From Anaerolineae bacterium (GTDB lineage Bacteria; Chloroflexota; Anaerolineae; Aggregatilineales; Phototrophicaceae): a stretch of DNA of 64,000 nucleotides. A model generated the notes under the pieces. That model saw nothing but the letters and a program-made list of their open reading frames with translations. It was not told where the DNA came from and searched no databases. The stretch is from positions 6,105 through 70,104 of the forward strand of contig DAOTVP010000088.1 in NCBI GenBank assembly GCA_034436155.1, in the 5' to 3' direction. Positions 1 through 64,000 of this stretch are shown here, one piece after another (positions within the stretch are counted from its first letter, which is position 1; each line of letters begins with the position of its first letter). Both the position numbers and the translations under genes were made by a program.

Positions 1-337
1 ATAACCCCGATGCGACTAAAAATAACAGCATCCCCTGAAACAATCCCGATACCAACGTCCCGAAAAACCGTTGGATATTGAGTTCAAACCACTCGCTTGT
101 GAATGTGCTGGCTTCATCACCCAATAGGGCAATATCGAATGTGGTTGGATCTGCAGTATACAGTGCCAATAAGTCGGCATTTTCGGGTTCTTGCAAAAAC
201 GCTTGTAATTTTGGGGTATCTATCCCCTTGCGGAAAGACCCCGTAGCATACAAACCAAAGGCGAAAGCCAGCGCGAATAACATCACGATAGCCACGACAG
301 GATTCGACAAATTGAGAGAGAAATTTTTTGTGTTCAC
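1..337 (-). CDS. Branched-chain amino-acid ABC transporter permease (LivM/LivH-type), N-terminal part only; runs off the window edge
   Basis: Not in the ORF track because no stop falls in the window. My own minus-strand translation from GTG 337-335 gives VNTKNFSLNLSNPVVAIVMLFALAFAFGLYATGSF...LVSGLFQGMLLFLVASGL, which has hydrophobic helices. The GTG overlaps the livF stop (334-336) as GTGA. Operon context with SBP/livG/livF. Confidence 0.5.
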   Translation of the reverse strand, partial: MNTKNFSLNLSNPVVAIVMLFALAFAFGLYATGSFRKGIDTPKLQAFLQEPENADLLALYTADPTTFDIALLGDEASTFTSEWFELNIQRFFGTLVSGLFQGMLLFLVASGL

Positions 338-1041
338 GATACACCCAAATAACGATTCACGATGGCGGGGTCTGAGAGTAAATCTGCCATGCGTCCCGCC
401 TGTACGCTATGCCCTTCATCTATAATCACGTATTGGTCGGCTAATTTGCTCGCCACACGGAAATTTTGCTCCACCAGAAGCACCGTTTTCGTCTCGGAGA
501 GGGTCTTAATCGCCGCCATCAATTGTTGGATGATGACAGGCGCGAGTCCCTCGCTCGGTTCATCGATGAGTAACAAGTCATTTTCGGGGACGAGTGCGCG
601 GGCGATTGCCAGCATTTGTTGTTGCCCGCCCGATAGTTGCCCGCCACCGAGATGATACAACCGTTGCAAATCGGGGAACAGCGAGAAGATGAAATCGCGT
701 TGTTTGTCGAGGTCGCCTTTTTTGCGTCCTGCGAGTTCCAAATTTTCGCGCACGGATAATTCTTTGAAGATCGCCCGATGTTCTGGCACATAACCGATAC
801 CCAATTGGGCAATGGCGTGCGGTTTCATCCCCACGAGCGATTTTCCGTTATAGATGATAGACCCCTTGCTCGGCGGGGTCATGCCCATGATGCTTTTTAG
901 GGTGGTGGTTTTGCCCGCGCCGTTGCGCCCTAGCAAAACGGTGATGCTCCCGCGTGGGACGCTGACCGATACCCCCTCTAAAATATGGAATTGCCCAATG
1001 AGGGTATGAATGTGTTCAACCGTGAGTAACTGTTCAGTCAT
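334..1041 (-). CDS. livF: Branched-chain amino-acid ABC transporter ATP-binding protein LivF
   Basis: 235 aa. Walker A GRNGAGKTT, signature LSGGQQQ, Walker B LLLIDEPSEGL. Directly follows livG. Confidence 0.88.
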   Translation of the reverse strand: MTEQLLTVEHIHTLIGQFHILEGVSVSVPRGSITVLLGRNGAGKTTTLKSIMGMTPPSKGSIIYNGKSLVGMKPHAIAQLGIGYVPEHRAIFKELSVRENLELAGRKKGDLDKQRDFIFSLFPDLQRLYHLGGGQLSGGQQQMLAIARALVPENDLLLIDEPSEGLAPVIIQQLMAAIKTLSETKTVLLVEQNFRVASKLADQYVIIDEGHSVQAGRMADLLSDPAIVNRYLGVS

Positions 1042-1043
1042 GA

Positions 1044-1802
1044 TTAATCCTCATACAGCGTCCCCAAATACACATTTTGCACCGTCTGATTGGCAGAAAT
1101 TTCGGCGGGCGTGCCTTCTGCCAACACCGCGCCACCGCTCATCACGGTGATTTTATCGGATATGCCCATGACCACGCTCATGTTGTGTTCGACCAAGACG
1201 ATCGTCTGACCGCCCGTTTGTTGGATGTGGTGGATGGTCTGTATGAGTTCGGGGACTTGTTCAGATGCCATGCCCGCCGTGGGTTCATCCAACAACAAAA
1301 TTTCGGGTTCTGGCGCGAGGAGCAACGCCAATTCCAGCTTGCGCTTGCCTCCATGAGGCAGGGTATTGGCGAGGGTATTGGCAGAATCGGCTAACCCAAC
1401 CATGCCCAACACTTGCATGGCACGGGCATAATAGGTTTTATAGGTGATGGCGTTGCGATAAAATTTGAAGCTATCACGCCCGACCGCTTGGGCGGCGAGG
1501 CGCACATTTTCGATGACCGTCAGATTGGGGAAGATGTTGGTAATCTGAAACGAGCGCCCGATGCCGATATGCGCCCGTTGATGAAAGGGCATGTTGGTGA
1601 TGTCTTGCCCTTTATAAAACACTTGCCCACTGGTCGGTTTATATTTGCCACTGAGCAGATTAAAAAAGGTCGTTTTGCCCGCCCCGTTGGGTCCGATAAT
1701 CGAGTGGGTTGTGCCAGCCACGATTTGCACACTGACATCATTCACCGCCACCAATCCGCCAAAGGCTTTGCGTAGATTGCGCGTTTCTAAAATAATGCTC
1801 AT
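1044..1802 (-). CDS. livG: Branched-chain amino-acid ABC transporter ATP-binding protein LivG
   Basis: Walker A GPNGAGKTT, Walker B ILLLDEPTAGM, LivG-type C-terminus. Start moved to the internal ATG at 1802 (MSIILETRNL...); the ORF-track N-terminal extension has no support. Confidence 0.88.
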   Translation of the reverse strand: MSIILETRNLRKAFGGLVAVNDVSVQIVAGTTHSIIGPNGAGKTTFFNLLSGKYKPTSGQVFYKGQDITNMPFHQRAHIGIGRSFQITNIFPNLTVIENVRLAAQAVGRDSFKFYRNAITYKTYYARAMQVLGMVGLADSANTLANTLPHGGKRKLELALLLAPEPEILLLDEPTAGMASEQVPELIQTIHHIQQTGGQTIVLVEHNMSVVMGISDKITVMSGGAVLAEGTPAEISANQTVQNVYLGTLYED

Positions 1803-1923
1803 GGAAAAAAATCTTTCATATTGGATAAGGTGAGTTTGTTTTATCTCAGTATTTTTAAGGGCGGATAGACGCACCTGATGGTGCTAACCCGCCCATACAC
1901 ATCCAAAGTGGAATCATCTGTAA

Positions 1924-1956
1924 GGGACGATTAGCGCGTAGCGCGTCTATCGTCCC
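1924..1956. repeat. Two-tier REP-like hairpin (TA...GT.T orientation)
   Basis: GGGACGAT-ta-GCGC-gta-GCGC-gtct-ATCGTCCC, between livG and the SBP gene. Confidence 0.8.
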
Positions 1957-2026
1957 TGAATGACAAGACACACAGATTAGCGTTTTTGATGCCTGTAGCG
2001 CCAAGCCACAGTGTTCAAATCGCTTT

Positions 2027-3379
2027 TTACGATTCGGGCGTTGCCGCGGGCTCCATCATTTCCATTTCCATCAACATGGGTGTGAAATCGGCATCTAATT
2101 CGCACCGTGGCGAGAGTTCCGCCCGTAATGCCTCATCCGCCAAGAAGGGGAAGGGGCATGGGGGCATGGTGTCGAATGCCGAAACAGTCCCCAACAAATC
2201 ATAGAAGGCGAAATCGGGGCTATCGAGGTTGGTCAATTGGGCGATATACATCGGCACCATCACTTGGTGATCAGACGGGCGGATGTAATACGTGCCTTTG
2301 GGTCCCTCGAATACCAGACCTTCGAGCGCGGGAATCATGCTATCGGGCAGGGTATCACCACCTGTGGCTTCGAGCGCGGCGACCATCGCTTGGGCAGTCG
2401 CAAACGCGCATTCGGTGAACAAATCTGGCACATCGTTATACATGGCACGATGATTTTCGACCAACCAGTCGTTGACTTCGGTTTGTGGGAAGGTGTAGTG
2501 ATACACGATATAAGCCACACTGCCGATGGTGCTGGGGTCACTGGCGGCGACAATATCATTCGAGTTGAACGCGCCGATGACGGTCATGCTATCATTCACG
2601 CCCTGGCTTTCGACTTGTTGGAACAAGGTCACGCTGGCTGTGCCTGCATAAATGGGGAGCAACACTTCTGCGCCACTGGCAACCGCTTCGGCGAGGTAGG
2701 GGGTGAAATCGGTGGCATCGGGGGGGATGAGGATGGTATCACGCACAAAATTGACACCCTTCGCGCCCAAAATCGCTTGGAACGCGCCTGCTGTACCCAG
2801 ACCAAAGTCATTTTGAGTCGCCATAATGACCCAGTTCGAGCCAAGTTCCAACGCGAAAGCACCGAGCGCAAACGCATCTTGGGCGGCGCTACGGCACACA
2901 CGGAAGGTGTTTTTATTAAAGAAGCGACCCGTAATATCGGGCGAGGCACCAGGCGCGGCGAATAAGATCACTTCTTGTTCCAACGCCACTTGTTGCAAGC
3001 CGATGGTGACAGTCGAGCTAGGCGCACCGACCAATAATTCCACCCCATCATTTTCGATGAGTTCACGCGCTTGTTGTTGTGCCGTCTCTGCGACACCCGC
3101 ATTATCACGCACAATCACCTCAACGGGGCGACCAGCAACTCGCACATCGGCAAGGGCGGCATCAACACTGTCATAATCTTGTGGATTCACACCTGTCGCA
3201 TACAGCAAACCGAGTTTGAAACCATATTCCAGTTCAATCCCGTAAATGGTGAGCAAACCGCTTTGGTCTACCATCAAGCCGACTTTAATGGGTGAATCAT
3301 CTTGGGCGACTGATGACCCCAATCCCACGCTCATCACGAACAGAATGACGGTCATCAATACAAAAATAGACTTACGCAT
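2027..3379 (-). CDS. ABC transporter substrate-binding protein (LivK / amino-acid-amide type), secreted
   Basis: Start at ATG 3379 (MRKSIFVLMTVILFVMSVGLGSSVAQ signal peptide) with AGGAG 8 nt upstream. Periplasmic-binding-protein type I features and liv operon context. Confidence 0.82.
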   Translation of the reverse strand: MRKSIFVLMTVILFVMSVGLGSSVAQDDSPIKVGLMVDQSGLLTIYGIELEYGFKLGLLYATGVNPQDYDSVDAALADVRVAGRPVEVIVRDNAGVAETAQQQARELIENDGVELLVGAPSSTVTIGLQQVALEQEVILFAAPGASPDITGRFFNKNTFRVCRSAAQDAFALGAFALELGSNWVIMATQNDFGLGTAGAFQAILGAKGVNFVRDTILIPPDATDFTPYLAEAVASGAEVLLPIYAGTASVTLFQQVESQGVNDSMTVIGAFNSNDIVAASDPSTIGSVAYIVYHYTFPQTEVNDWLVENHRAMYNDVPDLFTECAFATAQAMVAALEATGGDTLPDSMIPALEGLVFEGPKGTYYIRPSDHQVMVPMYIAQLTNLDSPDFAFYDLLGTVSAFDTMPPCPFPFLADEALRAELSPRCELDADFTPMLMEMEMMEPAATPES

Positions 3380-3472
3380 ACTTTTCTCCTTAAAAAATAA
3401 AAAATCACAATATTTCGGCACGACAGGCATGTTGAAAGCCTGTTTCACCTACACGGTTGTGTGTGGGGATTT

Positions 3473-4537
3473 TTATCCCTTCAGATGAGCATGGAGCAAT
3501 CGATTAAATTCATCGGGCTTCTCCATATACAAGATATGCCCCGCATCGGCGATGACCACTTCTTGATAGTCGCCACCGTGTGCCTTGTATTTCTCCAGAA
3601 ATGTGCGCGTTTGCGTGAGCATCGGCTGGGGTGGAAAAACATCCTCGCCCGGATAATTGGGTATCATCGGTACATAACCGAGTTTCGCCAATCCGCCAAT
3701 ATCGCGTAACGATAAATCCGATACGACCACATCTTTTTCGCCCCGAATCCACAGGATGTTATGTTTGGGTGATTTATCGAATAGCGGGGCATAATCGGGG
3801 ACATATTTTCGGCTGATGGCATTATTTGGACCCCAAATGCCAGGCGCAACATACGGATAATTCGGCGATGGCACCATATCGCCAGGGAAGGCTTTATCGC
3901 CCAAATGGATAGATAACAACGCTTCGAGCCATTGATCTTCATATGGATTTTCATACCCCGCCACGAATAACCCACGCAAGACATTGCGAGGCGAAAATGG
4001 GCTATCGGCGCTTCTATCCCCTGCGCCCAGCAATTGCACGAAGGTCGGATTCACCAACCCCGCGCCACCGCCCGCGAAATCGTCATAACACGGCGTACCA
4101 TCGGCATCTTTACTGCCACCGAAGCCATACGGCGAGCCAGGGTTGACCACCGTCACGGATAAAAAGCGATCTGGCGCATCCAATAATAATTGCCAGATAA
4201 TACTGCCACCCAACGAAATCCCGACCACATGCACTTTTTGATGACCAAGCGTGTCGAGCAATGCCAACGCATCATCGGCAAAATCGCCCATGCCACGAGT
4301 CGCATCAATTTTGACCGCACGGTCGGCATCGCCGTAGCCACGCTGGTCGGGCGCAATCCCCAAAAATCCGCGAGGGAGCGCCAGCATGACAGGCTCCCAC
4401 CATGTCGCCGATGAACTATTGCCATGTAAAAAGAGGACAGGTACGCCATTATCATCGCCCGAAAATAAAACACGGGTTGTCAGGCGTGGGGTGGTGATGG
4501 TCTTGGCACGGATGCCATCTAACACAGATACAGGCAT
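3473..4537 (-). CDS. Alpha/beta-fold hydrolase
   Basis: 354 aa. HGNSSS oxyanion-hole region and nucleophile elbow GISLGG (G-x-S-x-G). Confidence 0.78.
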   Translation of the reverse strand: MPVSVLDGIRAKTITTPRLTTRVLFSGDDNGVPVLFLHGNSSSATWWEPVMLALPRGFLGIAPDQRGYGDADRAVKIDATRGMGDFADDALALLDTLGHQKVHVVGISLGGSIIWQLLLDAPDRFLSVTVVNPGSPYGFGGSKDADGTPCYDDFAGGGAGLVNPTFVQLLGAGDRSADSPFSPRNVLRGLFVAGYENPYEDQWLEALLSIHLGDKAFPGDMVPSPNYPYVAPGIWGPNNAISRKYVPDYAPLFDKSPKHNILWIRGEKDVVVSDLSLRDIGGLAKLGYVPMIPNYPGEDVFPPQPMLTQTRTFLEKYKAHGGDYQEVVIADAGHILYMEKPDEFNRLLHAHLKG

Positions 4538-4917
4538 AATTTTAGTTTCCCCCTGTATGCTTAAAAAACAAATTTTTTGTAACTAATTTACTGTTTGATT
4601 ATAACCGCATCTGCCAAACCACGCCATGAATCCATTTGTGCAACATAGCACAACTTGGATGATGATAATGTACGAAAATGATAGTTTTTGATAGTTATTA
4701 TGCGCTAATCATTTCGCCGTGTGCGACCAGCGCCTCATAAATGCTTTTCGCCCAATGGCGCACACGGTCTGGATACCCCGTTATATCGCTCCCCATCGCT
4801 AAAGCGAGGGGTTTTACGGTGTTTTTGATAAACAAAAAAATCTCATCGTCTGAGATTAAAATAGACAATTATTTGTATGGGACGCCTTGTATTTCGATAA
4901 CAATGAAAGGACAGTGT

Positions 4918-5955
4918 ATGTTGAAGAAAATGTTGAGTATCATCATGATTATCGTCATGTTCACGATGATGAGTGGCGTATTTGCCCAAGAAGGAGAGCG
5001 TATGGCAAACCCGATCCGCCGCGATTATCACCCCATTTCACACGTCGAATTGGTCAAAGAAGGTGATGACCTGTTCCTCATCCTCAAAGGTGAATTGCGC
5101 GATGGTTGTGATTATCCCGCCAATATCCAAATCGAGCGTGTTGGCACAACCTTGTTTGTGGATATGTACCGCGAATTGCCGTTTGATGTGATGTGTCCGA
5201 TGGTGTTGCTCGGTTACGAAGAAAAAATCGCCGTCAACGACCTATACGCGACCGAAGGCGATATGCCCGATGTGCGCGTGGTCGTCATCAATGGGGTGCT
5301 TTTCGGTGTCGATCGCTTCGATGCGCATATGCCCGCCTTAAATCTGTTATGGGTGCGTGGTGTGTTGCCTGTGGATAGCATTACCGTTTCATCTACTGAA
5401 ACCGATGAGAAGCAAATCACGTTGGGCGGAACATTGACCGATGGTTGTGCTGTGCCGATTTATCGCGCTGTCCCAGATTGGCAAAACGAAGGCTTTACCG
5501 TCATCGAAGCATACATGGGCATCCCGTTGAATGCCAGTTGCTTGCAAATCGAAGAACGTTATGAGGGGACTATGCTCACCGCGCCGATGACCAGTTGCGC
5601 CGTGAATGGGGTGGTTGTTCCTTATAATCCAGATAACCCAGAATCACAAGCGTTTCGTGTTGAAGCCATGAGTATCACCAATGTCAGCGCCGAATGGGAA
5701 GATAGAGCCTTATCGCCCAATGTCAAAATCATCGTGTCGGGGATTGTAGACGGTTGCGAAGACCCGATTTCTATCGCGCCGCAACTCACGGGTGATAACA
5801 CCTACGTGGTACAAGTGGTGCGCGTGTTGCCAACCGATGCGGTCTGCACCATGATAGCCCGCGATTTCACCCAAACATTCATGTTTGCCCCTCTTTTACA
5901 AGGGGACGCGCCTCTCACCGTGATCATCGGCGAGCAGATGATTACCCTGCCATAA
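4918..5955 (+). CDS. Secreted hypothetical protein with three internal Cys-pair repeats
   Basis: Start chosen at ATG 4918 (MLKKMLSIIMIIVMFTMMSGVFAQ signal peptide). Three modules each contain G.L.DGC..P ... C (DGCDYPANIQ / DGCAVPIYRA / DGCEDPISIA). Confidence 0.6.
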   Translation: MLKKMLSIIMIIVMFTMMSGVFAQEGERMANPIRRDYHPISHVELVKEGDDLFLILKGELRDGCDYPANIQIERVGTTLFVDMYRELPFDVMCPMVLLGYEEKIAVNDLYATEGDMPDVRVVVINGVLFGVDRFDAHMPALNLLWVRGVLPVDSITVSSTETDEKQITLGGTLTDGCAVPIYRAVPDWQNEGFTVIEAYMGIPLNASCLQIEERYEGTMLTAPMTSCAVNGVVVPYNPDNPESQAFRVEAMSITNVSAEWEDRALSPNVKIIVSGIVDGCEDPISIAPQLTGDNTYVVQVVRVLPTDAVCTMIARDFTQTFMFAPLLQGDAPLTVIIGEQMITLP

Positions 5956-5978
5956 CATCGTGAGGGGGATATGCCCCC

Positions 5979-6422
5979 TCATGATGTTTCTGTACGATTC
6001 GGATGTTTTTCGGGTTCTTCTTTGAACAGCAAATCCAACGCTTCATCGCGTTTTTCGCCATACAAATAAAACGTTTTATCACCCGTGTTCAACAATTGGA
6101 TGAACGATTGCAAAATACGGTGCATCACACCCTGATTTTCGCTCCCCATAAAGACATAACGTATCGGTTTGGGGCGATTCGGATATTTCTTGACCAATTC
6201 TTGCGCCTTGCGAAAGGCATGATTAAGCGGTGGTTGTCTGGTTTGGGTGGTATCTACCAACACTTTGATTTGAGTATAAGGTGGTAATTGATACAATTGT
6301 TCTATATACTCAAACCATTCATCCAAAGCCGCACGATTAGCTTCTTTGAAGATGAATTCATAAAAATGGTTGTCATGTTGGATGATGTCCATGTATTGCG
6401 GTGGGGTGGTAATGTTAAGCAT
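5979..6422 (-). CDS. Hypothetical protein, tandem paralogue 1
   Basis: 147 aa. Clearly alignable by eye with the neighbouring 144-aa ORF (TPPQY..IQ.DNHFYEFIFK...KKYPNRPKP.R.VF). Confidence 0.6.
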   Translation of the reverse strand: MLNITTPPQYMDIIQHDNHFYEFIFKEANRAALDEWFEYIEQLYQLPPYTQIKVLVDTTQTRQPPLNHAFRKAQELVKKYPNRPKPIRYVFMGSENQGVMHRILQSFIQLLNTGDKTFYLYGEKRDEALDLLFKEEPEKHPNRTETS

Positions 6423-6550
6423 GTAAGATACTTTCTGTGATGTATACCTGGATTACAATCATCAGTATAACAAGGTAAGTTATAATGATGTATGAAAAAT
6501 TCCTGAATTTTCACTAAGACAATGATGCCAGTGGGATGCACCCCAAATGA

Positions 6551-6985
6551 TTAGATAGATTTTTTGGGATGCAAATGCGGTTCTTTTTCAAATAGAAAAT
6601 CGAGCGCCTGCTCTCGTTTATTGCCATACAGATAAAGAGTGGTATCGCTTGTACTGAGCAATTGCACTAAGGATTGCAAAATGTGATGCAATGCCCCCTG
6701 ATTTTCGCTTTCTACAAATACAATTCGCATCGGCTTGGGGCGATTGGGATATTTTTTGATCAACTCCTTCGCATGACGAAAGGCATATGTGAGGGGAGGC
6801 TGATGTTGGGTGCTATCAATTAATACCTTCACAATCGTATCAGATGGCAACTGAAACAACTGCTCCATGTAGATAAACCATACATCTAATGTGGCGCGAG
6901 ACCCCTTTTTGAAGATGAATTCATAAAAATGGTTGTCATATTGGATGAGCTCTAGGTATTGTGGGGGTGTTTCGATGGTTAGCAT
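6551..6985 (-). CDS. Hypothetical protein, tandem paralogue 2
   Basis: 144 aa, paralogue of 5979..6422. Confidence 0.6.
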   Translation of the reverse strand: MLTIETPPQYLELIQYDNHFYEFIFKKGSRATLDVWFIYMEQLFQLPSDTIVKVLIDSTQHQPPLTYAFRHAKELIKKYPNRPKPMRIVFVESENQGALHHILQSLVQLLSTSDTTLYLYGNKREQALDFLFEKEPHLHPKKSI

Positions 6986-7066
6986 AGGATTATAATCACT
7001 TTCAGATTGACACGGCTAATTTATAACTATTCTATAACAATCTGTATCAGAAAGTCTGAATTTGTC

Positions 7067-8302
7067 ATGAATTTTTCGCTCTCCTATCTCATCCATTCGA
7101 TTCGCCTCACCCTAAAATGGATCTTATTGGGGATGGTCGTAGGCATCCTATCAGGTAGCGCCTCGGCGCTGTTTTTAATCACGCTGGAATGGATGACCAA
7201 CACGCGCCTCGCCAACGGTTGGTTACTCTTTTTACTGCCGATAGCGGGTTTCGGCGTAGGGTATATCTATCATCATTATGGCGGACGCGCCAAGGGAGGC
7301 AATGCACTGGTGATAGACGAGGTGCATAACGATGTAGACCGCATCCCGCTCCGTATGGCTCCGTTTGTGTTAATCGGCACGCTCATCACGCACCTGTTTG
7401 GCGGGTCGGCAGGGCGCGAAGGCACTGCCATTCAGATGGGCGCGAGTTTAGCCGATGGCGCACGCCGTTTATTCGGATTAAATGGGGATGACCGCCGTTT
7501 GATGTTGCTGGCGGGCATCAGTGGCGGGTTTAGCAGTGTGTTCGGCACGCCGATAGCGGGATTCATCTTCGGGATGGAAGTGGATAGCATCGGCAAGGTG
7601 CGTTACGAGGGCATCATCCCCTGTCTCACATCCGCCATCGTCGGCGATTTGGTCACACGGGCATGGGGCGCAACCCATTCGCATTATCCACTCGCGCCGA
7701 TTATCCCACTGGATAGCCTGTTCATCCTCAAAATTGCGGTGGCGGGCGTGCTATTTGGTTTGACCAGTCGCCTTTTTGTGTTGGGGATAAAATTCGTCAA
7801 GCGTGTTTTATCCAACATCGCTTATCCACCGTTGCGCCCGATGGTCGGCGGGGTGGCGGTGATTCTATTGACGCTGATAGTCGGCAATGCCGATTATTTA
7901 GGTCTGAGTTTGCCCCTCATCCAAAGCAGTGTCCGCGCAGAAAATGTCTTTTTAGGCGCGTTTTTGCTGAAACTGATATTCACCGTTGTCACATTGGGCA
8001 GTGGATTTTTGGGTGGTGAAGTGACCCCGTTGTTCGTCATCGGCAGTACGTTGGGGTATGCGCTCGGCGTGATTTTGGGGATAGACCCCGCACTCGTGGC
8101 GATGGTCGGGTTTGTGGCGGTGTTCGCCGCATCCAGCAACACGCCAATCGCCTGTATTTTTATGGGTATCGAATTATTCGGCGGGAACATCGGCTTAATC
8201 ACGGTGGTGGGGTGTATGGTCGCCTATCTGGTCAGTGGACATGAGGGGATTTATCATACCCAACAGGTCGCCACGCGCAAGGCAGGGCGTAGTTCGGTAT
8301 AA
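7067..8302 (+). CDS. CLC-family anion channel/antiporter, CLC-F-like (possible F-/H+ antiporter)
   Basis: Multi-TM protein. GSAGREGTAIQ (gating-Glu motif with Thr instead of Pro), GGNALV where canonical CLCs have GSGIP, and GGEVTPLF where they have GxFxP. Start placed at ATG 7067. Confidence 0.8.
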   Translation: MNFSLSYLIHSIRLTLKWILLGMVVGILSGSASALFLITLEWMTNTRLANGWLLFLLPIAGFGVGYIYHHYGGRAKGGNALVIDEVHNDVDRIPLRMAPFVLIGTLITHLFGGSAGREGTAIQMGASLADGARRLFGLNGDDRRLMLLAGISGGFSSVFGTPIAGFIFGMEVDSIGKVRYEGIIPCLTSAIVGDLVTRAWGATHSHYPLAPIIPLDSLFILKIAVAGVLFGLTSRLFVLGIKFVKRVLSNIAYPPLRPMVGGVAVILLTLIVGNADYLGLSLPLIQSSVRAENVFLGAFLLKLIFTVVTLGSGFLGGEVTPLFVIGSTLGYALGVILGIDPALVAMVGFVAVFAASSNTPIACIFMGIELFGGNIGLITVVGCMVAYLVSGHEGIYHTQQVATRKAGRSSV

Positions 8303-8326
8303 GGGTATGTGTAAATGATTGGCACA

Positions 8327-8361
8327 GGGACGATATACGCGCCGATGGCGCTAATCGTCCC
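8327..8361. repeat. Two-tier REP-like hairpin (ATAC...TA orientation)
   Basis: GGGACGAT-ataC-GCGCC-gat-GGCGC-ta-ATCGTCCC. Confidence 0.85.
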
Positions 8362-8380
8362 GTACAGGTTATAAGCGAGT

Positions 8381-8598
8381 AGGGGCGGATTAGGCGAAGC
8401 CGTATATCCGCCCTATGATACGGAAATTTTTAGGTGTGTAGGGGCGGATTAGGCGAAGCCGTATATCCGCCCTATGATACGGAAATTTTTAAGTGTGTAG
8501 GGGTGGATTAGGCGAAGCCGTATATCCGCCCTATGATACGGAAATTTTTAGGTGTGTAGGGGTGGATTAGGCGAAGCCGTATATCCGCCCTGTGATTA
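8381..8598. repeat. Tandem array, 59-bp period, about 3.7 copies, each unit carrying one two-tier REP-like hairpin
   Basis: Units start at 8381, 8440, 8499 and 8558: aGGGGCGGATtaGGCgaaGCCgtatATCCGCCCtatgatacggaaatttttaggtgtgt. Copies 3 and 4 have a C->T change in the outer stem. Lies between the convergent clc and fhs genes. Confidence 0.92.
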
Positions 8599-8615
8599 GG
8601 CAAAATCGCTACCCA

Positions 8616-10319
8616 TCAGAACAACCCGACCACATTCCCATTTTCATCAATATCCACGCGATGCGCGGCGGGGTCTGCGCCGAGACCGGGCATGGTACTC
8701 ATATCACCGCACAACGGATAAATAAATCCCGCGCCCACGCTGGCACGCACTTCTTTAATCGGCAATCTGAACCCTGTCGGAGCGCCTTTCAATTTCGGGT
8801 CGGCAGAAAAACTGAGGTGCGTTTTCGCCATACAAATCGGCATATTGCCGAAACCATTTTTCTCGAAATTGGCGATTTGCGCCTCAGCTTCGGGCGTATA
8901 ATCCACGCCATCCGCCCGATAAATTTCGCGGGCGATGGTCTCTATTTTGCGTTTAATATCCCACTCAATATCGTATAAAAATCGGAATTGGCTCGGACTT
9001 TCTGCCGCGCTGACGACCATCTCCGCCAGTTCAATCGCACCACGTCCGCCATCGGTGAAATGCCGTGATACGGCGCATCCATTCGCGCCACTGGCGAGGG
9101 CAATCTCGCGCACGGCATCAATTTCGGCTTGGGTGTCATCGGGGAACACGTTAATCGCCACCACAGGCGTGACATCGAATTTGGCTAAATTTTCGAGATG
9201 CCGAATCATATTCACCGCGCCCGCCTCGACATCGGCGACATTTTCAGTGATGAGCGCGGGGTCGAGTGGTTTGCCAGGGACAATTTTATACTTGCCCGTA
9301 TGCGCTTTGAGGGCGCGAATCGTCACGACCAACACGGCGGCATCGGGCGCGAGTTCGCTGGCGCGACACTTGATATTGAAAAATTTTTCCGCGCCAATAT
9401 CCGCGCCAAAACCCGATTCGGTGATGACATATTCGCCACAATGTAACGCGAGTTGATCTGCGAGTACCGATGAATTGCCGTGCGCGATATTCGCAAACGG
9501 ACCGCAATGCACCACCGCGGGCGTATTTTCCAGTGTTTGCATCAGATTCGGCTTAATCGCATCGCGCAGAAGCACTGTCGCCGCGCCCGCCGCGCCAATA
9601 TCTTCCGCCGTGACCGGTTTTTTATCTTTATCATACGCCACCACCATCCGCCCAATGCGTTGACGCAAATCGCGTAGCGAGGTGGTGAGCGCCAAAATCG
9701 CCATAATTTCGCTGGCGACGGTAATATCAAACCCTGTCTGACGGGGGATACCATCCAACCGCCCGCCCAAACCGATAATCACATTTCGCAGGGCGCGGTC
9801 GTTCAAATCCACGACTCGTCGCCACGAAATGTTGTGAATATCAATATTGCGCGGGTTGCCGTGATACAAATGGGCATCCAACAGCGCCGCAATCAGATTA
9901 TGCGCCGCGGTGATGGCGTGGATGTCGCCCGTCAGGTGCAGGTTAAAATTTTCCATCGGCACGACTTGGCTATAACCACCGCCCGCCGCCCCGCCTTTGA
10001 TGCCGAATGTCGGACCTTGCGAGGGTTGGCGGATGGCGATAATCCCTTTTTTGCCGATATGCTTAAACGCTTGCCCAATCCCGACAGTTGTGGTGGTCTT
10101 GCCTTCGCCTAACAGGGTAGGGGTGATGGCGGTCACATCGATATATTTGCCTTTAGGACGCGATTGTAATTTTTGGATGGTCTCTAGCGGGATTTTGGCG
10201 ATATATTTGCCGTAGTGTTCGAGGTCGGTTTGCGGGTCGAGACCCATTTCTTCTGCAATTTGGTTGATATGCACCAATTTGGCACGTTGAGCAATCTCTA
10301 AATCCGATGGAAATGTCAT
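8616..10319 (-). CDS. fhs: Formate--tetrahydrofolate ligase
   Basis: 567 aa. N-terminus MTFPSDLEIAQ.AKL..I, P-loop region TPTLLGEGKTTTTVG. Full-length FTHFS layout. Confidence 0.95.
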   Translation of the reverse strand: MTFPSDLEIAQRAKLVHINQIAEEMGLDPQTDLEHYGKYIAKIPLETIQKLQSRPKGKYIDVTAITPTLLGEGKTTTTVGIGQAFKHIGKKGIIAIRQPSQGPTFGIKGGAAGGGYSQVVPMENFNLHLTGDIHAITAAHNLIAALLDAHLYHGNPRNIDIHNISWRRVVDLNDRALRNVIIGLGGRLDGIPRQTGFDITVASEIMAILALTTSLRDLRQRIGRMVVAYDKDKKPVTAEDIGAAGAATVLLRDAIKPNLMQTLENTPAVVHCGPFANIAHGNSSVLADQLALHCGEYVITESGFGADIGAEKFFNIKCRASELAPDAAVLVVTIRALKAHTGKYKIVPGKPLDPALITENVADVEAGAVNMIRHLENLAKFDVTPVVAINVFPDDTQAEIDAVREIALASGANGCAVSRHFTDGGRGAIELAEMVVSAAESPSQFRFLYDIEWDIKRKIETIAREIYRADGVDYTPEAEAQIANFEKNGFGNMPICMAKTHLSFSADPKLKGAPTGFRLPIKEVRASVGAGFIYPLCGDMSTMPGLGADPAAHRVDIDENGNVVGLF

Positions 10320-10513
10320 GGAGGGTTAAAATCCTTTCGTAAGAAGATTAATTTTTGTGGTCTATATTGAGTGTATCCCATATTTGGGACGTGGGATAGT
10401 GATGGTGGTCATGGTTTTGCCGATGAAATGCACATATTTGCTCATGATAGAATTCGATTGTTATGCTATAATCCCCCGTCCTGCCCGCATCAGCGAAAGG
10501 ATACGCACCGCAC

Positions 10514-10951
10514 ATGGTCACATATCGCAAAGCATACGCCTACATCACGCATAATAACCGCTTACTCGTATTCACCCAACCCGATTACCCAGAGGCGGGG
10601 ATACAAGTCCCTGGTGGCTCAATCGAACCCGATGAAACACCCGAACAAGGCGCAATCCGCGAGGCGCACGAAGAAAGTGGCTTAGACGGGTTAATTCTGG
10701 GCGCGTTTTTGGGGGATAAGATACACGACCATATCCCCGACCAAGAATATCATCACGCCTATTATTTTCATGTGATATGTCCATTCGACCCGCCCGAAAC
10801 GTGGGAACATGGCGAATTTAATAATTCCAACGGCGACCCCACGCCTGTGCGCTTCGCCTTTTATTGGGTGGATTTGCATGATGTCCCGCCGTTGCAAGGC
10901 TGGCGCGGGTCATTTTTAGATGCCCTGCGGACGCATTTGGCTGAAAAATAA
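10514..10951 (+). CDS. NUDIX hydrolase
   Basis: Nudix box GGSIEPDETPEQGAIREAHEESGL (GX5EX7REUXEEXGU). Confidence 0.85.
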   Translation: MVTYRKAYAYITHNNRLLVFTQPDYPEAGIQVPGGSIEPDETPEQGAIREAHEESGLDGLILGAFLGDKIHDHIPDQEYHHAYYFHVICPFDPPETWEHGEFNNSNGDPTPVRFAFYWVDLHDVPPLQGWRGSFLDALRTHLAEK

Positions 10952-10967
10952 ATATGGTGCATCGCTG

Positions 10968-11000
10968 TGGACGACATACGCCCTGCGGGCTAGTCGTCCA
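10968..11000. repeat. Two-tier REP-like hairpin between convergent genes
   Basis: TGGACGAC-ataC-GCCC-tgc-GGGC-ta-GTCGTCCA. Confidence 0.8.
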
Positions 11001-11090
11001 TTACAGGTTGCCTCGTTTGATAGGCGAGTATCAAGACGCGGGATTTATTGGGATGATAGATAATCTGTGGGGCAGATACGCCCCACACGA

Positions 11091-13064
11091 TCAATTCATC
11101 CGATAGCTGAAATAGTACCAGTCGCTCGCTGCGCCTTGATTGTCTTGCATATCCACCGCGAAGACACGCCAGCGATATACACCGTATCCAAATTGAGTGA
11201 CATCGAAAAGCCCAACCGTCATATTGAAAAACTCGCCATAGATGGATTGGCAATTATCACCATTGTCATCGCATTTCTCGATTTGCAGAAAATAATTCTT
11301 TGCGCCTGCCAGATATTCCCATTGGAAAGAGATGCTATAAATCGTCCCCGTACCCGGTGGATTGAGAGCCGCCAAAGTAAATGTCGTGAATGCCGCTGGG
11401 CTATAGAGTATCGGCGCGGGTAATTGACCACTCACCACGGGCGCTGGCGGTGGCGGTAATGTTGAACTGTTGAATGGTTCTAACCACACCTGATTGCCTG
11501 TGCCAGCCGCCACCCAACCCGTGAGTGTGCCAATACTGATTTGCCACCAAGTGTATCCTTGTGCATATTGCGGACCGCCGACAACGTTGACGATAGTCAG
11601 GGGCGGTAATTCGTTGAGTTTGGTGGCGTTGGTGGTTGGATTACTCCGCACATTCAAAAATTCAACGGCTGTCGTGACACGCGCCTGACCACCGACAAAT
11701 ATCCCACTGGATGGTGTCGGCGTGATGGCTGAACTGACGGGGGGTTGTTGCGGTGGATTAACAGGCGGAAGTGGCGGATTATTCGATGGATTATCGGCAA
11801 TCGGCGCGGTGAGCATCGCCCACGTATTCGGATTCGGCGCAATCGTATTCACCGTATCGCGCACCCATACCAAGCGCGGATATTTGCCCGTATCGCCGAT
11901 ATACAAACTCAGACCCGTGTTTGTGCCAACTGGAAAATTCACCGTATCGACAAAAATCACCGTGTTGGTATCCATGCCTTGCATGAATGAAAAATACGGC
12001 GCGGCTTGTGAGGTGTGCATATTGAACACTACGCCATCGCGCACACCGAATACATTCGACAAAAATACGCCCTGAAATGGCAAAATGCCCTGTATTGCGC
12101 CAGAACGGTCTGTGACCACATACACCTGATTATTCCCTTCGCTGGCGAGGGGATATGTCGCCGCCAACACGCGCTCGCCATTTTGGATAAAATGGGCATC
12201 GGCGATGATATTATTCAGGTCGCTATAAAACGGAAACGGCGCATCCAACATGCTCGGTGAATACACCTGTATCGTGTTCTGATGCACCCCCATGCCGATA
12301 ATCTCGCTGGTGCGGTCTGGAAATTTGGGGTCTAAATACGGGAAGATGACCTCGCCTGTGCGCGGTTCGATGTCATACGTCAATCCACGAAAGATATTAG
12401 TTTGGGTGAACGTGTTGAACAGATAATCCCATTCAAAACTATCCAACGTATAAAATCCATCTCCACCAACAGGCGCGAACACCACATGCACCGTGTTAAA
12501 ATCGAAAAATACGGGTACCGGTGCGACCATCACATTTTGATAAGTGGGCAAATTGACCATATTGTATGTCAAACTTTGCACCAGCGACCCATTGGTATCT
12601 AAATCGAACACCAATAACGCCCAATTTTCGTTGAAGAAATAAGAAAACGCCAAAAAGCGCCCATCGGCAGAGAAAATTTCGGGTTGGGCAATATAACTCA
12701 GGCTTGTTCCCGTATATGTCCCCAACGTTGGCGCGGCGATGGTGTATTGCATCAGGATATTTTTATTCACCAGATGATACACCACCAATACACGAGATTC
12801 ATCGAGACTACTCAGGACATACGCCACGCGGTCGCCATTGCGCGATACCGCCACATTATACGGATAAATATAGGCTTCAAAGCCCGCAGGCTTGGGCAAA
12901 ATCAGGTTGTCGAGTACCTGTTGTTCCGAATTGATGAGCGTCATACGCCCTTCGGTTTCTTCGTATAGCCATGCTCGCCATATATCGTCTTGAGCGTGGC
13001 TGATGGGTATCCATGATAGGCATAACACAAGGGTGATGAATAACAGGGGAAATCGCAAACGCAT
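11091..13064 (-). CDS. Secreted hypothetical protein with Pro-rich linker and SH3b-like segment
   Basis: Signal peptide MRLRFPLLFITLVLCLSWIPISHAQ. Linker PPLPPVNPPQQPP. SH3b-like segment VRSNPTTNATKLNELPPLTIVNVVGGPQYAQGYTWWQI. Confidence 0.68.
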   Translation of the reverse strand: MRLRFPLLFITLVLCLSWIPISHAQDDIWRAWLYEETEGRMTLINSEQQVLDNLILPKPAGFEAYIYPYNVAVSRNGDRVAYVLSSLDESRVLVVYHLVNKNILMQYTIAAPTLGTYTGTSLSYIAQPEIFSADGRFLAFSYFFNENWALLVFDLDTNGSLVQSLTYNMVNLPTYQNVMVAPVPVFFDFNTVHVVFAPVGGDGFYTLDSFEWDYLFNTFTQTNIFRGLTYDIEPRTGEVIFPYLDPKFPDRTSEIIGMGVHQNTIQVYSPSMLDAPFPFYSDLNNIIADAHFIQNGERVLAATYPLASEGNNQVYVVTDRSGAIQGILPFQGVFLSNVFGVRDGVVFNMHTSQAAPYFSFMQGMDTNTVIFVDTVNFPVGTNTGLSLYIGDTGKYPRLVWVRDTVNTIAPNPNTWAMLTAPIADNPSNNPPLPPVNPPQQPPVSSAITPTPSSGIFVGGQARVTTAVEFLNVRSNPTTNATKLNELPPLTIVNVVGGPQYAQGYTWWQISIGTLTGWVAAGTGNQVWLEPFNSSTLPPPPAPVVSGQLPAPILYSPAAFTTFTLAALNPPGTGTIYSISFQWEYLAGAKNYFLQIEKCDDNGDNCQSIYGEFFNMTVGLFDVTQFGYGVYRWRVFAVDMQDNQGAASDWYYFSYRMN

Positions 13065-13163
13065 GGCATAACCTCCGATCGGTTGTATAGACTACATTTC
13101 ATTATATTACAATTATTAGCCTAAACAATTTCAGAGATTGTAATTGCCTGCGTATTATCTTAA

Positions 13164-13406
13164 TCACACGATTTTGTTGGGAATAAACCCGCCATCAGGC
13201 GCGGTCACTTTGCCATCTGTCCCTGTACGGCGTAGATAGGCGATGATTTCGTAAATGATGATTGCCGTAATGCGTGATGAATAACCATGCGCGACCACAG
13301 GCTTAATTTCTCTCCCAATGTATTCATAATTCATGCCGATGTTATCGGGCAACATGACCCACTCATCAAATTGCTCAACCGTCATTGGCGCAGGATTGAT
13401 AACCAT
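13164..13406 (-). pseudogene. Uma2-family (DUF820) endonuclease, N-terminal remnant
   Basis: 80 aa: MTVEQFDEW...YEYIGREIKPVVAHGYSSRITAIIIYEIIAYL matches the Uma2 N-terminal pattern. It stops long before the typical length of about 190 aa. Confidence 0.4.
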
Positions 13407-13410
13407 GTCG

Positions 13411-14685
13411 CTATCCTAATTTCCACGATGACAATTGGATGAAATACCCCTGCGAATTTGGCGGACTGTTGCCCGTTTTGAAATAATCGTTAAACCACAC
13501 GCGGAAACTCATCGCCGCTTCGATCGCATCGGCGACATCCCCCACTTTATCGCCGATAGACAGTGTGAGCGTATAATCGCCCTCATAGAGGGGGAGGTTG
13601 GGCAGGGTACATAGCAATGTCCCTGCGCCAGATATTTTTTGTGGCGCATTCACATCATAACGAGTCGAGACGGTGAATAGGTTCTCGCCGAAGCGCGATT
13701 GGATGCTGATATGCACATCATCATACACCTTCCCACAGGTATCATAGCCAATTTCGAGGACGACTGTATCGCCCGTTTTGAAGTCTGTGATGGGCGTATA
13801 GCTATCATTCAACAAGCGGATATGCCGAAAAATCGGGGTCATGCCGATGCTCCGACCATGATGTTGGGTTAAATCGGCGCGTCCGAGCTGATCATCATCG
13901 GTTAAATAAGCGGTGTATTGTTGTGTCACATCGCGCACATCGCCAACGGCTTGCACCCGCCCGTGACTGAGGTAAATGGCGCTCTTGCACAAATTGAGGA
14001 TGGCGTTGATGTTATGACTGACGAATAAAATCGTCCGTCCGGTGTTCGCCACATCTTGCATTTTGCCCAAGCATTTGCGCTGAAATTCGGCATCGCCCAC
14101 CGCCAACACTTCATCCACAATCAGGATTTCCGTCTCCAAATGTGCCGCCACCGAAAAACCGAGCCGTAACAACATGCCACTCGAATACCGTTTTATCGGG
14201 GTATCGAGAAAGCGTTCCACGCCCGAAAAATCGACAATTTCATCAAATTTTCGGGCGATTTCGGCGCGGGTCATGCCCAATACTGCCCCGTTCAGAAAGA
14301 TATTCTCGCGTCCGGTCAATTCGGGATGAAAGCCCGTCCCGACTTCGAGCAATGCGCCAACCCGCCCGTACAGGTCTATCAATCCTTCGGTCGGTTCGGT
14401 GATGCGCGATAGCACCTTGAGCAAGGTGGATTTGCCCGCGCCGTTGCGCCCAATGATGCCGACCGTATCCCCCCGATAAATATCGAAATTCACATCTTTG
14501 AGCGCCCAAAAAATATTCTTCTCCGATGTTGGCGCGGGTGAGCGCCGAATCCCGCGCCATGCCATTTTGAAGGGGGCGGATAATCCTTTGGCAAGGGCTT
14601 CACGCATGGAATCGCCTTGTTGTCTACGTGAGCCTAAAATATAACGCTTGCCGATGCCACGCGCTTGAATAGCGATTTCGCTCAT
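13411..14685 (-). CDS. Polysaccharide/O-antigen ABC exporter ATP-binding protein (Wzt/TagH-like) with C-terminal extra domain
   Basis: Start at ATG 14685 (MSEIAIQARGIGKRY). Walker A GRNGAGKST, Walker B ILIVDEVLAVGD, plus about 170 aa C-terminal to the NBD. Confidence 0.85.
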   Translation of the reverse strand: MSEIAIQARGIGKRYILGSRRQQGDSMREALAKGLSAPFKMAWRGIRRSPAPTSEKNIFWALKDVNFDIYRGDTVGIIGRNGAGKSTLLKVLSRITEPTEGLIDLYGRVGALLEVGTGFHPELTGRENIFLNGAVLGMTRAEIARKFDEIVDFSGVERFLDTPIKRYSSGMLLRLGFSVAAHLETEILIVDEVLAVGDAEFQRKCLGKMQDVANTGRTILFVSHNINAILNLCKSAIYLSHGRVQAVGDVRDVTQQYTAYLTDDDQLGRADLTQHHGRSIGMTPIFRHIRLLNDSYTPITDFKTGDTVVLEIGYDTCGKVYDDVHISIQSRFGENLFTVSTRYDVNAPQKISGAGTLLCTLPNLPLYEGDYTLTLSIGDKVGDVADAIEAAMSFRVWFNDYFKTGNSPPNSQGYFIQLSSWKLG

Positions 14686-14696
14686 GTCATCTGTTC

Positions 14697-15614
14697 CTAT
14701 ATTACATCGGCGAAGGTGCGTTCTTCGCGCCGAAAATAAAATGTGCCGATTAAAAATACGATGATTGCCACCGCCGTGCTTGTGAAGATGCTCAGCAGGG
14801 GCATATCGATTGTGCCGAGCAATGCCCACCGAAAACCATCCACCACGCCTGTCATCGGATTGAGGCTATAGACGAGTTGCAGGGTGGGGTTTTGTATCAT
14901 GCTACTCGGATACACCACTGGCGAAATGTATAACCACACCTGTATCACGAATGGGATGATAAACCGAATATCCCGAAAGCGCACCATCATCGCACAAAAC
15001 AGATAGCCCACGCCCAATGTCGTGATGATGGCGATGAATGTGAAATAGGGCAACCAGATCCAATTGAATGAGATGAACGGAATTTGCACAATCGGGTAGG
15101 CGGATATGCCCAACGGCGCGGTGAATTGACCTAAAAATGGGGCAGGTTGCCCGAATAGGATATACGTCCACATCATGATGATGAGAATCGCCAGCGCGAT
15201 GAAAAAGTCGATCAGCCCCGCGAATACGGTCGATGTGGGGATAATCAGGCGTGGAAAATAAATTTTGGTGATGAGCGGTCCGTTCCCGACCAAACTGAGG
15301 GCGGAACGGGTAAATGCCCCCGAAAAAAATGTCCACGGCACCATGGCGGCGAAATTGAATATCGGATACGGTATGCCGTCCGATGGGATGCCCGCCAACC
15401 CGCCGAATATCACACTAAAGACGACCATCGATAAAACCGGTTGCACCAGCACCCAACCGATGCCGACCACCGTCTGTTTATACCGAATGATAATATCGCG
15501 CCACATCATAAAGATCAGCAATTCGCGGTAGCGCCATAATTCAAATAAATTCAGATGCGCCCAACCCTTGCTAGGGCGGATTTGAATATGAGATATGGGG
15601 TGGGGGGTGGTCAT
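14697..15614 (-). CDS. ABC-2 type polysaccharide exporter permease (Wzm/TagG-like)
   Basis: 305 aa with six hydrophobic segments. ABC-2 N-terminus (WRYRELLIFMMWRDIIIRYKQTVVGIGW). Immediately upstream of the Wzt-like ATPase. Confidence 0.85.
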   Translation of the reverse strand: MTTPHPISHIQIRPSKGWAHLNLFELWRYRELLIFMMWRDIIIRYKQTVVGIGWVLVQPVLSMVVFSVIFGGLAGIPSDGIPYPIFNFAAMVPWTFFSGAFTRSALSLVGNGPLITKIYFPRLIIPTSTVFAGLIDFFIALAILIIMMWTYILFGQPAPFLGQFTAPLGISAYPIVQIPFISFNWIWLPYFTFIAIITTLGVGYLFCAMMVRFRDIRFIIPFVIQVWLYISPVVYPSSMIQNPTLQLVYSLNPMTGVVDGFRWALLGTIDMPLLSIFTSTAVAIIVFLIGTFYFRREERTFADVI

Positions 15615-15752
15615 GTATCATCCTTCGCATACAATCATACATGTCCATTATACCGTAAGATGAATTGTATGCTAACGGTGTGGATTGCTATACGATAGCC
15701 TATTCTCTGATATAATTTGAGTAAATACAGATGTTATAGAGAGGATACAACC

Positions 15753-15989
15753 ATGACCCCTTCTACCCCTGTTACTGAATTGACTGTCGAAGAATTGATG
15801 ATCATTATTCAACAAGCCGTCAAAAATGCGATGAGCGCCCCAAAAAATGAGCCGAGTGCGCCCACATCTGATGAACAACCCCGCGACCAATGGGGCATAT
15901 TGGATATTCCGCCGTTGAGTGTGGGAACTTGGCCCGATGGTTTGGAGCTGATTAGCAGAGAGGAATATTACGATGATGATGGGCGCTAA
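15753..15989 (+). CDS. Putative antitoxin of the vapBC-like pair
   Basis: Small acidic ORF (MTPSTPVTELTVEELMIIIQQAV...) whose 3' end overlaps the start of the PIN ORF. Assignment is by position only. Confidence 0.4.
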   Translation: MTPSTPVTELTVEELMIIIQQAVKNAMSAPKNEPSAPTSDEQPRDQWGILDIPPLSVGTWPDGLELISREEYYDDDGR

Positions 15990-16436
15990 AAAACCAATCT
16001 TTTTGGATACAAATATTGTCCTGCGCTATAACACATTGGAAATGCCCGGTCACGAAAGGGTTCGCCTAGCCGTAGAAAAATTATTGCGTTTGGGCTACGA
16101 ACTATGGATCAGTCGGCAAGTTTTACGTGAATTTAGCGCCGTACTAACACGCCCACATTTATGAATCCATTGACAAGTCAGGAAGTCGCTAGACGTGTTC
16201 GTATGTTGATGCCTATATTGATGGTTGCTGATGAAACTATAGACGTAACCAATCAGTTATTATTGTTGATGGATACTTATCCGATAGGTGGTAAGCAAAT
16301 CCACGATGCCAACATCGTTGCCACCATGCAAATTTACAAAATCACCACCTTATTCACACTCAATGATGTAGATTTTAACCGTTTTCAATCGCTGATTACG
16401 ATTATGACCCTAAACCAACTCGAAAATATGATGTGA
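15973..16436 (+). pseudogene. PIN-domain toxin (VapC-like) split by a frameshift
   Basis: ORF 15973..16164 carries the PIN N-terminus (PIFLDTNIVLRY). ORF 16161..16436, in another frame, carries the PIN C-terminus (GGKQIHDANIVATMQ...TLNDVDFNRF). The two frames abut at ...TRPHL*/MNPLT. Confidence 0.6.
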
Positions 16437-16487
16437 GGGATATTTAGACAGTATATAGTCCACAGGCTAATCATTTTATGTCTGTAC

Positions 16488-16507
16488 GGACGCGCTTCTG
16501 CGCGTCC
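16488..16507. repeat. GC hairpin between convergent genes (simple member or relative of the REP-like family)
   Basis: GGACGCGC-ttct-GCGCGTCC, preceded by tgtac. Confidence 0.6.
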
Positions 16508-16539
16508 ACGAGCGATAATTTAAGCAATGTCAACAGAAC

Positions 16540-17988
16540 TTAATCCCCCAAAATTGCCTCTGCCACAGCGTAGCCACTCATCACTGCGCCATGAACGGTG
16601 GCGGGATGATCTATCCGTGTGGCTTCGCCCGCAAAGTACAACACCCCGTCTAACGGCTCGGATAAGGCTTGGCGGTCATCTGGGCTAGACCCCACCCCGT
16701 AAGACGAATAACTGCCATAGGCGAATGGATCTTGCCCCCAACGGGTGGCTATCCCCTCAAAAAATAGCTCATGCACATCCTCGAAAATGGCGCTCAAGAC
16801 ATCTAACGCCTCGGCGATGATCTCCGCTTCGGATAGGGCTTCTATGTCGGCTTGGTTACGCCCGCTATAAAACCCCATGAGGATCGGCTTGCCCGTTATC
16901 GGATAAAAATTGACCCAATCGACAAAACGCACGCGGGCATCGGCAATGGTGAAAAATGGCGTGTCTTCAGACCAAAACACTTGGCTGAATAACAAATAGA
17001 CTTTATTCAACGCGCCCATATCCAACCGATGAATCGCGTCCAGCTTAGTTTGGGGTAAGGGTGGCGAAAAAGCGATAGCCCCGCGTTTTAACACACCCAA
17101 AGGCACGGTCAACACCACTTTATCGGCGAAATACCGCTCGATCGCGGTGATGAGCGTCACGCCTTCGGGCGTGTATTTAATCTCGGTCACGGCTTGGTTC
17201 AGGCGAATATCTAACCCCTGTGCCAAATTTTGAAACACCTCGATATATCCACGCGGAAAGACCACATCAGCACCATCAAATTCATCGGCTTTATCCCAAT
17301 AATACCCCGAAAGGCGTTCTAGGCTATTGGCATATTCGTTTTCAATGCCCGACATGAGGATAGCTTCGAGGGCATGACGGTCAGTTTCGCGGATGTCCAT
17401 CTCTGCCAGCGCCAAATTGACCATCTCGCGCACAGACATATCGGCATCGGCTTCCTCGCGGATGGCATCCACCCGTGTGAGCAAGTCATCTAATAACTCG
17501 TCCCATAAGGCGAGGTCATCGTCAGATACCACATCGCCATCGGCAGTATAGGCGAAAGTATCTTCGTAATCGGTGGCTTGGGTGGGGATGTTATAGGCTT
17601 GGGTTAATTCCCACACGGGGTTATCTTCAATGCCGTGAATCCATGATGCGCCTAAATCGATTGGGGTGTTGGCGAGGCGGGTATCTGTCCAGACGCGCCC
17701 GCCGATGCGATCACGCGCTTCGAGGATGGTCACAGTATGCCCCGCATCGTGCAATGCGCGGGCGGTGGCGATGCCGCTCGCACCTGCGCCGACAACGATA
17801 ATCGTCTTGGTTTGTTGTGGATTGATATTCGGCACAGCACGGCGCAATGCCCATGCCGATACACCGACTCCTGCCATACCTAAAAATTCGCGCCGCGATA
17901 AACCAGCTTGTTGCGCGGTTTGATAGGTCTGTTTAATCAATTCGACTCGTTTTTGTAAGGCGCGGAATTGTTTTTCGCTCATGGGCAT
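16540..17988 (-). CDS. FAD-dependent amine oxidase (flavin monoamine/polyamine oxidase family) with Tat signal
   Basis: Twin-arginine motif SRREFLGMAGVGVSAWA. Dinucleotide fold VVGAGASGIATARALHDAGHTVTILEARDRIGGRVWT. Confidence 0.85.
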   Translation of the reverse strand: MPMSEKQFRALQKRVELIKQTYQTAQQAGLSRREFLGMAGVGVSAWALRRAVPNINPQQTKTIIVVGAGASGIATARALHDAGHTVTILEARDRIGGRVWTDTRLANTPIDLGASWIHGIEDNPVWELTQAYNIPTQATDYEDTFAYTADGDVVSDDDLALWDELLDDLLTRVDAIREEADADMSVREMVNLALAEMDIRETDRHALEAILMSGIENEYANSLERLSGYYWDKADEFDGADVVFPRGYIEVFQNLAQGLDIRLNQAVTEIKYTPEGVTLITAIERYFADKVVLTVPLGVLKRGAIAFSPPLPQTKLDAIHRLDMGALNKVYLLFSQVFWSEDTPFFTIADARVRFVDWVNFYPITGKPILMGFYSGRNQADIEALSEAEIIAEALDVLSAIFEDVHELFFEGIATRWGQDPFAYGSYSSYGVGSSPDDRQALSEPLDGVLYFAGEATRIDHPATVHGAVMSGYAVAEAILGD

Positions 17989-17998
17989 TATACCTTTC

Positions 17999-19492
17999 TT
18001 ACATTATCAACGGCAAAAGTGGCGCTTTATCTTGTTTGAGCCAGTCGAGGGCGTTCATCTGTGTCAATAAGGCGTGTGCTTCATTATAATATGCCACATT
18101 ATCGCATATTTTCGCCAATTTGAGCAAACATCCCGCGATGTCGAGCCTGCGGTCATGCTCCCGCGCCAAGCGAAGCCCGTCACTCAGATACGTCACCGCT
18201 TGGTCGGGATACAATTCTGCCGCCATGCGATACGCTAAGATGGGCAAAATGCTGTGTTCGCCATCCTTGCAAATTTGCCAGACGTTATCTAAATGTTGGC
18301 GGGCTTTTTGTGTATCACCCAACATATGGTGGCATAAGCTGATGAGTACCTCATCGTTACCACGCCCTTCACTGGGATACTTATAGGCGCTGATTGAGGT
18401 ATGGAGATAATCGAGGCATTTGGTCGGTTGGTTACGATACAAACGCAGTTGCGCCCAATTGCCACAGGCGCGTTTATATTCGCGCTCACTGCCCAATTCA
18501 CGGGCGCGTTTGATATGCTCGTCGATATAGACACTCGCTAAATCTAAGCGCCCTTGCGAGAGATAGACCAAACCCAAATTGCCGTTGAGTTTCATCTCGC
18601 GCTGAACATCGCCCGATTCTTTCGCCAACCGAAATGCTTGGGCATAAACGGCTTCTGCCTCGCGCAATTTGCCCCATGACCAATAACACAAGCCTAAATC
18701 GCCATACACGCCACAAGCGGTCGCCAATTCGTGGAGCGATTCGTAATTTTGGGCAGATGCGGTCAATTCAGGTGCGGCACTGGCATACGCGCCATCTGCC
18801 CAACGGATAAGCCCCAGTTGATGTTGTAACAAGGCTTGCTCGTGCAAGGGCGCATCGGGCTTTAACCACGTATCTGCCATAGTTTCTATGATCATGCGCC
18901 CTTGTTTAATTTTTCCTTGTAGGCGCAATGCAACCGCCCATATGGTATATGACGTATACGGAAACGGTGCCTGGAGGGCATTAATTGCCCTTTCTGTTTG
19001 TTCCATCACATCGATAGCTTGTTGATATTTGCCAAAATGACCGATGAGGATATTGCAGACCGTCTTGGATGCCTCCGCGATCAGGTCTGGATTGTGGCTC
19101 TCATTGGCATACTGCAAGGCGTGCATCGCCCATTCATACGCCTGATGGCGATGCACGCGCTCATAAGCGATTTGGGCGCGTAACCGATACACCAGCGACA
19201 ACCGTGACACATCATTGGGCGCGATGTGCTCAAGCGCCTCGCGCAGGACTGCATCCCACTGGTGTATCATGCTATACCGAATCGGCGCATGAGTCACTGT
19301 TTCTATCAACCGAATTTGCGCCTGATAAAATGTCTCATCATGCCAACAAACCGCCATGTTCATCAGTAAATCGGCGAGTTCATTTTTCAATTCTTGTGGA
19401 TTTTCTAAATACTTCCCCACCTGATTCACCCGATTGGTGAATACCGCTAAAGACCGTTGGCGACGTTTATCGAGTTCAATTGCGCTGGGCAT
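17999..19492 (-). CDS. TPR-repeat protein (sensor/scaffold half of a split STAND protein?)
   Basis: Start placed at ATG 19492 (MPSAIELDKRR), 17 nt inside the upstream gene. Repeated TPR-like A..Y..AL/G.Y..A helices throughout. Confidence 0.68.
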   Translation of the reverse strand: MPSAIELDKRRQRSLAVFTNRVNQVGKYLENPQELKNELADLLMNMAVCWHDETFYQAQIRLIETVTHAPIRYSMIHQWDAVLREALEHIAPNDVSRLSLVYRLRAQIAYERVHRHQAYEWAMHALQYANESHNPDLIAEASKTVCNILIGHFGKYQQAIDVMEQTERAINALQAPFPYTSYTIWAVALRLQGKIKQGRMIIETMADTWLKPDAPLHEQALLQHQLGLIRWADGAYASAAPELTASAQNYESLHELATACGVYGDLGLCYWSWGKLREAEAVYAQAFRLAKESGDVQREMKLNGNLGLVYLSQGRLDLASVYIDEHIKRARELGSEREYKRACGNWAQLRLYRNQPTKCLDYLHTSISAYKYPSEGRGNDEVLISLCHHMLGDTQKARQHLDNVWQICKDGEHSILPILAYRMAAELYPDQAVTYLSDGLRLAREHDRRLDIAGCLLKLAKICDNVAYYNEAHALLTQMNALDWLKQDKAPLLPLIM

Positions 19493-20921
19493 ATAACGTA
19501 TCCTGTGGATGTGGCAAAAAGTGTTTGCGGATGTAATGAATGATGAGGCGGTGCATCGAATACACCTTGCTGATTTGATCATAATAGACCAGATACACAT
19601 CTATCAAATCATGCAACCCCGCATCGATCTCAGAGCAGGTGAGATGTTTGAGATTTTCGCGGATTTTATCGAGCGTCACGCCGCGTTCCATCATGAAATT
19701 CATGCCCAAATCCCAACATAATTCGCGGGCGTTATCATCGAGCATCTCTAAGATGCGCTCGTATAGATAATCGAACAGGTTGTTATGACGCTTGAATGCT
19801 TCATCGGTTTGATTCCATTCCGATTTGGTCTGGGCGAGTTTGGTGAGCAGGTTATCTATCGAAGTGCTTTTTATCAACACACTAAACAACCACAATGCCA
19901 ACGGATTGCCCCCGATTTCGGCGTGCAGGCGCGTCACCTCGTCTAAAGTGACATTATGCCCACACTTTCGAAGCATGGCATAGGCGTGTTCGGGCGATAA
20001 TTCACGCGGTTGAAATTGTGCGATATGACTACTGACGGTATCTAAACTTTTGCGCGAGGTGATAATCAGGCGCGAGTGCGTGTTGATGATGGTCAATTTT
20101 TGGATGAAATCGGCAAATTCATCCATATCTTCGTAGGTTTCGAGGTTATCCAGAATGATTAATACCGTATGTTTTTGATAATAGTCGAGGATGAGCGCCA
20201 ATTTTTCCGCTTGGGGTGTGGTGTTTGATACCACGATGCCCATCTGCGAAGCCAATTGGTTGAGCGCGTCATCCAAATGAGAAATGGTCTCACCAACCCA
20301 ACGATGTTCACCATCTACTTCCAAAAATCCCTGTCGCACACCGATAAAATAAATGCCCTCAAATATGCCTGTCTCGCCCAATGCCTGCGCCACTTGCACC
20401 GCCGCCGATGTTTTGCCCATGCCCCCCGGTCCCTCAAAACTCACGGCACGGGTTTGATCGAGTAAGCTGTCGGTGGCACGCTCAATCATATCATCGGTGC
20501 GGATCACATTGCCCAATGACTTGCGGATATGTTGGGGCAAATGCTGGGAGATGGTTTGCTTAACCTTGCGCCAATAGTCGAAAGCGGTTTTATCAAACAC
20601 CAATAATGAGGCATTCGGATAGGCAAATTTTGCCATATCCTGATATTCTTTGAGCAAATCCGCCGCATCTTCGTATCGGTTGAATCCACCATGAAAGGTC
20701 AATAATTGCAACACGCTTAAAAACAGGGCGGGGTCGGGCGCACAGGTCTCGTGCGTCTCCCAGCGAGATATATATTGCTGTTTATATAATTTATCGGGTT
20801 TGAGTTTATAATTGAGCAGTTTCGCCAAGATTTTGCATGATAGACGATGGTTTTGGTAACGGGCTTGTTTGCGATAGGCGGCAAATTTTTCTCGAAATTG
20901 ATAGCGACTCATCATCAACAT
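19476..20921 (-). CDS. HTH + NB-ARC (STAND) P-loop NTPase
   Basis: Walker A GPGGMGKTS, Walker B VLIILDNLE, winged-helix end YSMHRLIIHYIRK, N-terminal HTH-like segment. Start uncertain (GTG 20945 or ATG 20921/20915/20912). Confidence 0.72.
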   Translation of the reverse strand: MLMMSRYQFREKFAAYRKQARYQNHRLSCKILAKLLNYKLKPDKLYKQQYISRWETHETCAPDPALFLSVLQLLTFHGGFNRYEDAADLLKEYQDMAKFAYPNASLLVFDKTAFDYWRKVKQTISQHLPQHIRKSLGNVIRTDDMIERATDSLLDQTRAVSFEGPGGMGKTSAAVQVAQALGETGIFEGIYFIGVRQGFLEVDGEHRWVGETISHLDDALNQLASQMGIVVSNTTPQAEKLALILDYYQKHTVLIILDNLETYEDMDEFADFIQKLTIINTHSRLIITSRKSLDTVSSHIAQFQPRELSPEHAYAMLRKCGHNVTLDEVTRLHAEIGGNPLALWLFSVLIKSTSIDNLLTKLAQTKSEWNQTDEAFKRHNNLFDYLYERILEMLDDNARELCWDLGMNFMMERGVTLDKIRENLKHLTCSEIDAGLHDLIDVYLVYYDQISKVYSMHRLIIHYIRKHFLPHPQDTLYAQRN

Positions 20922-21073
20922 CCTAAATCTACATATTTTTACCACAGTCCCTTCTAGTATATCACATAGGACTTTGGTATGCTTGATATTGACTCATAAA
21001 ATCTTGTAGGTGATATCTGGCATATGTGGGAATGCCTATTTCCACCTTATTTATAAGGTAGGGGATAACATCT

Positions 21074-21274
21074 CGAAGGAGCGCCTTCATCCCATCCGAA
21101 GGCGCTTCTTCGTTTTATAGTCCCGCCATCGGTTCAAAACCGATGGCTAGTCGTCTTTGAAGCCCACTGAAGGGGCTTGGTCTCACCTGTTTTTGAGGAT
21201 AAATCTATTTTATAGCGGGTTTGAGCGCCTTTAGTGCGCTTGATGCGACTAGCGAGATGCTCAAAGCATCTCGC
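21074..21274. repeat. Cluster of five unrelated stem-loops in one intergenic region
   Basis: Hairpins at 21074-21112, 21125-21147 (GCCATCGGTT-caa-AACCGATGGC), 21160-21178, 21224-21240 and 21252-21274 (GCGAGATGC-tcaaa-GCATCTCGC). Confidence 0.7.
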
Positions 21275-21289
21275 GCTACTGATGTCAGA

Positions 21290-22321
21290 TTAGTTTGGTG
21301 CGCTAAAAGTGATGATCGCGCCTTCGCCTTCGGCAGAGACGGCATTCACCGATACCACATACGAGCCATCGACCGGGTTTTTAGCGATGCTATACGGAAA
21401 ATTCAGTCCCGTCAGCACAGGGATAACGCCATCGGGTGTGATAGCGACCACGCCACCGCTATCGGCTTGCCAACCGCCCGCCTGCGGATTAAATTCGCCG
21501 TAGACCACCGCCAACAAGACCCCGCCGTCATCGAAGATGACATCGGTCAACAGGCTTAACCCTTCATACGTCATGACGAGTTCATCGCTGGCGCTATCAT
21601 ACACTTCGATACGCGCCGCACCACTCAAGAACGGGAAGCCCGTCAAAAAGCTGACGGCATATTGGCTACCATCTTCATTATAAGCAACCGCCGTTGGGAC
21701 GGGGTTGCCTTCCCACGCCTTCACCACATCCAACGCGCCGTCAAAACTGGCACGATACAGTGTGTTGCCACTGGCATCGACAATCAGGGCGCTCATGCCA
21801 TCGGGCGCGAGCGCGATACTGGTTGGGTTAGAGAGCAATTCGCCCGTGCCATCGGGATCGTATTGATGTTCATAACCGAAGGGGTCAAAAATCATCTGTG
21901 GGCGCAGGCTGATGCGGTCATACGATACGACTGTGCCAGCCAGTGTCACGCCTTTCATCTCATGACCCATCACCACCCATAGGCTATCCGCCGTTGGAAC
22001 GACATCCATCGCGCCAACGATTTCGCCACCCATGTTCATGCTGGGCAGGTAATCAATCACCACGCTGGCTTCACCATCCACCACCGCCGAAATGCGTGCC
22101 GTGTTGCCATACATCGCGGGACCAAACGGACCCTCGATTTCGGTCTCGCCACCTAAGCCCGCTTCCGCCACATACAGCACGCCGTTGTCATCAAAATTCA
22201 AGCCACGCGGGTTGTTCAATCCATCCGCCAAGACGGTGTAATCCAAATCTTGTGCAAAATTGGGCAACACGCCAATCATCAATAGAGCGAGTATCGTAAA
22301 CAGTGTAAATTTGGTACGCAT
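21290..22321 (-). CDS. Secreted beta-propeller protein (ScyD/NHL-like)
   Basis: Start at ATG 22321 (MRTKFTLFTILALLMIGVLPNFAQD). Motif LADGLNNPRGLNFDDNGVLYVAEAGLGGE. Family assignment is tentative. Confidence 0.6.
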   Translation of the reverse strand: MRTKFTLFTILALLMIGVLPNFAQDLDYTVLADGLNNPRGLNFDDNGVLYVAEAGLGGETEIEGPFGPAMYGNTARISAVVDGEASVVIDYLPSMNMGGEIVGAMDVVPTADSLWVVMGHEMKGVTLAGTVVSYDRISLRPQMIFDPFGYEHQYDPDGTGELLSNPTSIALAPDGMSALIVDASGNTLYRASFDGALDVVKAWEGNPVPTAVAYNEDGSQYAVSFLTGFPFLSGAARIEVYDSASDELVMTYEGLSLLTDVIFDDGGVLLAVVYGEFNPQAGGWQADSGGVVAITPDGVIPVLTGLNFPYSIAKNPVDGSYVVSVNAVSAEGEGAIITFSAPN

Positions 22322-22482
22322 AAGGCTATTCTCTCCTGTGTTATTGGTAAAAAGGGACATACGTCCACATTTAGCATACGCCAAATAACGGAATATAACA
22401 ATAGATGATAAATAAGCGTATATTTTGGATTGAGGCAAGGTCTAGCTTATCTGTACAAAACCGCTCCTGTGATGAATCGTAG

Positions 22483-22517
22483 TGGCGGATTAGCGCCAAC
22501 GGCGCGTATATCCGCCA
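22483..22517. repeat. Two-tier REP-like hairpin (TA...GTAT orientation)
   Basis: TGGCGGAT-ta-GCGCC-aac-GGCGC-gtat-ATCCGCCA. Confidence 0.85.
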
Positions 22518-22554
22518 TACCCATGATGGTGATGTATGTTGCGCGTGAATTGGC

Positions 22555-22743
22555 GTGATTTGCCAACGAGAATTAGATCGCCTACGCGAAGAATTGGCAC
22601 GCCATTACCTGACGAAATCGGATTATACCGGTGGGCAAATCGCGTTTTTGTTGGGGTATGATGACCCCAATTCGTTCTTTCGGGCGTTTCGGTTGTGGAC
22701 GGGGCAAACGCCTGAACATATCCGCGCCGAAGCGAGGATGTGA
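22555..22743 (+). pseudogene. AraC-family regulator, C-terminal HTH remnant only
   Basis: 62 aa: QIAFLLGYDDPNSFFRAFRLWTGQTPEHIR is the second AraC HTH. In-frame stop at 22546-22548 just upstream, with no sensor domain. Confidence 0.55.
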
Positions 22744-22789
22744 GGATATACAACAGGGATAATATATGCGCTTCTGTGCCAAACAAAAA

Positions 22790-22822
22790 GGGACGATATA
22801 CGCGCTTCGCGCTAATCGTCCC
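22790..22822. repeat. Two-tier REP-like hairpin (ATAC...TA orientation)
   Basis: GGGACGAT-ataC-GCGC-ttc-GCGC-ta-ATCGTCCC. Confidence 0.85.
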
Positions 22823-22912
22823 CTACCGATGATGATAATTGTTAGGGTGCGTACTGGCAGATTAACACCGTCAGGTGTGTATATCCGCCATTCTGCATCC
22901 CAAAGGCGTGCT

Positions 22913-25900
22913 TTACGCCATCGCCCGTTTGCGCCACACGACAAATGTTAATCCGAGTGTGGCTAATCCGAGCAATCCGATAATCAACGCATCGCGCCAC
23001 GCGGGTGCTTCACCCGTTGCGGGCAATGCCACGATGTTGTTATCCACCACCAATAAGGCGGTGGTTGTATCCACAACCTGACCGTTCACAATCAACCGCC
23101 CTTGAACGAGTGCCGTGGCTTGGGTATAAGTCGGCGCAACGGTCGCATCGAGGTCAAGCGTAACCTGTTCGCCGTTGGCAATCTGCCCAAAGTTCAGGCG
23201 CACGCCATTATTCGAGGCGGGTTGTGTTTGTTGCGATTGGACGGGTGCGCCCACTCGTTTGGCGAAATCGGTCATCGCTTTGGCAATTTCTTGGAAGAAA
23301 CTGGGGATGCCATGCGATGAGCGGGCGTTGCTGGCGCTGATGCCACGAGGCAACACCAATTCGAGCGTACCTGTCATGCCATTGCCACTAAAGTTCTCGA
23401 AGATGAGCGAAATGGCTTTGCTCCCACCGCGCCCAACGAAGTTGTTATTATTCTCGAAGCGGATGATCAACATTGGGCGGTTTTGCGCGGGTGGTGGATT
23501 GTTGCCCGGTGGGTCTACTGGTGGCACAACAACAGTGGTGCTGGCGGTCGCCGTGACCGTGTTGGATGGTGCGGATGCGTTGAAGCTGGTATCCACCGCC
23601 ACGATGTAATAATCATACGTTGTGCCAGAGACGACTGTTGTATCGATATACGATGTGGCGAGCGGGTTGGTGATAGTTGCAATCAACACACCATCACGAT
23701 ACACCTCAAACGCGAACAAATCGCCATCGGTATTCGGATGCGCCACCCAACCGAGTTCAATTTGGGTATCGCTCACACCGATCACCGATAAGCCTGTGGG
23801 CGCACTCGGCGCGGTGGTATCAGTTGGCGCGGTGACGGTCAGTTGACCTGCATCGGCGGGGTTATATGTGGCGAAGGTCAAATCACGGAACGGACCCGCG
23901 TTTGTGCCATAATACCATGTTGCGCCACCATCGCCACTATACCGATATAGATAATCGTAATTGCCAACAGCAGTCGGGATGAAATTGCCTCGATATTCGT
24001 CATTGGTCGGACCAAAACCGCCTGTATTGCCGTTAAAGGTGGTGCTGAACCATTGCCATGCAGGGTCATTCGGCGCGACACCATCGGGTCCATAACCCAC
24101 TTCTGCCAGTAAACCGGGCGTGGGATCGACACCATTTTGATTGCCTGTAACGCCATTAATCCAGATTTGCCCGTAAATATCGGGGACAGGCGTGGTGGCG
24201 CTCAAAGTATGGGTGATGGTGGGGGGCCACTGCAAATTGAACCATGTATTCGGACCATCGTTCAGGTCGTATAACACATTGGTGACGGTGAAGCTAAAAC
24301 TGCTCACAATTTGTTGGGTATCACCAGCTACATCATGATTGCCCGATAGCGTGACGGTATACGTGTCGTATGGCAGTGGCAATTCACCCACGTCTATTGT
24401 GAAGGTATGGGTATCGGTGGCGCTGTTATAGGTCAAGACACCTGCTACAGGGTTAGACGCGCTATCCAACACCGTGAACACACCTATTGGGCTATTATTC
24501 GGCAAGCCCGCGGGCATATCCTGATTCCATGTGAAGGTGATGGTGGGGATGTTGCCATCGCTGAAGGTGGCACCATCGGCAGGTATGCTCGAAATGACAT
24601 ACGGGTCGCGCCAATTGGCAACCGTATCGGCAATGCTCGGTGTACCAGGGACCGTATAGGTGCGGTTTGCCCCGCCTAAGATTTCGGTGTTGCCATCGGC
24701 TTCTTTTTCAACCGTTTCCCATGAGCCGCGGGTGTATTTATATTGGAACGATGTGCCAACGGGTACGCTGTTGAAGGTTAATTCCCATACATTTCCGCCG
24801 ACATTCGTCATGGGCATGTGCGTCCAATCTGTACCGCCGACAGAGGCAAATGTGCCGATGAGGTGAACTGTCCCTGGCGTATGGCTGGGGACGGTCACGC
24901 TGAAGGTGACATTCACACCTGCAATCGCGCTCACGCTGAATGTGGATGCGAATGGCACTTGTTGATTATTGCCATTCCAATCGGTATTACCCGATACCGC
25001 CACACTGTACGCGCCATCTGGCAATACTGCATCGGGTGTAAAGGTATGGGTATTCGTGCCTGTGCCGATTGTGCCTGTCACAGGTGCGGGGACGCTATCC
25101 GATACGGTGAATATGCCATTGATATCGGGCATATTTTTATTCCATGTGATGGTCACAACCGTGTTCGGCGGGTTGTTGATTGACGCATCGGCAGGTGTAA
25201 TGCTGATGACATACGGGTCGCGCCAATTGCCAACCGTATTATTCACGGTTTGCGTTTGACCGCCACCATCGGCAACTGTCACGCTACGATTCGCCACACC
25301 ATCATACCCATTGGCTTGCATTTCTTCATTCGACCAAGCGTTACGGGTGAATTTATATTCAAAATAACCCGTATCAGGCAGGATAAGCGTGGTACGCCAC
25401 AACGTTGGGCTGATTTGTGTCATCAGGATACCCGCAGGATCCCAATTTGGATAACCCGCGCTCCCAAAACTACCGACCAAATACACATCGGTTGGGGTAT
25501 GGCTTGGGACGGTAGCATTAAATGTAACCGCCACCATGCCCGCAGGCAAGCCGACATCGAAGCTATAATTATATGGTACTTGTTGAACATCACCCACAAT
25601 ATCCAAACAGCCTGCAACCGCAACGGTATGCGCTCCTACCGCTAAATTCGCCGATGGGGTGAAGGTGCTGGTGTTGGATGGCGCATCAAATGTCCATGTG
25701 CCTGTCACCACCCCGCTCGGACCCGTGACGGTCACGCATGAATTCAGGTTGGCAGGCATATCCTGATTCCACACAATTTCGAGTGCGCTACCGGGTGGCA
25801 CGCCTGTCGCGCCATTGACGGGATTGGTGCTGACGACCAACGGGTCACGCCAATTGGCAACCGTATTATTCACCGTTTGTGTTCCTGTCACGCCGTAATT

Positions 25901-28900
25901 GGCGGTGTGTGTACGGTTGCTGATTTCGGTGTTGCCATCCGCGGCTTTATCACCTCGTAACCAATCCCCACGCGAATATTTATACTCGATTGTCGTGCCG
26001 TCGAGGATGTTGAAGGTGATCTCCCACGTTGTCGGACCCGTTTGCGTCATGATGTAGGCAGGGTCGCTCGGATTCCAACCGTTAAAACTGCCGACAATAT
26101 GCACGGGTCCGGGTGATGGATTCGGCACAGTCGCCACGAATGTCACTGCGACTTGGCGTAACACGGCATCGGCGTTGACGGTGTTGGATGGAGCAGATTC
26201 GTTCAGGCTGGTATCAATCGCCGTGATGTAATAATTGTAATTTTCGCCACTAGTGACGGTGCTATCAATATATTGCACCGCACCTGCGCCGACAACCGTA
26301 CCGATGAGCGTGAATCCGGGCGAGGCGGTATTTTCACGGTAGATCCTAAAGCCGTACAAATCGCCATCGGTATTCGGATGGGCATCCCAACCAAGTGTCA
26401 CCGATGTGCTGGTGGTCGCCAAAACCGTGAGGTTAGTCGGCGCGGCGGGCGCTGTCGTATCGGCGGGTGGATTGACAGTCAATACGCCGACATTCCCCAA
26501 TCCATAATCACCCCCTGGTGGGTTAAGTTGCGAATAACGCCATGTTAAGCCACCATCGGTAGACCAACGATAGGTATACCAGAATGTGCCTGTCGCGGTG
26601 GGCAATAATGTCCCCATAAATTCATCATTGTTGCCGGCATTGACGTTAAAAGTCGTTGGGAACCATACCCATGACGGGTCGCTTGGGGCGATGTTTTCTG
26701 GACCATAACCGACTTGGGCGAGTAAACCCGGTGTTGGGTCTACGGCATTCTGACCACCAGTCACACCTGCAATATACACCTGTCCATAAATGTTGCTTGT
26801 TGGGGTCACGGCGCTCAAGGTATGGGTGAGGGTGGGGGGCCATTGTAAAGTATGCCAATCAATGGCGAGGGCAGGGGTGGCGCTGACCTCGTTGTTGCAA
26901 TACAAATCGCTGGTGACGAGTGTCGTGCCATTTTTGCCGACCACGCGATAATAATAGGTGGTGGCGTTGGCGACAGTTGTATCGCTATAGCTGGTGGTGG
27001 GGTGGTTGGCGAGGATTAAATCGTAACCGCCACCACTCAGGCGACTGCGATAAATATCATACACGGTGGCATTGGTCGCCGCCGACCACGACAAATTGAC
27101 ACTTCCCGCGCCACTCACAGCAACAAGGTCCGTGATACAGGTTGGGCGGGCAATCGCCGTATTCAGGCGCAAAATCACACCACCGCGTGCGGGTAAGCTA
27201 GCGATGACAATTTCGCCACTGCCATTCACCGTGTAACCTGTGCTGGTGAGCAAATCGGTCAGGCTACTGCCTACGGGGATGTATCCGCTTACGTTGATTG
27301 TCGCCGATTGGGCGCTATTCGTGCCGTTGACCACCACAATCACGGTGTTGCTATCATCACCCAATTTACGCCCATAGGCATAAATATCGCCCGATGTATA
27401 TAACGGGTCGAAGCTACCTGTCCGCAGGGCGGGGTTGCTGTTGCGGATGTCGATCAGTTGGGCGTAGTAATTGTACAACGCATCACGCGAGGCTGTGCTT
27501 TGCAGGTGGGTATAGAATGGCGTGCCTGTTTCATCCAACCACGGATACGGTTGGCGATTATACGGGTCATCTTGCCATTGTGAACCGTCAAAGCCGATGG
27601 GTCCGACCAAGCCGATTTCATCGCCATAATAAATCGTTGGCGCACCGGGCAATGTCATTTGCATGAGCGCCGCACCGCGCAAGCGACTGATGGCATCGCT
27701 CCAATCGTAGGTGGGGTTGTTATAGGTAGCGGGATTGTTCGAGCCTGTGTTGTGATCGAGCAAGAATAACACGCGGTTGGTGTCGTGACTACCGAACAGG
27801 TTCATCATAGCATAGAACGCGGGCGGGGCATATCGTTCTTCGAGGTTGAGCAGGCGTTCATTCACCCCGTTGGCATCCAACGGATTCAACACACCTGCTG
27901 AACTACCCGCGTTGAAGTCGTTATCATTAAACGTAGTATCACGCCAGAAGCTGAGGACGGCGGCGCTGAATTGATAATTCATGGTCGCGTCCCATTCTCC
28001 GCCAATTGTCCACGAGGTGGGGTTGCCCCATTCTTCGCCAACGATATACACATCGGGGTCTATGGCGCGGACGGCGGCGCGGAAATCTTCCCAATAATCA
28101 TCAGTGGGGTCGTTAATCGTCCCATGGTCAATTTCTGGGGCGACATCTAAGCGCCAACCCATCGCACCTTGGGCAATCCAGTATGGACCGACAGAATTCA
28201 CGCCGTTGTTGATGAAATAATCACGCACGGGACCGTAATCGTGTTGGAAAACGGGTAAGCTATCGAAAATGCCGAACCATTTTGGATAATCGCGGTTATC
28301 CGAACATGGGGCGGGGGGAGTGCCTGTATAATTAAAGAAGGTGTACCATGGGGTGAATGAGCCAGAATTGGTCTCGCACGCCCCGCTATTATCATCCGTA
28401 CCGAGTACGGTCGATGTCGGGAATACACCGGGCGTACTGCCACCCGTCCAACGGCTGTAACGGTCAAAATACACACTATCCGATGACGAGTGATTGAACA
28501 CACCATCCAGAATGATGTTGATACCACGCGCATTCGCCGCAGCGACTAACGCTTGGAAATCGGCGAGCGTGCCAAAGTTATCATCCACCACAAAAAAGTC
28601 GGTGGTGTCGTATTTATGATTGGATGGTGATTCAAAAATCGGGTTCAAATAAATCGCTGTCACGCCCAAGCTATCGATATACGGTAATTGGTCGATAATC
28701 CCTTGCAGGTCGCCACCGTAAAAATTCTGGCTCCAAATTCCGGGGCAAGTCGTACCCGGATTGAAGCTACTACGCGGGTCACAGATGGGGGTGTTCCAAT
28801 TGGTGGCATTTGAACGATACACCGTATCGAAATTGCCATAAAAAAATTCGCCCGCCGATGGATTATTAGATGAATCACCATCGCGGAAGCGATCGGGGAA

Positions 28901-29482
28901 AATTTGATAAATGACTGCGTTTTGTACCCATGAAGGTGTTGTAAAACCAGCGTCATAGATGGTCAATTGCCAACTATTATCCACGCTGTTATCGAAGGTT
29001 TGCCCCCATCCACCAGTACGCGCACCATCATCTTCATAATAATCGGTATCTGTGCCGTCTATGGCGATAAACCGATACCAATACACGGTTGGCAGGGCGC
29101 TGGCGGGCAGGGTGACTTCCCAAAACTCATACGGGTTGGGGTCTGTGCCAAGTAAGACGTTATTCGCCACTCGTGTCATATTATACACGGTCGAGACGTT
29201 GGTGCGGTCATTCCACACGCGCACTTGGGCGAGTGTGAGGTCGTTATCTGCCGCACGCAGGCGCAGGCGAATCGGCGTGCCTGTCGTCACGGCACCTGTT
29301 GGACTGCGATACAGCGGGTCACGGCTATTATGACCCAATCCACCCCATTCCACATTGTTATCATTGCTGGCGGCTTTGGCAGGGGCAGGTTGCCATAAGA
29401 ATGCCAAAGCGATGAGCAATATTAACCCAAAATAACTCACTCGTTTGTATTTTTTCATCTTCCCTCTCTTAATGGGCTTCAT
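22913..29482 (-). CDS. Giant cell-wall-anchored GH13 alpha-amylase-family enzyme with FN3 and starch-binding-like modules and an LPXTG sorting signal
   Basis: GH13 regions I-IV: DGVFNHSS, GWRLDVAPE, VGEEWG, FGSHDTNR. Three FN3-like modules. Three repeats of a CBM20-like module (GSFNGWNPSD.../EYKY) followed by an NWRDP(Y/L)V(I/V)S-led Ig-like unit. A second module beginning LQWPPT is duplicated. C-terminus LPATGE + hydrophobic helix + WRKRAMA. Confidence 0.9.
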   Translation of the reverse strand: MKPIKRGKMKKYKRVSYFGLILLIALAFLWQPAPAKAASNDNNVEWGGLGHNSRDPLYRSPTGAVTTGTPIRLRLRAADNDLTLAQVRVWNDRTNVSTVYNMTRVANNVLLGTDPNPYEFWEVTLPASALPTVYWYRFIAIDGTDTDYYEDDGARTGGWGQTFDNSVDNSWQLTIYDAGFTTPSWVQNAVIYQIFPDRFRDGDSSNNPSAGEFFYGNFDTVYRSNATNWNTPICDPRSSFNPGTTCPGIWSQNFYGGDLQGIIDQLPYIDSLGVTAIYLNPIFESPSNHKYDTTDFFVVDDNFGTLADFQALVAAANARGINIILDGVFNHSSSDSVYFDRYSRWTGGSTPGVFPTSTVLGTDDNSGACETNSGSFTPWYTFFNYTGTPPAPCSDNRDYPKWFGIFDSLPVFQHDYGPVRDYFINNGVNSVGPYWIAQGAMGWRLDVAPEIDHGTINDPTDDYWEDFRAAVRAIDPDVYIVGEEWGNPTSWTIGGEWDATMNYQFSAAVLSFWRDTTFNDNDFNAGSSAGVLNPLDANGVNERLLNLEERYAPPAFYAMMNLFGSHDTNRVLFLLDHNTGSNNPATYNNPTYDWSDAISRLRGAALMQMTLPGAPTIYYGDEIGLVGPIGFDGSQWQDDPYNRQPYPWLDETGTPFYTHLQSTASRDALYNYYAQLIDIRNSNPALRTGSFDPLYTSGDIYAYGRKLGDDSNTVIVVVNGTNSAQSATINVSGYIPVGSSLTDLLTSTGYTVNGSGEIVIASLPARGGVILRLNTAIARPTCITDLVAVSGAGSVNLSWSAATNATVYDIYRSRLSGGGYDLILANHPTTSYSDTTVANATTYYYRVVGKNGTTLVTSDLYCNNEVSATPALAIDWHTLQWPPTLTHTLSAVTPTSNIYGQVYIAGVTGGQNAVDPTPGLLAQVGYGPENIAPSDPSWVWFPTTFNVNAGNNDEFMGTLLPTATGTFWYTYRWSTDGGLTWRYSQLNPPGGDYGLGNVGVLTVNPPADTTAPAAPTNLTVLATTSTSVTLGWDAHPNTDGDLYGFRIYRENTASPGFTLIGTVVGAGAVQYIDSTVTSGENYNYYITAIDTSLNESAPSNTVNADAVLRQVAVTFVATVPNPSPGPVHIVGSFNGWNPSDPAYIMTQTGPTTWEITFNILDGTTIEYKYSRGDWLRGDKAADGNTEISNRTHTANYGVTGTQTVNNTVANWRDPLVVSTNPVNGATGVPPGSALEIVWNQDMPANLNSCVTVTGPSGVVTGTWTFDAPSNTSTFTPSANLAVGAHTVAVAGCLDIVGDVQQVPYNYSFDVGLPAGMVAVTFNATVPSHTPTDVYLVGSFGSAGYPNWDPAGILMTQISPTLWRTTLILPDTGYFEYKFTRNAWSNEEMQANGYDGVANRSVTVADGGGQTQTVNNTVGNWRDPYVISITPADASINNPPNTVVTITWNKNMPDINGIFTVSDSVPAPVTGTIGTGTNTHTFTPDAVLPDGAYSVAVSGNTDWNGNNQQVPFASTFSVSAIAGVNVTFSVTVPSHTPGTVHLIGTFASVGGTDWTHMPMTNVGGNVWELTFNSVPVGTSFQYKYTRGSWETVEKEADGNTEILGGANRTYTVPGTPSIADTVANWRDPYVISSIPADGATFSDGNIPTITFTWNQDMPAGLPNNSPIGVFTVLDSASNPVAGVLTYNSATDTHTFTIDVGELPLPYDTYTVTLSGNHDVAGDTQQIVSSFSFTVTNVLYDLNDGPNTWFNLQWPPTITHTLSATTPVPDIYGQIWINGVTGNQNGVDPTPGLLAEVGYGPDGVAPNDPAWQWFSTTFNGNTGGFGPTNDEYRGNFIPTAVGNYDYLYRYSGDGGATWYYGTNAGPFRDLTFATYNPADAGQLTVTAPTDTTAPSAPTGLSVIGVSDTQIELGWVAHPNTDGDLFAFEVYRDGVLIATITNPLATSYIDTTVVSGTTYDYYIVAVDTSFNASAPSNTVTATASTTVVVPPVDPPGNNPPPAQNRPMLIIRFENNNNFVGRGGSKAISLIFENFSGNGMTGTLELVLPRGISASNARSSHGIPSFFQEIAKAMTDFAKRVGAPVQSQQTQPASNNGVRLNFGQIANGEQVTLDLDATVAPTYTQATALVQGRLIVNGQVVDTTTALLVVDNNIVALPATGEAPAWRDALIIGLLGLATLGLTFVVWRKRAMA

Positions 29483-29797
29483 CTAATCACACAAATCCAA
29501 TATCACAGTAAATATATTCAAAAAAATAAGACACAACTTAAAACCATATATAGGCTATCGGTTTAGTTGGGTTTGATGATTGCGCCGAAAACCAATATCG
29601 CACAAACCGATAGTTTACCCAATCCATTCCCGATGCCCTATTTTTCTATTTGTTAAAGTTGCACAAAGATTATTAAAGATAGATGAGTTTTTTGAGGATA
29701 TGAGAGGTTTTGATACATCCCCATAAAACATGACATCTCACACCCGCAAATATACACCTTTATCACCTGTGTTGATTGGCGAAATCACGCACAATAT

Positions 29798-29816
29798 ATG
29801 TAGACGGCATCTACAT
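29798..29816. promoter_or_regulatory. Palindrome 16 nt upstream of the hoxE start (candidate operator or leader hairpin)
   Basis: ATGTAGA-cggca-TCTACAT, followed by the RBS GAGGTG. Confidence 0.3.
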
Positions 29817-29831
29817 GATTGCGAGGTGAAC

Positions 29832-30341
29832 ATGAGAACACAATCCCCCCCGATAGACCCGCCCAGTGATGACAAGCGGTGGCGCATCGTGAATGCGACC
29901 ATGCGCCGACACGGGTATATGCCCCGCGCCCTCATCGAAACCTTAAACAGCGTTCAACAAGCCTTCGGCTATTTGGATGAGGATGCGTTGCGTTATGTAT
30001 CGGCGGCGTTGCACGTCCCGCTCAGCAAAACGTATGGGGTGGCGACATTTTATCACTTTTTCACCCTCAAGCCCGGCGGCGCACATACCTGTGTGGTGTG
30101 TTTGGGGACGGCATGTTACATCAAAGGCAGTGCCGAGATTTTAAAGGCACTCAGCCAGCATTTTGATGTCAAACCCGGTCAGACCACCGCCGATAAATCG
30201 CTCTCGCTCATGACGGCGCGGTGCATCGGCTCGTGTGGATTAGCCCCCGCTGGTGTCATAGATAATGTGGTCGTCCCACGCCTGACACAAGAAGGGGCAA
30301 TCGCCAAAGTAGAGGAGATAATCAAAGATGGACATGGATGA
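29832..30341 (+). CDS. hoxE: Bidirectional [NiFe]-hydrogenase diaphorase subunit HoxE (NuoE-like 2Fe-2S)
   Basis: Start at ATG 29832 after GAGGTG. NuoE-like Cys pattern C..C(LGTAC)...C(IGSC). Operon context. Confidence 0.82.
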
Positions 30342-31938
30342 ACTCGATACCATCGCACGACACGAACAGGCGAAAGAGGCGCAATATGCCCATCGGGTGC
30401 GGGTATGCGTGGCGACGGGTTGTTTATCGGTCGGCGCAGAAGCCGTACAAGAGGCGCTCGAACACCATGCCACGCCCAAAGGCAAACATCACTGTTTGGT
30501 GACGGGGGTGGGGTGTATGGGCTTATGCGGTAACGGACCGCTCGTCAGCGTAGACCCTAGCGGGGTGATGTACCAAAAGGTCACGCCAGAAGATGCCCCA
30601 GACATCATCAACAGTTTGGGCAATCAGCCCGTAGAACGGATTCAATGCGATACCCAAGCGCCATTTTTTGCCAAACAGGTCAAAATTGTCAACGAAAATT
30701 CGGGCATCGTAGACCCCGAACATATCGAAAGTTATATCGCCCATGATGGTTATAGCGCCCTCGCCAAAGCCCTGACCGAGATGACCCCCCATGATGTGAT
30801 TACGCAAGTGATGAATAGTGGCTTGCGCGGGCGCGGTGGGGCGGGGTATCCGACAGGCTTAAAATGGAGTACCGTTGCCAAGACACCCAACACCACCAAG
30901 TATGTGGTGTGTAATGGTGATGAAGGCGATCCTGGCGCGTTTATGGATAGAAATGTCATGGAAAGTGACCCGCATCGCGTGCTAGAAGGCATGGCGATTG
31001 CCGCCTATGCCGTTGGCGCATCGTATGGCTATGTGTATGTGCGGGCAGAATATCCATTGGCGGTGGCACGCATCAACAAAGCCATTCGCCAAGCCGAAAA
31101 AATGGGATTGTTGGGCAACAATATTTTTGGCACATCGTTTAATTTTAATGTCGAAGTCCGATTAGGCGCTGGTGCATTCGTCTGTGGTGAAGAGACGGCG
31201 CTCATGGCATCCATCGAAGGCAAGCGAGGCACACCGCGCCCGCGTCCGCCATATCCCGCCGAAAGTGGGTTATGGGGCTATCCCACCCTGATTAATAATG
31301 TCGAGACCTTTGCCAACATCACGCCCATCATCCGCAACGGCGCGGATTGGTTCGCATCCATCGGTGTCGGACGGAGCAAAGGGACAAAGGTGTTCGCGCT
31401 ATCGGGCAAAATCAACAACATCGGTCTGATAGAAGTGCCGATGGGCATCAGCCTCCGCGATATTATTTACGACATCGGCGGTGGCATCCCCGATGGGCGC
31501 ACTTTTAAGGCGGTGCAAACAGGCGGTCCCTCTGGCGGATGTATCCCCGCCGACCATCTGGATGTGCCTGTGGATTACGAATCGCTCAAGGCGCTCTCCA
31601 GCGTGATGGGATCGGGTGGCATGATTGTCATGGATGACACCTCATCTATGGTGGATGTGGCGCGATTTTTCATGGAATTTTGCATGTCCGAATCGTGCGG
31701 GAAGTGCATCCCGTGTCGGGTGGGGACGGTGCAGATGTATCATATCCTGACCAAATTCAGCCAACGCCAAGCCACACAACGCGATTTAGACACCCTAGAA
31801 CGCCTGTGTGATATGGTCAAATACACCAGTTTGTGCGGATTGGGGCAATCTGCGCCGAATGCGGTGGTCAGCACATTGCGATTTTTTAGAGACGAATATC
31901 TTGAACGCATGGTAGAAAGTGAGGCGGTGCATGGCTAA
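30328..31938 (+). CDS. hoxF: Diaphorase subunit HoxF (NuoF-like, FMN/NAD-binding, 4Fe-4S)
   Basis: [19 protein letters not shown] site, [25 protein letters not shown] cluster motif. Confidence 0.9.
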
Positions 31939-32632
31939 GACCTTTAAGATCGACGGCATTGATGTGAGCGCCGCCGATGACCAGACCATTTTACAAGTTG
32001 CGCGTGAACGGGGTGTCTTCATCCCCACCTTATGCTTTTTGGAGGGGTTAACGTTTGTTGGCGCGTGCCGATTATGCCTCGTTGAAATTGAAGGCAACCC
32101 CACGCCTGTCGCCGCTTGCGCCACGTATCCGCAAGAAGGCATGGAAATCTACACCAATTCGGAGCGGTTGCAAGGTTATCGTAGGCTCATCCTCGAAATG
32201 TTATTTGCCGAAGGCAATCATGTGTGTGCGGTGTGCGTGGTGAATGGACATTGCGAATTGCAATGGTTAGCAGAAAAATTGGGCATGACCTATAACACGC
32301 TCGAAATGCTCAACCCGCCTAAAAAAGTCGATGCCTCGCATTATCGCTACGCCATAGACCATAACCGATGCGTGTTATGTACCCGTTGTGTCCGTGTGTG
32401 TGATGAAATTGAAGGGGCGCATATTTGGGATGTGATGGGGCGTGGCATCGAGTGCAAGGTCATCACCGAACTCAATCAACCGTGGGGCGAATCGCTCAAT
32501 TGTACCAGTTGTGGCAAGTGCATCAACGTGTGTCCGACAGGCGCACTCTTCAAAAAGAGTAAAGCCGTTGCCGAAATGGAAAAAGACACCCATTTCTTGC
32601 GCTATTTTTCTACCATACGAGAGGGGAATTAA
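31931..32632 (+). CDS. hoxU: Diaphorase subunit HoxU (NuoG N-terminal-like Fe-S protein)
   Basis: [12 protein letters not shown]..., 2Fe-2S C..GACRLC, 4Fe-4[12 protein letters not shown] and [12 protein letters not shown]. Start ATG 31931 overlaps the hoxF end. Confidence 0.85.
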
Positions 32633-32633
32633 T

Positions 32634-33158
32634 ATGGCGAAGGCAAAAGTTGCAACCGTTTGGCTCGATGGCTGTTCGGGTTGTCATATGTCTTTTTTGG
32701 ATATAGACGAATTGTTGCTCGATTTAGCCGATAAAATTGACTTGGTGTATAGCCCGTTGGTGGATAATAAAACATTCCCCGATATGGCAGATGTGACCAT
32801 TGTCGAAGGCGCGGTGAGCAATGAGGACGACCTGCATAAAATTCGGCATGTCCGCGCTCATACACGGGTGTTGATCGCGCTGGGCGATTGCGCCGTGACA
32901 GGCAATGTGCCAGCCATGCGGAATATGTTCGCGCTCGACAAAATTTATAACCGCGCTTATACCGAAAACGCCAGCGAAAACGCGCATATCCCCGTCCAGA
33001 ATATCCCGCCGTTGTTGCCGAAAGTGCGCCCTGTGCATCAGGTGGTGACGGTGGATGTGCATATCCCTGGGTGTCCGCCACCTGCGGGTCTTATCGGACA
33101 GGTCATTTTGGATGTGTTGGCGGGGAATATCCCCGATGTACGGGCAAAATTTGGATAG
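32634..33158 (+). CDS. hoxY: [NiFe]-hydrogenase small subunit HoxY
   Basis: Start ATG 32634 (MAKAKVATVWLDGCSGCHMSFLD), later GDCA and PGCPP cluster ligands. Confidence 0.9.
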   Translation: MAKAKVATVWLDGCSGCHMSFLDIDELLLDLADKIDLVYSPLVDNKTFPDMADVTIVEGAVSNEDDLHKIRHVRAHTRVLIALGDCAVTGNVPAMRNMFALDKIYNRAYTENASENAHIPVQNIPPLLPKVRPVHQVVTVDVHIPGCPPPAGLIGQVILDVLAGNIPDVRAKFG

Positions 33159-33184
33159 ATTCCATCCTATTTGATTTTATCAGA

Positions 33185-33213
33185 GGGCGGATATACGCTT
33201 CGCTAATCCGCCC
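33185..33213. repeat. Two-tier REP-like hairpin (ATAC...TA), first half of an inverted doublet inside the hox operon
   Basis: GGGCGGAT-ataC-GC-ttc-GC-ta-ATCCGCCC. Confidence 0.85.
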
Positions 33214-33243
33214 CTACACGCTTAAAAATTTTAGGAGCTGTAC

Positions 33244-33276
33244 GGGACGATTAGCGCCAAGCGCGTATATCGTCCC
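33244..33276. repeat. Two-tier REP-like hairpin (TA...GTAT), second half of the inverted doublet
   Basis: GGGACGAT-ta-GCGCc-aa-GCGC-gtat-ATCGTCCC. The spacer ctacacgcttaaaaattttaggagctgtac resembles the spacer in the 8.4-kb array. Confidence 0.85.
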
Positions 33277-33317
33277 TAAATATGCCATGATTTGTACCTG
33301 TTATTTGGAGATTTTTT

Positions 33318-34742
33318 ATGACCCAAACCATCACCATAGACCCCGTGACCCGTATTGAGGGTCATTCCAAAATCACGCTCTTTTTAGATGATGCGGGCGA
33401 AGTGCGCGATGCCCAATTTCATGTTACGCAATTTCGCGGGTTTGAATTGTTGAGCCAAGGTCGCCCATTTCGTGAAATGCCATCGCTCATGGCGCGGATT
33501 TGTGGGATATGCCCCATCAGCCACCTGATTGCATCGGCGAAGGCGTGTGATGAATTATTGGCGGTACGCATCCCCGAGACGGCGGTCAAATTGCGCCAAA
33601 TGGTCAATCTGGCACAGATGGTACAATCGCACGCGCTCAGTTTTTTCTATCTATCATCTCCAGATTTGCTGTTAGGGATGGATAGCAACCCCGATAATCG
33701 CCATATTTTCGGCGTGGCACAAGCCCATCCCGAAATGGCACGGGGTGGGGTGCGCTTGCGCCAATTTGGTCAACGCACCATCGAAATTTTAGCAGGCAAG
33801 CGGATTCATCCCGCGTGGATCGTCCCTGGCGGTGTGACCGACCCGCTCACCGCCGAGCGCCGTGATGAGATTTTAGCCATGCTCCCCGAAGCCAAGCAAT
33901 TCATCATGAGCGCATTGACACTGTTCAAAGCCCGTCTGAACGAATTTGAAGATGAAATCCGCACCTTCGCCAATTTTCCCAGCCTGCACATGGGCTTGGT
34001 GACAAAAGCCAACGGACTCGAATTTTACGATGGCGATTTGCGGATTATCGGCGCGGATGGCAAGACGCTTGTACCTGCGGTGGATAAAAATTATTATCAA
34101 GAGACCATCGGCGAGGCGGTCGAGCCATATTCGTACCTCAAAGCGCCCTATTATAAGCCACGCGGGTATCCGAATGGCATGTATCGCGTGGGACCGTTGT
34201 CGCGTTTGAATATCGCCAGCCACGCGGGGACGCTCCTCGCCGACCAAGAGATGGCGCAATTCAAAGAACTATCGCCAGAAGAACGGCAAAGTTCGTTCCA
34301 TTATCATTACGCCCGCCTGATCGAGATGTTATTCGGCGTGGAACGCATCGAGCAATTGCTCCATTCGCCCGATATTTTATCGCCCCATGTTCACGCATTG
34401 GCATCGCCCAACGCTTACGAAGGGGTGGGCATCAGCGAAGCCCCACGCGGGACGCTGTTGCATCATTATAAAATTGATGATGACGGGCTTATCCGTTACG
34501 TGAACCTCATCATCGCCACAGGCAACAACAATTTGGCGATGAACAAAGGCGTTTTGCAGGTGGCGCAACATTATATTCACGGCGATACGATCAAGGAAGG
34601 CGCACTCAACCGTGTCGAGGCGGTGATACGCGCCTTTGACCCGTGCCTGAGTTGCTCCACGCACGCCATTGGTCAAATGCCGTTGCATATCGAGCTGGTC
34701 GCGCCCGATGGTCGGATTGTGAATGAGGTCAAACGGGAATGA
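33318..34742 (+). CDS. hoxH: [NiFe]-hydrogenase large subunit HoxH
   Basis: N-terminal RIEGH, RICGICPISH, C-terminal DPCLSCSTH followed by a cleavable tail. Confidence 0.95.
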   Translation: MTQTITIDPVTRIEGHSKITLFLDDAGEVRDAQFHVTQFRGFELLSQGRPFREMPSLMARICGICPISHLIASAKACDELLAVRIPETAVKLRQMVNLAQMVQSHALSFFYLSSPDLLLGMDSNPDNRHIFGVAQAHPEMARGGVRLRQFGQRTIEILAGKRIHPAWIVPGGVTDPLTAERRDEILAMLPEAKQFIMSALTLFKARLNEFEDEIRTFANFPSLHMGLVTKANGLEFYDGDLRIIGADGKTLVPAVDKNYYQETIGEAVEPYSYLKAPYYKPRGYPNGMYRVGPLSRLNIASHAGTLLADQEMAQFKELSPEERQSSFHYHYARLIEMLFGVERIEQLLHSPDILSPHVHALASPNAYEGVGISEAPRGTLLHHYKIDDDGLIRYVNLIIATGNNNLAMNKGVLQVAQHYIHGDTIKEGALNRVEAVIRAFDPCLSCSTHAIGQMPLHIELVAPDGRIVNEVKRE

Positions 34743-35203
34743 TACTCGTCATCGGTTATGGCAACCCGTTACGGCGGGATGATGGTGTTGGGTGGGCGGT
34801 GATAGAAGCCCTCTTAGCCCAAGCACCGCCCAATATGACGTGTTTGGCGGTGCATCAGCTCACGCCTGAACTGAGTGAACAGGTTGCCCATGCCGATGTG
34901 GTCATTTTGATAGATGCCAGTGTCGAAGGCGAAGCGGGTGATATTCACATCACGCCGATTTTGCCGTGTAAAGATGGCACACCCACCCTGACACATCATT
35001 TATCGCCACGCGGTTTATTGGATATGGTGCGATGGTTGTATGATAAAACGCCCTTCACCTTACTCATGACCATCACAGGGGCAGATTTTGGTATCGGCGA
35101 GGGGTTATCCGATGTTGTGCAGGGCAAGGTGGCATCGTTGGCAAATATCATTTTATGGTGTGCATCTCAGTCGTGTTCGACCGATTTATCCAAACCATTA
35201 TAG
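34739..35203 (+). CDS. hoxW: Hydrogenase maturation endopeptidase HoxW
   Basis: ILVIGYGNPLRRDDGVG motif. ATGA overlap with the hoxH stop. Confidence 0.85.
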   Translation: MILVIGYGNPLRRDDGVGWAVIEALLAQAPPNMTCLAVHQLTPELSEQVAHADVVILIDASVEGEAGDIHITPILPCKDGTPTLTHHLSPRGLLDMVRWLYDKTPFTLLMTITGADFGIGEGLSDVVQGKVASLANIILWCASQSCSTDLSKPL

Positions 35204-35211
35204 GATATGTG

Positions 35212-38064
35212 ATGACCATCCGACGCGCTCATATCACCATCAGGGGCATCGTGCAAGGAGTGGGATTTCGCCCGTTCATCCATCGGCTGGCGCATCAAGC
35301 CCAGTTGACGGGGTGGGTGAATAACACCGCGCAAGGGGTGGTCATCGAAATAGAAGGGGATGAGTATCTCATCCAACATGTTTTAGGGCGCATCCGAACC
35401 GAATTGCCACCTCATGCCCATATCGCCGATATGCAGGTGATGTACATCCCCCCTATTGGCGATAGCGATTTCATCATCGAAAAAAGTGCCGATGACGGCG
35501 CAAAAACGGCGTACATCCTCCCCGATTTGGCGATGTGTCCCGATTGCCTGCGCGAAATGACCGACCCGCATAATCGGCGTTATCGCTATCCGTTCATCAA
35601 TTGTACGCATTGCGGACCGCGCTATAGCATCATGACCGATTTGCCCTACGACCGCCCGAATACGACCATGCGCGAGTTTGTCATGTGTGCCGATTGCCAG
35701 CGTGAATATGACGACCCCGCCGATAGGCGTTTTCATGCCCAACCGATAGCCTGCCCCGTGTGCGGACCGCATATCGCGTTATGGGATGCCGATGGACAAA
35801 TTTTAGCCACCCATCACGAGGCGATCATCGCCTGTGCCGATGCGTTACGGGCGGGGAAGATAATCGCCCTCAAGGGCTTGGGCGGGTTTCATCTGCTCGC
35901 CGATGCGACCAATCCAGACGCGATCCACACATTGCGCCAACGCAAACATCGCCCGCATAAACCATTTGCCGTCATGTTTTTGCATATGGATGAGATTCGC
36001 CGTTGGTGTGTGGTGGATGATGTGGCACAGGATTTGCTCACATCCCCCGAAGCGCCGATTGTGTTGTTGGAGAAGCGGATTTATCCCCACGCTCTAACCC
36101 CTGCAGATGAGGAGCATCCCCACGCTCTAACCCCTGCAGATGAGGAGCATCCCCACCCCCTAACCCCCTCCCCACTTCGTGGAGAGGGGGGATGGCATGA
36201 TAATCCACCACATACCCCCCCTTTCTCCATGCAATGGGGAAAGGGGGCAGGGGGGATAGGGGACGATTTACTCGCACCAGACAACCCCACGCTCGGCGTG
36301 ATGCTTCCTTATACACCGCTCCATCACCTGTTGCTATCCGAATGTGGCTTCCCGCTCATCGCCACCAGTGGCAACCGCGCCGATGAGCCGATTTGTACCG
36401 ATGAATACGAGGCGCTCACCCGTCTGCGCGGGATTGCCGATTTGTTTCTGGTGCATAACCGACCCATCCAGCGTCCGATAGATGATTCGGTAGTGCGCGT
36501 CATGGCGGGGCGGGTGATGATGATACGCCGTGCGCGGGGTTATGCGCCACTGCCGATAAAACAACCCCACCCCCTAACCCCCTCCCCAAAAATTGGAGAG
36601 GGGGAACAGCATGATAATTCGTCAAATACTCCCCCTTTCTACATGCAATGGGGAAAGGGGGCAGGGGGGATAGGGGACACGACTTTAGCCGTTGGCGCAC
36701 ACCTCAAAAATGCGGTAGCGATACGGCGCGGGGATGATATTTTCATCAGCCAACATATCGGCGACCTCTCTACCGCAGGCGCACATCATCATTTTGAACA
36801 GACCATCGCCGATTTATCCGCCATGCTCGATGTGCATCCGCAAAAAATTGTGTGCGATGCCCATCCCGATTACGCCTCGACCACCTACGCCCATCAAAGC
36901 GGGTTGCCTATCCGCAAAATTCAGCATCATTACGCCCATGCGTTGGCGTGTTTGGCAGAAAACGGCGTGGAATTGCCCGCGTTGGCGGTCGTCTGGGATG
37001 GCACAGGTTACGGTGATGATGGCACGATTTGGGGCGGTGAATTTTTGCGATTGACCCGTAACAGTTATGAACGGGTGGCGCATGTGCGACCGTTTCCGTT
37101 GATTGGCGGAGATAGCGCCGTGATAGAACCGCGCAAAACGGCGCTTGGTTGGTTGTATAGCTTGCTCGGAGATGCGATTTTTGACGATGAACAATACGCG
37201 CCCGTCCGACAATTCACACCCGACCAACGGCGTGTGTTGCGCCAGATGGTGCAGAAAAAGGTGAACTGTCCGATGACGAGTAGCATGGGGCGCTTGTTCG
37301 ATGCGGTTGCTTCGCTCATGGATGTGTGTCATGTGATGACGCATGAAGCGCAGGCGGCGGTGATGCTCGAATATTTGGCTTCGCAACCCCACCCCCTAGC
37401 GCCGATAAATGGAGAGCGACCCCACCCCCTAGCGCCTATGAATGGAGAGCGACCCCACCCCCTAGCCCCCTCCCCACTTCGTGGAGAGGGGGAACAAAGA
37501 AATTTTTATCCTATGTGGGATGACGAGGCGCTGAAGGGGCTAAAATCTGATATACAGATGTCAATATGTTCAGGTGATAAGGTATCATCACAATCTCAAT
37601 ATGACAATCCAATCGGTGAACACCCCAGCCCCTTGAGTGGGCTTCCAAATTCGATAGCGAGGGGTTTTGAACCCCTCGCGGGGCATCCAACGGCGCAAAC
37701 AAGTCCCCTCTCCATGCAGAGTGATGAGGCGCAAACAAGTCCCCTCTCCATGCAATGGGGAGGGGATTTAGGGGTGGGGTTGCTCACATCGCTCATGGCG
37801 GATATAAACGCGGGCATCCCCAAAACGGTGATAAGCCATAAATTTCATGTTACACTTATAGAGATAATCATCCACACCGCGCAACGCATCGGCGAGAGGC
37901 GCGTTTTGCTCACAGGCGGGTGTTTTTTGAATAAACCCTTGCTCGAAGGCGCGATTATTCGCCTACGCGAGGCGGGATTCATCCCCTATTGGCATTCCCA
38001 AGTCCCGACAGGCGATGGCGGGATATGCTTCGGGCAGGCGGTGGCGTGGATGTTATCATCATGA
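35212..38064 (+). CDS. hypF: [NiFe]-hydrogenase maturation carbamoyltransferase HypF, expanded by three in-frame repeat insertions
   Basis: Acylphosphatase domain (ITIRGIVQGVGFRPF). Two Zn fingers (CPDC...CTHCGPRYS; CADC...CPVCGP). YrdC-like ALKGLGGFHLLADA. Kae1-like C-terminus. Start ATG 35212. About 950 aa, whereas my recollection of typical HypF is roughly 750-800 aa. Confidence 0.9.
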   Translation: MTIRRAHITIRGIVQGVGFRPFIHRLAHQAQLTGWVNNTAQGVVIEIEGDEYLIQHVLGRIRTELPPHAHIADMQVMYIPPIGDSDFIIEKSADDGAKTAYILPDLAMCPDCLREMTDPHNRRYRYPFINCTHCGPRYSIMTDLPYDRPNTTMREFVMCADCQREYDDPADRRFHAQPIACPVCGPHIALWDADGQILATHHEAIIACADALRAGKIIALKGLGGFHLLADATNPDAIHTLRQRKHRPHKPFAVMFLHMDEIRRWCVVDDVAQDLLTSPEAPIVLLEKRIYPHALTPADEEHPHALTPADEEHPHPLTPSPLRGEGGWHDNPPHTPPFSMQWGKGAGGIGDDLLAPDNPTLGVMLPYTPLHHLLLSECGFPLIATSGNRADEPICTDEYEALTRLRGIADLFLVHNRPIQRPIDDSVVRVMAGRVMMIRRARGYAPLPIKQPHPLTPSPKIGEGEQHDNSSNTPPFYMQWGKGAGGIGDTTLAVGAHLKNAVAIRRGDDIFISQHIGDLSTAGAHHHFEQTIADLSAMLDVHPQKIVCDAHPDYASTTYAHQSGLPIRKIQHHYAHALACLAENGVELPALAVVWDGTGYGDDGTIWGGEFLRLTRNSYERVAHVRPFPLIGGDSAVIEPRKTALGWLYSLLGDAIFDDEQYAPVRQFTPDQRRVLRQMVQKKVNCPMTSSMGRLFDAVASLMDVCHVMTHEAQAAVMLEYLASQPHPLAPINGERPHPLAPMNGERPHPLAPSPLRGEGEQRNFYPMWDDEALKGLKSDIQMSICSGDKVSSQSQYDNPIGEHPSPLSGLPNSIARGFEPLAGHPTAQTSPLSMQSDEAQTSPLSMQWGGDLGVGLLTSLMADINAGIPKTVISHKFHVTLIEIIIHTAQRIGERRVLLTGGCFLNKPLLEGAIIRLREAGFIPYWHSQVPTGDGGICFGQAVAWMLSS
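36083..36263 (+). mobile_element. G/C-rich hairpin MITE-like element, copy A, in frame inside hypF; left end triplicated (2 x 33 bp)
   Basis: 33-bp tandem atccccacgctctaacccctgcagatgaggagc at 36083-36115 and 36116-36148. Then a 113-nt core at 36151-36263: CCCCACCCCCTAA..CCCCTCCCCActtcgTGGAGAGGGG..CCCCCTTTCTCCATgcaATGGGGAAAGGGGG..GGGGGGATAGGGGA. Confidence 0.8.
36565..36677 (+). mobile_element. G/C-rich hairpin MITE-like element, copy B, in frame inside hypF
   Basis: 113 nt, colinear with the copy A core. Ends and both hairpin stems are identical; differences are confined to the loops and the central spacer. Confidence 0.8.
37387..37779 (+). mobile_element. Composite 393-nt element (131 codons), copy C, in frame inside hypF
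   Basis: Left end CCCCACCCCCTAG (present three times through a 33-bp tandem duplication, 37387-37452). Right end TAGGGGTGGGG at 37769-37779, an inverted repeat of the left end. Internal hairpins CCCCTCCCCActtcgTGGAGAGGGGG and CCCCTCTCCATgcaATGGGGAGGGG. A 36-bp tandem duplication at 37692-37763. Confidence 0.8.
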
Positions 38065-38093
38065 TATTGGCGGTATATAAAAAGGGATATGAG

Positions 38094-38984
38094 ATGAAAT
38101 ATATAGTTCGACTGATGATTTTATGGCTGGTATTTTTGAGTTTATATAGCACAATCGGGGCGCAATCGGATGAGGCAGAACCAGATACCCATCCCTTATT
38201 CGATATGCTCAGGCGTGTGCCGATTGAATTTGCGAATACCGAAATAAGCTATACCGATTTTCGCGCCGTAGAAGATGCTTTGCCTTATGTGGAACGACCC
38301 GCACTGGGTGAAGTTTTTTATGGTGGGTGGCCGGGATACACACAGCGTTGGTATACCTTTCAGACGAACATCCGTGAGGTAGCTCCAATGGCATTAAGAG
38401 GAGGTGGCGAGATTATATCACAAACGATCGGGTTTGAAATACGCGATATAAATCGCCTATTCACCTTTGGACACCCGCCTAACAATGGCACGATTTGGTC
38501 GGGTGATTTTGATGAAGAGGCTATCCGTACCGCGCATACCGCACGCGGGTATAGCGCCGTCACCATCAATGGTGCCGAAGCATGGTGTTATGAGGGTGAT
38601 TGTTCTATCGGCACTCGTGCCAACCTACAAGAAATCGAGAGAACCAATTTATTTGACTCACGGCTTGGGCGTAAAATTCCATTTGTGATGTGGGATGATA
38701 CCCTCATCAGCACAGAGCATCAATCCATTTTAGAGGATGTTGCCAACCTAACAGAAAACACGTTGTATGATGATGCCGATATTCGCGCACTCGCCCAAGT
38801 CGCCACCGCCCCAGACGGGTTATTGGTCAATTGGTTGTTATGGCGTATGGATATTGCTACTGGCTCTGATATGTCATTGACTACATTAGAACGCGAAGGT
38901 TTAAGCGCCGATACAACGCAATTCAGCACCTATGAATATCAGAATTTGCCACCCTATGATGCGGTTGCTATTGCCGACCGCTAA
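38094..38984 (+). CDS. Secreted hypothetical protein
   Basis: Start ATG 38094 (MKYIVRLMILWLVFLSLYSTIGAQ signal peptide). No recognisable motif. Confidence 0.5.
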   Translation: MKYIVRLMILWLVFLSLYSTIGAQSDEAEPDTHPLFDMLRRVPIEFANTEISYTDFRAVEDALPYVERPALGEVFYGGWPGYTQRWYTFQTNIREVAPMALRGGGEIISQTIGFEIRDINRLFTFGHPPNNGTIWSGDFDEEAIRTAHTARGYSAVTINGAEAWCYEGDCSIGTRANLQEIERTNLFDSRLGRKIPFVMWDDTLISTEHQSILEDVANLTENTLYDDADIRALAQVATAPDGLLVNWLLWRMDIATGSDMSLTTLEREGLSADTTQFSTYEYQNLPPYDAVAIADR

Positions 38985-38996
38985 GAAGGAGACCGT

Positions 38997-39356
38997 ATGG
39001 TGGCATTATTGATGGTGACATATGGGGATGAAGCCACTGCTCAAATTGGCGCGGCGGAACTCTCGGCGCGAGTTTCTAACTTCGCCGATAGAATGCGTAA
39101 TAGGGATAGTGATTCCCTGCAACCGATTTTAGATTTTATCCCTGGCGCGATAGTGAGTCATTCGGTATACGCCAGCGACACGGGGCGGTATGTGGCGATT
39201 GTCCGTATCGAATACGATACACCAACGCTCGAACAGGCGCTCGCATCTCGATCCTCTGAGGATTATTATGCCCCAAATGCCGCCGTCTTTCGGATATTGA
39301 CAGATGCTTTTATAAATCGGGCATTTTATCCCTTATGGACGGTGTGGAATGAATAA
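38997..39356 (+). CDS. Hypothetical protein, in the same frame as the preceding ORF
   Basis: 119 aa. GAAGGAGA RBS 6 nt upstream. Separated from 38094..38984 by a single TAA plus four sense codons. Confidence 0.45.
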   Translation: MVALLMVTYGDEATAQIGAAELSARVSNFADRMRNRDSDSLQPILDFIPGAIVSHSVYASDTGRYVAIVRIEYDTPTLEQALASRSSEDYYAPNAAVFRILTDAFINRAFYPLWTVWNE

Positions 39357-39379
39357 ATGTTGTTAAAATAGCATTTTTG

Positions 39380-39446
39380 GACGCGCAGAAGCGCGTCTGT
39401 ACAGACATAAAAATATTAGCATGTACGGACGACATTTTTGTCGTCC
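39380..39446. repeat. Pair of GC hairpins with a tgtac...tgtac spacer (REP-like doublet variant)
   Basis: GACGCGC-agaa-GCGCGTC (39380-39397), spacer tgtacagacataaaaatattagcatgtac, then CGGACGAC-attttt-GTCGTCCG (39425-39446). Confidence 0.65.
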
Positions 39447-39472
39447 GATGCTTAAATAAAGGAGCAAGCATC

Positions 39473-39736
39473 ATGTGTTTAGCCGTACCGGGCAAAATTA
39501 TCAGCATATCAGGCGATGACCCACTCACGCGCATGGGCAAAATCAGCTTTGGCGGGGTCATCAAAGAGGCGAATTTAGCCTATGTGCCAGAGGCGAAAAT
39601 AGATGATTATGTGCTGGTGCATGTCGGATTTGCGCTCAACATCGTAGACGAAGCCGAAGCGCATCAGGTGTTCGATTATCTGCGTCAGATGGGCGAATTG
39701 GATGAACTCCACGCCGATAGTGAAGGCGGTGGTTGA
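39473..39736 (+). CDS. hypC: Hydrogenase maturation chaperone HypC
   Basis: N-terminus MCLAVPGKI, the invariant Cys2 motif. AAAGGAG RBS upstream. Confidence 0.9.
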
Positions 39737-40830
39737 TGCGTTATATCGATGAATACCGCGACCCGCAAACCGCGCACGAATACGCCGATTTGTTGGCGAA
39801 AATTACCACCCGCGAGTGGACGATTATGGAGGTGTGTGGCGGACAAACGCACGCCATCCTCAAATTTGGTGTAGATACGCTCCTGCCCGATAAAATCACG
39901 CTGTTACACGGACCGGGCTGTCCGGTGTGTGTGACCCCTGTCGAATTGATTGATAAAGCCATCGAAATCGCCCTCATGCCCAATGTCATCCTGACTTCGT
40001 TTGGCGATATGATGCGCGTGCCAGGGACATCCACCGATTTACTCGCCACCAAAGCGGCGGGTGGCGATGTGCGGATGGTGTATTCGCCGATGGATGCGCT
40101 CAAATTGGCACAACAAAATCCAGATAAACAAGTCGTGTTTTTCGCGGTCGGATTCGAGACAACCATGCCCGCCACCGCCATGACCGTCCACCTCGCAAAG
40201 ACGCAAGGCATCACCAATTTTTCGCTGTTGGTCTCGCATGTCCTCGTCCCGCCCGCAGTCGAGGCGATTCTCTCCGCACCAGACCGCCGTGTGAATGCCT
40301 TCCTTGCCGCGGGGCATGTGTGCGCTGTGATGGGCTATGAGGAATATATCCCCATCGCGCAAAAATATCGCGTGCCATTCGTGGTGACAGGGTTTGAACC
40401 GCTCGACATTTTGCAGGGCATCACCATGTGCGTGGCGCAACTCGAACAGGGCAGGGCAGAGGTGGAGAATCAATATGCCCGCGCCGTCCAACGTGAAGGC
40501 AACACCTCCGCCAAAGCGTTGATGACCCGCGTATTCGCGCCCACGCATCGGCGCTGGCGGGGTATCGGCGAAATCCCCCTGAGCGGTGGCGGATTGAGCG
40601 CCGAGTATGCCGATTTTGATGCCGAAAAACGCTTCGGCTACGCCGTCTATGGGGATGAAACCGTTGGCGAATGCCTGAGTGGGCAGGTGCTACAGGGGTT
40701 TATCAAACCCGACCAATGCCCGGCATTCGGCACGCGCTGTAACCCCGAACATCCGCTTGGCGCGACGATGGTCAGCAGTGAAGGCGCGTGCGCGGCGTAT
40801 TATCGCTATCGGAAGCAAACGGTTGGGTAA
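39736..40830 (+). CDS. hypD: Hydrogenase maturation protein HypD
   Basis: [10 protein letters not shown]..., [14 protein letters not shown] and C-terminal [22 protein letters not shown] motifs. ATG 39736 overlaps the hypC TGA by 1 nt. Confidence 0.92.
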
Positions 40831-40886
40831 CTACTTGTGGTATAATTTTCAGTAACCAATATCGTATGTGAGGAGTAGTTGATTTC

Positions 40887-41975
40887 ATGTATATTCACCG
40901 AATTATTCTGCGCGATGTTCATAATTTTGATGACCTTGACATCACATTTTATGATGATGTTTGGCAAAAACCGCTCAATTCGGTGTTAATCACAGGTCTG
41001 AATGGGTCTGGAAAAACAACTTTGCTACGGATAATGGCTACGCTTTGGTATAACTTTCAGTGGTGGCTCAAACTTGAAAAAGATGGTGGTGTCGCTTATG
41101 TCTCAAGTCGGTATAAATTACATGAAATTGATGTTAAAAATGGTTTGATGGCAATTGAGTTAAGGGAATTTGGAGACGACCAAAATGACTATCATATTCC
41201 ATCTTCACTCTGGTTATTTGTTGCCTCAGATGACGAAAATATGTCACAATTACCTATATATGATAATCCTGAAGTGGGATACATCGGCTTAAAAGGTCGA
41301 GATAATGATTTTAAGATTGAGACTTCACTCGATAAATATTTAATTGAAAATTTAATAACCCAATTAGAAGCGTTACAAGTTGGTGTTACTGGTGTATTTT
41401 ATTTACCAAATATGATGTTTTTTGATACTGTAGACCGAACAATTTTAGAACCACCCGACCAAACACAATTTGAACGACAACCCGAATCTCTTTACAGGTG
41501 GTTTGTCAGTTATAGTAACAGAGATAGAATGAGCACCCATCTGGAAACGATGCTAAAAAATATTAAACTCAGAAATCCATCAAATTTTGAGGATATGATT
41601 AAAAATATTAATCAATTTTTTCAAGGTCAAAAGCAGATAACTGATTTCGATGCCCAATCACGTCTATTAGTGCGCGTAAATAAAACCCACCCTACATATC
41701 ATTATATAGAGGCACTCAGTTCAGGTGAACAACAATGCCTGATTATGATGGTGATGGTATCCCGTTGGTTGATGCCAGGGGGTGTGGTATTGATAGATGA
41801 ACCTGATTTACACCTGCATGTGAGTTTGCAACGGCATTTTATCCATGAACTTGAAAAAATTGTTCACTCGCGCAATGGTCAACTTATTGTGACATCGCAC
41901 TCGCCAGAAATATGGGATGAATTCTCAGAAACCCAAAGACGACGTTTGGGTGTAAAGGATGTCATCAATGGCTAA
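40887..41975 (+). CDS. ABC/SMC-like P-loop ATPase (AAA_15/21-like), AriA/AbiLi-like
   Basis: Walker A GLNGSGKT (K43), signature-like LSSGEQQ, Walker B/D-loop VVLIDEPDLHLH, H-loop TSHSP. AT-rich relative to its flanks. Confidence 0.78.
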   Translation: MYIHRIILRDVHNFDDLDITFYDDVWQKPLNSVLITGLNGSGKTTLLRIMATLWYNFQWWLKLEKDGGVAYVSSRYKLHEIDVKNGLMAIELREFGDDQNDYHIPSSLWLFVASDDENMSQLPIYDNPEVGYIGLKGRDNDFKIETSLDKYLIENLITQLEALQVGVTGVFYLPNMMFFDTVDRTILEPPDQTQFERQPESLYRWFVSYSNRDRMSTHLETMLKNIKLRNPSNFEDMIKNINQFFQGQKQITDFDAQSRLLVRVNKTHPTYHYIEALSSGEQQCLIMMVMVSRWLMPGGVVLIDEPDLHLHVSLQRHFIHELEKIVHSRNGQLIVTSHSPEIWDEFSETQRRRLGVKDVING

Positions 41976-42756
41976 CATTGTTTGGGATGATGTATTAGGG
42001 GAAAAACCTCATGGATTGGCTGTTGAAGGCAAAACCGATAAAGTAATCATCGAGAAATTTCTTGATGCGGGTGGATGGGATAATTGGCGGTCTAAATTAT
42101 CTGTCCATGTCGTGAATAAGCGCGATAAAGTTCTTCAAGAACTCAGTAAGAATGATACGCGAATTTGGGGACTAATCGATAACGATGAAAGATCAACCCG
42201 TGAGATGAGTGACTTACAAGAACAATATTCACGGTTATTGGTGTTGCCACGATGGACAATTGAAAATTATTTTATTGACCCAAGCGAACTATCCCAAATG
42301 CAAATCCCTATCAGTAAAACGCGACTCGATTTTGATAAAATAGATGACTATCTTCATGATGGCATAAAACATGGTGCATTATGGCATACACTTTATGAAC
42401 GAGATGCTTTTCAATTTTGTCGTGGGCATGAAGATGGTTATCCAATGGCAATTTTGAGCAATGTCGAATTTGATGATGCCACCATTGCTACACGACTAAA
42501 TACATGGCAAAGTCACCTCAATGCAACCGATATTATGCCACTTTATCAACAAAAGTTAGCCGAATTTGAACAACATCGGGATGAAAATTACACCAAACAT
42601 ATTCACGGTAAATATTTTTTCTCTCAGGTGGTTGTTCAAAAAGTTCTGAACTCTATCCAACAAAAATCAACCGATTACTGGCTAGAATTACTAACTGAGA
42701 GCATAACTTATTGTCCAGATGACATGAAAGCTCTTCTGCGTCAAATATTATCTTGA
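41959..42756 (+). CDS. DUF4435/TOPRIM-like (OLD-type) putative nuclease, AriB/AbiLii-like
   Basis: VEGKTDKVIIEKF (TOPRIM Glu, E23), GLIDNDE (DxD, D74/D76), WTIENYFI. 17-nt overlap with the ATPase gene. Confidence 0.65.
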   Translation: MSSMANIVWDDVLGEKPHGLAVEGKTDKVIIEKFLDAGGWDNWRSKLSVHVVNKRDKVLQELSKNDTRIWGLIDNDERSTREMSDLQEQYSRLLVLPRWTIENYFIDPSELSQMQIPISKTRLDFDKIDDYLHDGIKHGALWHTLYERDAFQFCRGHEDGYPMAILSNVEFDDATIATRLNTWQSHLNATDIMPLYQQKLAEFEQHRDENYTKHIHGKYFFSQVVVQKVLNSIQQKSTDYWLELLTESITYCPDDMKALLRQILS

Positions 42757-42757
42757 T

Positions 42758-42782
42758 GAGGACACCACTTGGAGATGTCCTC
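42758..42782. terminator. Hairpin between convergent genes (candidate bidirectional terminator)
   Basis: GAGGACA-ccacttggaga-TGTCCTC. No clear U-tract. Confidence 0.35.
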
Positions 42783-42788
42783 TCATAA

Positions 42789-45722
42789 TCACCCCACATT
42801 GACCACCATCAGATAACCCGTTTGGTCTAAGAAATCGGCTAACACGGTCAACAATGCCACCTCATCGGGCGCGGATGTCAGGGTCACGCTCACCTCGCCA
42901 CGATCGGTATGGATGCCGATGCCTTTTTTGAGCGACCAACCCGCCTCGCGGATGAGCCGATTCGCCACCGATAAAATCGCTTGCTGATTCGGATGCGGAT
43001 GCACACTCAACGGGTAGCCCGTTTGTTGCGCCAATTCGTTCATCTCGGCGTGATAGCGCCCGCCTACTTGTGGCGAAATAAATGTTAACACGATGCCATT
43101 CCCCTTGAGCGAGGTTTTATACAACCCCTTATCGCCCAATTTCGCCCGTATCAGACCATAGGCGGCGTTGATCTCCATCTGCTTGCTGGTGATAGGTGCG
43201 TTTGATGGGCTAGGGGGGGCATTAGTCGCAGATGTGCTATTGCCCGTCACCAATTTGAAGCCCGTCAAATCCAGATACATCGCTTTGAGCGAGGCTAAAA
43301 TATCGGGCGTGATGTCGGCAATATCGGCAACCACTTCGCGCCGATCCATGTAATACGATGGCGATTTGACCAACCGCGCCCCTTTGGGCAACAATTCGTG
43401 CAGGGCTTCGCCGAGCGCCTGTTGATTGGTGGCGGGGGTCAGATGCACCTCCCAACCGGTCACCTCTTCGAGCTGGTCAATCAGGTTCATCCATTTATCG
43501 GGTGCGCGTTCTGGAAAATCAAACGTCAAAATGAGCCGTTTGCGATGCGCCTCCATGCCGACTTTTCGCAGTCGTGCTTCTGGCGGGAAGGTCTCTAATG
43601 CGATTTCGCGGGCGCGATTTTGCTCTACGGGTCCGTCTTGCAGGGCATATTTGGGCAATAAGCCGTCTGGTTCGAGTGTCGCCCCGTCTTGTGCCAATGC
43701 CCACACGATTGTCGCCAACGCCTCTAACCGATTCACCCCTTCGGGCAACGGATTGGGCAATAGTTGGTCGGGGATGACGGGCTTGGCATCCGCCACAAGG
43801 CGCTGACGGATATCCAACGGCAACACCGCATCTTGAATGGTCTTGATTTTGGTTGCCAGCGCGTTCAGTTGGCTTTTGAGCGGGACACCTTCGGCGCGTT
43901 CCCATGTGCCGATGACCCACAGGATCGCATCACCCGCATATTGTCGCCCCTTTGCGCCTTGCACTTCTGCCTCGAAACTATCCTCCCCCGCATTCACCAC
44001 CACCGCGATATGCGGACGATTATTCACATCGCGCAACACCACCAATTTGCCGACAATATCGGGATTTGCCAACATGATAGCACGACTGCGATTGGCTTTT
44101 TGGATTTGCGCCTCAGTTCGCACCTGAAACGTATCGTTGCGTCGCCAATCTTGGGTGAAATAGGGGCTATTCGCCAAAACGGAGATGACCTCACTCGCCC
44201 GTGTGCTATCGCCCCACCACATTTGTGCCAATTCGCGGGCGCTGAAAAAATTCCCCGCCTGACCTTTGAGCGATTCCCACAGCGCAAGCGGGTTCAACGC
44301 TTCCTTATTATCGCCCGATTTTATCCGCGCAATGCCCCACGGGCGCTTGGGAAAATTGAAGGTGATGGTCTGACCAATGCGCGGGGTCATGACATGCCGA
44401 CTGCGTTGGCGCAAGCGTGTGGCGAGGCTATGCCGTGCCGATGGATCGCCATGCACCAGCATGATTTCGCTCGCATCCATCGCTTCTGCCACGCTGACCA
44501 ATTCCGCTTCATCGGCGTGTGCCGAGAGCGAATAGGTATCTATCATACAGCGCACGGTGACGGGTTGCCCATCAATTTTGATGACCCCTGAATCTGCACC
44601 ATCGGCACGCGCTTTTATCAACCGTTGGAGCATTTTACCGGGCGCTTCTTCATCCTGATACCCCGTGAGGAAGATGGCATTTTGGGGATCTCCCGCCATT
44701 TTTTTGGCGTAGAGTGCCGATGCCCCGCCTGTGAGCATCCCGCTACTGGCGATAATCACGGCGGGCATCCCATCGTTCAGCATGGCATCGCGTTCTGCGT
44801 TGGATACAATTGCCTTCACTTTTTCGCGGAAAAACAGGTGTTTATCCCCCGCCATTTTCACACTGTTGGGCGGTAATAAATCGGTGAACGTGGCGTATCC
44901 ATTACACACCGAGCGCACCATGCCATCCACATATACAGGCACATCGAGCTGATCGCGATAGGCGAGGATGATTTGCAACACCTCCTGCGCCCGTCCGAGC
45001 GCGAAGGCGGGGATGAGCGCCTTGCCACCACCATCGGTCACGGCTTTGAGCGAGGCGATGATGCGTTTTTCTTCGGCATCGCGGTTGGCGTGCAGTTTTC
45101 CGCCATACGTGCTTTCGAGTACCAGCGCATCGGCTTTGATACGCGGGATTTTGGCGGGGACGACCGCCCGTTGTTGATTCAGCGACAGGTCTCCACTCAT
45201 CACCAGCGTGCCTTCTTCGCTCTCGAATACCAACATCGCCGCACCTGCGATATGCCCCGCGACATGATACGTGACTTGCAAGCCTTCGCCGAGATGAATC
45301 GGTTGGTTAAATTCCACCGTCTGAAAGGCATCCATCAACCGTTGGCTGGCGATTTCATCGAAAATCGGCAATTCGCCTTCTTCTTCGTGCTTCGATTTCA
45401 TGATGCGTTGGGCATCGGCTTGCAAAATGCGCGTCAAGACTTGTGTTGGGCGAGTCGCCAACACAGGGACGTGCGGATACTGTTCCACCACCAACGGCAA
45501 CGCGCCTGTGTGGTCGGTATGGGCATGGGTGACGAGCAGATAATCGAAGCCACCCATCGCCGAAATGGGTTGTAAATCGGGCAATTGGTCATTTTGGATG
45601 CCCCGATTCGTCTTGGGGGAGATGCGGATGCCGACATCCACCAAAATGCGTTTGCCCGCAATTTCGATGAGTGTGCTACTCGCGCCGACTTCATCCGCCC
45701 CGCCGAGAAATGTAATGTTCAT
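42789..45722 (-). CDS. MBL-fold beta-CASP nuclease (RNase J/CPSF-like core) with a C-terminal extension of about 510 aa and unknown function
   Basis: HAHTDH (aa 66-71), ESTYG, SAHAD and VHGD beta-CASP motifs within aa 1-455. aa 460-977 are unassigned and contain an internally duplicated module of about 125 aa. Confidence 0.85.
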   Translation of the reverse strand: MNITFLGGADEVGASSTLIEIAGKRILVDVGIRISPKTNRGIQNDQLPDLQPISAMGGFDYLLVTHAHTDHTGALPLVVEQYPHVPVLATRPTQVLTRILQADAQRIMKSKHEEEGELPIFDEIASQRLMDAFQTVEFNQPIHLGEGLQVTYHVAGHIAGAAMLVFESEEGTLVMSGDLSLNQQRAVVPAKIPRIKADALVLESTYGGKLHANRDAEEKRIIASLKAVTDGGGKALIPAFALGRAQEVLQIILAYRDQLDVPVYVDGMVRSVCNGYATFTDLLPPNSVKMAGDKHLFFREKVKAIVSNAERDAMLNDGMPAVIIASSGMLTGGASALYAKKMAGDPQNAIFLTGYQDEEAPGKMLQRLIKARADGADSGVIKIDGQPVTVRCMIDTYSLSAHADEAELVSVAEAMDASEIMLVHGDPSARHSLATRLRQRSRHVMTPRIGQTITFNFPKRPWGIARIKSGDNKEALNPLALWESLKGQAGNFFSARELAQMWWGDSTRASEVISVLANSPYFTQDWRRNDTFQVRTEAQIQKANRSRAIMLANPDIVGKLVVLRDVNNRPHIAVVVNAGEDSFEAEVQGAKGRQYAGDAILWVIGTWERAEGVPLKSQLNALATKIKTIQDAVLPLDIRQRLVADAKPVIPDQLLPNPLPEGVNRLEALATIVWALAQDGATLEPDGLLPKYALQDGPVEQNRAREIALETFPPEARLRKVGMEAHRKRLILTFDFPERAPDKWMNLIDQLEEVTGWEVHLTPATNQQALGEALHELLPKGARLVKSPSYYMDRREVVADIADITPDILASLKAMYLDLTGFKLVTGNSTSATNAPPSPSNAPITSKQMEINAAYGLIRAKLGDKGLYKTSLKGNGIVLTFISPQVGGRYHAEMNELAQQTGYPLSVHPHPNQQAILSVANRLIREAGWSLKKGIGIHTDRGEVSVTLTSAPDEVALLTVLADFLDQTGYLMVVNVG

Positions 45723-45737
45723 GTGTGGTTATGTTCC

Positions 45738-46070
45738 TTACTGTGATAATAAGTCTGCAATGGCTTGGCGCAGGACAGGAATTTCTGTTTCAATCGTGCG
45801 CCAAACCTGATTGATTTCGATGTCTTCATAATCATGGGTGATAACATCCCGAAACCCTGCGATATTGCGCCATGGGATATGCGGGTGGTTATCTGTAAAT
45901 TCTTTGCCTAATCGTTTGACGATTTCGCCAAGAATAGTAAAATTTCTGAGAACGGCATCTTGTGCCATTTCGGATGCAAAAAATACTTCTCGCCCATCTT
46001 GCGTGTATCGAATAATTTTATCAATGTGGGTGAGTAAATCATTCAAATACCCGCGCTGAATATCGTTCAT
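45738..46070 (-). CDS. hepT: HepT-like (DUF86, HEPN) RNase toxin
   Basis: 110 aa. RX4H motif FRDVITHDY, GEIVKRL helix. Confidence 0.82.
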   Translation of the reverse strand: MNDIQRGYLNDLLTHIDKIIRYTQDGREVFFASEMAQDAVLRNFTILGEIVKRLGKEFTDNHPHIPWRNIAGFRDVITHDYEDIEINQVWRTIETEIPVLRQAIADLLSQ

Positions 46071-46366
46071 AATGAGATTGCATCCTTGAGGATGTAGGGC
46101 GATAAATAGGGTTTAATCGCACGGTCACTAACCACATCTACAGCGCAATGGAGCAAATCTTGTAAATCTATGAGCAACCCTGCGCGGTCAAGTAGACTGG
46201 TCTGATTGTTGAACGCGACTAAAAAATCCACATCGCTATTTTCGGTGGCTTCACCTCTGGCGACACTGCCGAAAATGCGGACGTTGGTCGCGCCATGTTT
46301 TTGGGCAATCTGTAAAATTTGGTCGCGCATGGCGCGGAGTTGATTGAGTGTGTAGGGCATAATCAT
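46067..46366 (-). CDS. mntA: MNT-like nucleotidyltransferase antitoxin
   Basis: 99 aa. GSVARGEATENSDVDFLV (GSxxRG...DxD). ATGA overlap with hepT. Confidence 0.82.
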   Translation of the reverse strand: MIMPYTLNQLRAMRDQILQIAQKHGATNVRIFGSVARGEATENSDVDFLVAFNNQTSLLDRAGLLIDLQDLLHCAVDVVSDRAIKPYLSPYILKDAISL

Positions 46367-46640
46367 CTCACCTCATCGCATGTTTATCCCCATTATAACA
46401 TATCCGAGAGGTGTTTTGAGGCGTGTATGACTCAGTGTAGCGCAAATACGTTTTGACGAGGGCGTGCGCGTTCATCGTAATTGTCCTTTTGGATATGCTA
46501 AAAATTTACATCCTAGACTATCAGATAATCGCGCATTTGACCACCGAATTGATGAAAACCGGATTTACAGATACAATAAATAAAATCTGATAGTGAGGAG
46601 ATGATACTATGACCATTTTACCACTGTTACTGTTCGTGAT

Positions 46641-46874
46641 TTGCATTTATTGGGCAAAGACGACTTATTTCATCTGAATTATGCTACCCAAATGGGATGT
46701 GTATTATGTACTTATGATAGCGACTATTTGCAATTGGCATCACAAGGTATTGAACATGCGGGTGTTGTTTTTGACGTGTGGGATAAACATCGTGTGGGTG
46801 ATTGGATAAAAGTGCTCTCATTTATCTATGAGATTTTGATACCTGATGATATGCGGAATCGTGTTGAATATTGA
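46641..46874 (+). pseudogene. DUF5615-type PIN-like protein, N-terminally truncated
   Basis: ...GKDDLFHLNYATQMGCVLCTYDSDYLQLASQGIEHAGVVF fits the DUF5615 C-terminal half. In-frame TGA at 46602-46604 and no ATG for the missing N-terminus. Confidence 0.4.
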
Positions 46875-46880
46875 TCAGCT

Positions 46881-47794
46881 TTACTCTAATAATATCCCTC
46901 TCAACCGCGCCACTGCATCCGCGTTAAATCCCAAGCGTGACTCGGCATACGCTATCACCCCGCCATACTCGTCATCTAAATAATGGAACACTGCCCGCAT
47001 CGTATCGGGGTGGGCGGCTAATATCGGGAATAAATTGGCGCTATTCAGGTGCAAAAATGCCAATCGCTTTAACAACCGATGAGCGATCTGTTCGTAATGA
47101 TGATAAAAATGGTTGCTCTGGGTATAATCGGCGACAATCCGCTCCTCTGGCACGCCCAACAACGCCAATATCAACGCGACTATCACGCCTGTGCGGTCTT
47201 TGCCCGCCGTACAGTGGATGAGCATGGGATAATTCGCCTCATCGAGCATCAGGTGCATCATCCGTTTGATGGCGGGGGCGTTTTCTTCGAGGATGATGCT
47301 GGTATACAGTTGGGGCAATAATCCCTCTAATTTTCGTGGATTAAACAGCAACAACCATAACCGCTTGGCTTTATCGCCTTCGGTTGCCATGTTGAGTGTC
47401 TCGTGACGCACGCCGTCAAATCGCGGGTCGGGGTCGTTGATGATTTCGTCCTCACTCCGCAGATCGCATATCAGGCACGGTTGGAGCGCCGATAATGCCG
47501 TTTTGCCGTTGAGGGTGATATACGACAGGCTGGCGGAACGATACACCTTGCCCGTTTTCACGGTGTGATTATCCGATGTGGTCATCCCGCCGATGTCGCG
47601 CACATTCACAACCCCTTCGATGGGGATGAATTGCGTATTGGTGGGGATAATCAGGCTTTCGGGCGCGGGGTAGGGGATAGGTCGGCGCACACGCCACAGG
47701 GTGATGCCGATGAACAGCGCACACGCCACAGGGTGATGCCGATGAACAGCGCCAACGCCATGAGGATAATCAGGATGAGCCAGACAACAGTCAT
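46881..47794 (-). pseudogene. Membrane-anchored protein-tyrosine phosphatase (CX5R), frameshifted by a 32-bp tandem duplication
   Basis: Catalytic loop HCTAGKDRTG. The true ATG at 47794 encodes MTVVWLILIILMALALFIGITLWRV, then the frame is lost at the duplication and reading stops at TGA 47653-47651. The long ORF continues in a different frame. Confidence 0.7.
47686..47749. repeat. Perfect 32-bp tandem duplication
   Basis: cgcacacgccacagggtgatgccgatgaacag at 47686-47717 and again at 47718-47749. Confidence 0.95.
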
Positions 47795-47874
47795 TCACAC
47801 CTCCGTTTTGTTCAGTATAGCACAAACCGCAGGTTGTTGAGACACCGATTTCCCTACCGATTAGCATCATCCCT

Positions 47875-48756
47875 TCAATTTTGTGTGGATGCTGAACGCA
47901 ACATGACCGCCCGATAGATTATCACCCCAACAAAAGTTGCCCACAAGGGCATCAGCGCGAAAATACCATCATCACCATAAATCAGCGCAAATATCACCGC
48001 CATGCCGATCATTAATCCCATGCCTGCCCGCACACGCATGGGGTGGGGGTGGGTATTGGTTGCATCACACAGACAATCAAACCGCTTGATTGTCAGAATA
48101 TGAACTATAAATAGGACACTTATCCCCAGAATAATAAGCAATCCATCCCGCGCCACATCCACCAATCCTACATTTAGATAACGCCATATTGGGAGCATAA
48201 TCAACAGCATGGCGAATGAAAAGGTGTATCCCAACGGAGCGTGGTTTGGTAAATTGGCATCTAATAACAGGGCTATTGCTATTACTGCGCCGAAAATCCA
48301 TGCCTCTGTGAATAACATAGTGATAATACCGACACCGATTGCGATGATGTAATCGGGAATTTTGGCAGGAAAACCGACAATCCGATTTACAATTCGCACG
48401 ACTATTATCGCACCTATTAACGCCAGTAAATTGGGTGTGGCGAAAAATGCACCGATAGTCGCTAATCCGAGTGCGACGAATGCCGAATAGGGGGTGTCGG
48501 GGTCGATTTCTCGTGCCAGAATCCACGCTAATAGCGCACTGCCACCACCATAAAATCCTGCCACGATTGCCGACCCTAAATCGCCACCTGTTAGTAAGGT
48601 ATAGACACCCAAAATGATCCCCGCAATTGGTACAAGCACCATCAGCAAGCGGTGTGTTGGGTATACAAACGGGTTAAGCGGGCGTGATAGTGATGTGAAT
48701 TGATATATCAGGTTATTTTGCATCTTTTGCATCATGCCTATCCTAATTTTGTTCAA
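47875..48756 (-). CDS. Integral membrane protein, function unknown
   Basis: 293 aa, about 8 hydrophobic segments, no recognisable motif. Confidence 0.6.
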   Translation of the reverse strand: MNKIRIGMMQKMQNNLIYQFTSLSRPLNPFVYPTHRLLMVLVPIAGIILGVYTLLTGGDLGSAIVAGFYGGGSALLAWILAREIDPDTPYSAFVALGLATIGAFFATPNLLALIGAIIVVRIVNRIVGFPAKIPDYIIAIGVGIITMLFTEAWIFGAVIAIALLLDANLPNHAPLGYTFSFAMLLIMLPIWRYLNVGLVDVARDGLLIILGISVLFIVHILTIKRFDCLCDATNTHPHPMRVRAGMGLMIGMAVIFALIYGDDGIFALMPLWATFVGVIIYRAVMLRSASTQN

Positions 48757-48920
48757 AATTATTCTTCATGATTATACCCCCCATCGCTTAGGGATTTTTA
48801 AGGAGGTGGTGAATATTTAGCAATTTGGACGATGCTGAAGAGCCGATACTGATATACAGTCAATGATGAGCTATCTTGTGGTAGATACACCATAATATTC
48901 ACAATTTTCTCACCAAATCC

Positions 48921-48949
48921 TTGACAGAATGAAGACCACTTGCTATATT
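48921..48949 (+). promoter_or_regulatory. Sigma-70-like promoter upstream of the LacI-family gene
   Basis: TTGACA (48921-48926), 17-nt spacer, TATATT (48944-48949). Confidence 0.45.
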
Positions 48950-48951
48950 AT

Positions 48952-48967
48952 ATGTAAGGGCTTACAT
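48952..48967. promoter_or_regulatory. LacI-family-type palindromic operator 1
   Basis: ATGTAAGggCTTACAT with perfect 7-bp arms, directly after the -10 box. Confidence 0.55.
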
Positions 48968-49040
48968 TTTTGAGTGGCAAATACTCAAAAAATAAATAAA
49001 ATTCGTTATATTGTTCTTTTTTTTTTTTTAACAAACGTAA

Positions 49041-49054
49041 TGTAAGCGCCTACA
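49041..49054. promoter_or_regulatory. LacI-family-type operator 2 (one mismatch)
   Basis: TGTAAGCGCCTACA, 17 nt upstream of the regulator ATG. Confidence 0.5.
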
Positions 49055-49070
49055 AAAAGATGAGTTTATT

Positions 49071-50105
49071 ATGACCTTACAAAAAAATCTTGTCCAACCG
49101 ATTACGATTTACGATGTCGCACACGAAGCAGGGGTATCTGATGCGACCGTCTCACGGGTGTTCAATAATAAACCCGGTGTCAAAGAGGCAACCCGCAACA
49201 AAGTGCTGAGCGCCGCCCAAAAATTGGGATATGTGGTGAATATACAAGCACGTAGCCTCGCGGGGGGTAAATCGAATGTCATCGGGTTGCTCATCCCTGG
49301 TTTAGATAACGGTTATGTCATCGAAATCGTGCGCGGGGTAGACCAAGAATTGGCACGATCTGGATGTGAGCTGATGGTCTATACAACACATCGTTCAGGC
49401 AATAATAACGCCAATTATTTGCGCTATGTCGCCAATGGTCTGACGGAAGGCATTTTGTTGGTCGTGCCGTTGCTCTCGACAGAGTTTTTGACCGCGCTCG
49501 AAAATATCGGTTATCCATATGTGTTGATAGATGCGGTCAACATGCTTGGACATAGCCCGTCCGTCAATGCCACCAACTGGCAGGGGGCATACAAAGCCAC
49601 CGAATATCTCATCGAATTGGGGCATCGGCGCATCGGCTTCATCACAGGCATCCGCGAATTGAGTAGCGCCAAAGACCGCTATGACGGATTTATCACCGCC
49701 CTCAAAGATTATCAAATTCCCATCGAAGACAGGCTGATCGTCACAGGTGATTTTGGGCAAGAATCGGGTTATGTTGCCACGCGCCAATTATTGGCGTTAG
49801 ATGCGCCCCCAACGGCTATTTTTGCCTCGAATGATATGATGGCGTTTGGGGTTATGGATGCCGTGCGCGAGGCAGGCTTGAGCATCCCCCATGATATGTC
49901 GGTGATTGGCTTCGATGATATTCCACAAGCCGTCAACACCTATCCTAAATTGACAACTGTCCATCAGCCCCTCGAAGAAATGGGGCGGGTGGGGGTGAAA
50001 CTCTTATTAGAGCATATCGAAAATCCCGATACCCCACCGAAAAATATCGTGCTGGCGACACAATTGGTCATCCGTGACTCGTGCCAGTCTCTGCATCAGG
50101 AATAA
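49071..50105 (+). CDS. LacI-family transcriptional regulator
   Basis: N-terminal HTH ITIYDVAHEAGVSDATVSRVFNNKPGVKEATRNKVLSAAQKLGY, periplasmic-binding-like effector domain. Confidence 0.9.
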   Translation: MTLQKNLVQPITIYDVAHEAGVSDATVSRVFNNKPGVKEATRNKVLSAAQKLGYVVNIQARSLAGGKSNVIGLLIPGLDNGYVIEIVRGVDQELARSGCELMVYTTHRSGNNNANYLRYVANGLTEGILLVVPLLSTEFLTALENIGYPYVLIDAVNMLGHSPSVNATNWQGAYKATEYLIELGHRRIGFITGIRELSSAKDRYDGFITALKDYQIPIEDRLIVTGDFGQESGYVATRQLLALDAPPTAIFASNDMMAFGVMDAVREAGLSIPHDMSVIGFDDIPQAVNTYPKLTTVHQPLEEMGRVGVKLLLEHIENPDTPPKNIVLATQLVIRDSCQSLHQE

Positions 50106-50169
50106 TGCGTCATTTTGGCGCTTATTTACAAAAAACGTATCTATCGTTTACTTTTTAAGGAGTTGTACT

Positions 50170-51441
50170 ATGCGAACAAAGTTAGGTCTCTTTTTAATGG
50201 CGGTATTGATGATCGTTGTGTCATCGGTATCGGCACAAGAAAATGTCGTTGTCAGATGGTGGCACATCAGCACCAATCCACCCGAACAAGAATTTTGGCA
50301 AGTGATTGCCGATGAATTCATGGCAGCCAATCCCGGTGTGACCATCGAAATTACCGTGTTAGAAAACGAAGCCTTCAAAAGCCGTTTAGTCACCGTGATG
50401 CAATCGGGTGATGCGCCAGATTTATTCCAAAGCTGGGGCGGTGGTGTGTTGTGGCAATTTGCCCGTGCTGGTTTGTTGCGCGATATTTCGCCAGAACTGG
50501 ATGCCAACGATGGTGAATGGCGCAATTCGTTCAGCGCACAAGCCGCGTTAGCTCTGTACGGTCAAGGCGATGAAACCTATGGTGTGCCGTGGACGTGGGG
50601 CGCGGTCGGTATGTTCTATAACAAAGCCCTGTTTGAACAAGCCGGTCTGGATCCAGACAATCCCCCCGTCACTTGGGACGAGTTTGTCGCCACAATCGAA
50701 GCCCTCAAAGAAGCGGGCATCACCCCCATTTCGCTAGGTGGAAAAGACAAATGGCCCGGTCATTTCTGGTGGGTGTATTCGGCAATCCGTTTGGGTGGCG
50801 AAGAAGCCTTCTTGAATGCCTATAATCGTACTGGCTCGTTTGCAGATGAACCGTTTGTCAAAGCGGGTGAATATGTCAAATCGTTGGTCGATATGGGCGC
50901 GTTCCCCGAAAACTTCATGGGCTTGACCTATGGCGACCAATTCACCATCACCGCCAACGCGCAAGCCGCTATGGAACTCATGGGTCAATGGGCTCCGAGT
51001 TTATACGAAAATGCCGCCCCAGGTGTCTTGGGTGATAATTTGGGCTGGTTCCCATTCCCCGTCTTGCCCGATGGCGCGGGTAATCCAGATGATGTGTTAG
51101 GTGGTGGTGATGGCTTTGCGGTTGGCAAAAATGCTCCCGATGCCACCGTGGCGTTCTTACAATATATCACCAGCGTCGATGTCCAACGCCGTGCCGCCGA
51201 AATTTGGGTTATCCCAACCGTTGGTGCCGCCGAAGATGTGGTCACAGACAACCCCGTGTTTGCATCCATCATCGAAGCCCGTAACAATGCGCCTTACTTC
51301 CAACTGTATTACGACCAATTCCTGCCACCTGCATTGGGTAGTGAAGTCAATGATGCAGTCGAAGCATTGCTGGCTGGTTTGGCAACCCCACAAGAAACCG
51401 CCGAGCGCATTGAAGAAATGGCATCGTTTGAACTTGACTAA
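50170..51441 (+). CDS. Sugar ABC transporter substrate-binding protein (family 1)
   Basis: Start ATG 50170 after AAGGAG. Signal peptide MRTKLGLFLMAVLMIVVSSVSAQE. Confidence 0.88.
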   Translation: MRTKLGLFLMAVLMIVVSSVSAQENVVVRWWHISTNPPEQEFWQVIADEFMAANPGVTIEITVLENEAFKSRLVTVMQSGDAPDLFQSWGGGVLWQFARAGLLRDISPELDANDGEWRNSFSAQAALALYGQGDETYGVPWTWGAVGMFYNKALFEQAGLDPDNPPVTWDEFVATIEALKEAGITPISLGGKDKWPGHFWWVYSAIRLGGEEAFLNAYNRTGSFADEPFVKAGEYVKSLVDMGAFPENFMGLTYGDQFTITANAQAAMELMGQWAPSLYENAAPGVLGDNLGWFPFPVLPDGAGNPDDVLGGGDGFAVGKNAPDATVAFLQYITSVDVQRRAAEIWVIPTVGAAEDVVTDNPVFASIIEARNNAPYFQLYYDQFLPPALGSEVNDAVEALLAGLATPQETAERIEEMASFELD

Positions 51442-51558
51442 GACTTATCGTGACTGATAGGGAGAGAAGCATTCTTTAGAAGAGGGCAATCTTACAGAGG
51501 AATTGCTCCTCTCTCTACCCAACCACTATCCTTTTAGTTTACCAGAAGAAAACCCATT

Positions 51559-52524
51559 ATGTCACTTGCAAACACCAGAAACTTATCAGAAATTAACCTA
51601 GACGAAGCAACACAAATCAGACGAGAAAAGCGCAACAATGCCATTCGCAAATGGCTGACGGTCGGCATTTTCCTCGTACCTGGGATGCTGGTGTTCATCG
51701 TATTCGTCCTTAGCCCCATCGCACAAACAGCAGTCTATAGCTTTTATGAATGGGATGGCTTGGGTCCGCTGACCAATTATCAAGAATTCGACAATTATGA
51801 GCGCCTGTTTGCCCATAGTGCCTTCACCAAAGCCCTGCAAAATACCTTTGTGATTATGCTCTTATCGTTGCTCATCCAATTGCCGATCGCTTTGATGATT
51901 GCCTTGTTGGTGGCGCGGGGTCAACTGCCCGGACGCAGAATCTTTCGGGCGCTCCTGTTTATACCCTATGTCTTTTCAGAAGTGATTACCGCCATCATTT
52001 GGTTGTATGTGTTGCATCCCAATGACGGCTTGGTCAATACCGTTTTTGCCAGCATCATCCCCAATTACCAACGGGTCGCGTGGACAAGCAACCCCGATGT
52101 CATTTTGTACTCGGTCTTTGCCGTGCTGGTCTGGAAATACTTCGGCTTTTACATGATTTTATACATGGCATCGATTCAAGGTGTCCCCAAAGATCTCGAA
52201 GAAGCCGCTCGTATGGATGGTGCGACAGAAATGGGCGTTTTGCGCTATGTCACCATTCCGTTGATTGGTCCGACCATTCGCCTGACGATTTTTCTCTCGG
52301 TATTGGGGTCGATTCAACAATTCGTCATCGCGTGGATTTTGACAACGGGTGGCGGGATTAACAACTCTGGCGCGGTCGTTAGCACTTACTTGTATAAATA
52401 TGGGCTACAACGCTTCAAATTGGGATATGGTAGTGCCATTGCCGTGGTTTTGTTCCTCATCACATTGGTATTCTCGATTTTATACCAACGCTTTGTCATG
52501 AATCGGGATTATGCAGACGATTAA
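51559..52524 (+). CDS. Sugar ABC transporter permease (MalF/UgpA-like)
   Basis: EAA-loop EAARMDGATEMGVLRYVTIPL. Confidence 0.9.
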   Translation: MSLANTRNLSEINLDEATQIRREKRNNAIRKWLTVGIFLVPGMLVFIVFVLSPIAQTAVYSFYEWDGLGPLTNYQEFDNYERLFAHSAFTKALQNTFVIMLLSLLIQLPIALMIALLVARGQLPGRRIFRALLFIPYVFSEVITAIIWLYVLHPNDGLVNTVFASIIPNYQRVAWTSNPDVILYSVFAVLVWKYFGFYMILYMASIQGVPKDLEEAARMDGATEMGVLRYVTIPLIGPTIRLTIFLSVLGSIQQFVIAWILTTGGGINNSGAVVSTYLYKYGLQRFKLGYGSAIAVVLFLITLVFSILYQRFVMNRDYADD

Positions 52525-52539
52525 AAGGATGGTGGCATC

Positions 52540-53379
52540 ATGACGCTTACACTTGTGCGTTGGGCATTTTTGTTGTTTCGCTATGCGGTACTGGGAATTT
52601 TATGTGTCATCATCATCAGTCCAGTGATGACCGCGTTTTTGGGCAGTGTGCGAACAACCAACGAATTTTTATCGCGCCCATTTGGCTTCCCCGAAGGGGC
52701 ATGGAATTGGCAATTTTACATTGATATTTTACAAAGCGAGTCGTTTTGGAAATTCATGGGCAATAGCATCATCATCACCAGTTTTACCATGGTGCTGAAT
52801 GTCTCTTTGGCGTGCATGTTGGCGTTTGCCTTCACGCGCTTACGCTTTAAGGGGCGGATGTTTGCCTTCAACGTTTTATCATTCGGATTGCTGTTCCCGT
52901 TAACCGTGGCGATTTTGCCTATCTTCATCCAAATCCGTCAATTCGGGTTGATAGATTCACATTGGGGGGTGATTTTGCCGTTAGTGGCGTTTGGATTGCC
53001 CCAAAGCACCGTCATCTTACGCAGTTTCTTCATCGCCATCCCCAATGAACTCGAAGATGCTTCGTATGTGGATGGTTGTAACACCTTTGGATTTTTCAGA
53101 TACATTTTACTGCCGATGGCGCGTCCAGCGATTACGGCGGTAGCGGTGATTCAGATTATCGCCGCGTGGAACGAATATTTCTTGCCCATTCTCGTCTTGA
53201 ATAAAGATGCCTATTGGCCCCTACCCCTCGGTATTATGCAATTTCAGGGGCAGTTTGGCACAGATTGGTCGCGGGTGATGGCTTATGTCATTTTGCTCAT
53301 CATCCCTGCCATCATTTTTTACATCTTTGCCGAGAAATATATCGTGACGGGCTTAACGGGTGGCGAACTAAAAGGCTAA
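52540..53379 (+). CDS. Sugar ABC transporter permease (MalG/UgpE-like)
   Basis: EAA-loop EDASYVDGCNTFGFFRYILLPMARP. Confidence 0.9.
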   Translation: MTLTLVRWAFLLFRYAVLGILCVIIISPVMTAFLGSVRTTNEFLSRPFGFPEGAWNWQFYIDILQSESFWKFMGNSIIITSFTMVLNVSLACMLAFAFTRLRFKGRMFAFNVLSFGLLFPLTVAILPIFIQIRQFGLIDSHWGVILPLVAFGLPQSTVILRSFFIAIPNELEDASYVDGCNTFGFFRYILLPMARPAITAVAVIQIIAAWNEYFLPILVLNKDAYWPLPLGIMQFQGQFGTDWSRVMAYVILLIIPAIIFYIFAEKYIVTGLTGGELKG

Positions 53380-53384
53380 AGCAC

Positions 53385-55742
53385 ATGAACATAACCTATA
53401 AAGATACACAGCTTGGCGTGGATGAACGCGCCGAGCATTTGTTAATGCAGATGACGCTCGAAGAAAAAGTGGCGCAAATCGGTGGCATTTGGTCGAGTGA
53501 TGTCACCGATGAGAGCAAACAGCACTTTGATAAGAACAAAGCCTTGCAGATTGTCCCACATGGCATCGGGCATGTCTCGCGCATTGGTGCGGTGTCGTTG
53601 CTCCCACCGCGACAAAGCGCCCAACTTGCCAATATCATCCAAGCCTATTTTGTGAATGAGACGCGCTTGGGCATCCCCGCCATTGTCCACGAAGAAAATT
53701 GCGCGGGTTATATGGCGAATGGTGCGACTTCATTCCCACAGGCTATCGGCTTGGCGGCAACATGGGAGCCAGACCTCATCCAGCAAATGACCCGTGCCAT
53801 CCGCCAACAAATGCGTTCGGTCGGCGCACATCTGGGGCTTGCGCCCGTATTGGATGTCGCCCGTGACCCGCGTTGGGGACGTGTCGAGGAGACCTTTGGC
53901 GAAGACCCCTTCCTCATATCTACGCTCGGCGTGGCATACATCAATGGGTTGCAAGGCGATGATTTGAAGACGGGCATTGTCGCCACTGCCAAGCACTTTT
54001 TAGGCTATAGCGCATCCGAAGGCGGGATGAATTGGGCTCCTGCACATATCCCGCAACGCACCCTGCGCGAGGTCTACCTGACACCCTTCGCCGCGGCAAT
54101 CAAACACGCCAATGTCGGCGCGGTGATGAATGGTTATCAAGAAATAGACGGCGTGCCGTGTGGCAGTTCAAAAGAATATCTGGTGGATATGTTGCGCGGT
54201 GAATTGGGCTTCACTGGCACGATTGTCGCCGATTATTTCACCATCAATATGTTGGTCGATTATCATCGTATCGCCAAAGATAAGGCAGAAGCGGCGAAAT
54301 ACGCGCTCATGGCGGGGATCGATGTCGAATTGCCTGCGCTCGATTGCTATGCCCAACCGTTGATTGATGCCATTCGTGCGGGTGATATTCGTGAAGAGTT
54401 GCTCGATGCGTGTGTGCGACGGGTGCTACGCCAAAAAATCAGCTTGGGCTTGCTCGATAATCCGTATGTTGATGAGGGGTGCATTGCCGAAGTGTATAAC
54501 ACCCCCGCGCAAATCGAATTATCGCGCACGCTGGCTTCAAAATCGGTGGTGTTGCTCAAAAATGAGGGCGCAATTTTACCCTTGTCGAAATCCATCGGCA
54601 AAATCGCCGTCATCGGACCCAGCGCCGATAACGCCCGCCTCATGCAAGGCGATTATCACTATCCAGCGCACCTCGAAGGCGTGTCGAATATGGGCGATAA
54701 TATGGTCGCGCCCACACCCAATAAAGATAAACTGAATATCAATTGGGACGCGCACCGCCCACCCACCACCACCGTTTTACAGGGTATTCAGGCTATTGTG
54801 GGGCAAAATACCCAAGTGACATATGCCCAGGGGTGTGGCATCACGGGGAATAACGCCTCGTTGTTTGATGAGGCGATCACAAACGCCAAAAATGCCGATG
54901 TTGCCATCGTGGTGGTTGGTGATATTTCGGGTCTGAGTTTGGGTAGTACCAGTGGCGAAGCCATAGACCGCGCCACGCTCGAATTGCCCGGTTTGCAACA
55001 ACAACTCGTCTTAAAAATCGCCGAGACAGGCACCCCGACCATCGTAGTCGTGCTGAATGGTCGTCCGCCCGTCCTCACAGAAATCGCCGACAAGGTGAAC
55101 TCGCTGTTGCTCGGATGGTTGCCCGCGCAAGAAGGTGGCAACGCCATCGCCCAAATCTTATTCGGCGATGCGAACCCCGCGGGGCGCTTGCCCATCACAC
55201 TCCCGCGCCATGTCGGACAAGTTCCCACCTATTACGCACATAAACCATCGGGCGGGCGCTCGCATTGGTTTGGCGATTACGCCGATATGCCCACCAAGCC
55301 GCTTTATCCGTTTGGTTATGGGCTGAGTTATACCCAATTTGAGTATAGCGATTTGCGTCTGAGCGCCGATCGCGCCAGCGCCGATGATGTGATCCATGTC
55401 ACCGTCACCGTGAAAAATATCGGCAATCGGGCGGGTGATGAGGTGGTGCAATTGTATGTATCTGACCCCATCGCCAGCGTCACGCGCCCCGTCAAGATGC
55501 TCAAAGGTTTTCAACGGGTGCATTTAGACGCGGGGCAAAGCGCCCATATCACCTTTGATTTGGATGTGCGCCATCTCGGTTTTTATGACCGCACCATGAC
55601 GCATATCATCGAGGCGGGCGAAATTGTGGTGATGATCGGGCGGTCATCTGATGATATTTGCCTATCGGCATCGTTTGAAATCACCCGCACCCAACCCGTC
55701 GATCGGGTGTATCTGACCCCCGTATCGGTGGCGTTAGGGTGA
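53385..55742 (+). CDS. GH3 beta-glucosidase/beta-xylosidase
   Basis: Start ATG 53385 (MNITYKDTQL..MTLEEKVAQ). KHFLGY, GFTGTIVADY nucleophile region. C-terminal FnIII-like domain (VVQLYVSDPIASVTRPVKMLKGF). Confidence 0.88.
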   Translation: MNITYKDTQLGVDERAEHLLMQMTLEEKVAQIGGIWSSDVTDESKQHFDKNKALQIVPHGIGHVSRIGAVSLLPPRQSAQLANIIQAYFVNETRLGIPAIVHEENCAGYMANGATSFPQAIGLAATWEPDLIQQMTRAIRQQMRSVGAHLGLAPVLDVARDPRWGRVEETFGEDPFLISTLGVAYINGLQGDDLKTGIVATAKHFLGYSASEGGMNWAPAHIPQRTLREVYLTPFAAAIKHANVGAVMNGYQEIDGVPCGSSKEYLVDMLRGELGFTGTIVADYFTINMLVDYHRIAKDKAEAAKYALMAGIDVELPALDCYAQPLIDAIRAGDIREELLDACVRRVLRQKISLGLLDNPYVDEGCIAEVYNTPAQIELSRTLASKSVVLLKNEGAILPLSKSIGKIAVIGPSADNARLMQGDYHYPAHLEGVSNMGDNMVAPTPNKDKLNINWDAHRPPTTTVLQGIQAIVGQNTQVTYAQGCGITGNNASLFDEAITNAKNADVAIVVVGDISGLSLGSTSGEAIDRATLELPGLQQQLVLKIAETGTPTIVVVLNGRPPVLTEIADKVNSLLLGWLPAQEGGNAIAQILFGDANPAGRLPITLPRHVGQVPTYYAHKPSGGRSHWFGDYADMPTKPLYPFGYGLSYTQFEYSDLRLSADRASADDVIHVTVTVKNIGNRAGDEVVQLYVSDPIASVTRPVKMLKGFQRVHLDAGQSAHITFDLDVRHLGFYDRTMTHIIEAGEIVVMIGRSSDDICLSASFEITRTQPVDRVYLTPVSVALG

Positions 55743-55760
55743 TATTTTAACCGTAAAAAA

Positions 55761-55872
55761 TCCCCCATCCCCAGCCCTTCCCCCATCGAATAGGGGAAGG
55801 GGGTAAAAACCACCTTTGAGGTAGGATTTTAGCCTCCTCTCCATGCAATGGGGAGGAGGTTGGGGGTGGGGA
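55761..55872. mobile_element. G/C-rich hairpin MITE-like element, intergenic copy E
   Basis: TCCCCCATCCCCAGCC ... CCCTTCCCCcatcgaataGGGGAAGGG ... CCTCCTCTCCATgcaATGGGGAGGAGG ... GGTTGGGGGTGGGGA, with inverted termini. Confidence 0.75.
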
Positions 55873-55897
55873 TAATCGATTCAAGAAAGGATACACG

Positions 55898-57136
55898 ATG
55901 AAAAAACTAACTTTACTTTGCATACTTATCTTCACACTAGGATTAACCGCCGTGAGCGCACAAGACGACACCAAAATCCCACAACTGCCTAGCGAAGGCG
56001 CATTTTTCACGGGTGAATATCGCAATATCTTATCGGAATGGGGGTTATCGGATGAAGAAATCCAAACCCGCATTGATGAAACATTCCAGCAATTGTTTTA
56101 TGGCGATGACGACAACGAGCGCGTGTATTACGAACTCGGTGATGACATGGCGTATATCGTCGACATCAACAACAACGATATTCGCACCGAAGGCATTTCG
56201 TATGGCATGATGATCACCGTCCAGATGGATAAAAAAGCCGAATTTGACCGCCTCTGGAAGTGGGCATATACCCATATGTATCACAAAGAGGGTCCGTGGG
56301 CGGGGTATTTCTGTTGGCATACCCGCCTAGACGGGACATGTATCGACAACAACCCCGCATCCGATGGTGAAATTTGGTATGCCACCGCGCTATTTTTTGC
56401 CTCTGCCCGTTGGGGTGATGGTGAAGGCATTTTTAATTATAAAGAATATGCCCAAACCATCCTCAACACCATGATTCATCAAAAAACTGCCCTCGCCACA
56501 CCGACATTCGACCCCGAAACCAAGTTAGTGGTGTTTGTGGCGCAAATTGGAGAGGTGAGCCAATTCACCGATCCATCGTATCAAGCGCCTCATTTTTATG
56601 AAATTTGGGCGCGGTTAGCCACGCAAGATAACGAATTTTGGCAAGAAGCCATCCAAGCCGCCCGTGAACATTGGCGTAATGCCGCCCATCCCGTCACAGG
56701 GTTGATGGCGAATTATGCTGAATTCACAGGTGAACCGCGGGATTGGGGTGGTAGTGATTATGGCGGTGTGTATTATGCCGATGCGTGGCGCATTGGCATG
56801 ATGGTGGCGCTGGATTACATCTGGTTTGCCCCAGACCAATGGCATGTCGAACAGAGCAACCGCTATCTGCGCTTCTTCCACGATTTAGGCATCGGGCGCT
56901 ATAACAGTCGCTTCTTGATTGATGGCACGCCACAGGGCTTTCAACATCGTTCTACGGGGCATATCGCCACCAACGCCGTTGCCACCCTCGCGTCTACCGA
57001 GCCGTTTGTGTGGGATTTCCTCGAAGAATTTTGGAATACGCCCATTCCGACAGGACAATATCGGTATTATGATGGATTGTTGTATATGATGGCGTTGTTG
57101 CAGACCAGTGGCAATTTTAGAATTTATATGCCATAA
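55898..57136 (+). CDS. GH8 glycoside hydrolase (xylanase / exo-oligoxylanase-like) with signal peptide
   Basis: EGISYGMMI catalytic-acid region and GH8 signature-like ASDGEIWYATALFFASARW. Signal peptide MKKLTLLCILIFTLGLTAVSAQ. Confidence 0.78.
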   Translation: MKKLTLLCILIFTLGLTAVSAQDDTKIPQLPSEGAFFTGEYRNILSEWGLSDEEIQTRIDETFQQLFYGDDDNERVYYELGDDMAYIVDINNNDIRTEGISYGMMITVQMDKKAEFDRLWKWAYTHMYHKEGPWAGYFCWHTRLDGTCIDNNPASDGEIWYATALFFASARWGDGEGIFNYKEYAQTILNTMIHQKTALATPTFDPETKLVVFVAQIGEVSQFTDPSYQAPHFYEIWARLATQDNEFWQEAIQAAREHWRNAAHPVTGLMANYAEFTGEPRDWGGSDYGGVYYADAWRIGMMVALDYIWFAPDQWHVEQSNRYLRFFHDLGIGRYNSRFLIDGTPQGFQHRSTGHIATNAVATLASTEPFVWDFLEEFWNTPIPTGQYRYYDGLLYMMALLQTSGNFRIYMP

Positions 57137-57151
57137 CGCCTATTCATTTTG

Positions 57152-57187
57152 TGGCGGACATACAAGGCTAAAGCCTTTAGTCCGCCA
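57152..57187. repeat. Two-tier REP-like hairpin (ATAC...TA)
   Basis: TGGCGGAC-ataC-AAGGCT-aa-AGCCTT-ta-GTCCGCCA. Confidence 0.85.
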
Positions 57188-57213
57188 TTACACCCAAACT
57201 GGATATACTGTAA

Positions 57214-57247
57214 TGGCTGACTAGCCCGTTAGGGCGTATGTCAGCCA
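57214..57247. repeat. Two-tier REP-like hairpin (TA...GTAT), forming an inverted doublet with 57152..57187
   Basis: TGGCTGAC-ta-GCCC-gtta-GGGC-gtat-GTCAGCCA. Confidence 0.85.
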
Positions 57248-57282
57248 CACTTATTAATAATATGATATTGAGGACACATACC

Positions 57283-58449
57283 ATGACCAACTATCAACCC
57301 AAACCCGAACATAAATTTACCTTTGGCTTATGGACAGTCGGCAACACGGGGCGCGACCCCTTCGGTGAACCCACCCGTAAACTCTTATCGCCTGTCGAGA
57401 TTGTCCACCTCCTCGCCGATGTCGGCGCGTGGGGGGTCAATTTTCATGATAACGATCTCGTGCCGATAGATGCCACCCCTGCCCAACGCGACCAAATCGT
57501 GCGCGATTTCAAAAAGGCACTCGCCGATACGGGCATCGTTGTGCCAATGGCGACCACCAATTTATTCACGCACCCCGTTTTCAAAGATGGCGCGTTCACA
57601 TCCAACGACCCCAAAGTCCGTGCGTATGCCTTGCAAAAGACCATGAACGCCATTGATCTCGGCGTGGAATTGGGCGCGAAAACGTATGTCTTTTGGGGCG
57701 GACGTGAAGGCACAGAGACCGATAGCGCAAAAAATCCACTCGATGCGCTCAAATGGTTTCGGGAGGCGATCAACTTTTTGACAGCATACGTGCGCGATCA
57801 AGGCTACGACCTCAAATTTGCCCTCGAACCCAAACCGAATGAACCACGCGGTCACATCTTTTTGCCGACCGTTGGCGATGCGCTCGGCTTCATCAGCACG
57901 CTCGACCATCCCGACATGGTGGGCTTAAATCCAGAAGTGGCGCATGAACACATGGCGGGCTTAAACTTTTTGCACGGCGTGGCAATGGCGTGGGATGCGA
58001 ATAAATTATTCCACATCGACCTGAACGATCAACTGTTTGGGCGTTATGATCAAGATTTCCGCTTTGGTAGTGTGATGATCAAGCAAGCCTTCTACTTGGT
58101 CAAATTTTTAGAAGATGTCGGTTATTCTGGCAGTCGCCATTTCGATGCCCATGCCTTCCGTAGCTCGAATTACGAGGATGTCAAAGCCTTTGCGCGGGGC
58201 TGTATGCGGACGTATCTCATCCTCAAAGAGAAGGCGCAACGCTTTAATGCCGACCCAGAAATTCAGGCATTGCTGGCAGAAATCACCGCCAAAGACGATA
58301 CGTTATCGTATCTGAGCGCGGGGTATAGCCAAGATGCCGCCCAAAAATTGCGTGCTACCACGTTTAACCGTGACGAATTGGGCGCGAAGAATATCCCCTA
58401 CGAACATCTCGACCAACTGACCATCGAATTGTTGCTTGGGGTGCGCTGA
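57283..58449 (+). CDS. xylA: Xylose isomerase (class I, short type)
   Basis: Start ATG 57283: [44 protein letters not shown]. Confidence 0.93.
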
Positions 58450-59927
58450 TGAGTTACTTCATGGGTATTGATATTAGCACCACCAGCGCCAAGGCGTTGA
58501 TTGTGGATACGATGGGCAAGGTGGTGGCGATGGGTAGCACCCCGCAACCCATCAGCCAACCCAAACCCCTCTGGAGCGAACAACACCCGTCCGATTGGTG
58601 GGATGGGGTGGTCAATTCTATCAAACAGGCGCTCACGATTGCCAACCTGAACGGGGATGACATCGGCGCGATTGGTCTGACGGGTCAAATGCACGGTTTG
58701 GTCATGTTGGATAGCGCGGGGCGTGTGTTGCGCCCTGCCATTTTATGGAATGACCAACGCACCCAACGTCAATGTGATTTTATGACCGAAAAAATCGGCT
58801 TCCACCGTCTGATTCAACTGACGGGCAATCGGGCATTGACGGGCTTCACTGCCCCCAAAATCTTGTGGGTGCGCGATAACGAACCCGATATTTACGCCCA
58901 ATGCGCCCATATTTTGCTCCCCAAAGATTACATCCGCTACCAACTGACGGGCGAATATGCGATGGATGTGTCGGATGCGGCGGGGACATCGTTGCTGAAT
59001 GTCGAAAAACGCGCCTGGTCAAGCGAGGTGCTAACCGCGTTGGATATTCCGTCTGATTGGCTACCCGCGTTGTACGAAGGGACACACATCACGGGGCAAA
59101 TCACGGCGCAAATCGCCCAACTCACAGGGTTACGCGCAGGCACACCCGTCATGGCGGGCGGTGGCGACCAAGCGGCGGGCGCAGTAGGGATGGGTGCGGT
59201 CGAACCGCATATCATCGGTCTGACGGTTGGCACATCGGGCGTGGTATTCGCGCCATTGAATCAATATGCTTATGAACCCGATGGACGCTTACATGCCTTT
59301 TGTCATGCCGTCCCCGATATGTGGCATTTCATGGGCGTGATGTTGAGCGCGGCGGGCAGTTTGCAATGGTACAGAGATACGCTCGCGGGACATATTTCGT
59401 TCCCAAATTTGCTGGCAGAAGCCGAAAATGCCCCTGCAGGGTGTGACGGATTGTTCTTTTTGCCTTATTTGACAGGGGAACGTACCCCTCATCCAGACCC
59501 GTTGGCGCGGGGTGGATTTATCGGGTTGACCTCGCGGCATACCCGCGCTCACATGACCCGCGCTGTACTCGAAGGTGTGGCGTATGGGCTAAAAGATAGT
59601 TTCTCGCTGATTGCCCAAGCAGGCTTACCGTCCGATTTCACCGTCCGCTTGAGCGGTGGCGGGGCGCAAAGCCGATTCTGGCAAGGTATCATCGCTGATA
59701 TTCTCGGTGCGCCGTTGGTCAATGTGAATACGTCCGAAGCGGGGGCATTTGGGGCGGCGTTGCTGGCGATGGTCGGGCAGGGGATTTATGCCGATGTCGC
59801 CGAAGCCTGTCGTCAGACCATCCATACGGGCGATGTCGTGCAACCGAGCGCCAATCATGCCCGCTATGCCGATGATTACATCACCTATATGGCGTTGTAT
59901 CCCGCCCTCAAACCGTTGGTGATGTAA
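58449..59927 (+). CDS. xylB: Xylulokinase
   Basis: FGGY kinase N-terminus MGIDISTTSAKALIVD, GGGDQAAGAVGMG. 1-nt TGATG overlap with xylA. Confidence 0.9.
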   Translation: MSYFMGIDISTTSAKALIVDTMGKVVAMGSTPQPISQPKPLWSEQHPSDWWDGVVNSIKQALTIANLNGDDIGAIGLTGQMHGLVMLDSAGRVLRPAILWNDQRTQRQCDFMTEKIGFHRLIQLTGNRALTGFTAPKILWVRDNEPDIYAQCAHILLPKDYIRYQLTGEYAMDVSDAAGTSLLNVEKRAWSSEVLTALDIPSDWLPALYEGTHITGQITAQIAQLTGLRAGTPVMAGGGDQAAGAVGMGAVEPHIIGLTVGTSGVVFAPLNQYAYEPDGRLHAFCHAVPDMWHFMGVMLSAAGSLQWYRDTLAGHISFPNLLAEAENAPAGCDGLFFLPYLTGERTPHPDPLARGGFIGLTSRHTRAHMTRAVLEGVAYGLKDSFSLIAQAGLPSDFTVRLSGGGAQSRFWQGIIADILGAPLVNVNTSEAGAFGAALLAMVGQGIYADVAEACRQTIHTGDVVQPSANHARYADDYITYMALYPALKPLVM

Positions 59928-59938
59928 ACCATGTTTAC

Positions 59939-61435
59939 TTATCCCTCGAATAGCGCACGCAACGCACCTTTATCCACCTTGCCTGTGCTATTCAGGGGTA
60001 AAGTGGGCAGTATGCGCCAACGGCGCGGGATTTTGTAGCCCGCCAAGTGTTGCCGTAAAGCCGCTTGCAGGTGGGGTATATCCACCTCGCCCACCAGCGC
60101 ACACGCCACGATCTGCCCCCATTCGGGGTCGGGGATGCCCACCACCGCTACATCCGCCACGCCCGAAAATTGGCGCAACACCGCCTCAATTTCGGCGGGA
60201 TATACATTTTCGCCACCCGTCACGATGAGGTCGCTCCGCCGTTGGATGACCCACAGGTCGCCGTCACGATCCACATAACCCATATCGCCCGTGAATAATT
60301 CGCCATCCCGTATCGTTTTGGCAGTGGATGCGTCATCGTGATAATACCCCGCCATAACGGTCTTTCCGCGCACGGCAATTTCGCCGATCGTCCCCGTTGG
60401 GCAAGTGTTCTCGTGTTCGTCTACGATGCGAATGGTGATGCCGTTCATCGGTTTGCCCACACTGGCGGGTTTGCGATAGGTCATATCGGGCGTGGCGGTA
60501 CACACTTGCGAACTGGCTTCGGTCAATCCGTAGGTGGTGGCGACAGGCAAGCGAAAATCGGCACACCGCGCCATCAGCCGCTCATCCGCCGCGGCACCAC
60601 CGAGCAAAATCAGCCGTAGCGATGGAGTCCACGCCCTCACATCCCGCTCCAACAACCGATACAACATGGTCGGCACGAGCGAAATCAGCGTAATCGGGCG
60701 GGTGCATAGGGCATGATACACGCTATCGACATCAAAGCGCGGGAATAACGAGACGGTCGCGCCTAGCATAAAACAGCGCACGAAAATCGATAACCCGCCG
60801 ATATGATACAACGGCAACACGCATAGCCAATGATCATCAGCCGTCATGTTCAGACGTTCATGCGAGGCGACGGCGTTGGCGATGAGGTTATCGTGCGTGA
60901 GCATCGCGCCTTTCGGTTTGCCCGATGTGCCAGATGTGAACATGATGCACCCCACCCCTAAATCCTGCACGGAGAGGGGGCTGGTTTGCGTCCCCACCCC
61001 TAAATCCCCTCCCCATTGCATGGAGAGGGGACTTTTTTGCTCCCCCTTTCTCCATGCAATGGGGAAAGGGGGCTGGGGGGATAGGGGAAACCCATACACC
61101 GCCACATCCACATCTGGCACGGGCATGTCATCGGCATGTATCAGACAGGTCGCGCCCGCAAATTCCACCTGATAGCGGATTTCATCCCCCGTCAGGCGCG
61201 TATTGAGTGGCAACGGAATCGCGCCCAATTCCCACAAGGCGATAATCATCCGCACATACACGGGGTGATTATGCGCTAAAATTGCCACTACATCCCCGTT
61301 TTGGATACCCCACTCACGCAATTGCGCCCTGTCATGCTGGATTGCCTCGCGTAATTGGGCGTAGGTATACGTCCCGTGTGGGGTGATGAGGGCGGGTTTA
61401 TTTTGCGTGGCGCGGGTTAGATATGGGTAGAGCAT
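59939..61435 (-). CDS. AMP-dependent synthetase/ligase (MenE-like acyl-CoA ligase) carrying an in-frame repeat insertion
   Basis: FTSGTSGKPKGA, LPLYHIGGL, TYGLTE, GDMGYVDRDGDLWVIQRRSDLIVTGGENVYP, NSTGKVDK. About 50 extra residues just before the P-loop. Confidence 0.85.
   Translation of the reverse strand: MLYPYLTRATQNKPALITPHGTYTYAQLREAIQHDRAQLREWGIQNGDVVAILAHNHPVYVRMIIALWELGAIPLPLNTRLTGDEIRYQVEFAGATCLIHADDMPVPDVDVAVYGFPLSPQPPFPIAWRKGEQKSPLSMQWGGDLGVGTQTSPLSVQDLGVGCIMFTSGTSGKPKGAMLTHDNLIANAVASHERLNMTADDHWLCVLPLYHIGGLSIFVRCFMLGATVSLFPRFDVDSVYHALCTRPITLISLVPTMLYRLLERDVRAWTPSLRLILLGGAAADERLMARCADFRLPVATTYGLTEASSQVCTATPDMTYRKPASVGKPMNGITIRIVDEHENTCPTGTIGEIAVRGKTVMAGYYHDDASTAKTIRDGELFTGDMGYVDRDGDLWVIQRRSDLIVTGGENVYPAEIEAVLRQFSGVADVAVVGIPDPEWGQIVACALVGEVDIPHLQAALRQHLAGYKIPRRWRILPTLPLNSTGKVDKGALRALFEG
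60950..61088 (+). mobile_element. G/C-rich hairpin MITE-like element, copy D, in frame inside the ligase gene (element orientation antisense to the gene)
   Basis: CCCCACCCCTAAATCC (x2, at 60950 and 60992), CCCCTCCCCATtgcATGGAGAGGGG, CCCCCTTTCTCCATgcaATGGGGAAAGGGGG, GGGGGGATAGGGGA. Confidence 0.8.
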
Positions 61436-61515
61436 GGGTGAGTGTCCTTTTTTATTTCGGCGGATGAAGCCTCGTTAAAATTGAGATAGCTCGTGCTTGA
61501 ACCATGATACAATCC

Positions 61516-62421
61516 TCAAATATTCACCCCGAACAAACCGCCCAGATGACGCAAAAACACATGCGCGAATGGCGTTGGCAACGATGATTTTGCCCATAGC
61601 ACCTTATGGTCACGCATCAACGGCACATCATCGACACGAATTGCCCACAGCGTCCCATTTTTGATGGCATCGGCAACGGTGTAATCGGGCAAAATGGCGA
61701 TGTTATCGCTGGTCTGCACCATGCGCTTCATCGCCTCGATGTTATCTGTTTCGAGCGAGACGACTGGCTTGACCCCATGCGCCTTAAAAATCCCCTCTAA
61801 CCATTGGCGACTTTGGCTATTGATAGGTCGCATGATGATTTTTTGCTGACCTAATTCGGCGAGGTGGATAGTCTCGCGCCCCCAGAATGGGTGTGATTGC
61901 CCAACGACAACCACCTGTGCGATACTTTCTAGCCGATGCACCTGCACATGTTCGGCGTGGTCGGGGTGGATTTCGCCTTCGATGAGACCAATATCCAGCT
62001 TACCCAACGTCACATCGCGGAGGATATGCGCGGTGATATCGGTCTGGACGCGCAAACTCACACGCGGATAGCGCACCGTGAAGTCGCCCGTCCAAATAGG
62101 TAGGCGATACGTGCTGATATTGGGGGTCGCGCCGATCGACAAGTCGCCTTCGCTCTCGGCGGTGATTTGCACCAGCGCCAATTCTGCCTCTGCCACCAAA
62201 TGACAAATTTGTACGGCATAATCGTATAATTTTTTGCCATCGGGCGTGAGCGAGACCCCGCGCCGATGACGGGCGAATAACGTCCGCCCCAAATACGCCT
62301 CCAGTTGGGCGATATGTTGGCTCATCGCCGATTGGCTGATGTAATGCGCTTCGGCGGCTTTGCTCAGGCTGTTATGATTCGCCACCGAGACGAATAAGCG
62401 TAATTTATACAAGTCGAGCAT
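61516..62421 (-). CDS. LysR-family transcriptional regulator
   Basis: N-terminal HTH LYKLRLFVSVANHNSLSKAAEAHYISQSAMSQHIAQLE. Confidence 0.9.
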   Translation of the reverse strand: MLDLYKLRLFVSVANHNSLSKAAEAHYISQSAMSQHIAQLEAYLGRTLFARHRRGVSLTPDGKKLYDYAVQICHLVAEAELALVQITAESEGDLSIGATPNISTYRLPIWTGDFTVRYPRVSLRVQTDITAHILRDVTLGKLDIGLIEGEIHPDHAEHVQVHRLESIAQVVVVGQSHPFWGRETIHLAELGQQKIIMRPINSQSRQWLEGIFKAHGVKPVVSLETDNIEAMKRMVQTSDNIAILPDYTVADAIKNGTLWAIRVDDVPLMRDHKVLWAKSSLPTPFAHVFLRHLGGLFGVNI

Positions 62422-62431
62422 GGCGCGTTCT

Positions 62432-63583
62432 CTACGATGTCACCTGTGCTTGAGGCTTTCGCATCGCCACCAGCGCACACGCTAACGCGATAATGATAGC
62501 CATCAGCGAAACAATCATCCCACCATCCAACCCGCGCCCCGCCCAGCCTTGCAACGCGGGCAACACCACCGCCCCACTATTACCAACGGCGATAATCGCC
62601 CCAGAAATCGCCCCAAAGCCTTGCGTGTAGCGCGAATTCAAAATTGCCATCCCCAATGGGAATATCGGCGCACAGCCAAACCCCACTATAAAGGAAAAGA
62701 CCAACAACATGCCCACAGTGGTCGGGAAAATCAGCACGCCCAACACCCCCACGCCGACCAACCCCATCCCGCCCAGTAACACCGTCTCGCTGGCAATCTT
62801 CCCCGCGATGACACTCGTCAGCAAGCGCCCCAGCGTCATGCCTGTCCAAAACAGCGAGATGCCGACCGCCCCCGTAGAGGCATCCGCCAGCGCCGCTAAC
62901 GTCAGTTGCGGGCTAATCCATGCCGAAAAACCCATTTCGACACCGACATACATGAAGAACATCACCCCAAACGGGATGAGGCTCACCCATACCACCTTCA
63001 CCGCCGTCTCCGATTTTTGGACGGGCGCGATGCTTGGCATATACATGAAGGTCGCCGCCGACACGATCGCCAACGTCCCAACGATGAGGTACATCAGCCG
63101 AAAATCGCCCATGGTGAAGGCGATATTGGCGATTTGCGGTCCGATAATCGCGCCTAATCCAAAGAAAAAGTTGATGGCGCTCAATTCGCGGGCGGGATTT
63201 TGGGGATTATAGCGCGGGGCGAGTCCGTTGCCCGATATGACCAAAAAGCCGTAGCCAAAACCGATGCACACCACGCATATAAATCCGATGATGGCGAGAT
63301 GCGCGGGGATGAGTATCATCAGGAATAAGAAAATCCCAAAAATGCCCGCACCCGATACGGATACACGACGGCTCATGGTGCGGTCTAATAAATTCCCGCC
63401 GATGAAGATGCCCAACGTCCCGCCGATGAAAAACGCCCCCGTGAACAATCCGCCGTTTTCGAGTGCAATGCCGAAGTAGGTGGTGAGGGGTTCGAGTGTG
63501 CTGGCAATCACCGTCGCGCCAATACCGACTAGCGCGAATGCGATGCGAAAAATGTACCGTTGTAACGGGGTGGGGGAGGTCAT
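62432..63583 (-). CDS. MFS transporter
   Basis: 383 aa, about 12 TM segments, GGNLLDRTMSRR loop 2-3 motif. Confidence 0.82.
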   Translation of the reverse strand: MTSPTPLQRYIFRIAFALVGIGATVIASTLEPLTTYFGIALENGGLFTGAFFIGGTLGIFIGGNLLDRTMSRRVSVSGAGIFGIFLFLMILIPAHLAIIGFICVVCIGFGYGFLVISGNGLAPRYNPQNPARELSAINFFFGLGAIIGPQIANIAFTMGDFRLMYLIVGTLAIVSAATFMYMPSIAPVQKSETAVKVVWVSLIPFGVMFFMYVGVEMGFSAWISPQLTLAALADASTGAVGISLFWTGMTLGRLLTSVIAGKIASETVLLGGMGLVGVGVLGVLIFPTTVGMLLVFSFIVGFGCAPIFPLGMAILNSRYTQGFGAISGAIIAVGNSGAVVLPALQGWAGRGLDGGMIVSLMAIIIALACALVAMRKPQAQVTS

Positions 63584-63738
63584 GAACAGTCCTTACGGGT
63601 GATTATAGTCAATTTGTTTGACCATTATACACGCATATGGCATATTTTCACCATTGTAGGCGTATAATCTGGTTGCTTTATCACCCATATCCTGATTCAA
63701 TAATCTGTATATCATACAAGACCATATAGGATGAACCC

Positions 63739-64000
63739 ATGACCTTTCACGATTATGCGACCATCGAATCGCTCCTGAACGACACAGATATTTACACGCT
63801 CATCGCCGAATGTGACGCGATGTTGGCGCAAAATCCCACCGAATTGTTGCGCTTGTTGCGCTCGGCGCTCAGTTTATCGGCGCATGTGCTGGAACACGAT
63901 AAATCGGCGTTGGCATCACAATTGGCGGGGCGGTTGTATCATCATTATGAGTCTAACGCCGATATTCGCGCCTTTGTGGATAGCATCACCCCGCCGAAAA
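63739..64000 (+). CDS. Hypothetical protein, N-terminal part; runs off the window edge
   Basis: My own translation from ATG 63739: MTFHDYATIESLLNDTDIYTLIAECDAMLAQNPTELLRLLRSALSLSAHVLEHDKSALASQLAGRLYHHYE... The helical segment resembles those seen next to NACHT/WD40 STAND proteins, which is weak evidence. Confidence 0.4.
   Translation, partial: MTFHDYATIESLLNDTDIYTLIAECDAMLAQNPTELLRLLRSALSLSAHVLEHDKSALASQLAGRLYHHYESNADIRAFVDSITPPK

Follow-up and report, generated by a model that had tools for sequence, protein, structure and literature searches.

Hairpin copies and their intergenic sites

The window (the whole 64,000-nt stretch of Anaerolineae DNA analysed here) carries 15 copies of a two-tier hairpin, referred to below as REPs, spread over six intergenic sites : two are singletons, and the others make up five inverted doublets, whose GTAN tags point towards each other, and a head-to-tail array with a 59-bp repeat. 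The layout of a copy is TGTA-N, an 8-bp outer stem, TA, a 3-6-bp G/C inner hairpin, GTAT and the returning outer stem. The scan of the window used a covariance model (R1), which scored the 15 copies at 44-63 bits, with every accepted copy at 44 bits or above and the next best match at 12 bits; the dispersed hairpin family proposed in a preliminary description of this DNA is thus real.

Doublet 1 is flanked by two minus-strand genes, Peripla_BP and ABC_tran, and comprises a degenerate left half at 1855..1899 (-; GGGCGGGT/ATCCGCCC; 44.2 bits), in which GTCT replaces GTAT, and a right half at 1919..1960 (+; GTAA-GGGACGAT; 52.2 bits) that is likewise a GTCT variant. The degenerate partner at 1855-1899(-) was absent from the set first described. 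Between the convergent CLC-channel and FTHFS genes, doublet 2 joins a left half at 8323..8366 (-; GTAC-GGGACGAT; 59.3 bits) to a right half at 8378..8417 (+; GTAG-GGGCGGAT; 50.2 bits) that is also the first unit of the array. Units 2, 3 and 4 follow on the same strand at 8437..8476 (54.4 bits), 8496..8535 (50.4 bits) and 8555..8594 (47.5 bits), the last two carrying GGGTGGAT with one G.T pair each. The array as a whole (8379..8596, +) has a 59-bp period and 3.7 units (TRF score 408, 97% matches), each unit combining a REP with a 28-nt linker similar to half a doublet spacer; six units are present in this organism's NCBI contig.

One singleton (10964..11005, -; GTAA-TGGACGAC; 53.0 bits) sits between convergent NUDIX and SH3_3 genes and the other (22478..22521, +; GTAG-TGGCGGAT; 53.6 bits) downstream of an alpha-amylase gene and upstream of the ORF at 21290-22438(-). 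Doublet 3 consists of copies at 22786..22827 (-; GTAG-GGGACGAT; 58.5 bits) and 22850..22894 (+; GTAC-TGGCAGAT, one A.C mismatch; 47.2 bits). Doublet 4 separates hoxY from hoxH, with a left half of short inner stem at 33181..33218 (-; GTAG-GGGCGGAT; 52.4 bits) and a right half at 33239..33280 (+; GTAC-GGGACGAT; 63.2 bits). Doublet 5, between GH8 and AP_endonuc_2 genes that are both on the plus strand, is made up of copies at 57148..57192 (-; GTAA-TGGCGGAC; 51.9 bits) and 57209..57251 (+; GTAA-TGGCTGAC; 55.2 bits).

None of the six sites falls within a gene, as had been stated. The earlier placement of most copies at gene 3' ends or between convergent genes needs adjusting: the neighbouring genes are convergent at two sites, co-directional at four and divergent at none. 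Published REPs are located between unidirectional and convergent genes (PMC3733652).

Pairing and covariation of the stems

A strict scan of the window (8-bp outer stem with at most one mismatch, TA, 5-23 nt, GTAT) recovered 13 copies against 0.22 expected from 100 dinucleotide shuffles, whose maximum was 2, and so confirms enrichment over shuffled sequence. An anchor-only scan for GTA-N-8nt-TA...GTAT-8nt, which did not demand any pairing, gave 23 matches, with 8/8 outer pairs in twelve and 7/8 in one, compared with 0 and 0.02, respectively, in shuffles. Because these matches pair far above the shuffled background, the pairing is no artefact of how the copies were collected. Folded as DNA, single copies reach -11 to -14 kcal/mol (z-scores -3.7 to -6.3); the TA pairs with the TA of GTAT, so that the G and the T each bulge out singly from the 3' strand of the stem. 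The (t)gtac-like motif previously noted beside the hairpins is present, but it is really a fixed 5' tag, TGTA-N, that directly abuts the stem in 15/15 window copies. Of the 109 copies taken together, 92 have GTA-N directly against the stem, and the fourth base of the tag varies (C > G > A).

Covariation was assessed in 39 distinct copies, drawn from the window and from related loci. Pairing holds in 98.3% of their cells, and compensatory change on both sides is seen in 10 of the 12 modelled pairs. The covariation score of 0.586 compares with 0.156 in shuffles, and sliding the partner columns lowers it to 0.016-0.113. Copy selection made no use of the inner helix, which is 96.6% paired and covaries at all four of its pairs, in agreement with the preliminary description. 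Its further statement that both arms always change together is mostly right, the exceptions being the G.T pairs of array copies 3-4, the A.C mismatch at 22850 and the degenerate 1855 copy. In the outer stem, two of the 8 pairs are invariant and two more nearly so. The fixed parts of the element are the tag, the TA/GTAT segment and four stem pairs, with covariation at the other stem positions, a pattern that matches the published recognition by RAYTs of folded single-stranded REPs via the tag and stem irregularities (PMC8266576).

A RAYT-type gene and the distribution of the family

A Y1 HUH transposase gene of RAYT type lies between REPs of the same family in three contexts: L069, L068 and the more distant L059, where REPs also lie at both sides. 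In L069, from DAOTUO01, a related MAG in which window-type REPs also occur, the order is REPs (4951-5129), ORF259, RAYT (6001-6492) and REPs (6492-6664). In L068, from run SRR11582161, it is REP doublet, ORF257, RAYT P0002 and REP doublet, and the flanking REPs are of the same subtype as the window copy at 57209..57251. The RAYTs score 23.4-26.6 bits with Pfam Y1_Tnp (cut-off 23), and their best NCBIfam family is REP_Tyr_transpos at 60-77 bits, under the equivalog cut-off of 80 bits, with IS200 at 17-19 bits. The HUH histidines and the Tyr of Y-x-x-x-N-P do not vary and line up with those of E. coli RayT, and the sole PDB sequence match is TnpA-REP (4ER8, E 2.5e-7). An AlphaFold model of P0002 (pLDDT 88.9) returned only Y1 transposases among its best 30 fold matches, the highest TM-score being 0.61 for 4ER8. 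Sequence and predicted fold both identify the P0002-type protein as a RAYT-type Y1 HUH transposase. Neither the window nor a further ~16 kb of its contig contains a RAYT gene. The run that yielded P0002, carried on an NCBI contig of 46,905 bp, also holds the window's own contigs, and this shared run together with the same 'NCBI + Logan' source pattern suggests that the RAYT belongs to the window's own genome.

The family, with identical stems and ~98-nt doublets, also occurs in four other Anaerolineae MAGs, where doublets are found in both orientations, and in 42 metagenome contigs. In these doublets the tags face inward and the spacer is partly conserved (GTACA..AAAATTTT..TGTAC). The window and its closest relative, L078 (97% identical), each have a REP doublet at the hoxY/hoxH junction, with REP subtypes that differ between them; the junction is REP-free and 12-13 nt long in L075, L076 and L079 (HoxH 89-94% identical). 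Different subtypes in close relatives and an empty junction in others indicate that elements were inserted and replaced, not selected in situ. REPs are absent from three syntenic relatives (19-21 kb scanned in each), and REP abundance is therefore lineage-specific.

The REP-RAYT reading, its alternatives and known systems

From the observed anatomy and covariation, the extragenic doublets and cluster, the spread of the family, its presence/absence and subtype replacement, and the REP-bracketed RAYT-type gene, we conclude with a probability of about 85% that the hairpins are REP elements of an Anaerolineae (Chloroflexota) REP-RAYT system, mostly as REPIN-like doublets. The REP/REPIN reading with a RAYT-type transposase offered earlier is thus supported by the tag, the doublets, the extragenic sites and the bracketed gene. 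The REPs belong to the GTAG-tagged superfamily and include one BIME-like tandem cluster; REP/REPIN-RAYT systems are a well-known type of bacterial repeat, and the one in this lineage appears to be undescribed. By analogy with the characterised E. coli, Stenotrophomonas and Marinomonas systems, the element would fold into a hairpin on single-stranded DNA, and the RAYT, a Y1 HUH tyrosine transposase, would bind the hairpin in a strand-specific way by means of its unpaired 5' GTA-N tag and a stem irregularity, here the TA/G-TA-T segment with its bulged G and T. Cleavage beside the hairpin and strand transfer would then generate new copies and rearranged clusters. Only variants that retain hairpin, tag and bulges would be recognisable, which would account for subfamilies with jointly differing arms but a constant tag, constant bulges and four constant stem pairs. 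Binding and cleavage by this particular RAYT, and current activity, are inferred.

A primary role at the RNA level, in which transcribed 3'-end or intercistronic elements shield the upstream mRNA from exonucleases or set differential expression within operons and covariation reflects selection on RNA structure in place, is unlikely. Every copy does lie downstream of genes or between co-transcribed genes such as hoxY/hoxH, the hairpins are stable with some G.T pairs, and secondary roles of this sort are reported for E. coli REPs in the introductions of PMC3733652 and PMC8266576. However, the copies face either way with respect to transcription and are mostly found in inverted pairs; G.U pairs (7 cells in the 39-copy set) are no commoner than non-standard pairs (8 cells); the hairpins match zero Rfam families even at E<=1; the hoxY/hoxH junction changes subtype or is empty among relatives; and the invariant unpaired tag is explained by the RAYT association. 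An RNA role may instead be a secondary, exapted function. Far less probable is a MITE nature of the ~98-nt doublets, in which the REPs would be terminal inverted repeats and mobility would come from a DDE-type transposase with no relation to the adjacent Y1 gene. Inverted-repeat ends and a length conserved across genomes would suit such elements, but no target-site duplication is visible between filled and empty hoxY/hoxH sites, singletons and head-to-tail arrays of half-elements exist, each doublet half is a tagged hairpin by itself, and the sole transposase found adjoining the repeats, in three independent contexts, is of the Y1 RAYT type. Least probable of all, Rho-independent terminators sharing a sequence family by chance would explain G+C-rich hairpins at gene 3' ends and the single copy followed by a T-run (22786-22827(-), then TTTTTGTTT); with T-runs on either strand missing from 14/15 copies, this reading is largely refuted, and copies inside operons (hoxY/hoxH again), the conserved 5' GTA-N tag, the inverted doublets and the 59-bp array are atypical of terminators.

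The elements resemble the E. coli REP/BIME and RayT pair (TnpA-REP; Bertels group 2, Quentin subclass 2.2; PDB 4ER8) in the 5' tetranucleotide tag abutting a G+C-rich 7-8 bp outer stem, the ...CGGAT end of this stem in many copies, and a conserved mid-stem irregularity leading into a short G/C inner stem with a 3-4-nt loop, as well as in their extragenic inverted pairs and clusters and the REPs flanking the RAYT gene (PMC8266576). They differ in the irregularity, TA opposite GTAT with two 3'-side bulges instead of an AA/GC mismatch, and in the variable fourth tag base, since E. coli RayT strictly requires GTAG (PMC8266576). The RAYT here is 27% identical to E. coli RayT and lacks its C-terminal tail, the host phylum is Chloroflexota, and R1 reaches no more than 5.7 bits in the region of E. 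coli rayT, despite the several REPs there. RAYT subclass 2.4 (Bertels group 4), with REPtrons in Cyanobacteria, Bacteroidetes and scattered phyla and in-frame REP insertions between the HUH and Tyr motifs (PMC6006769), is similar by motif comparison only (NH[F]H, W[QH], Y-I-x-x-N-P); it also shares long REPs, with three G-C pairs at the foot in GGG...CCC subtypes, and several homologues here have insertions between the same motifs. Its published Y motif is YIxNNP, unlike the YIAQNP or YIxxNP found here, and the published descriptions compared include no Anaerolineae member.

The GTAG superfamily, which includes GTAG-23 of Thermomicrobium roseum (Chloroflexi), likewise has an unpaired terminal tag, stems of 6-13 bp whose alternative residues are complementary, dimers at a spacing of 20-100 bp, clusters, and sites between unidirectional or convergent genes; in its terms the window doublets are 'TT' dimers, with tags inside (PMC3733652). 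The tag here is GTA-N, most often ending in C, a form not included among the published variants GYAG, GYRG, GTRG, GTMG and GTGG (PMC3733652). The subterminal hairpins of IS200/IS605 elements (IS608, ISDra2) are also folded single-stranded structures with unpaired bases and a 5' tetranucleotide, served by a Y1 HUH transposase whose fold the predicted P0002 structure matches; here, in contrast, the repeated unit does not include the transposase gene, the hairpins occur as many dispersed copies, and the NCBIfam scores favour REP_Tyr_transpos over IS200. As in the REPINs of P. fluorescens SBW25 (PMC3116915, PMC3337134), two inverted REPs with a short spacer are repeated as one unit, the doublets keep their length and spacer from genome to genome and are found in either orientation, and the singletons look like remnants. 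Unlike those REPINs, the doublet halves are usually of different subtypes, GGGACGAT with KGGCGGAT, and such mixed doublets are closer to the y/z mosaics of E. coli BIMEs.

The hairpin family and its covariation

Both strands were scanned under strict rules: two 8-nt outer arms with no more than one mismatch between them, enclosing TA, 5-23 nt and GTAT. The window gave 13 copies, whereas 100 dinucleotide-preserving shuffles averaged 0.22 and never exceeded 2. Since this search presupposes pairing, it was rerun anchored on the unpaired motifs alone (GTA-N-8nt-TA...GTAT-8nt, outer-arm pairing not demanded). Twelve of the resulting 23 matches had 8/8 outer pairs and one had 7/8; the others resemble the shuffled background, in which 8/8 was never reached. 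A covariance model, R1, trained on 39 distinct copies, some from the window and others from related loci, and applied with filters off, placed 15 window copies at 44-63 bits and the next best match at 12 bits. The fifteenth, at 1855-1899 (-), pairs in degenerate form with the copy at 1919-1960; it was overlooked in the preliminary description, which had reported a dispersed hairpin family and proposed a covariance model as a check. The excess over shuffled sequence and the gap in R1 scores indicate that the family is real. Rfam 15 yielded no match at the gathering score across the window, nor any over 8300-8620 when the limit was relaxed to E <= 1; a tRNA/tmRNA scan of the window found none, and one doublet used as a blastn query had no match in a plasmid collection.

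Each oriented copy consists of TGTA-N, an 8-bp arm, TA, a 3-6-bp G/C stem capped by a loop of 3-4 nt, then GTAT and the second 8-bp arm, and at 29-36 nt lies within the 20-40 nt expected of the short imperfect palindromes called REPs. In DNA folding, the TA base-pairs with the middle two bases of GTAT, so that its G and T each bulge out singly on the 3' side; the folding energy of single copies lies between -11 and -14 kcal/mol (z-scores -3.7 to -6.3). The 39-sequence alignment has 98.3% paired cells and both-sided changes in 10 of 12 pairs, with a covariation score of 0.586; column shuffles score 0.156, and sliding the partner by 1-3 columns gives 0.016-0.113. The inner helix, which was never a selection criterion, is 96.6% paired, and all four of its pairs covary; in the outer helix, pairs 2 and 7 do not vary and pairs 3 and 6 hardly do. 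Neither TA nor GTAT changes among the copies, except in the doublet at 1855-1960, whose two inverted halves both carry GTCT, a change that may be compensatory in a long REPIN hairpin or may reflect copying from half to half.

REPs of the GTAG-tagged superfamily carry an unpaired GTAG, or a close variant, at the 5' foot. Here the GTA of the tag is present in all 15 window copies and in 92 of 109 overall, and the base that follows is G in 7 of the 15 and in 36 of the 109 (order C > G > A). Among GTAN-tagged copies from the window and loci, this fourth tag base and the nucleotide immediately 3' of the outer stem covary (MI 0.71 bits, reached in 0 of 300 shuffles). At the hairpin foot C faces T, G faces G or T, and A faces C, combinations that are almost never Watson-Crick. 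We therefore found simple complementarity unsupported and rejected the idea that the fourth tag base acts as a guide by pairing with a flanking cleavage dinucleotide. Its covariation could reflect hitch-hiking within subfamilies or a need to keep the tag unpaired. Another possibility is that the variable base, by covarying across the hairpin foot, tunes the choice of cleavage site, as has reportedly been demonstrated for engineered Marinomonas REPs.

R1 places the copies at six intergenic sites: 1855-1960, 8323-8594, 10964-11005, 22478-22894, 33181-33280 between hoxY and hoxH, and 57148-57251. Ten of the 15 form five inverted doublets with tags inward and 21-32 nt between the halves, two are singletons, and head-to-tail multiplication of one doublet's right half, with a 59-bp period, occupies 8378-8594. 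Gene calls for the window's contig, together with an ORF map, put four sites between co-directional genes, including hoxY|hoxH within the hox hydrogenase operon, two between convergent genes and none between divergent genes, the placement expected of REPs. The window is about 86% coding and 14% non-coding, and no copy falls inside a called gene, in agreement with the earlier statement that all are intergenic.

Several other kinds of element were considered for these hairpins. Rho-independent termination was rejected on the finding that a T-run follows the hairpin in only 1 of the 15 copies. A CRISPR reading of the 59-bp array is contradicted by its would-be spacers, which do not differ from unit to unit (97% matches across the full period). 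Nor do the doublets appear to be MITEs of DDE transposases, in that comparison of filled and empty hoxY|hoxH sites reveals no visible target-site duplication. By contrast with these, we estimate a probability of roughly 85% that the hairpins belong to a REP/REPIN-RAYT system that differs from known ones in detail and not in kind. The hairpin itself, the extragenic sites, the inverted doublets and array, and RAYT genes flanked by the same REPs all agree with the preliminary proposal of REP/REPIN elements served by a RAYT-type transposase.

RAYT-type transposases and likeness to known systems

The transposases lie outside the window. No Y1_Tnp gene was found in it or in about 16 kb of flanking contig, and phmmer with E. 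coli RayT as query, run on six-frame ORFs from the window plus the first 20 loci, returned nothing. In metagenome loci, two ORFs adjoining REPs exceed the Pfam Y1_Tnp threshold, and a RAYT-type gene was located at three loci (L069, L068 and L059), each time flanked by the same REPs. At L059, REPs at 620-780 and 1388-1432 bracket the RAYT ORF. The transposase P0001 (L036) also occurs in MAG DAOTUO01, the source of L069, where the order is REPs (-)(-)(+), a 259-aa ORF, RAYT and REPs (-)(-)(+), and this MAG carries window-type REPs as well (L004, L014). Its 74% identical relative P0002 lies on a 1.6-kb contig from run SRR11582161 in the order REP doublet, 257-aa ORF, RAYT, REP doublet, and the surrounding REPs are of the same subtype as the window copies at 57148-57251. 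This run also holds the window's own contigs; P0002 and the window HoxH share a source pattern of one NCBI and one Logan contig, and P0002/P0241 is also found on a 46,905-bp NCBI contig. From the shared run and the like source pattern we infer, on circumstantial grounds, that the P0002 RAYT resides in the window's own genome.

The residues H76 and H78 of the HUH motif and Y148, N152 and P153 of Y-x-x-x-N-P do not vary among 23 sequences and line up with their E. coli RayT counterparts. Pfam Y1_Tnp scores are 23.4-26.6 bits against a cut-off of 23, and the best family is NCBIfam NF047646 (REP-associated tyrosine transposase) at 60-77 bits, below its equivalog cut-off of 80, with IS200 at 17-19 bits. 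P0002 as a single sequence had no match among PDB sequences; a profile of 34 homologues had 4ER8, the TnpA-REP structure bound to REP, as its sole match (E 2.5e-7). An AlphaFold model (pLDDT 88.9) resembles IS200/IS605 or RAYT (Y1) transposases in all of its top 30 PDB matches, with 4ER8 the highest (TM 0.61). Several homologues have insertions between HUH and Tyr, and these, together with the motifs NHFH, WQ/WH and YIxxNP and the three G-C pairs at the hairpin foot, would fit subclass 2.4 / group 4 (PMC6006769), a likeness drawn from motifs, hairpin foot and insertions.

The 257-259-aa ORF that precedes RAYT inside the REP-bounded unit (L068 180-953; L069 5183-5962) is conserved; in its C-terminal half it matches the PADLOC model of TIR effectors (E about 1e-15) and has a weak match to Pfam Nuc_deoxyrib_tr. 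No such TIR-like neighbor accompanies the RAYT of L059, which is more distant.

By analogy with characterized systems (PMC3333891, PMC3479197, PMC8266576), the element would fold on single-stranded DNA, and RAYT would bind the folded strand in a strand-specific manner through the 5' tag and the stem irregularities, cleave beside the hairpin and transfer the strand; we infer similar binding and cleavage by the Anaerolineae RAYT. In E. coli a mid-stem mismatch bulge and GTAG are both required (PMC8266576), and the Anaerolineae copies have the fixed TA/G-TA-T and the GTA tag at the equivalent positions. The REPs that flank E. coli rayT share the layout (GTAG-GxCGGAT-AA-GGCG-loop-CGCC-GC-ATCCGxC), although they are not scored by R1. 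Differences from known REP families include the variable fourth tag base, most commonly C, the two-bulge irregularity and the heterotypic doublets. GTAG-tagged REPs have been reported in Chloroflexi for Thermomicrobium roseum (PMC3733652), and full-text searches on RAYT or REPIN in Chloroflexi or Anaerolineae brought up no paper on such a family in Anaerolineae. The present family would extend REP/REPIN-RAYT systems to Anaerolineae with a clean anatomy (tag and two bulges fixed, stems covarying freely), which predicts the nucleotides read by the transposase and amounts to a natural 'SELEX' set for RAYT recognition. The hairpins may also act secondarily on mRNA, for instance in the hox operon.

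Spread in relatives and change at hoxY|hoxH

Proteins of the window match exactly to JBBIQP010000009.1 (GCA_037442285.1) and to contigs from SRR11582161, and the nearest named HoxH homologues come from Phototrophicales/Anaerolineae MAGs. With one genome per species, an exact-pattern scan for the commonest variant found 18 loci in four MAGs, and the matched MAGs named below phylum are Chloroflexota/Anaerolineae; a second variant matched 42 metagenome contigs. R1 counts 68 copies in the 18-locus set and 51 in the metagenome set. tblastx of the window against the pattern-derived loci detected no synteny. The typical unit in relatives is a doublet of about 98 nt, with a GGGACGAT-type REP, the spacer GTACA..AAAATTTT..TGTAC and a KGGCGGAT-type REP. 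It occurs in both orientations with its spacer conserved in four other MAGs, which fits the doublet as the copied unit (REPIN).

Orthologous sites were found through HoxH homologues. In L075, L076 and L079, where HoxH is 89-94% identical, only 12-13 nt separate the hoxY stop from the hoxH start, and neither these loci nor a fourth syntenic locus, L077, contains a REP copy (19-21 kb each). The window junction measures 159 nt and holds one doublet; in L078, the closest relative (HoxH 97% identical), it measures 194 nt, with a doublet inside shared flanks. The subtypes are TGGACGAC and TGGCGGAC in L078 versus GGGCGGAT and GGGACGAT in the window, that is, eight coordinated substitutions in 16 stem positions. 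In genomes so close, a REP replaced or re-inserted at an existing REP site accounts for such a difference better than compensatory mutations acquired one by one, and covariation in the family would therefore mostly reflect proliferating subfamilies, each of which keeps the hairpin. Despite this origin, structure, tag and bulges are what is selected. This agrees with the earlier view that selection acts on structure and internal loop and not on stem sequence.

A recently active, possibly horizontally moving module is one reading of the REP-RAYT unit of these Anaerolineae, in place of an old, vertical and domesticated one. RAYTs are typically present in one copy per genome and vertically inherited. 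The two-gene module has 34-37% G+C compared with 46-47% in the flanking genes of L069, about 10 points below the surrounding host DNA, and is equally low on L068, which is unexpected for a long-resident gene. The reading also draws on the travel of RAYT with a TIR-effector-like gene inside a REP-bounded unit, on a REP load of 15 in 64 kb against none in three syntenic loci of 19-21 kb each, and on different subtypes at one orthologous site at 97% HoxH identity. On balance we regard the active module as improbable, at perhaps one chance in five.

Assembly effects and further repeats

The REP repeats insert within operons such as hox, and they break short-read assemblies of such MAGs: contigs from SRR11582161 start or stop within REP doublets (L002 at its start, L068 at both ends), which makes these assembly breakpoints. 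Array copy number varies between assemblies, with 4 units at window positions 8379-8596 versus 6 in JBBIQP010000009.1 (L024 5826-6160). Likewise, hypF is 24 codons shorter in the window than at L001 11895-14816 and is without SPLSMQSDEAQT-type repeats. Such differences between the window and the NCBI contig of the same organism reflect either collapse in one assembly or real copy-number variation. The start of contig L036/L074 (L036 1-57) resembles sequencing-adapter sequence.

A second, unrelated repeat family of about 115 nt has two hairpins (e.g., CCCCCTTTCTCCAT-GCA-ATGGGGAAAGGGGG) and is found at 36140-36270, 36562-36678, 37447-37492, 37741-37785 (-), 55833-55873 (-) and 60988-61088. Several copies are in frame within coding genes, a pattern that recalls the in-frame palindromic elements of Rickettsia. 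Those in hypF encode ...PHPLTPSPxxGEGE...TPPFSMQWGKGAGGIG, one lies in an AMP-binding gene at 59939-61435 (-), and the copy near 55850 is intergenic. HypF is 950-974 aa here versus 776-798 aa in the L079 and L075 orthologues, which are without full-length insertions; in L076, copies occupy the same two sites of hypF (alignment A6). Tandem repeats (periods of 32-33 nt, 2.4-2.6 units, 95-96% matches) lie at 36083-36167, 37386-37466 and 47685-47760; the first two belong to the hypF coding sequence, where they specify repeated 11-residue peptides of the kind PHPLAPxNGER.

Small tagged hairpins stand beside the RAYT of L059 (1307-1340, GGGCGCGATGCATCGCGCCC-CTAC) and beside the doublet of L078 (8104-8128, GTAC-GGACGCG-CTTCT-GCGCGTCC), and may be additional REP families of the same or another RAYT. 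A third short sequence at window positions 21119-21275 is shared with L014 400-525, L037 588-687 and L026 4286-4424 at 74-84% identity, and close to it lies a 15-nt inverted repeat at 21074-21112.

Follow-up and report, generated by a model that had tools for sequence, protein, structure and literature searches.

In-frame copies of a BoxC/triplex-motif-type repeat in the hypF gene of a Chloroflexota-like bacterium

The hox/hyp operon of a Chloroflexota-like host, contained in the 64-kb stretch of DNA analyzed here (hereafter the window), includes a hypF gene whose open reading frame (ORF) runs through G/C-rich, hairpin-forming segments. This raises the question of what these segments are, how they came to lie inside a protein-coding gene, and whether they are kept there for a function or merely tolerated. 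A sequence-only reading of this DNA had described two 113-nt cores with identical ends and had proposed that they are MITE-like mobile elements inserted in frame, comparable to the palindromic elements of Rickettsia. Both cores are confirmed (0 are expected in shuffled sequence), and both are read through in the same codon phase of the hypF ORF, but a third, composite copy had been missed. The features of the gene are as follows.

35212..38064, plus strand: hypF (carbamoyltransferase HypF, 950 aa), identified by ORF and Pfam matches; host of three repeat inserts.
36083..36150, plus strand: tandem 33-nt truncated 5' units (CCCCACGCTCTAACCCCTGCAGATGAGGAGCAT), about 2 copies 5' of element A, encoding PHALTPADEEH twice.
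36151..36263, plus strand: element A, an inverted dimer of triplex-motif units, inserted relative to P0003 and distant HypF proteins. Its 5' unit comprises a C-rich third arm (36151-36160), TAA, a pyrimidine arm (36164-36174), a loop (36175-36179) and a purine arm (36180-36191); after a spacer (36192-36214) comes the 3' unit, with a pyrimidine arm (36215-36229), a loop (36230-36233), a purine arm (36234-36247), CA and a G-rich third arm (36250-36263).
36565..36677, plus strand: element B, with the architecture and codon phase of element A, in the YrdC-to-Kae1-like linker; absent from P0008, P0018 and P0050.
37387..37782, plus strand: the third, composite insert. It contains two 33-nt truncated units (37387-37452), a 5'-type unit (37453-37492), some 200 nt of different sequence with an unrelated hairpin repeat in it (37624-37682), 36-nt tandem truncated units (37693-37728 onward) and a 3'-type unit, CCCCTCTCCATGCAATGGGGAGGGGATTTAGGGGTGGGG (37741-37779).

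All five HypF Pfam domains are matched by this ORF: Acylphosphatase, zf-HYPF, Sua5_yciO_yrdC (in two pieces), HypF_C and HypF_C_2 (again in two pieces). The alignment with the top PDB match, 3VTH, falls into four pieces that break exactly at the three inserts. Both original elements had been assigned to inter-domain linkers; this is correct for site 2 (element B), which occupies the linker between the YrdC-like and Kae1-like domains (3VTH residues 393/401), but site 1 (element A) is a loop within the YrdC-like domain, between 3VTH residues 289 and 297. Site 3, which holds the composite insert, is a variable segment of the Kae1-like C-terminal subdomain; sites 2 and 3 thus lie near domain or subdomain borders. 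In an AlphaFold model, the regions with pLDDT <50 (aa 292-347, 443-486, and 732-852) are the three inserts, and the core blocks have pLDDT values of 85-97. By this prediction the inserts form disordered loops and leave the HypF core intact, in agreement with the low-complexity loops first envisaged. Their status as insertions is likewise upheld by comparison with other HypF proteins, as none of the three is present in the distant P0008, P0018, and P0050, the site-1 segment is missing from P0003, and the comparison gave no homologous residues at these positions in orthologues of unrelated lineages that would speak against insertion.

What, then, was inserted? Elements A and B are 87-88% identical over 113 nt, share the ends CCCCACCCCCTAACCCCCTCCCCA and ATGCAATGGGGAAAGGGGGCAGGGGGGATAGGGGA, and differ, as had been noticed, mainly in a loop (CTTCG vs. 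AAAAT) and in the central spacer. The two stem-loops originally attributed to each, CCCCTCCCCA/TGGAGAGGGG and CCCCCTTTCT(C/A)CA/TGGGGAAAGGGGG, do exist, with one non-Watson-Crick position apiece (folding z-scores of -3.6 to -5.1), but at minimum energy the sense strand of elements A, B, and D folds into a single long hairpin (z of -4.9 to -5.5), the outer arms being paired as well. Two hairpins are thus only one among the possible folds, and these calculations (ViennaRNA) consider Watson-Crick and G.U pairs to the exclusion of triplexes. Judged by its sequence, the building block of the element is a unit of the BoxC/PIT/“triplex-motif” type, in which a loop joins a pyrimidine arm to the purine arm that follows it, and a short second loop leads on to a G-rich arm mirroring the purine arm. 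One element is made of two different units, inverted with respect to each other and separated by a spacer of 23-26 nt, and both halves of A and B fit the three-block rule (loops of 1-6 nt, at most one mismatch, mirrored interruptions). Across all DNA that we fetched, the third arm mirrors the purine arm as the rule requires in 223 of 233 units, whereas shuffled units do so 109 times on average and 127 times at most. The 223/233 figure is inflated because two classes in the sample were chosen by our own search patterns. In the classes not selected by pattern, 13/13 AGA units and 8/11 AA units are compatible with the rule. The strict TM_ECO pattern, CCCTCNCCC N3-6 GGGNGAGGG N3 GGGNGAGGG, has 0 matches in the window; among the collected loci it occurs only in the cyanobacterial-type L122, and E. 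coli K-12 has one match, adjoining ycjD.

The closest relatives of the hypF unit among known repeats are instructive in both their likeness and their differences. The three-part layout and the TTA loop type were published for TM_ECO/BoxC, and the E. coli unit has been demonstrated to form a stable triplex in vitro (Holder 2015, PMC4666352). The BoxC/PIT/TM_ECO repeats (Bachellier; Hoyne and Maher, 2000, 2002; Holder et al., 2015, PMC4666352) have the same succession of C-rich arm, 3-6-nt loop, complementary G-rich arm, TTA-type loop, and second G-rich arm, the last of which can, as in the hypF unit, overlie the purine arm as G*G and A/T*A triads. A frequent single stem mismatch, frequent inverted pairs, many dispersed copies, local instability, and no known transposase are also common to both. 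Unlike TM_ECO, whose arms are G3-N-G-A-G3, the hypF repeat has arms of G4-A-G4 or G4-AAA-G5; its third arms form the outer ends of the dimer, whereas those of E. coli pairs face each other; and its host belongs to the Chloroflexota rather than to the Proteobacteria or Cyanobacteria. Moreover, E. coli K-12 units are reported to be always intergenic (PMC4666352), in contrast to the window, where four of five loci lie in genes, in frame. Nearly the same arms (GGGGGGTGGGGG-CA-GGGGAGGGGG-CTCG-CCCCCTCCCC) appear in a recurrent G-quadruplex plus C-rich tract of the Methanomicrobiaceae, for which a hairpin/triplex/G4 equilibrium was shown in vitro (PMC8044849); there the arm order is the mirror image of that in the hypF element, the hosts are archaeal, and the passages that describe the equilibrium make no mention of copies in coding sequence. 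The hypF units are themselves predicted to be triplex-capable and G4-capable, and nine of the ten canonical G4 motifs of the window fall within these elements.

The repeat is not confined to hypF, and the proposal of a dispersed family is borne out by further copies, present elsewhere in the window as well as in many genomes. Outside hypF the window contains the following.

60949..61088, plus strand: repeat copy (a truncated unit and a complete dimer) in the gene for a MenE-like 2-succinylbenzoate-CoA ligase (59939-61435, minus strand).
55762..55875, plus strand: an intergenic related dimer (CCCCCATCCCCAGCCCTTCCCCC...CCTCCTCTCCATGCAATGGGGAGGAGGTTGGGGGTGGGG), located upstream of a gene whose start lies at about 55898.

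The family thus has five loci in the window, against 0 expected from dinucleotide shuffles of the window, and four of these are in frame within Pfam-supported ORFs. The copy in the ligase gene is read from the opposite strand, in frame, as PLSPQPPFPIAWRKGEQKSPLSMQWGGDLGVGTQTSPLSVQDLGVG; a single Pfam AMP-binding match spans it, and in comparison with PDB 5BUQ it is an unaligned segment just before the TSGTSGKPKG motif. A scan of genomes returned at least 118 hit stretches, with Chloroflexota MAGs enriched among the matches listed. When coding location was defined by a Pfam match together with no fewer than 100 codons to either side (a stop-to-stop ORF test was dropped as uninformative in G/C-rich genomes), units were found in frame within single Pfam domains of YceG, CofE, beta-lactamase-family, heparinase, YjeF_N, and MFS genes from other phyla. 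A metagenome scan with the 3' unit gave 52 stretches, most of which are longer composite repeats of a different kind, from different organisms; the 25 copies that could be evaluated are all intergenic, with no long ORF running across any of them. At the protein level, a word-index search with a 40-aa insert peptide found nothing, and a profile search of 1.84 billion representatives gave 13 matches, several of them unrelated low-complexity or Ig-like repeat proteins, so that this search is no census of host genes.

How the gene accommodates these segments is best seen in their frame. Elements A and B are read as HPHPLTPSPLRGEGGWHDNPPHTPPFSMQWGKGAGGIGD and QPHPLTPSPKIGEGEQHDNSSNTPPFYMQWGKGAGGIGD. 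That the element remains open in the frame used had been part of the first reading, and it calls for no particular design: the G/C-rich arms cannot encode stops, so stops are possible only via the loops and spacer; the conserved TAA loop closes two of the six frames, the remaining frames depend on the spacer, and selection on hypF does the rest. Variation at the edges of the elements follows suit. Ahead of element A, Tandem Repeats Finder reports a period of 33 (2.6 copies, 96% match) for 36083-36150, the truncated units having kept the third arm and loop and lost the pyrimidine stem arm, and in a public MAG copy of the composite insert there are four 36-nt units vs. two here, a strain difference of 72 nt. 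Variants, tandem units, and strain differences are all stop-free multiples of 3, which would be needless if the segments were removed before or during expression in the manner of an intron, an intein, or a translational bypass. Strong hairpins could in principle promote bypass, and such repeats do break assemblies in one MAG; nevertheless, the inserts show no intein or ribozyme features, an Rfam scan found no family at threshold (sub-threshold miRNA-hairpin noise only), and the same inserts are present in independent NCBI, JGI, and Logan assemblies. On grounds of frame, stop-free variants, and independent assemblies we rejected the intein, intron, and assembly-artefact readings, and removal or artefact in any form seems to us barely credible. 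Translation of the inserts we infer from frame conservation, an argument biased by the intact-ORF-only content of databases.

Comparison of hypF genes indicates how long the inserts have been in place. Six related hypF genes carry them at the same junctions, and in distant lineages, too, these three loops of HypF contain TM-like peptides; to judge from these alignments, the inserts are old and common to the orthologue clade, and are not recent hops. In-frame retention in seven lineages, at loops or linkers, is what one would expect if the inserts were adaptive as protein, for instance as P/G-rich flexible linkers that tune HypF domain movements or partner binding. We nonetheless hold this to be very improbable, since the peptide content at the same site is wholly different between orthologues (REP-derived peptides and absence in P0003 included), the ligase gene uses the same DNA in a different frame and on the other strand, no structure is predicted for the inserts, and conservation is at the nucleotide level, including third codon positions, rather than in amino-acid similarity.

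This nucleotide-level conservation is striking in extent. The arms of the site-2 5' unit are identical at 34/34 positions in five related hypF genes and at 33/34 in P0007, while synonymous sites are about 55-65% identical, third-codon identity in the hypF core is 0.56-0.79, and the 5-nt loops of the same unit differ. Invariant arms amid diverging loops, spacers, and synonymous sites could mean that the elements are kept for a role as nucleic acid, e.g., as hairpin, G-quadruplex, or triplex pause sites that slow the ribosome or polymerase at the domain boundaries of a large multidomain protein, or as sites of programmed recombination or instability. The T.G / C.A non-Watson-Crick stem position, conserved across all subfamilies, the placement of sites 2 and 3 near borders, the concentration of G4 motifs in the elements, and the in vitro triplex of the E. 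coli unit (PMC4666352) are all consistent with such a role. We still regard it as unlikely. The same units are found in intergenic DNA, in both orientations and in unrelated genes; some orthologues have element halves replaced by unrelated GTAG-type REPs, or no element (P0003), and the gene is intact; the stems never vary, leaving no compensatory covariation; and published tests of the E. coli units, as summarised in PMC4666352, detected no promoter, terminator, or in vivo polymerase-blocking activity. Copies within one genome are also more alike (0.88-0.92) than copies at the same site across genomes (0.84-0.86), and P0002 has a 6-nt spacer indel common to its three copies. The higher likeness within genomes suggests gene conversion or DNA-level constraint, and as evidence of conversion it counts against a nucleic-acid role.

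The account that we favor, and consider quite likely, is that a dispersed, non-coding, G/C-rich repeat of the BoxC type resides in hypF, its frame kept by selection and its arms kept uniform by conversion. From the comparisons above, an ancestor of an Anaerolineae-like lineage would have acquired elements at three places in hypF, all of which may tolerate extra residues in the protein. With hypF under selection, only in-frame, stop-free versions persist, and translation would turn these into disordered, P/G-rich loops of about 40 residues at the protein surface. The arms are probably uniform through gene conversion among the many genomic copies, possibly aided by DNA-level constraint, and replication slippage at the element edges may have produced the 33- and 36-nt units, multiples of 3 nt being the ones that could survive. 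Several points weigh against this account: perfect arm conservation could reflect selection for a nucleic-acid function instead of gene conversion, the strict published TM_ECO pattern is unmatched in the window, and the unit order is opposite in E. coli pairs.

The means of spread are a separate matter. MITE-like mobility had been proposed, and bacterial MITEs do resemble this repeat in being small, numerous, and able to form hairpins; they too are known to produce in-frame fusions. For the window copies, however, the unit arms are the only terminal inverted repeats, the outer arms being imperfectly complementary (CCCCACCCCC vs. GGGGGGATAGGGG), and no linked transposase or parent insertion sequence was found. 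A search for target-site duplications in the window and the orthologues found none that was consistent, only short site- or lineage-specific direct repeats (GATTTA flanking site 1 in the window only, TAAT flanking site 2 in P0002 and P0005 only), and no empty-vs-filled polymorphism was found for repeat copies. The element appears not to be a classical MITE, and its mobility we infer from its dispersal only. Two repeat families of the MAG “Anaerolineae bacterium F11_13” are, however, built around the dimer and have genuine terminal inverted repeats of 15-19 nt. REPs and REPINs (GTAG-/CGTC-tagged, RAYT-associated; PMC3733652, PMC3116915) offer a nearer parallel in layout: the hypF element resembles a REPIN, in that both are inverted doublets of short imperfect palindromes yielding one long hairpin, and there are documented cases of known genes in which REP dimers, in some instances two to a gene, encode 20-30 aa. 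The hypF element differs in having no GTAG or CGTC head (it ends in CCCCAC... and ...GGGGA), no known RAYT link, and a third mirror arm; GTAG heads were seen only on other repeat families. True GTAG-type REPs coexist with the elements in the source genome and are nested into elements in orthologues.

Our guess is that new copies may arise by a trans-acting nuclease or a recombination route rather than by a classical transposase. One candidate is a DUF559 (Vsr-like, PD-(D/E)XK) nuclease. Starting from a DUF559 domain flanked by TM units, its 120 best homologues proved to carry TM-derived peptides in their tails, where a regex matched 45 times in 3119 residues vs. 11 times in 88893 control residues. 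The combined TM-DUF559 architectures were read in L122, L123, and L181, a DUF559-like match lies about 50 nt from a unit in L031, and TM_ECO is 168 nt downstream of E. coli ycjD. A comparison with an empty site for ycjD gave no clean test, the inspected ycjD-less strain having other genes (an efflux island) there. By tblastn, DUF559 had no match in the window and one among 121 loci. It is conceivable, if doubtful, that the BoxC/PIT/TM repeats and one DUF559 clade form a single unrecognised selfish system that crosses phyla. In such a system, the enzyme would travel in the form [TM units]-DUF559-[TM units], and dimers of TM units alone, as in hypF, would be non-autonomous or “solo”; the conserved T.G-containing hairpin might be the target of the nuclease; and copying might proceed via recombination or gene conversion, which would lead to identical arms among orthologous copies and to likeness with copies in the same genome. 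If true, this would give BoxC, reported in 2015 as not linked to any mobile element (PMC4666352), a mechanism of spread, and the association, if it holds, would be the first concrete candidate machinery behind these repeats.

Palindromes carried in frame within proteins are already known from Rickettsia, and the analogy drawn at the outset is apt. The RPEs (Ogata et al., 2000, 2002) are likewise short palindromic repeats found in frame in unrelated housekeeping genes, tolerated by surface loops, and also intergenic. Only this in-frame behavior is common to the two, the composition and consensus of RPE-1 to RPE-10 being unrelated; RPEs are confined to Rickettsia, whereas the hypF-type units are G/C-rich, triplex-/G4-capable, and distributed across phyla. 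What hypF adds is in-frame intragenic copies of a BoxC/triplex-motif-type repeat, a family described until now mainly from intergenic DNA. The notion of selfish palindromes inside protein genes is thereby extended from RPEs and GTAG/CGTC REPs to a class of repeats that descriptions of E. coli K-12 place exclusively between genes, with neither a function nor a way of spreading known for it. These repeats also matter for annotation, since they give rise to P/G-rich pseudo-domains and add to the apparent length of proteins in MAGs. The invariance of the arms while synonymous sites are near saturation points to concerted evolution or DNA-level constraint, both of which are testable. For HypF itself, three loops colonised repeatedly in different phyla provide a natural map of insertion-tolerant sites.

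The window represents a strain near-identical to that of the public MAG GCA_037442285.1 (contig JBBIQP010000009.1), and the nearest named relatives of its HypF carry an Anaerolineae annotation. Two of the Pfam domains matched in this protein, Sua5_yciO_yrdC and HypF_C_2, are each broken into two stretches. The G/C-rich repeat family found within the gene occupies five loci in the 64 kb, four of them within genes, listed here with the gene itself and a tandem array:

35212-38064, forward strand: hypF, 950 aa, all five HypF Pfam domains matched
36083-36150, in hypF: tandem array of truncated 5' units, 33 nt each
36151-36263, forward strand, in hypF: element A, 113 nt
36565-36677, forward strand, in hypF: element B, 113 nt
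37387-37782, in hypF: third, composite insert
55762-55875: intergenic copy
60949-61088: copy in a MenE-like 2-succinylbenzoate-CoA ligase gene (59939-61435, minus strand)

The sequence-only reading had described elements A and B as 113-nt cores with identical ends, and this is exactly so: ends and stems are the same, overall identity is 87-88%, and the differences are confined to the spacer (23/26 nt) and a single loop of 5 nt; shuffles of the window give an expectation of 0 matches to either element end. Single strands of the two elements fold with z-scores of -3.6 to -5.1 against shuffles. The two stem-loops previously proposed for each element form a possible fold, but the optimum for the sense strand is a single long hairpin with its outer arms paired too; the "double hairpin" is thus one among several possible folds. 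Within the composite insert, two further truncated units of 33 nt and tandem ones of 36 nt stand at the two edges; it also holds one complete 5'-type unit, a reverse-sense 3'-type unit and other sequence amounting to about 200 nt. Nested in the stretch of about 200 nt is an unrelated hairpin repeat (37624-37682, CCCAGCCCCTTGAGTGGGCT...CGAGGGGTTTTGAACCCCTCG), a double hairpin distinct from the G/C-rich dimer, with an inverted copy 16 kb off at 21122-21180. The window has two of the 36-nt units and the public MAG four; these two extra units (72 nt, in frame) and two amino-acid substitutions distinguish the two hypF genes. The ligase-gene copy is read on the opposite strand and in another frame than in hypF, giving the peptide PLSPQPPFPIAWRKGEQKSPLSMQWGGDLGVG..., directly upstream of a TSGTSGKPKG motif.

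The element is an inverted dimer of two different units of the BoxC/triplex-motif (TM) type. On its G-rich strand, each half runs from a pyrimidine arm through a loop to a purine arm, and through a short loop to a second G-rich arm; the 5' half reads CCCCTCTCCA-CGAAG-TGGGGAGGGGG-TTA-GGGGGTGGGG on the bottom strand and the 3' half CCCCCTTTCTCCA-TGCA-ATGGGGAAAGGGGG-CA-GGGGGGATAGGGG on the top strand. The last G-rich arm has no complement nearby and mirrors the purine arm, with A facing T or A, which is the rule expected of a purine-motif intrastrand triplex. Across all DNA retrieved, this rule holds in 223 of 233 hairpin-plus-tail units (shuffles: mean 109, maximum 127), two classes among these having been chosen through the search patterns themselves; in the classes free of such selection, 13/13 AGA/AG(T/A) units and 8/11 AA units are compatible.

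The published layout of the E. coli BoxC/PIT/"TM_ECO" element is the same as that of the window unit (PMC4666352). TM_ECO has the pattern CCCTCNCCC N3-6 GGGNGAGGG N3 GGGNGAGGG, with TTA or CCG loops and commonly one stem mismatch; it is recorded in 3610 copies from 262 proteobacterial genomes, lies without exception between genes in K-12, where five inverted pairs occur, forms a stable triplex in vitro, and has been tied to local instability, no connection with mobile elements having been found (PMC4666352). The window gives no match to the strict TM_ECO regular expression, and the third arms stand at the outer ends of the dimer, whereas those of the E. coli pairs face one another; the window element is therefore an architectural relative of TM_ECO and not a copy of it. 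The "recurrent G-quadruplex sequences" of Methanomicrobiaceae have arms almost identical to these, but in mirror order (PMC8044849). The 64-kb window has ten canonical G4 motifs (four runs of G3+ with N1-7 between, either strand), of which nine fall within these repeat elements and the tenth lies outside them at 29845-29864. Rfam holds no family for these elements. Of the earlier description as a MITE-like mobile hairpin family, insertion, family and probable in-frame translation largely stand, but the nature of the element is that of an inverted BoxC/triplex-motif dimer, and MITE status is at most putative.

Alignment with 11 homologues shows no residues at any of the three insert places in the distant HypF proteins P0008, P0018 and P0050, and the alignment to the HypF structure 3VTH is interrupted exactly at the three inserts:

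Site 1 (element A), between 3VTH residues 289 and 297: loop within the YrdC-like domain
Site 2 (element B), between 3VTH residues 393 and 401: YrdC-to-Kae1-like linker
Site 3 (composite insert), between 3VTH residues 630 and 653: variable part of the Kae1-like C-terminal subdomain

Both dimers had been assigned to inter-domain linkers; this is borne out for site 2 but not for site 1, which is intradomain. An AlphaFold model, resting on 51 sequences, gives residues 292-347, 443-486 and 732-852 a pLDDT below 50 and no secondary structure, whereas outside the inserts the YrdC-like and Kae1-like domains, taken in blocks of 10 residues, have scores mostly of 85-97. The hypF repeats are, as aligned and modelled, insertions at seemingly insertion-tolerant places.

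Elements A and B are both read through by the hypF frame in one shared codon phase, as had been noted. Complete dimers in the three hypF genes compared are all 2 mod 3 in length, and every hypF dimer copy is in that one phase. The conserved CTAA loop closes one frame per strand; stop codons are impossible within the G/C-rich arms, and the remaining frames are open unless the A/T-richer spacer brings a stop. In every hypF examined, the ORF stays intact through all indels, all nested insertions and the tandem units of 33 and 36 nt; the comparison argues that the inserts are probably translated rather than excised, with the bias that protein databases contain intact ORFs only.

Six related hypF genes (encoding P0002-P0007), drawn from NCBI, JGI and Logan assemblies, bear inserts at the same junctions, with cores of 76-91% amino-acid identity to the window. 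Complete dimers are present at all three sites in P0002 and at sites 1 and 2 in P0004; site 1 of P0003 is without a dimer, and in P0005, P0006 and P0007 REP hairpins with a GTAG head, a type also scattered through the window's intergenic DNA, take the place of parts of the dimers or break into them. Over its 34-nt arms, the site-2 5' unit of five orthologues matches the window at 34/34 positions and that of the sixth at 33/34, whereas third-codon identity across the hypF core is only 0.56-0.79; the 5-nt loop of the same unit varies (AAAAT, CTTTG, TTACA, CAGAG, CAGGG). Similarity between complete dimers is higher among the copies of one genome (0.88-0.92) than between genomes at a given site (0.84-0.86). 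A 6-nt spacer indel is common to the three copies of P0002 and absent from the site-1 copies of the window and P0004, and within a genome sites 1 and 3 have identical loops, which differ from one genome to another. Since the arms are invariant against third-codon divergence and copies are alike within genomes, we infer that the hypF insertions are old and inherited, their arms held uniform through gene conversion or DNA constraint.

Several other features of the region were observed. Intergenic GTA(A/C/G)GGGACGAT...ATCGTCCC hairpins form a small repeat family resembling the GTAG-headed REPs, and the same REP type is nested in the G/C-rich elements of related hypF loci (L126-L128). A 59-nt tandem array containing GTAGGGGCGGATTAG is another small intergenic family. 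These other small intergenic families lie at 1918-1961, 8335-8372, 22784-22833 and 33238-33281; 8369-8603; and 33203-33231. At 23554-26396, internal repeats of families D5, D9 and D13, at spacings of about 0.6 and 2.6 kb, fall inside the span of a very large ORF annotated on the opposite strand in the MAG (2181 aa; alpha-amylase, fn3 and Big_5 Pfam matches). Two ORFs between hypF and hypC (37989-38984 and 38997-39356) have no Pfam match; hypC directly follows hypF in three related loci (L124, L125, L127), so the hyp operon of this lineage has apparently gained the two ORFs by insertion.

A peptide search led to DUF559 (Vsr-like nuclease) proteins with TM-derived tails. As a rule, genes of this DUF559 clade lie between TM units, in several phyla (loci L122, L123, L181 and L031; proteins P0122, P0123, P0130 and P0133-P0252). 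A BREX PglX gene carries the whole cassette [dimer][dimer]-DUF559-[dimer] in frame, and in a Chloroflexota MAG a DUF559 gene flanked by three 5'-type units and one 3'-type unit occupies the place of the dimer's spacer. Among the best 120 homologues of the TM-flanked domain, from Cyanobacteria, Chloroflexota, Gemmatimonadota and others, such tails are near-universal (45 motif matches across 3119 residues of tail, compared with 11 across 88893 residues of control). The 3' end of E. coli K-12 ycjD, also a DUF559 gene, is a degenerate unit, and a perfect TM_ECO lies 168 nt downstream (region 1351205-1351760; L184 11206-11761), a proximity with an estimated chance expectation of ~0.004 (18 TM loci, 4.6 Mb); of 5426 complete genomes, 3378 have ycjD, and its locus varies. 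We take the association of this DUF559 clade with TM units across several phyla to be real. The 64-kb window contains no DUF559 gene, and a causal role of DUF559 for TM repeats is a hypothesis that we consider rather unlikely.

Species-representative genomes were scanned with the pattern CCCCACCCC-N5-CCCCTCCCCA; among the matches listed, Chloroflexota are enriched, and Acidobacteriota, Planctomycetota, Spirochaetota, Bacteroidota, Cyanobacteria and others also occur. In YceG (L044), CofE (L045), a beta-lactamase-family protein (L057), heparinase (L059), YjeF_N (L099) and an MFS transporter (L008), copies sit in frame within a single Pfam domain. Of the 25 evaluable metagenome copies of the 3' unit, 0 were spanned by a long ORF, and most form the cores of longer repeats. 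In the MAG "Anaerolineae bacterium F11_13" (DAOTTO01; L004-L112), two abundant repeat families have the dimer as their core; their terminal inverted repeats are genuine and differ between the two families (AGGACTTTCGCTCAC.../...GTAAGCGAAAGTCCT and TAACCTGAGTTTCGGATAG.../...CTATCCAAAACTGAGGTTA). Many of its contigs terminate within these families.

Twelve of the best 120 HypF homologues, outside the close clade and with ~45-53% identity to the window HypF (P0009, P0012, P0013, P0020, P0022, P0023, P0030, P0036, P0049, P0089, P0091 and P0105), have different TM-like peptides, such as SPSPKGGGEPPSPRRRGAGGEV and PLSDTERGDSPFPIREGGRGVRS, in the three loops where the window HypF has its inserts. That distant lineages carry different peptides at the same places indicates that these loops have probably been colonised repeatedly and independently. 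In-gene, in-frame behaviour is already known, since REP dimers within genes are on record for several species (PMC3733652), as are in-frame MITE fusions (PMC10969869). To judge from the literature searched, the repeat family, its host, and the threefold and recurrent colonisation of one enzyme are new.

Follow-up and report, generated by a model that had tools for sequence, protein, structure and literature searches.

The 393-nt stretch at 37387-37779 within hypF of an Anaerolineae genome is a mosaic of five parts and not one element. It was probably built over time at a permissive surface loop of HypF, rather than by the insertion of a single element, and is probably translated as a disordered loop. 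The window, by which we mean the whole 64-kb stretch of DNA that was analysed, contains five copies or clusters of the same palindromic repeat family, and four of these five lie in genes (three in hypF and one in a gene for a MenE-like ligase). The hairpin motif was found at at least 118 genome loci elsewhere, nearly all of them in Anaerolineae/Chloroflexota MAGs and often at contig ends. This bears out the initial annotation, which had assigned the ends of the stretch to a dispersed element family.

The canonical unit of the family is a doublet of two inverted modules of ~40 nt, with a length of 113-135 nt in the copies measured. Each module consists of a C4/G4 terminus and a 10-bp hairpin, the two modules are separated by a spacer of 6-35 nt, and in canonical copies the right module is the reverse complement of the left. 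Solo modules occur besides the doublets. The element end sequences include CCCCACCCC and AGGACTTTCGC. Both patterns are enriched in the window, the terminus with 10 occurrences (0.93 expected) and the hairpin with five (0 expected). In related genomes, 11 of 61 internal copies are located in long open frames and 50 outside them. Element identity ranges from 0.87 to 0.92 within a genome and from 0.79 to 0.81 between genomes at orthologous sites, and the sequences point to genome-specific homogenisation. The modules are flanked by CTAG/CTAA, AAGT or ATTT; a separate, GTAG-tagged REP family is present in these genomes, at 8379-8596 of the window and in frame in the HypF proteins P0006 and P0007. 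The flanks of ~15 copies, inspected by eye and including no filled/empty site pair, showed no consistent direct repeat. No transposase or RAYT gene was found beside the modules in the 64 kb of the source genome and ~730 kb of loci, nearly all from other genomes. Outside hypF, two ORFs have modules on both sides, encoding a Hvo_1808-like surface protein and a NuoF-like protein. That the family is mobile we infer from its copy number and distribution only.

The hypF gene (35212-38064, plus strand) hosts three in-frame repeat insertions. It encodes a protein of 950 residues, identical to the database protein P0001, in which all five Pfam HypF domains are present (Acylphosphatase, zf-HYPF, Sua5_yciO_yrdC, HypF_C and HypF_C_2); the gene had been correctly named at the outset, and the third site placed in the Kae1-like C-terminal part. 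Aligned with PDB entry 3VTH (E = 2.8e-170), the protein falls into four blocks, and the breaks between them coincide exactly with the three insertions. Site 1 (36083-36263, plus strand) comprises two 33-nt partial duplicates of a left module (36083-36148; TRF period 33, 2.6 copies) and a canonical 113-nt doublet (36151-36263). Site 2 (36565-36677, plus strand), identified by sequence comparison, is a canonical 113-nt doublet read as PHPLTPSPKIGEGE...PPFYMQWGKGAGGIG, and its element is 87% identical to that of site 1. Neither of these insertions, nor the 33-nt and 36-nt tandem arrays, had been recorded in the initial annotation. The intergenic copy (55760-55872, plus strand), found by motif match, lies between an ORF at 53214-55742 and an ORF at 55898-57136. 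The remaining copy (60950-61088, minus strand) is in frame in the MenE-like AMP ligase (ORF 59939-61435, minus strand), where it is read as PLSPQPPFPIAWRKGEQKSPLSMQWGGDLGVGTQTSPLSVQDLGVG and sits just upstream of the TSGTSGKPKG P-loop; the alignment of the ligase with PDB entry 5BUQ breaks at query residues 99-161 versus chain residues 107-148.

Site 3 begins at hypF codon phase 0, and its flanks are HEAQAAVMLEYLAS and LLTSLMADINAG. Its coordinates, its sequence, its inverted ends CCCCACCCC/GGGGTGGGG and its two hairpins (37467-37491 and 37741-37765) are as first described. The left terminus, CCCCACCCCCTAG, stands at 37387 and is repeated at 37420 and 37453, while the right terminus, TAGGGGTGGGG, ends at 37779. 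A repeat search returned a perfect 13-nt inverted repeat (GCAACCCCACCCC at 37383-37395 and GGGGTGGGGTTGC at 37771-37783) as well as 45-nt inverted arms with 82% complementarity (37447-37491 and 37741-37785). Tandem arrays are present on both sides, with 2.5 copies of a 33-nt unit on the left and two copies of a 36-nt unit on the right. The AT-richer core that had been noticed measures 199 nt (37493-37691) and has a GC content of 45.7%.

From left to right, all on the plus strand, the stretch opens with two 33-nt partial duplicates of the left module (37387-37452; repeat families D1/D2, TRF period 33), which read PHPLAPINGER and PHPLAPMNGER and have retained the terminus while the left hairpin arm is gone. 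They are followed by an intact left module (37453-37492), delineated by the repeat search and formed by the terminus and hairpin 1, CCCCCTCCCCA-cttcg-TGGAGAGGGGG, with 97.5% identity to the left module of site 1. Next comes an orphan AT-rich segment of 127 nt (37493-37619; ~42% GC), which is open in the hypF frame and for which no relative was detected. Its composition is noncoding-like: the first 162 nt of the core (37493-37654) have 42% GC, compared with 43.4% in the noncoding DNA of the window, and GC3 over the core (195 nt from 37495) is 0.40, compared with 0.63 in hypF. The segment at 37620-37691, a decayed older element by alignment to canonical elements and to orthologous hypF genes, is composed of the terminus-like CCCCAGCCCC, a collapsed hairpin 1, a spacer with the hairpin GCGAGGGGTTttgAACCCCTCGC and the start of hairpin 2. 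A 36-nt partial duplicate (37692-37727; repeat family D3) then repeats the spacer end and the left arm of hairpin 2, and the stretch is closed by an intact right module (37728-37779) containing the spacer end, hairpin 2, CCCCTCTCCATgcaATGGGGAGGGG, and the terminus ATTTAGGGGTGGGG. The right module is recognized by its sequence and by its match to other copies: 60992-61040, on the opposite strand, shares 98% identity with it, and in MAG F11_13 the high-copy element has exactly the same right end. If translated, the insertion would encode candidate peptides such as NFYPMWDDEALK and GFEPLAGHPTAQTSPLSMQSDEAQ.

The 393 nt contain no stop codon in the hypF frame and are open in that frame only, with 10 and 9 stops in the other forward frames and 9, 2 and 2 in the reverse frames; the translation and flanks quoted in the initial annotation match. 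When the sequence was shuffled with its composition preserved, only 92 of 20000 versions (0.46%) remained open. Since, in addition, the array units measure 33 and 36 nt and the indel between near-identical genomes 72 nt, the preservation of the frame at site 3 is supported as non-random. The length of exactly 131 codons that was originally emphasised follows in part from borders drawn within an intact ORF.

In the AF2 model of HypF (pTM 0.81), the fold is confident outside the loops, and pLDDT values below 50 are found almost only at residues 292-347 (site 1), 453-486 (site 2) and 737-828, as well as at 848-851 within the site-3 insertion. Residues 725-852 are modelled without secondary structure except for a 4-residue helical turn at 816-819. 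All three insertions are thus predicted to be disordered loops on an otherwise confident fold. The loop at site 3 spans 156 residues, compared with a median of 51 and a maximum of 85 among 84 homologues. Moreover, a Y-x-F ... (I/V)-x-(W/H) segment, which is occupied in at least 90% of these homologues, is missing, and the alignments indicate that the right-hand array stands in place of this conserved β-hairpin module. The absence of the native module and the length of the loop would fit a hypF gene that is decaying or dispensable in this lineage, with the insertions as accumulating junk and the open frame as a leftover. So would two further features: hypE is not adjacent to hypD in the window, unlike in the L121 locus, and the near-identical genomes differ in hypF outside the arrays by a single substitution, at 35717, which is non-synonymous (P to L). 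We nevertheless regard decay as rather doubtful. The 950-codon ORF is intact despite three insertions, all columns invariant across 85 HypFs are retained, among them the cysteines of the zinc finger and the Kae1-like HxxxH motif, and the fold outside the loops is confidently predicted. The neighbouring hox structural genes, hypC and hypD are likewise intact, and the chance that 393 nt would have stayed open is ~0.005. HypF may have retained its activity; with the conserved module lost, the protein may also be impaired.

Comparison with orthologous hypF genes bears directly on the inner part of site 3. In both P0002 and P0005, a left module occupies the same codon (LAxx|PHPL) as in the window, and the spacer reads NSINGF in these two proteins versus NSIARGF in the window. 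Aligned to canonical elements of L035 in the plus orientation, 37620-37691 scores z = 5.7-6.2, which none of 300 shuffles reached; the slightly longer 37615-37691 also resembles canonical elements (z up to 6.2), while 37493-37619 matches them in neither orientation. The encoded peptide SPLSGLPNSIARGFEPLAGH resembles SDVPSLQQPVAQGFEPDARH of P0003 (2 of 1000 shuffles reach the score). At the DNA level, this match has 22 of 30 identities, hand-counted on the alignment, with a 13-nt exact core that no shuffle in 500 equalled. In 794 kb, the 13-mer GGGTTTTGAACCC occurs only in the window, in L001/L123, which are near-identical and carry it at the same locus, and in L121 at the orthologous position. 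These alignments indicate positional orthology between ~60-72 nt (37620-37691) and sequence resident in the P0003 allele, which lacks the hairpins, and they identify the segment as a decayed copy of an element present at the same site in P0002. The segment being resident, the two termini come from different modules of a pile-up and not from one transposed unit.

This orthology weighs against an insertion of the 393 nt into hypF as a single element, whether composite or parental, that carried the AT-rich core as cargo, a reading we consider unlikely. Its attraction lies in the inverted-repeat ends, in an orientation of left and right modules that is the same as in canonical doublets, and in the fold energy of the whole 393-nt DNA, which is far better than that of shuffled sequences (z = -5.4). 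However, 248 nt separate the modules here, compared with 6-35 nt in canonical copies, and the stretch has no ORF of its own and no room for a transposase. The right module, furthermore, is of another subtype than the right modules paired with the same left-module type at sites 1 and 2. Finally, the core was found nowhere else: it has no second copy in the 64-kb window, no further copy turned up in the element-bearing loci of related genomes (794 kb), and scans of JGI metagenomes (two) and of viruses (one) gave no match to its 21-25-mers. The termini and modules do recur elsewhere, but no other copy of the core was found in these searches. The idea of a longer or parental family member, raised in the initial annotation, is not supported on these grounds, while the nested insertion that was offered there as an alternative comes closer to the truth, given the mosaic of modules.

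At the protein level, a full HMMER search with the core peptide revealed no true relative among 1.84 billion representative proteins. Four matches were returned, all to repeat proteins; the 13 of 31 identities are summed over many repeats, and we rejected them as chance or compositional. The 135-residue insertion peptide had no match in a collection of 5.8 billion proteins, in which the word index is limited on low-complexity sequence. A profile of six canonical element peptides also gave no match, although P0002 contains three such peptides, and we read both of these blanks as a limit of the index and not as absence. We also considered whether the core hides the displaced native β-hairpin, but resemblances to L122 (GGTATCAT and CAATCTCAA) were no better than those of shuffles at the DNA and protein levels (p = 0.08-0.7).

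The arrays differ between near-identical genomes. Over 21 kb, the window and the 99.96%-identical genome L001 show few differences, of which the arrays account for two SNPs and for the single large indel, of 72 nt. L001 has four 36-nt units where the window has two (three extra copies versus one), a difference that could conceivably reflect partial short-read collapse, as all genomes are MAGs. Two of the four units in L001 carry private SNPs, however, which argues for real copies.

Taken together, site 3 most likely arose by accretion from a building block that would be a non-autonomous palindromic repeat of Anaerolineae. An old copy at the site would predate the split from the lineages of P0002, P0003 and P0005 and have decayed into 37620-37691; this order of events rests on three orthologous DNA sequences with 70-80% protein identity, and the same alignments would also be explained by a window-like ancestor, with deletions having occurred in the other lineages. 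The old copy is now flanked by the two intact modules, from each of which partial tandem duplicates of 33 or 36 nt would have arisen, probably through hairpin slippage, and the 127-nt noncoding-like orphan separates the left module from the old copy. The right-hand array probably replaced ~17 native codons encoding the conserved β-hairpin. Only variants in frame and without stops would have survived in the gene, which leads to a Pro/Gly/Ser-rich disordered loop of ~131 residues that is most likely translated.

A bolder proposal, to which we give little weight, is that the repeat family supplies new protein segments across the lineage. In this HypF, the duplicated peptide of the right module (TAQTSPLSMQ ... 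TSPLSMQWG) would then be more than tolerated: it would have displaced, and perhaps structurally substituted for, the conserved two-strand part of the Kae1-like domain. The three HypF loops would be recurrent landing pads for C4/G4 hairpins and GTAG REPs across Anaerolineae, and the number of in-frame copies would tune loop length.

It is highly improbable that the stretch is removed or skipped and thus absent from mature HypF, be it as an intein, an intron or a byp-like translational bypass. In Magnusiomyces mitochondria, GC-rich hairpin elements in coding regions are bypassed by ribosomes, and the 393 nt are strongly structured. HypF, however, has only its own Pfam domains, with no intein or Hint domain, and the junctions S|QPHP and GVG|L (S|Q...G|L) misfit intein chemistry. 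Rfam finds no intron or other RNA family anywhere in the window, and promoter and terminator scans were also blank in the region. Neither removal nor bypass needs an open frame, yet no frame other than that of the host is open in the stretch, and the array units have lengths divisible by three. With similar assurance we set aside an assembly artefact in which the core was created by chimeric joining of MAG sequence at the repeats: other contigs do break exactly at the repeats (L002 starts at 37750 and L124 ends at site 1) and many MAG contigs end in the element, but the identical core is found in two assemblies that differ by SNPs and array copy number, and such a join would seldom be in frame and stop-free.

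The closest functional parallel is offered by the Rickettsia palindromic elements (RPEs), palindromic repeats of ~100-150 bp that often lie in frame within unrelated housekeeping genes (PMC10969869, PMC3733652), are translated with the host protein and have been judged compatible with its fold (Ogata et al. 2000, 2002, as summarised in PMC10969869, PMC3733652). The Anaerolineae element is likewise small and palindromic, in the window, four of the five copies or clusters are read in the frame of a gene, at places where disorder is predicted, and the in-frame sites coincide with the 3VTH alignment breaks and the disordered AF2 segments. In contrast to RPEs, the host is a free-living member of the Chloroflexota, the sequence is unrelated, most copies across related genomes are intergenic, the peptides are Pro/Gly-rich and predicted to be disordered instead of forming amphipathic helices, and the copies bear in-frame partial tandem duplications. 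Given the host phylum and the C4/G4 hairpin, membership by sequence is very unlikely; the element works like an RPE but is not one.

In architecture, the family resembles REPs and REPINs, with an inverted doublet of two imperfect palindromic modules of 20-40 nt that can form a long hairpin and encloses a less conserved spacer (Bertels and Rainey 2011, PMC3116915; Di Nocera et al. 2013, PMC3733652). Solo modules that look like decayed remnants, tandem and clustered arrangements and genome-specific variants are further shared traits, and no target-site duplication was evident in the flanks inspected by eye. REP palindromes, however, carry a GTAG or CGTC tetranucleotide tag at one end (PMC3733652), which the modules lack, the GTAG palindromes of these genomes being another family; no RAYT gene was found next to the modules in the ~794 kb examined, and REPINs are essentially extragenic. 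Intragenic bacterial MITEs are also known, among them ERIC, Nezha, Anabaena MITEb/MITEe and QMITE1 (reviewed in PMC10969869). Like these, the element is short (below ~300-500 bp), has no coding capacity of its own (the mosaic contains only the host-frame ORF), bears terminal inverted repeats, is dispersed in many copies and is occasionally fused in frame with host ORFs. It differs in that the terminal repeats are themselves hairpins; no target-site duplication was identified in the ~15 copies inspected, nor a related insertion sequence in the DNA covered. Site 3, where several palindromic modules belonging to one family alternate in orientation with other short motifs between them, also recalls the BIMEs of E. 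coli, but these are extragenic, transcribed and untranslated, whereas the mosaic lies within coding sequence and keeps the frame.

We describe neither a new kind of mobile element nor a new mechanism, as in-frame RPE-like and REPIN/MITE-like repeats are already known. The locus is a clear case outside Rickettsia of palindromic selfish DNA in frame in housekeeping genes, here in a free-living uncultured phylum. Such repeats fragment MAG assemblies, lengthen proteins and yield spurious 'PSPxxGEG / SMQWGKG' peptides, which annotators should recognise. As hypF shows, insertions of this sort can pile up and decay, undergo duplication in steps divisible by three and even oust a conserved structural module without closing the reading frame of the host gene.

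Five sites in the window carry C4/G4-terminus palindromic repeats. Three of them are in-frame insertions in hypF (36083-36263, 36565-36677 and 37387-37779, sites 1 to 3; plus strand), the fourth is intergenic (55760-55872), and the fifth is a cluster (60950-61088), in frame in a minus-strand gene. Site 3 had been read in the initial annotation as a longer or parental composite element, or a nested insertion, inside hypF. The observation is real, and its coordinates, sequences and translation were correct. At the ends, arms of 45 nt are 82% complementary and include a perfect inverted repeat of 13 nt; the hairpins are at 37467-37491 and 37741-37765. The 393 nt contain no stop in the hypF frame, compared to 10 and 9 in the other forward frames and 9, 2 and 2 in the reverse frames, and 92 of 20000 shuffles stayed open, which upholds the proposed frame constraint on hypF.

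The termini belong to a genuine family, as had been supposed: a species-representative genome collection has the hairpin motif YYTCTCCATGCAATGGGGARR in at least 118 stretches, and the matches listed are nearly all from Anaerolineae/Chloroflexota MAGs, many at contig ends. In the lined-up copies, the left module (~40 nt) consists of a C4-type terminus and the hairpin CCCCTC(T/C)CCA-N4-TGGAGAGGGG. The right module, approximately its reverse complement, ends in ATTTAGGGGTGGGG or CWGGGGGGATAGGGG. A spacer of 6-35 nt separates the two in a normal unit, and the copies measured are 113-135 nt long; solo modules occur too. The stem asymmetry is conserved at both site-3 hairpins and in the lined-up copies, with a T-G pair in the hairpin 2 orientation that becomes a C-A mismatch on the opposite strand (hairpin 1 orientation). 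This could indicate which strand is relevant as single-stranded DNA or RNA. In the MAG F11_13 (DAOTTO01; L007, L017, L021, L099 and many other loci), the element has a further inverted repeat on its outside, AGGACTTTCGCTTAC ... GTGAGCGAAAGTCCT, which brings it to 135 nt; this variant is abundant enough for dozens of contigs to end within it, and may be the most active of the family. Being G/C-rich, canonical copies have no stop codon in 2-4 of the six frames. In other genomes, 11 of 61 internal copies lie within long open frames, so that coding insertions are a surviving minority and no rule. The window cluster at 60950-61088, which includes a partial duplication of one module (period 48 nt), places ~46 in-frame residues directly before the TSGTSGKPKG P-loop of a MenE-like 2-succinylbenzoate-CoA ligase, an AMP ligase (59939-61435).

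Pfam and Rfam searches ruled out an intein, an intron or any Rfam family for 37387-37779. Judged from its sequence, site 3 is best described as a mosaic and no single element. It begins with a pair of partial duplicates of the left module, 33 nt each (37387-37452), followed by the left module itself, intact (37453-37492). Next come an orphan segment of 127 nt (37493-37619) and the body of a decayed element (37620-37691). At the right, a partial duplicate of 36 nt, which takes in the spacer end and left arm of hairpin 2 (37692-37727), borders an intact right module (37728-37779). The “inverted termini” thus belong to separate modules that have piled up here. The orphan aligns to no canonical element in either orientation, and no relative of it, nor any further copy of the core, was found in the window, the fetched loci, two metagenome scans or one viral scan. 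Among 1.84 billion representative proteins it has no true relative, four matches being chance matches to repeat proteins. The possibility that it is a displaced native hairpin was tested and found no support. The GC content of the AT-rich stretch 37493-37654 is 42% (43.4% in window noncoding DNA, 55% in hypF) and GC3 over the whole core is 0.40 versus 0.63 in hypF, which fits a sequence evolving almost freely, save for the need to stay open.

The decayed body aligns forward to canonical elements of another genome (z = 5.7-6.2; none of 300 shuffles scored as high) and is the positional orthologue of resident hypF sequence in other genomes. Across 794 kb, the 13-mer GGGTTTTGAACCC is confined to site 3, both in the window and in the corresponding locus of the near-identical L001/L123, and to the equivalent position in L121, the locus of the orthologue P0003, which is free of hairpins at that point; 20 residues around it match P0003 (2 of 1000 shuffles reach the score). 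In the orthologues P0002 and P0005, a left module sits at the same codon as in window site 3, with the site-specific spacer NSINGF versus NSIARGF. These shared features argue that an element was probably already at site 3 before lineages of ~70-80% HypF identity split. The initial interpretation therefore holds in part. The repeat family and the constraint on the frame stand, while a parental composite element, or insertion as a single element, does not agree with an inner segment resident in P0003, ends from different modules and an orphan with no relative in the sequences searched.

Of the known systems, MITEs share the size, inverted repeats and copy number of the family; neither a target-site duplication nor an autonomous partner was identified. 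In architecture it resembles REPINs, inverted doublets of palindromes with decaying singlets (PMC3116915), as its unit is an inverted palindrome doublet and singlets are present. Unlike REPINs, however, its modules lack the GTAG/CGTC tag, and no RAYT was seen beside them in the DNA examined. Functionally it is like RPEs, palindromic repeats that are read in frame and translated as part of a host protein where it tolerates them (PMC10969869, PMC3733652), in that it lies in frame at permissive HypF positions with translation predicted. A limited literature search found no published description of this C4/G4 hairpin family.

The hypF ORF (35212-38064) encodes the acylphosphatase, HypF zinc-finger, YrdC-like and both Kae1-like Pfam domains. 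A near-universal module between Kae1-like helices, Y-x-F ... (I/V)-x-(W/H), is occupied in at least 90% of 84 homologues and present in all six close orthologues as YPFDIxxENxTHIIHPH; in window HypF the right-hand array takes its place. The site-3 loop spans 156 residues versus a median of 51 and a maximum of 85 in the homologues. AlphaFold2, run with an 85-sequence alignment, returned a confident HypF fold (pTM 0.81), with pLDDT below 50 almost only in residues 292-347, 453-486, 737-828 and 848-851 (the last within the site-3 insertion). These segments are the three insertions, which also interrupt the alignment with the closest solved structure, Caldanaerobacter HypF (3VTH, E = 2.8e-170); residues 725-852 show no secondary structure save a 4-residue helical turn (816-819). 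All columns invariant across the 85 HypFs are kept, and together with the modelled fold this makes the gene look maintained, although the protein, lacking its native hairpin, may be impaired.

The gene is part of a hoxEFUYH / hypF / hypC / hypD cluster, with no hypE among its immediate neighbours. Between hypF and hypC lie two ORFs without a Pfam match, 37989-38984 (331 or 319 aa), which overlaps the hypF 3′ end by 76 nt, and 38997-39356 (119 aa); in L121, hypC directly follows hypF. The region 3′ of hypD (40887-46000; gene calls from L001) holds an AAA_15/AAA_21 ATPase, a 265-aa ORF, a 977-aa metallo-beta-lactamase/beta-CASP protein and a HepT/MNT toxin-antitoxin pair, and resembles an inserted block of the defence or accessory type; L121 has hypE (AIRS/AIRS_C) at the corresponding spot. 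Further downstream, a tandem repeat (47685-47760; 2.4 copies, 95% matches), whose 32-nt period is no multiple of three, lies close to the N-terminus of a minus-strand Y_phosphatase3-family ORF (46881-47870).

A contig of GCA_037442285.1 is 99.96-99.98% identical to the window over 21 kb, differing outside arrays by one hypF substitution (35717) and one 1-nt indel (49030). Within arrays, it has two SNPs in the site-1 33-nt repeat and four 36-nt units at site 3 versus two in the window. The 72 nt by which they differ leave the frame intact, and private SNPs are present in the additional units. Element identity is 0.87-0.92 within one genome versus 0.79-0.81 at orthologous sites of different genomes, a pattern suggestive of gene conversion or re-insertion.

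A second, classical REP-like family is present in the same genome as a tandem array at 8379-8596 (59 nt × 3.7 copies, 97% matches; GTAG-tagged palindrome GTAGGGGCGGAT...ATCCGCCCTA), between the convergent ORFs 7007-8302 (+) and 8616-10319 (-). In other lineages, GTAG-tagged REP doublets lie in frame at the same HypF loops, as in the hypF of P0007 (L122:1632-1880; GTAGGGACGGCATATATGCCGTCC ... GGACATGATATATCATGTCCCTAC, read VGTAYMPS...DMIYHVPT) and also in P0004 and P0006 (alignment A1). Since GTAG REPs and C4/G4 elements occupy the same places, the three loops are general permissive sites that accept unrelated repeat families. HypFs of more distant taxa (alignment A3; e.g. P0009, P0012, P0013, P0020, P0023, P0036) have Pro/Gly-rich inserts of the type SPSPKGGGE...RRGAGGEV or PLPxRGEG at sites 1 and 2, so that translated G/C-hairpin repeats in HypF loops may be widespread beyond this clade.
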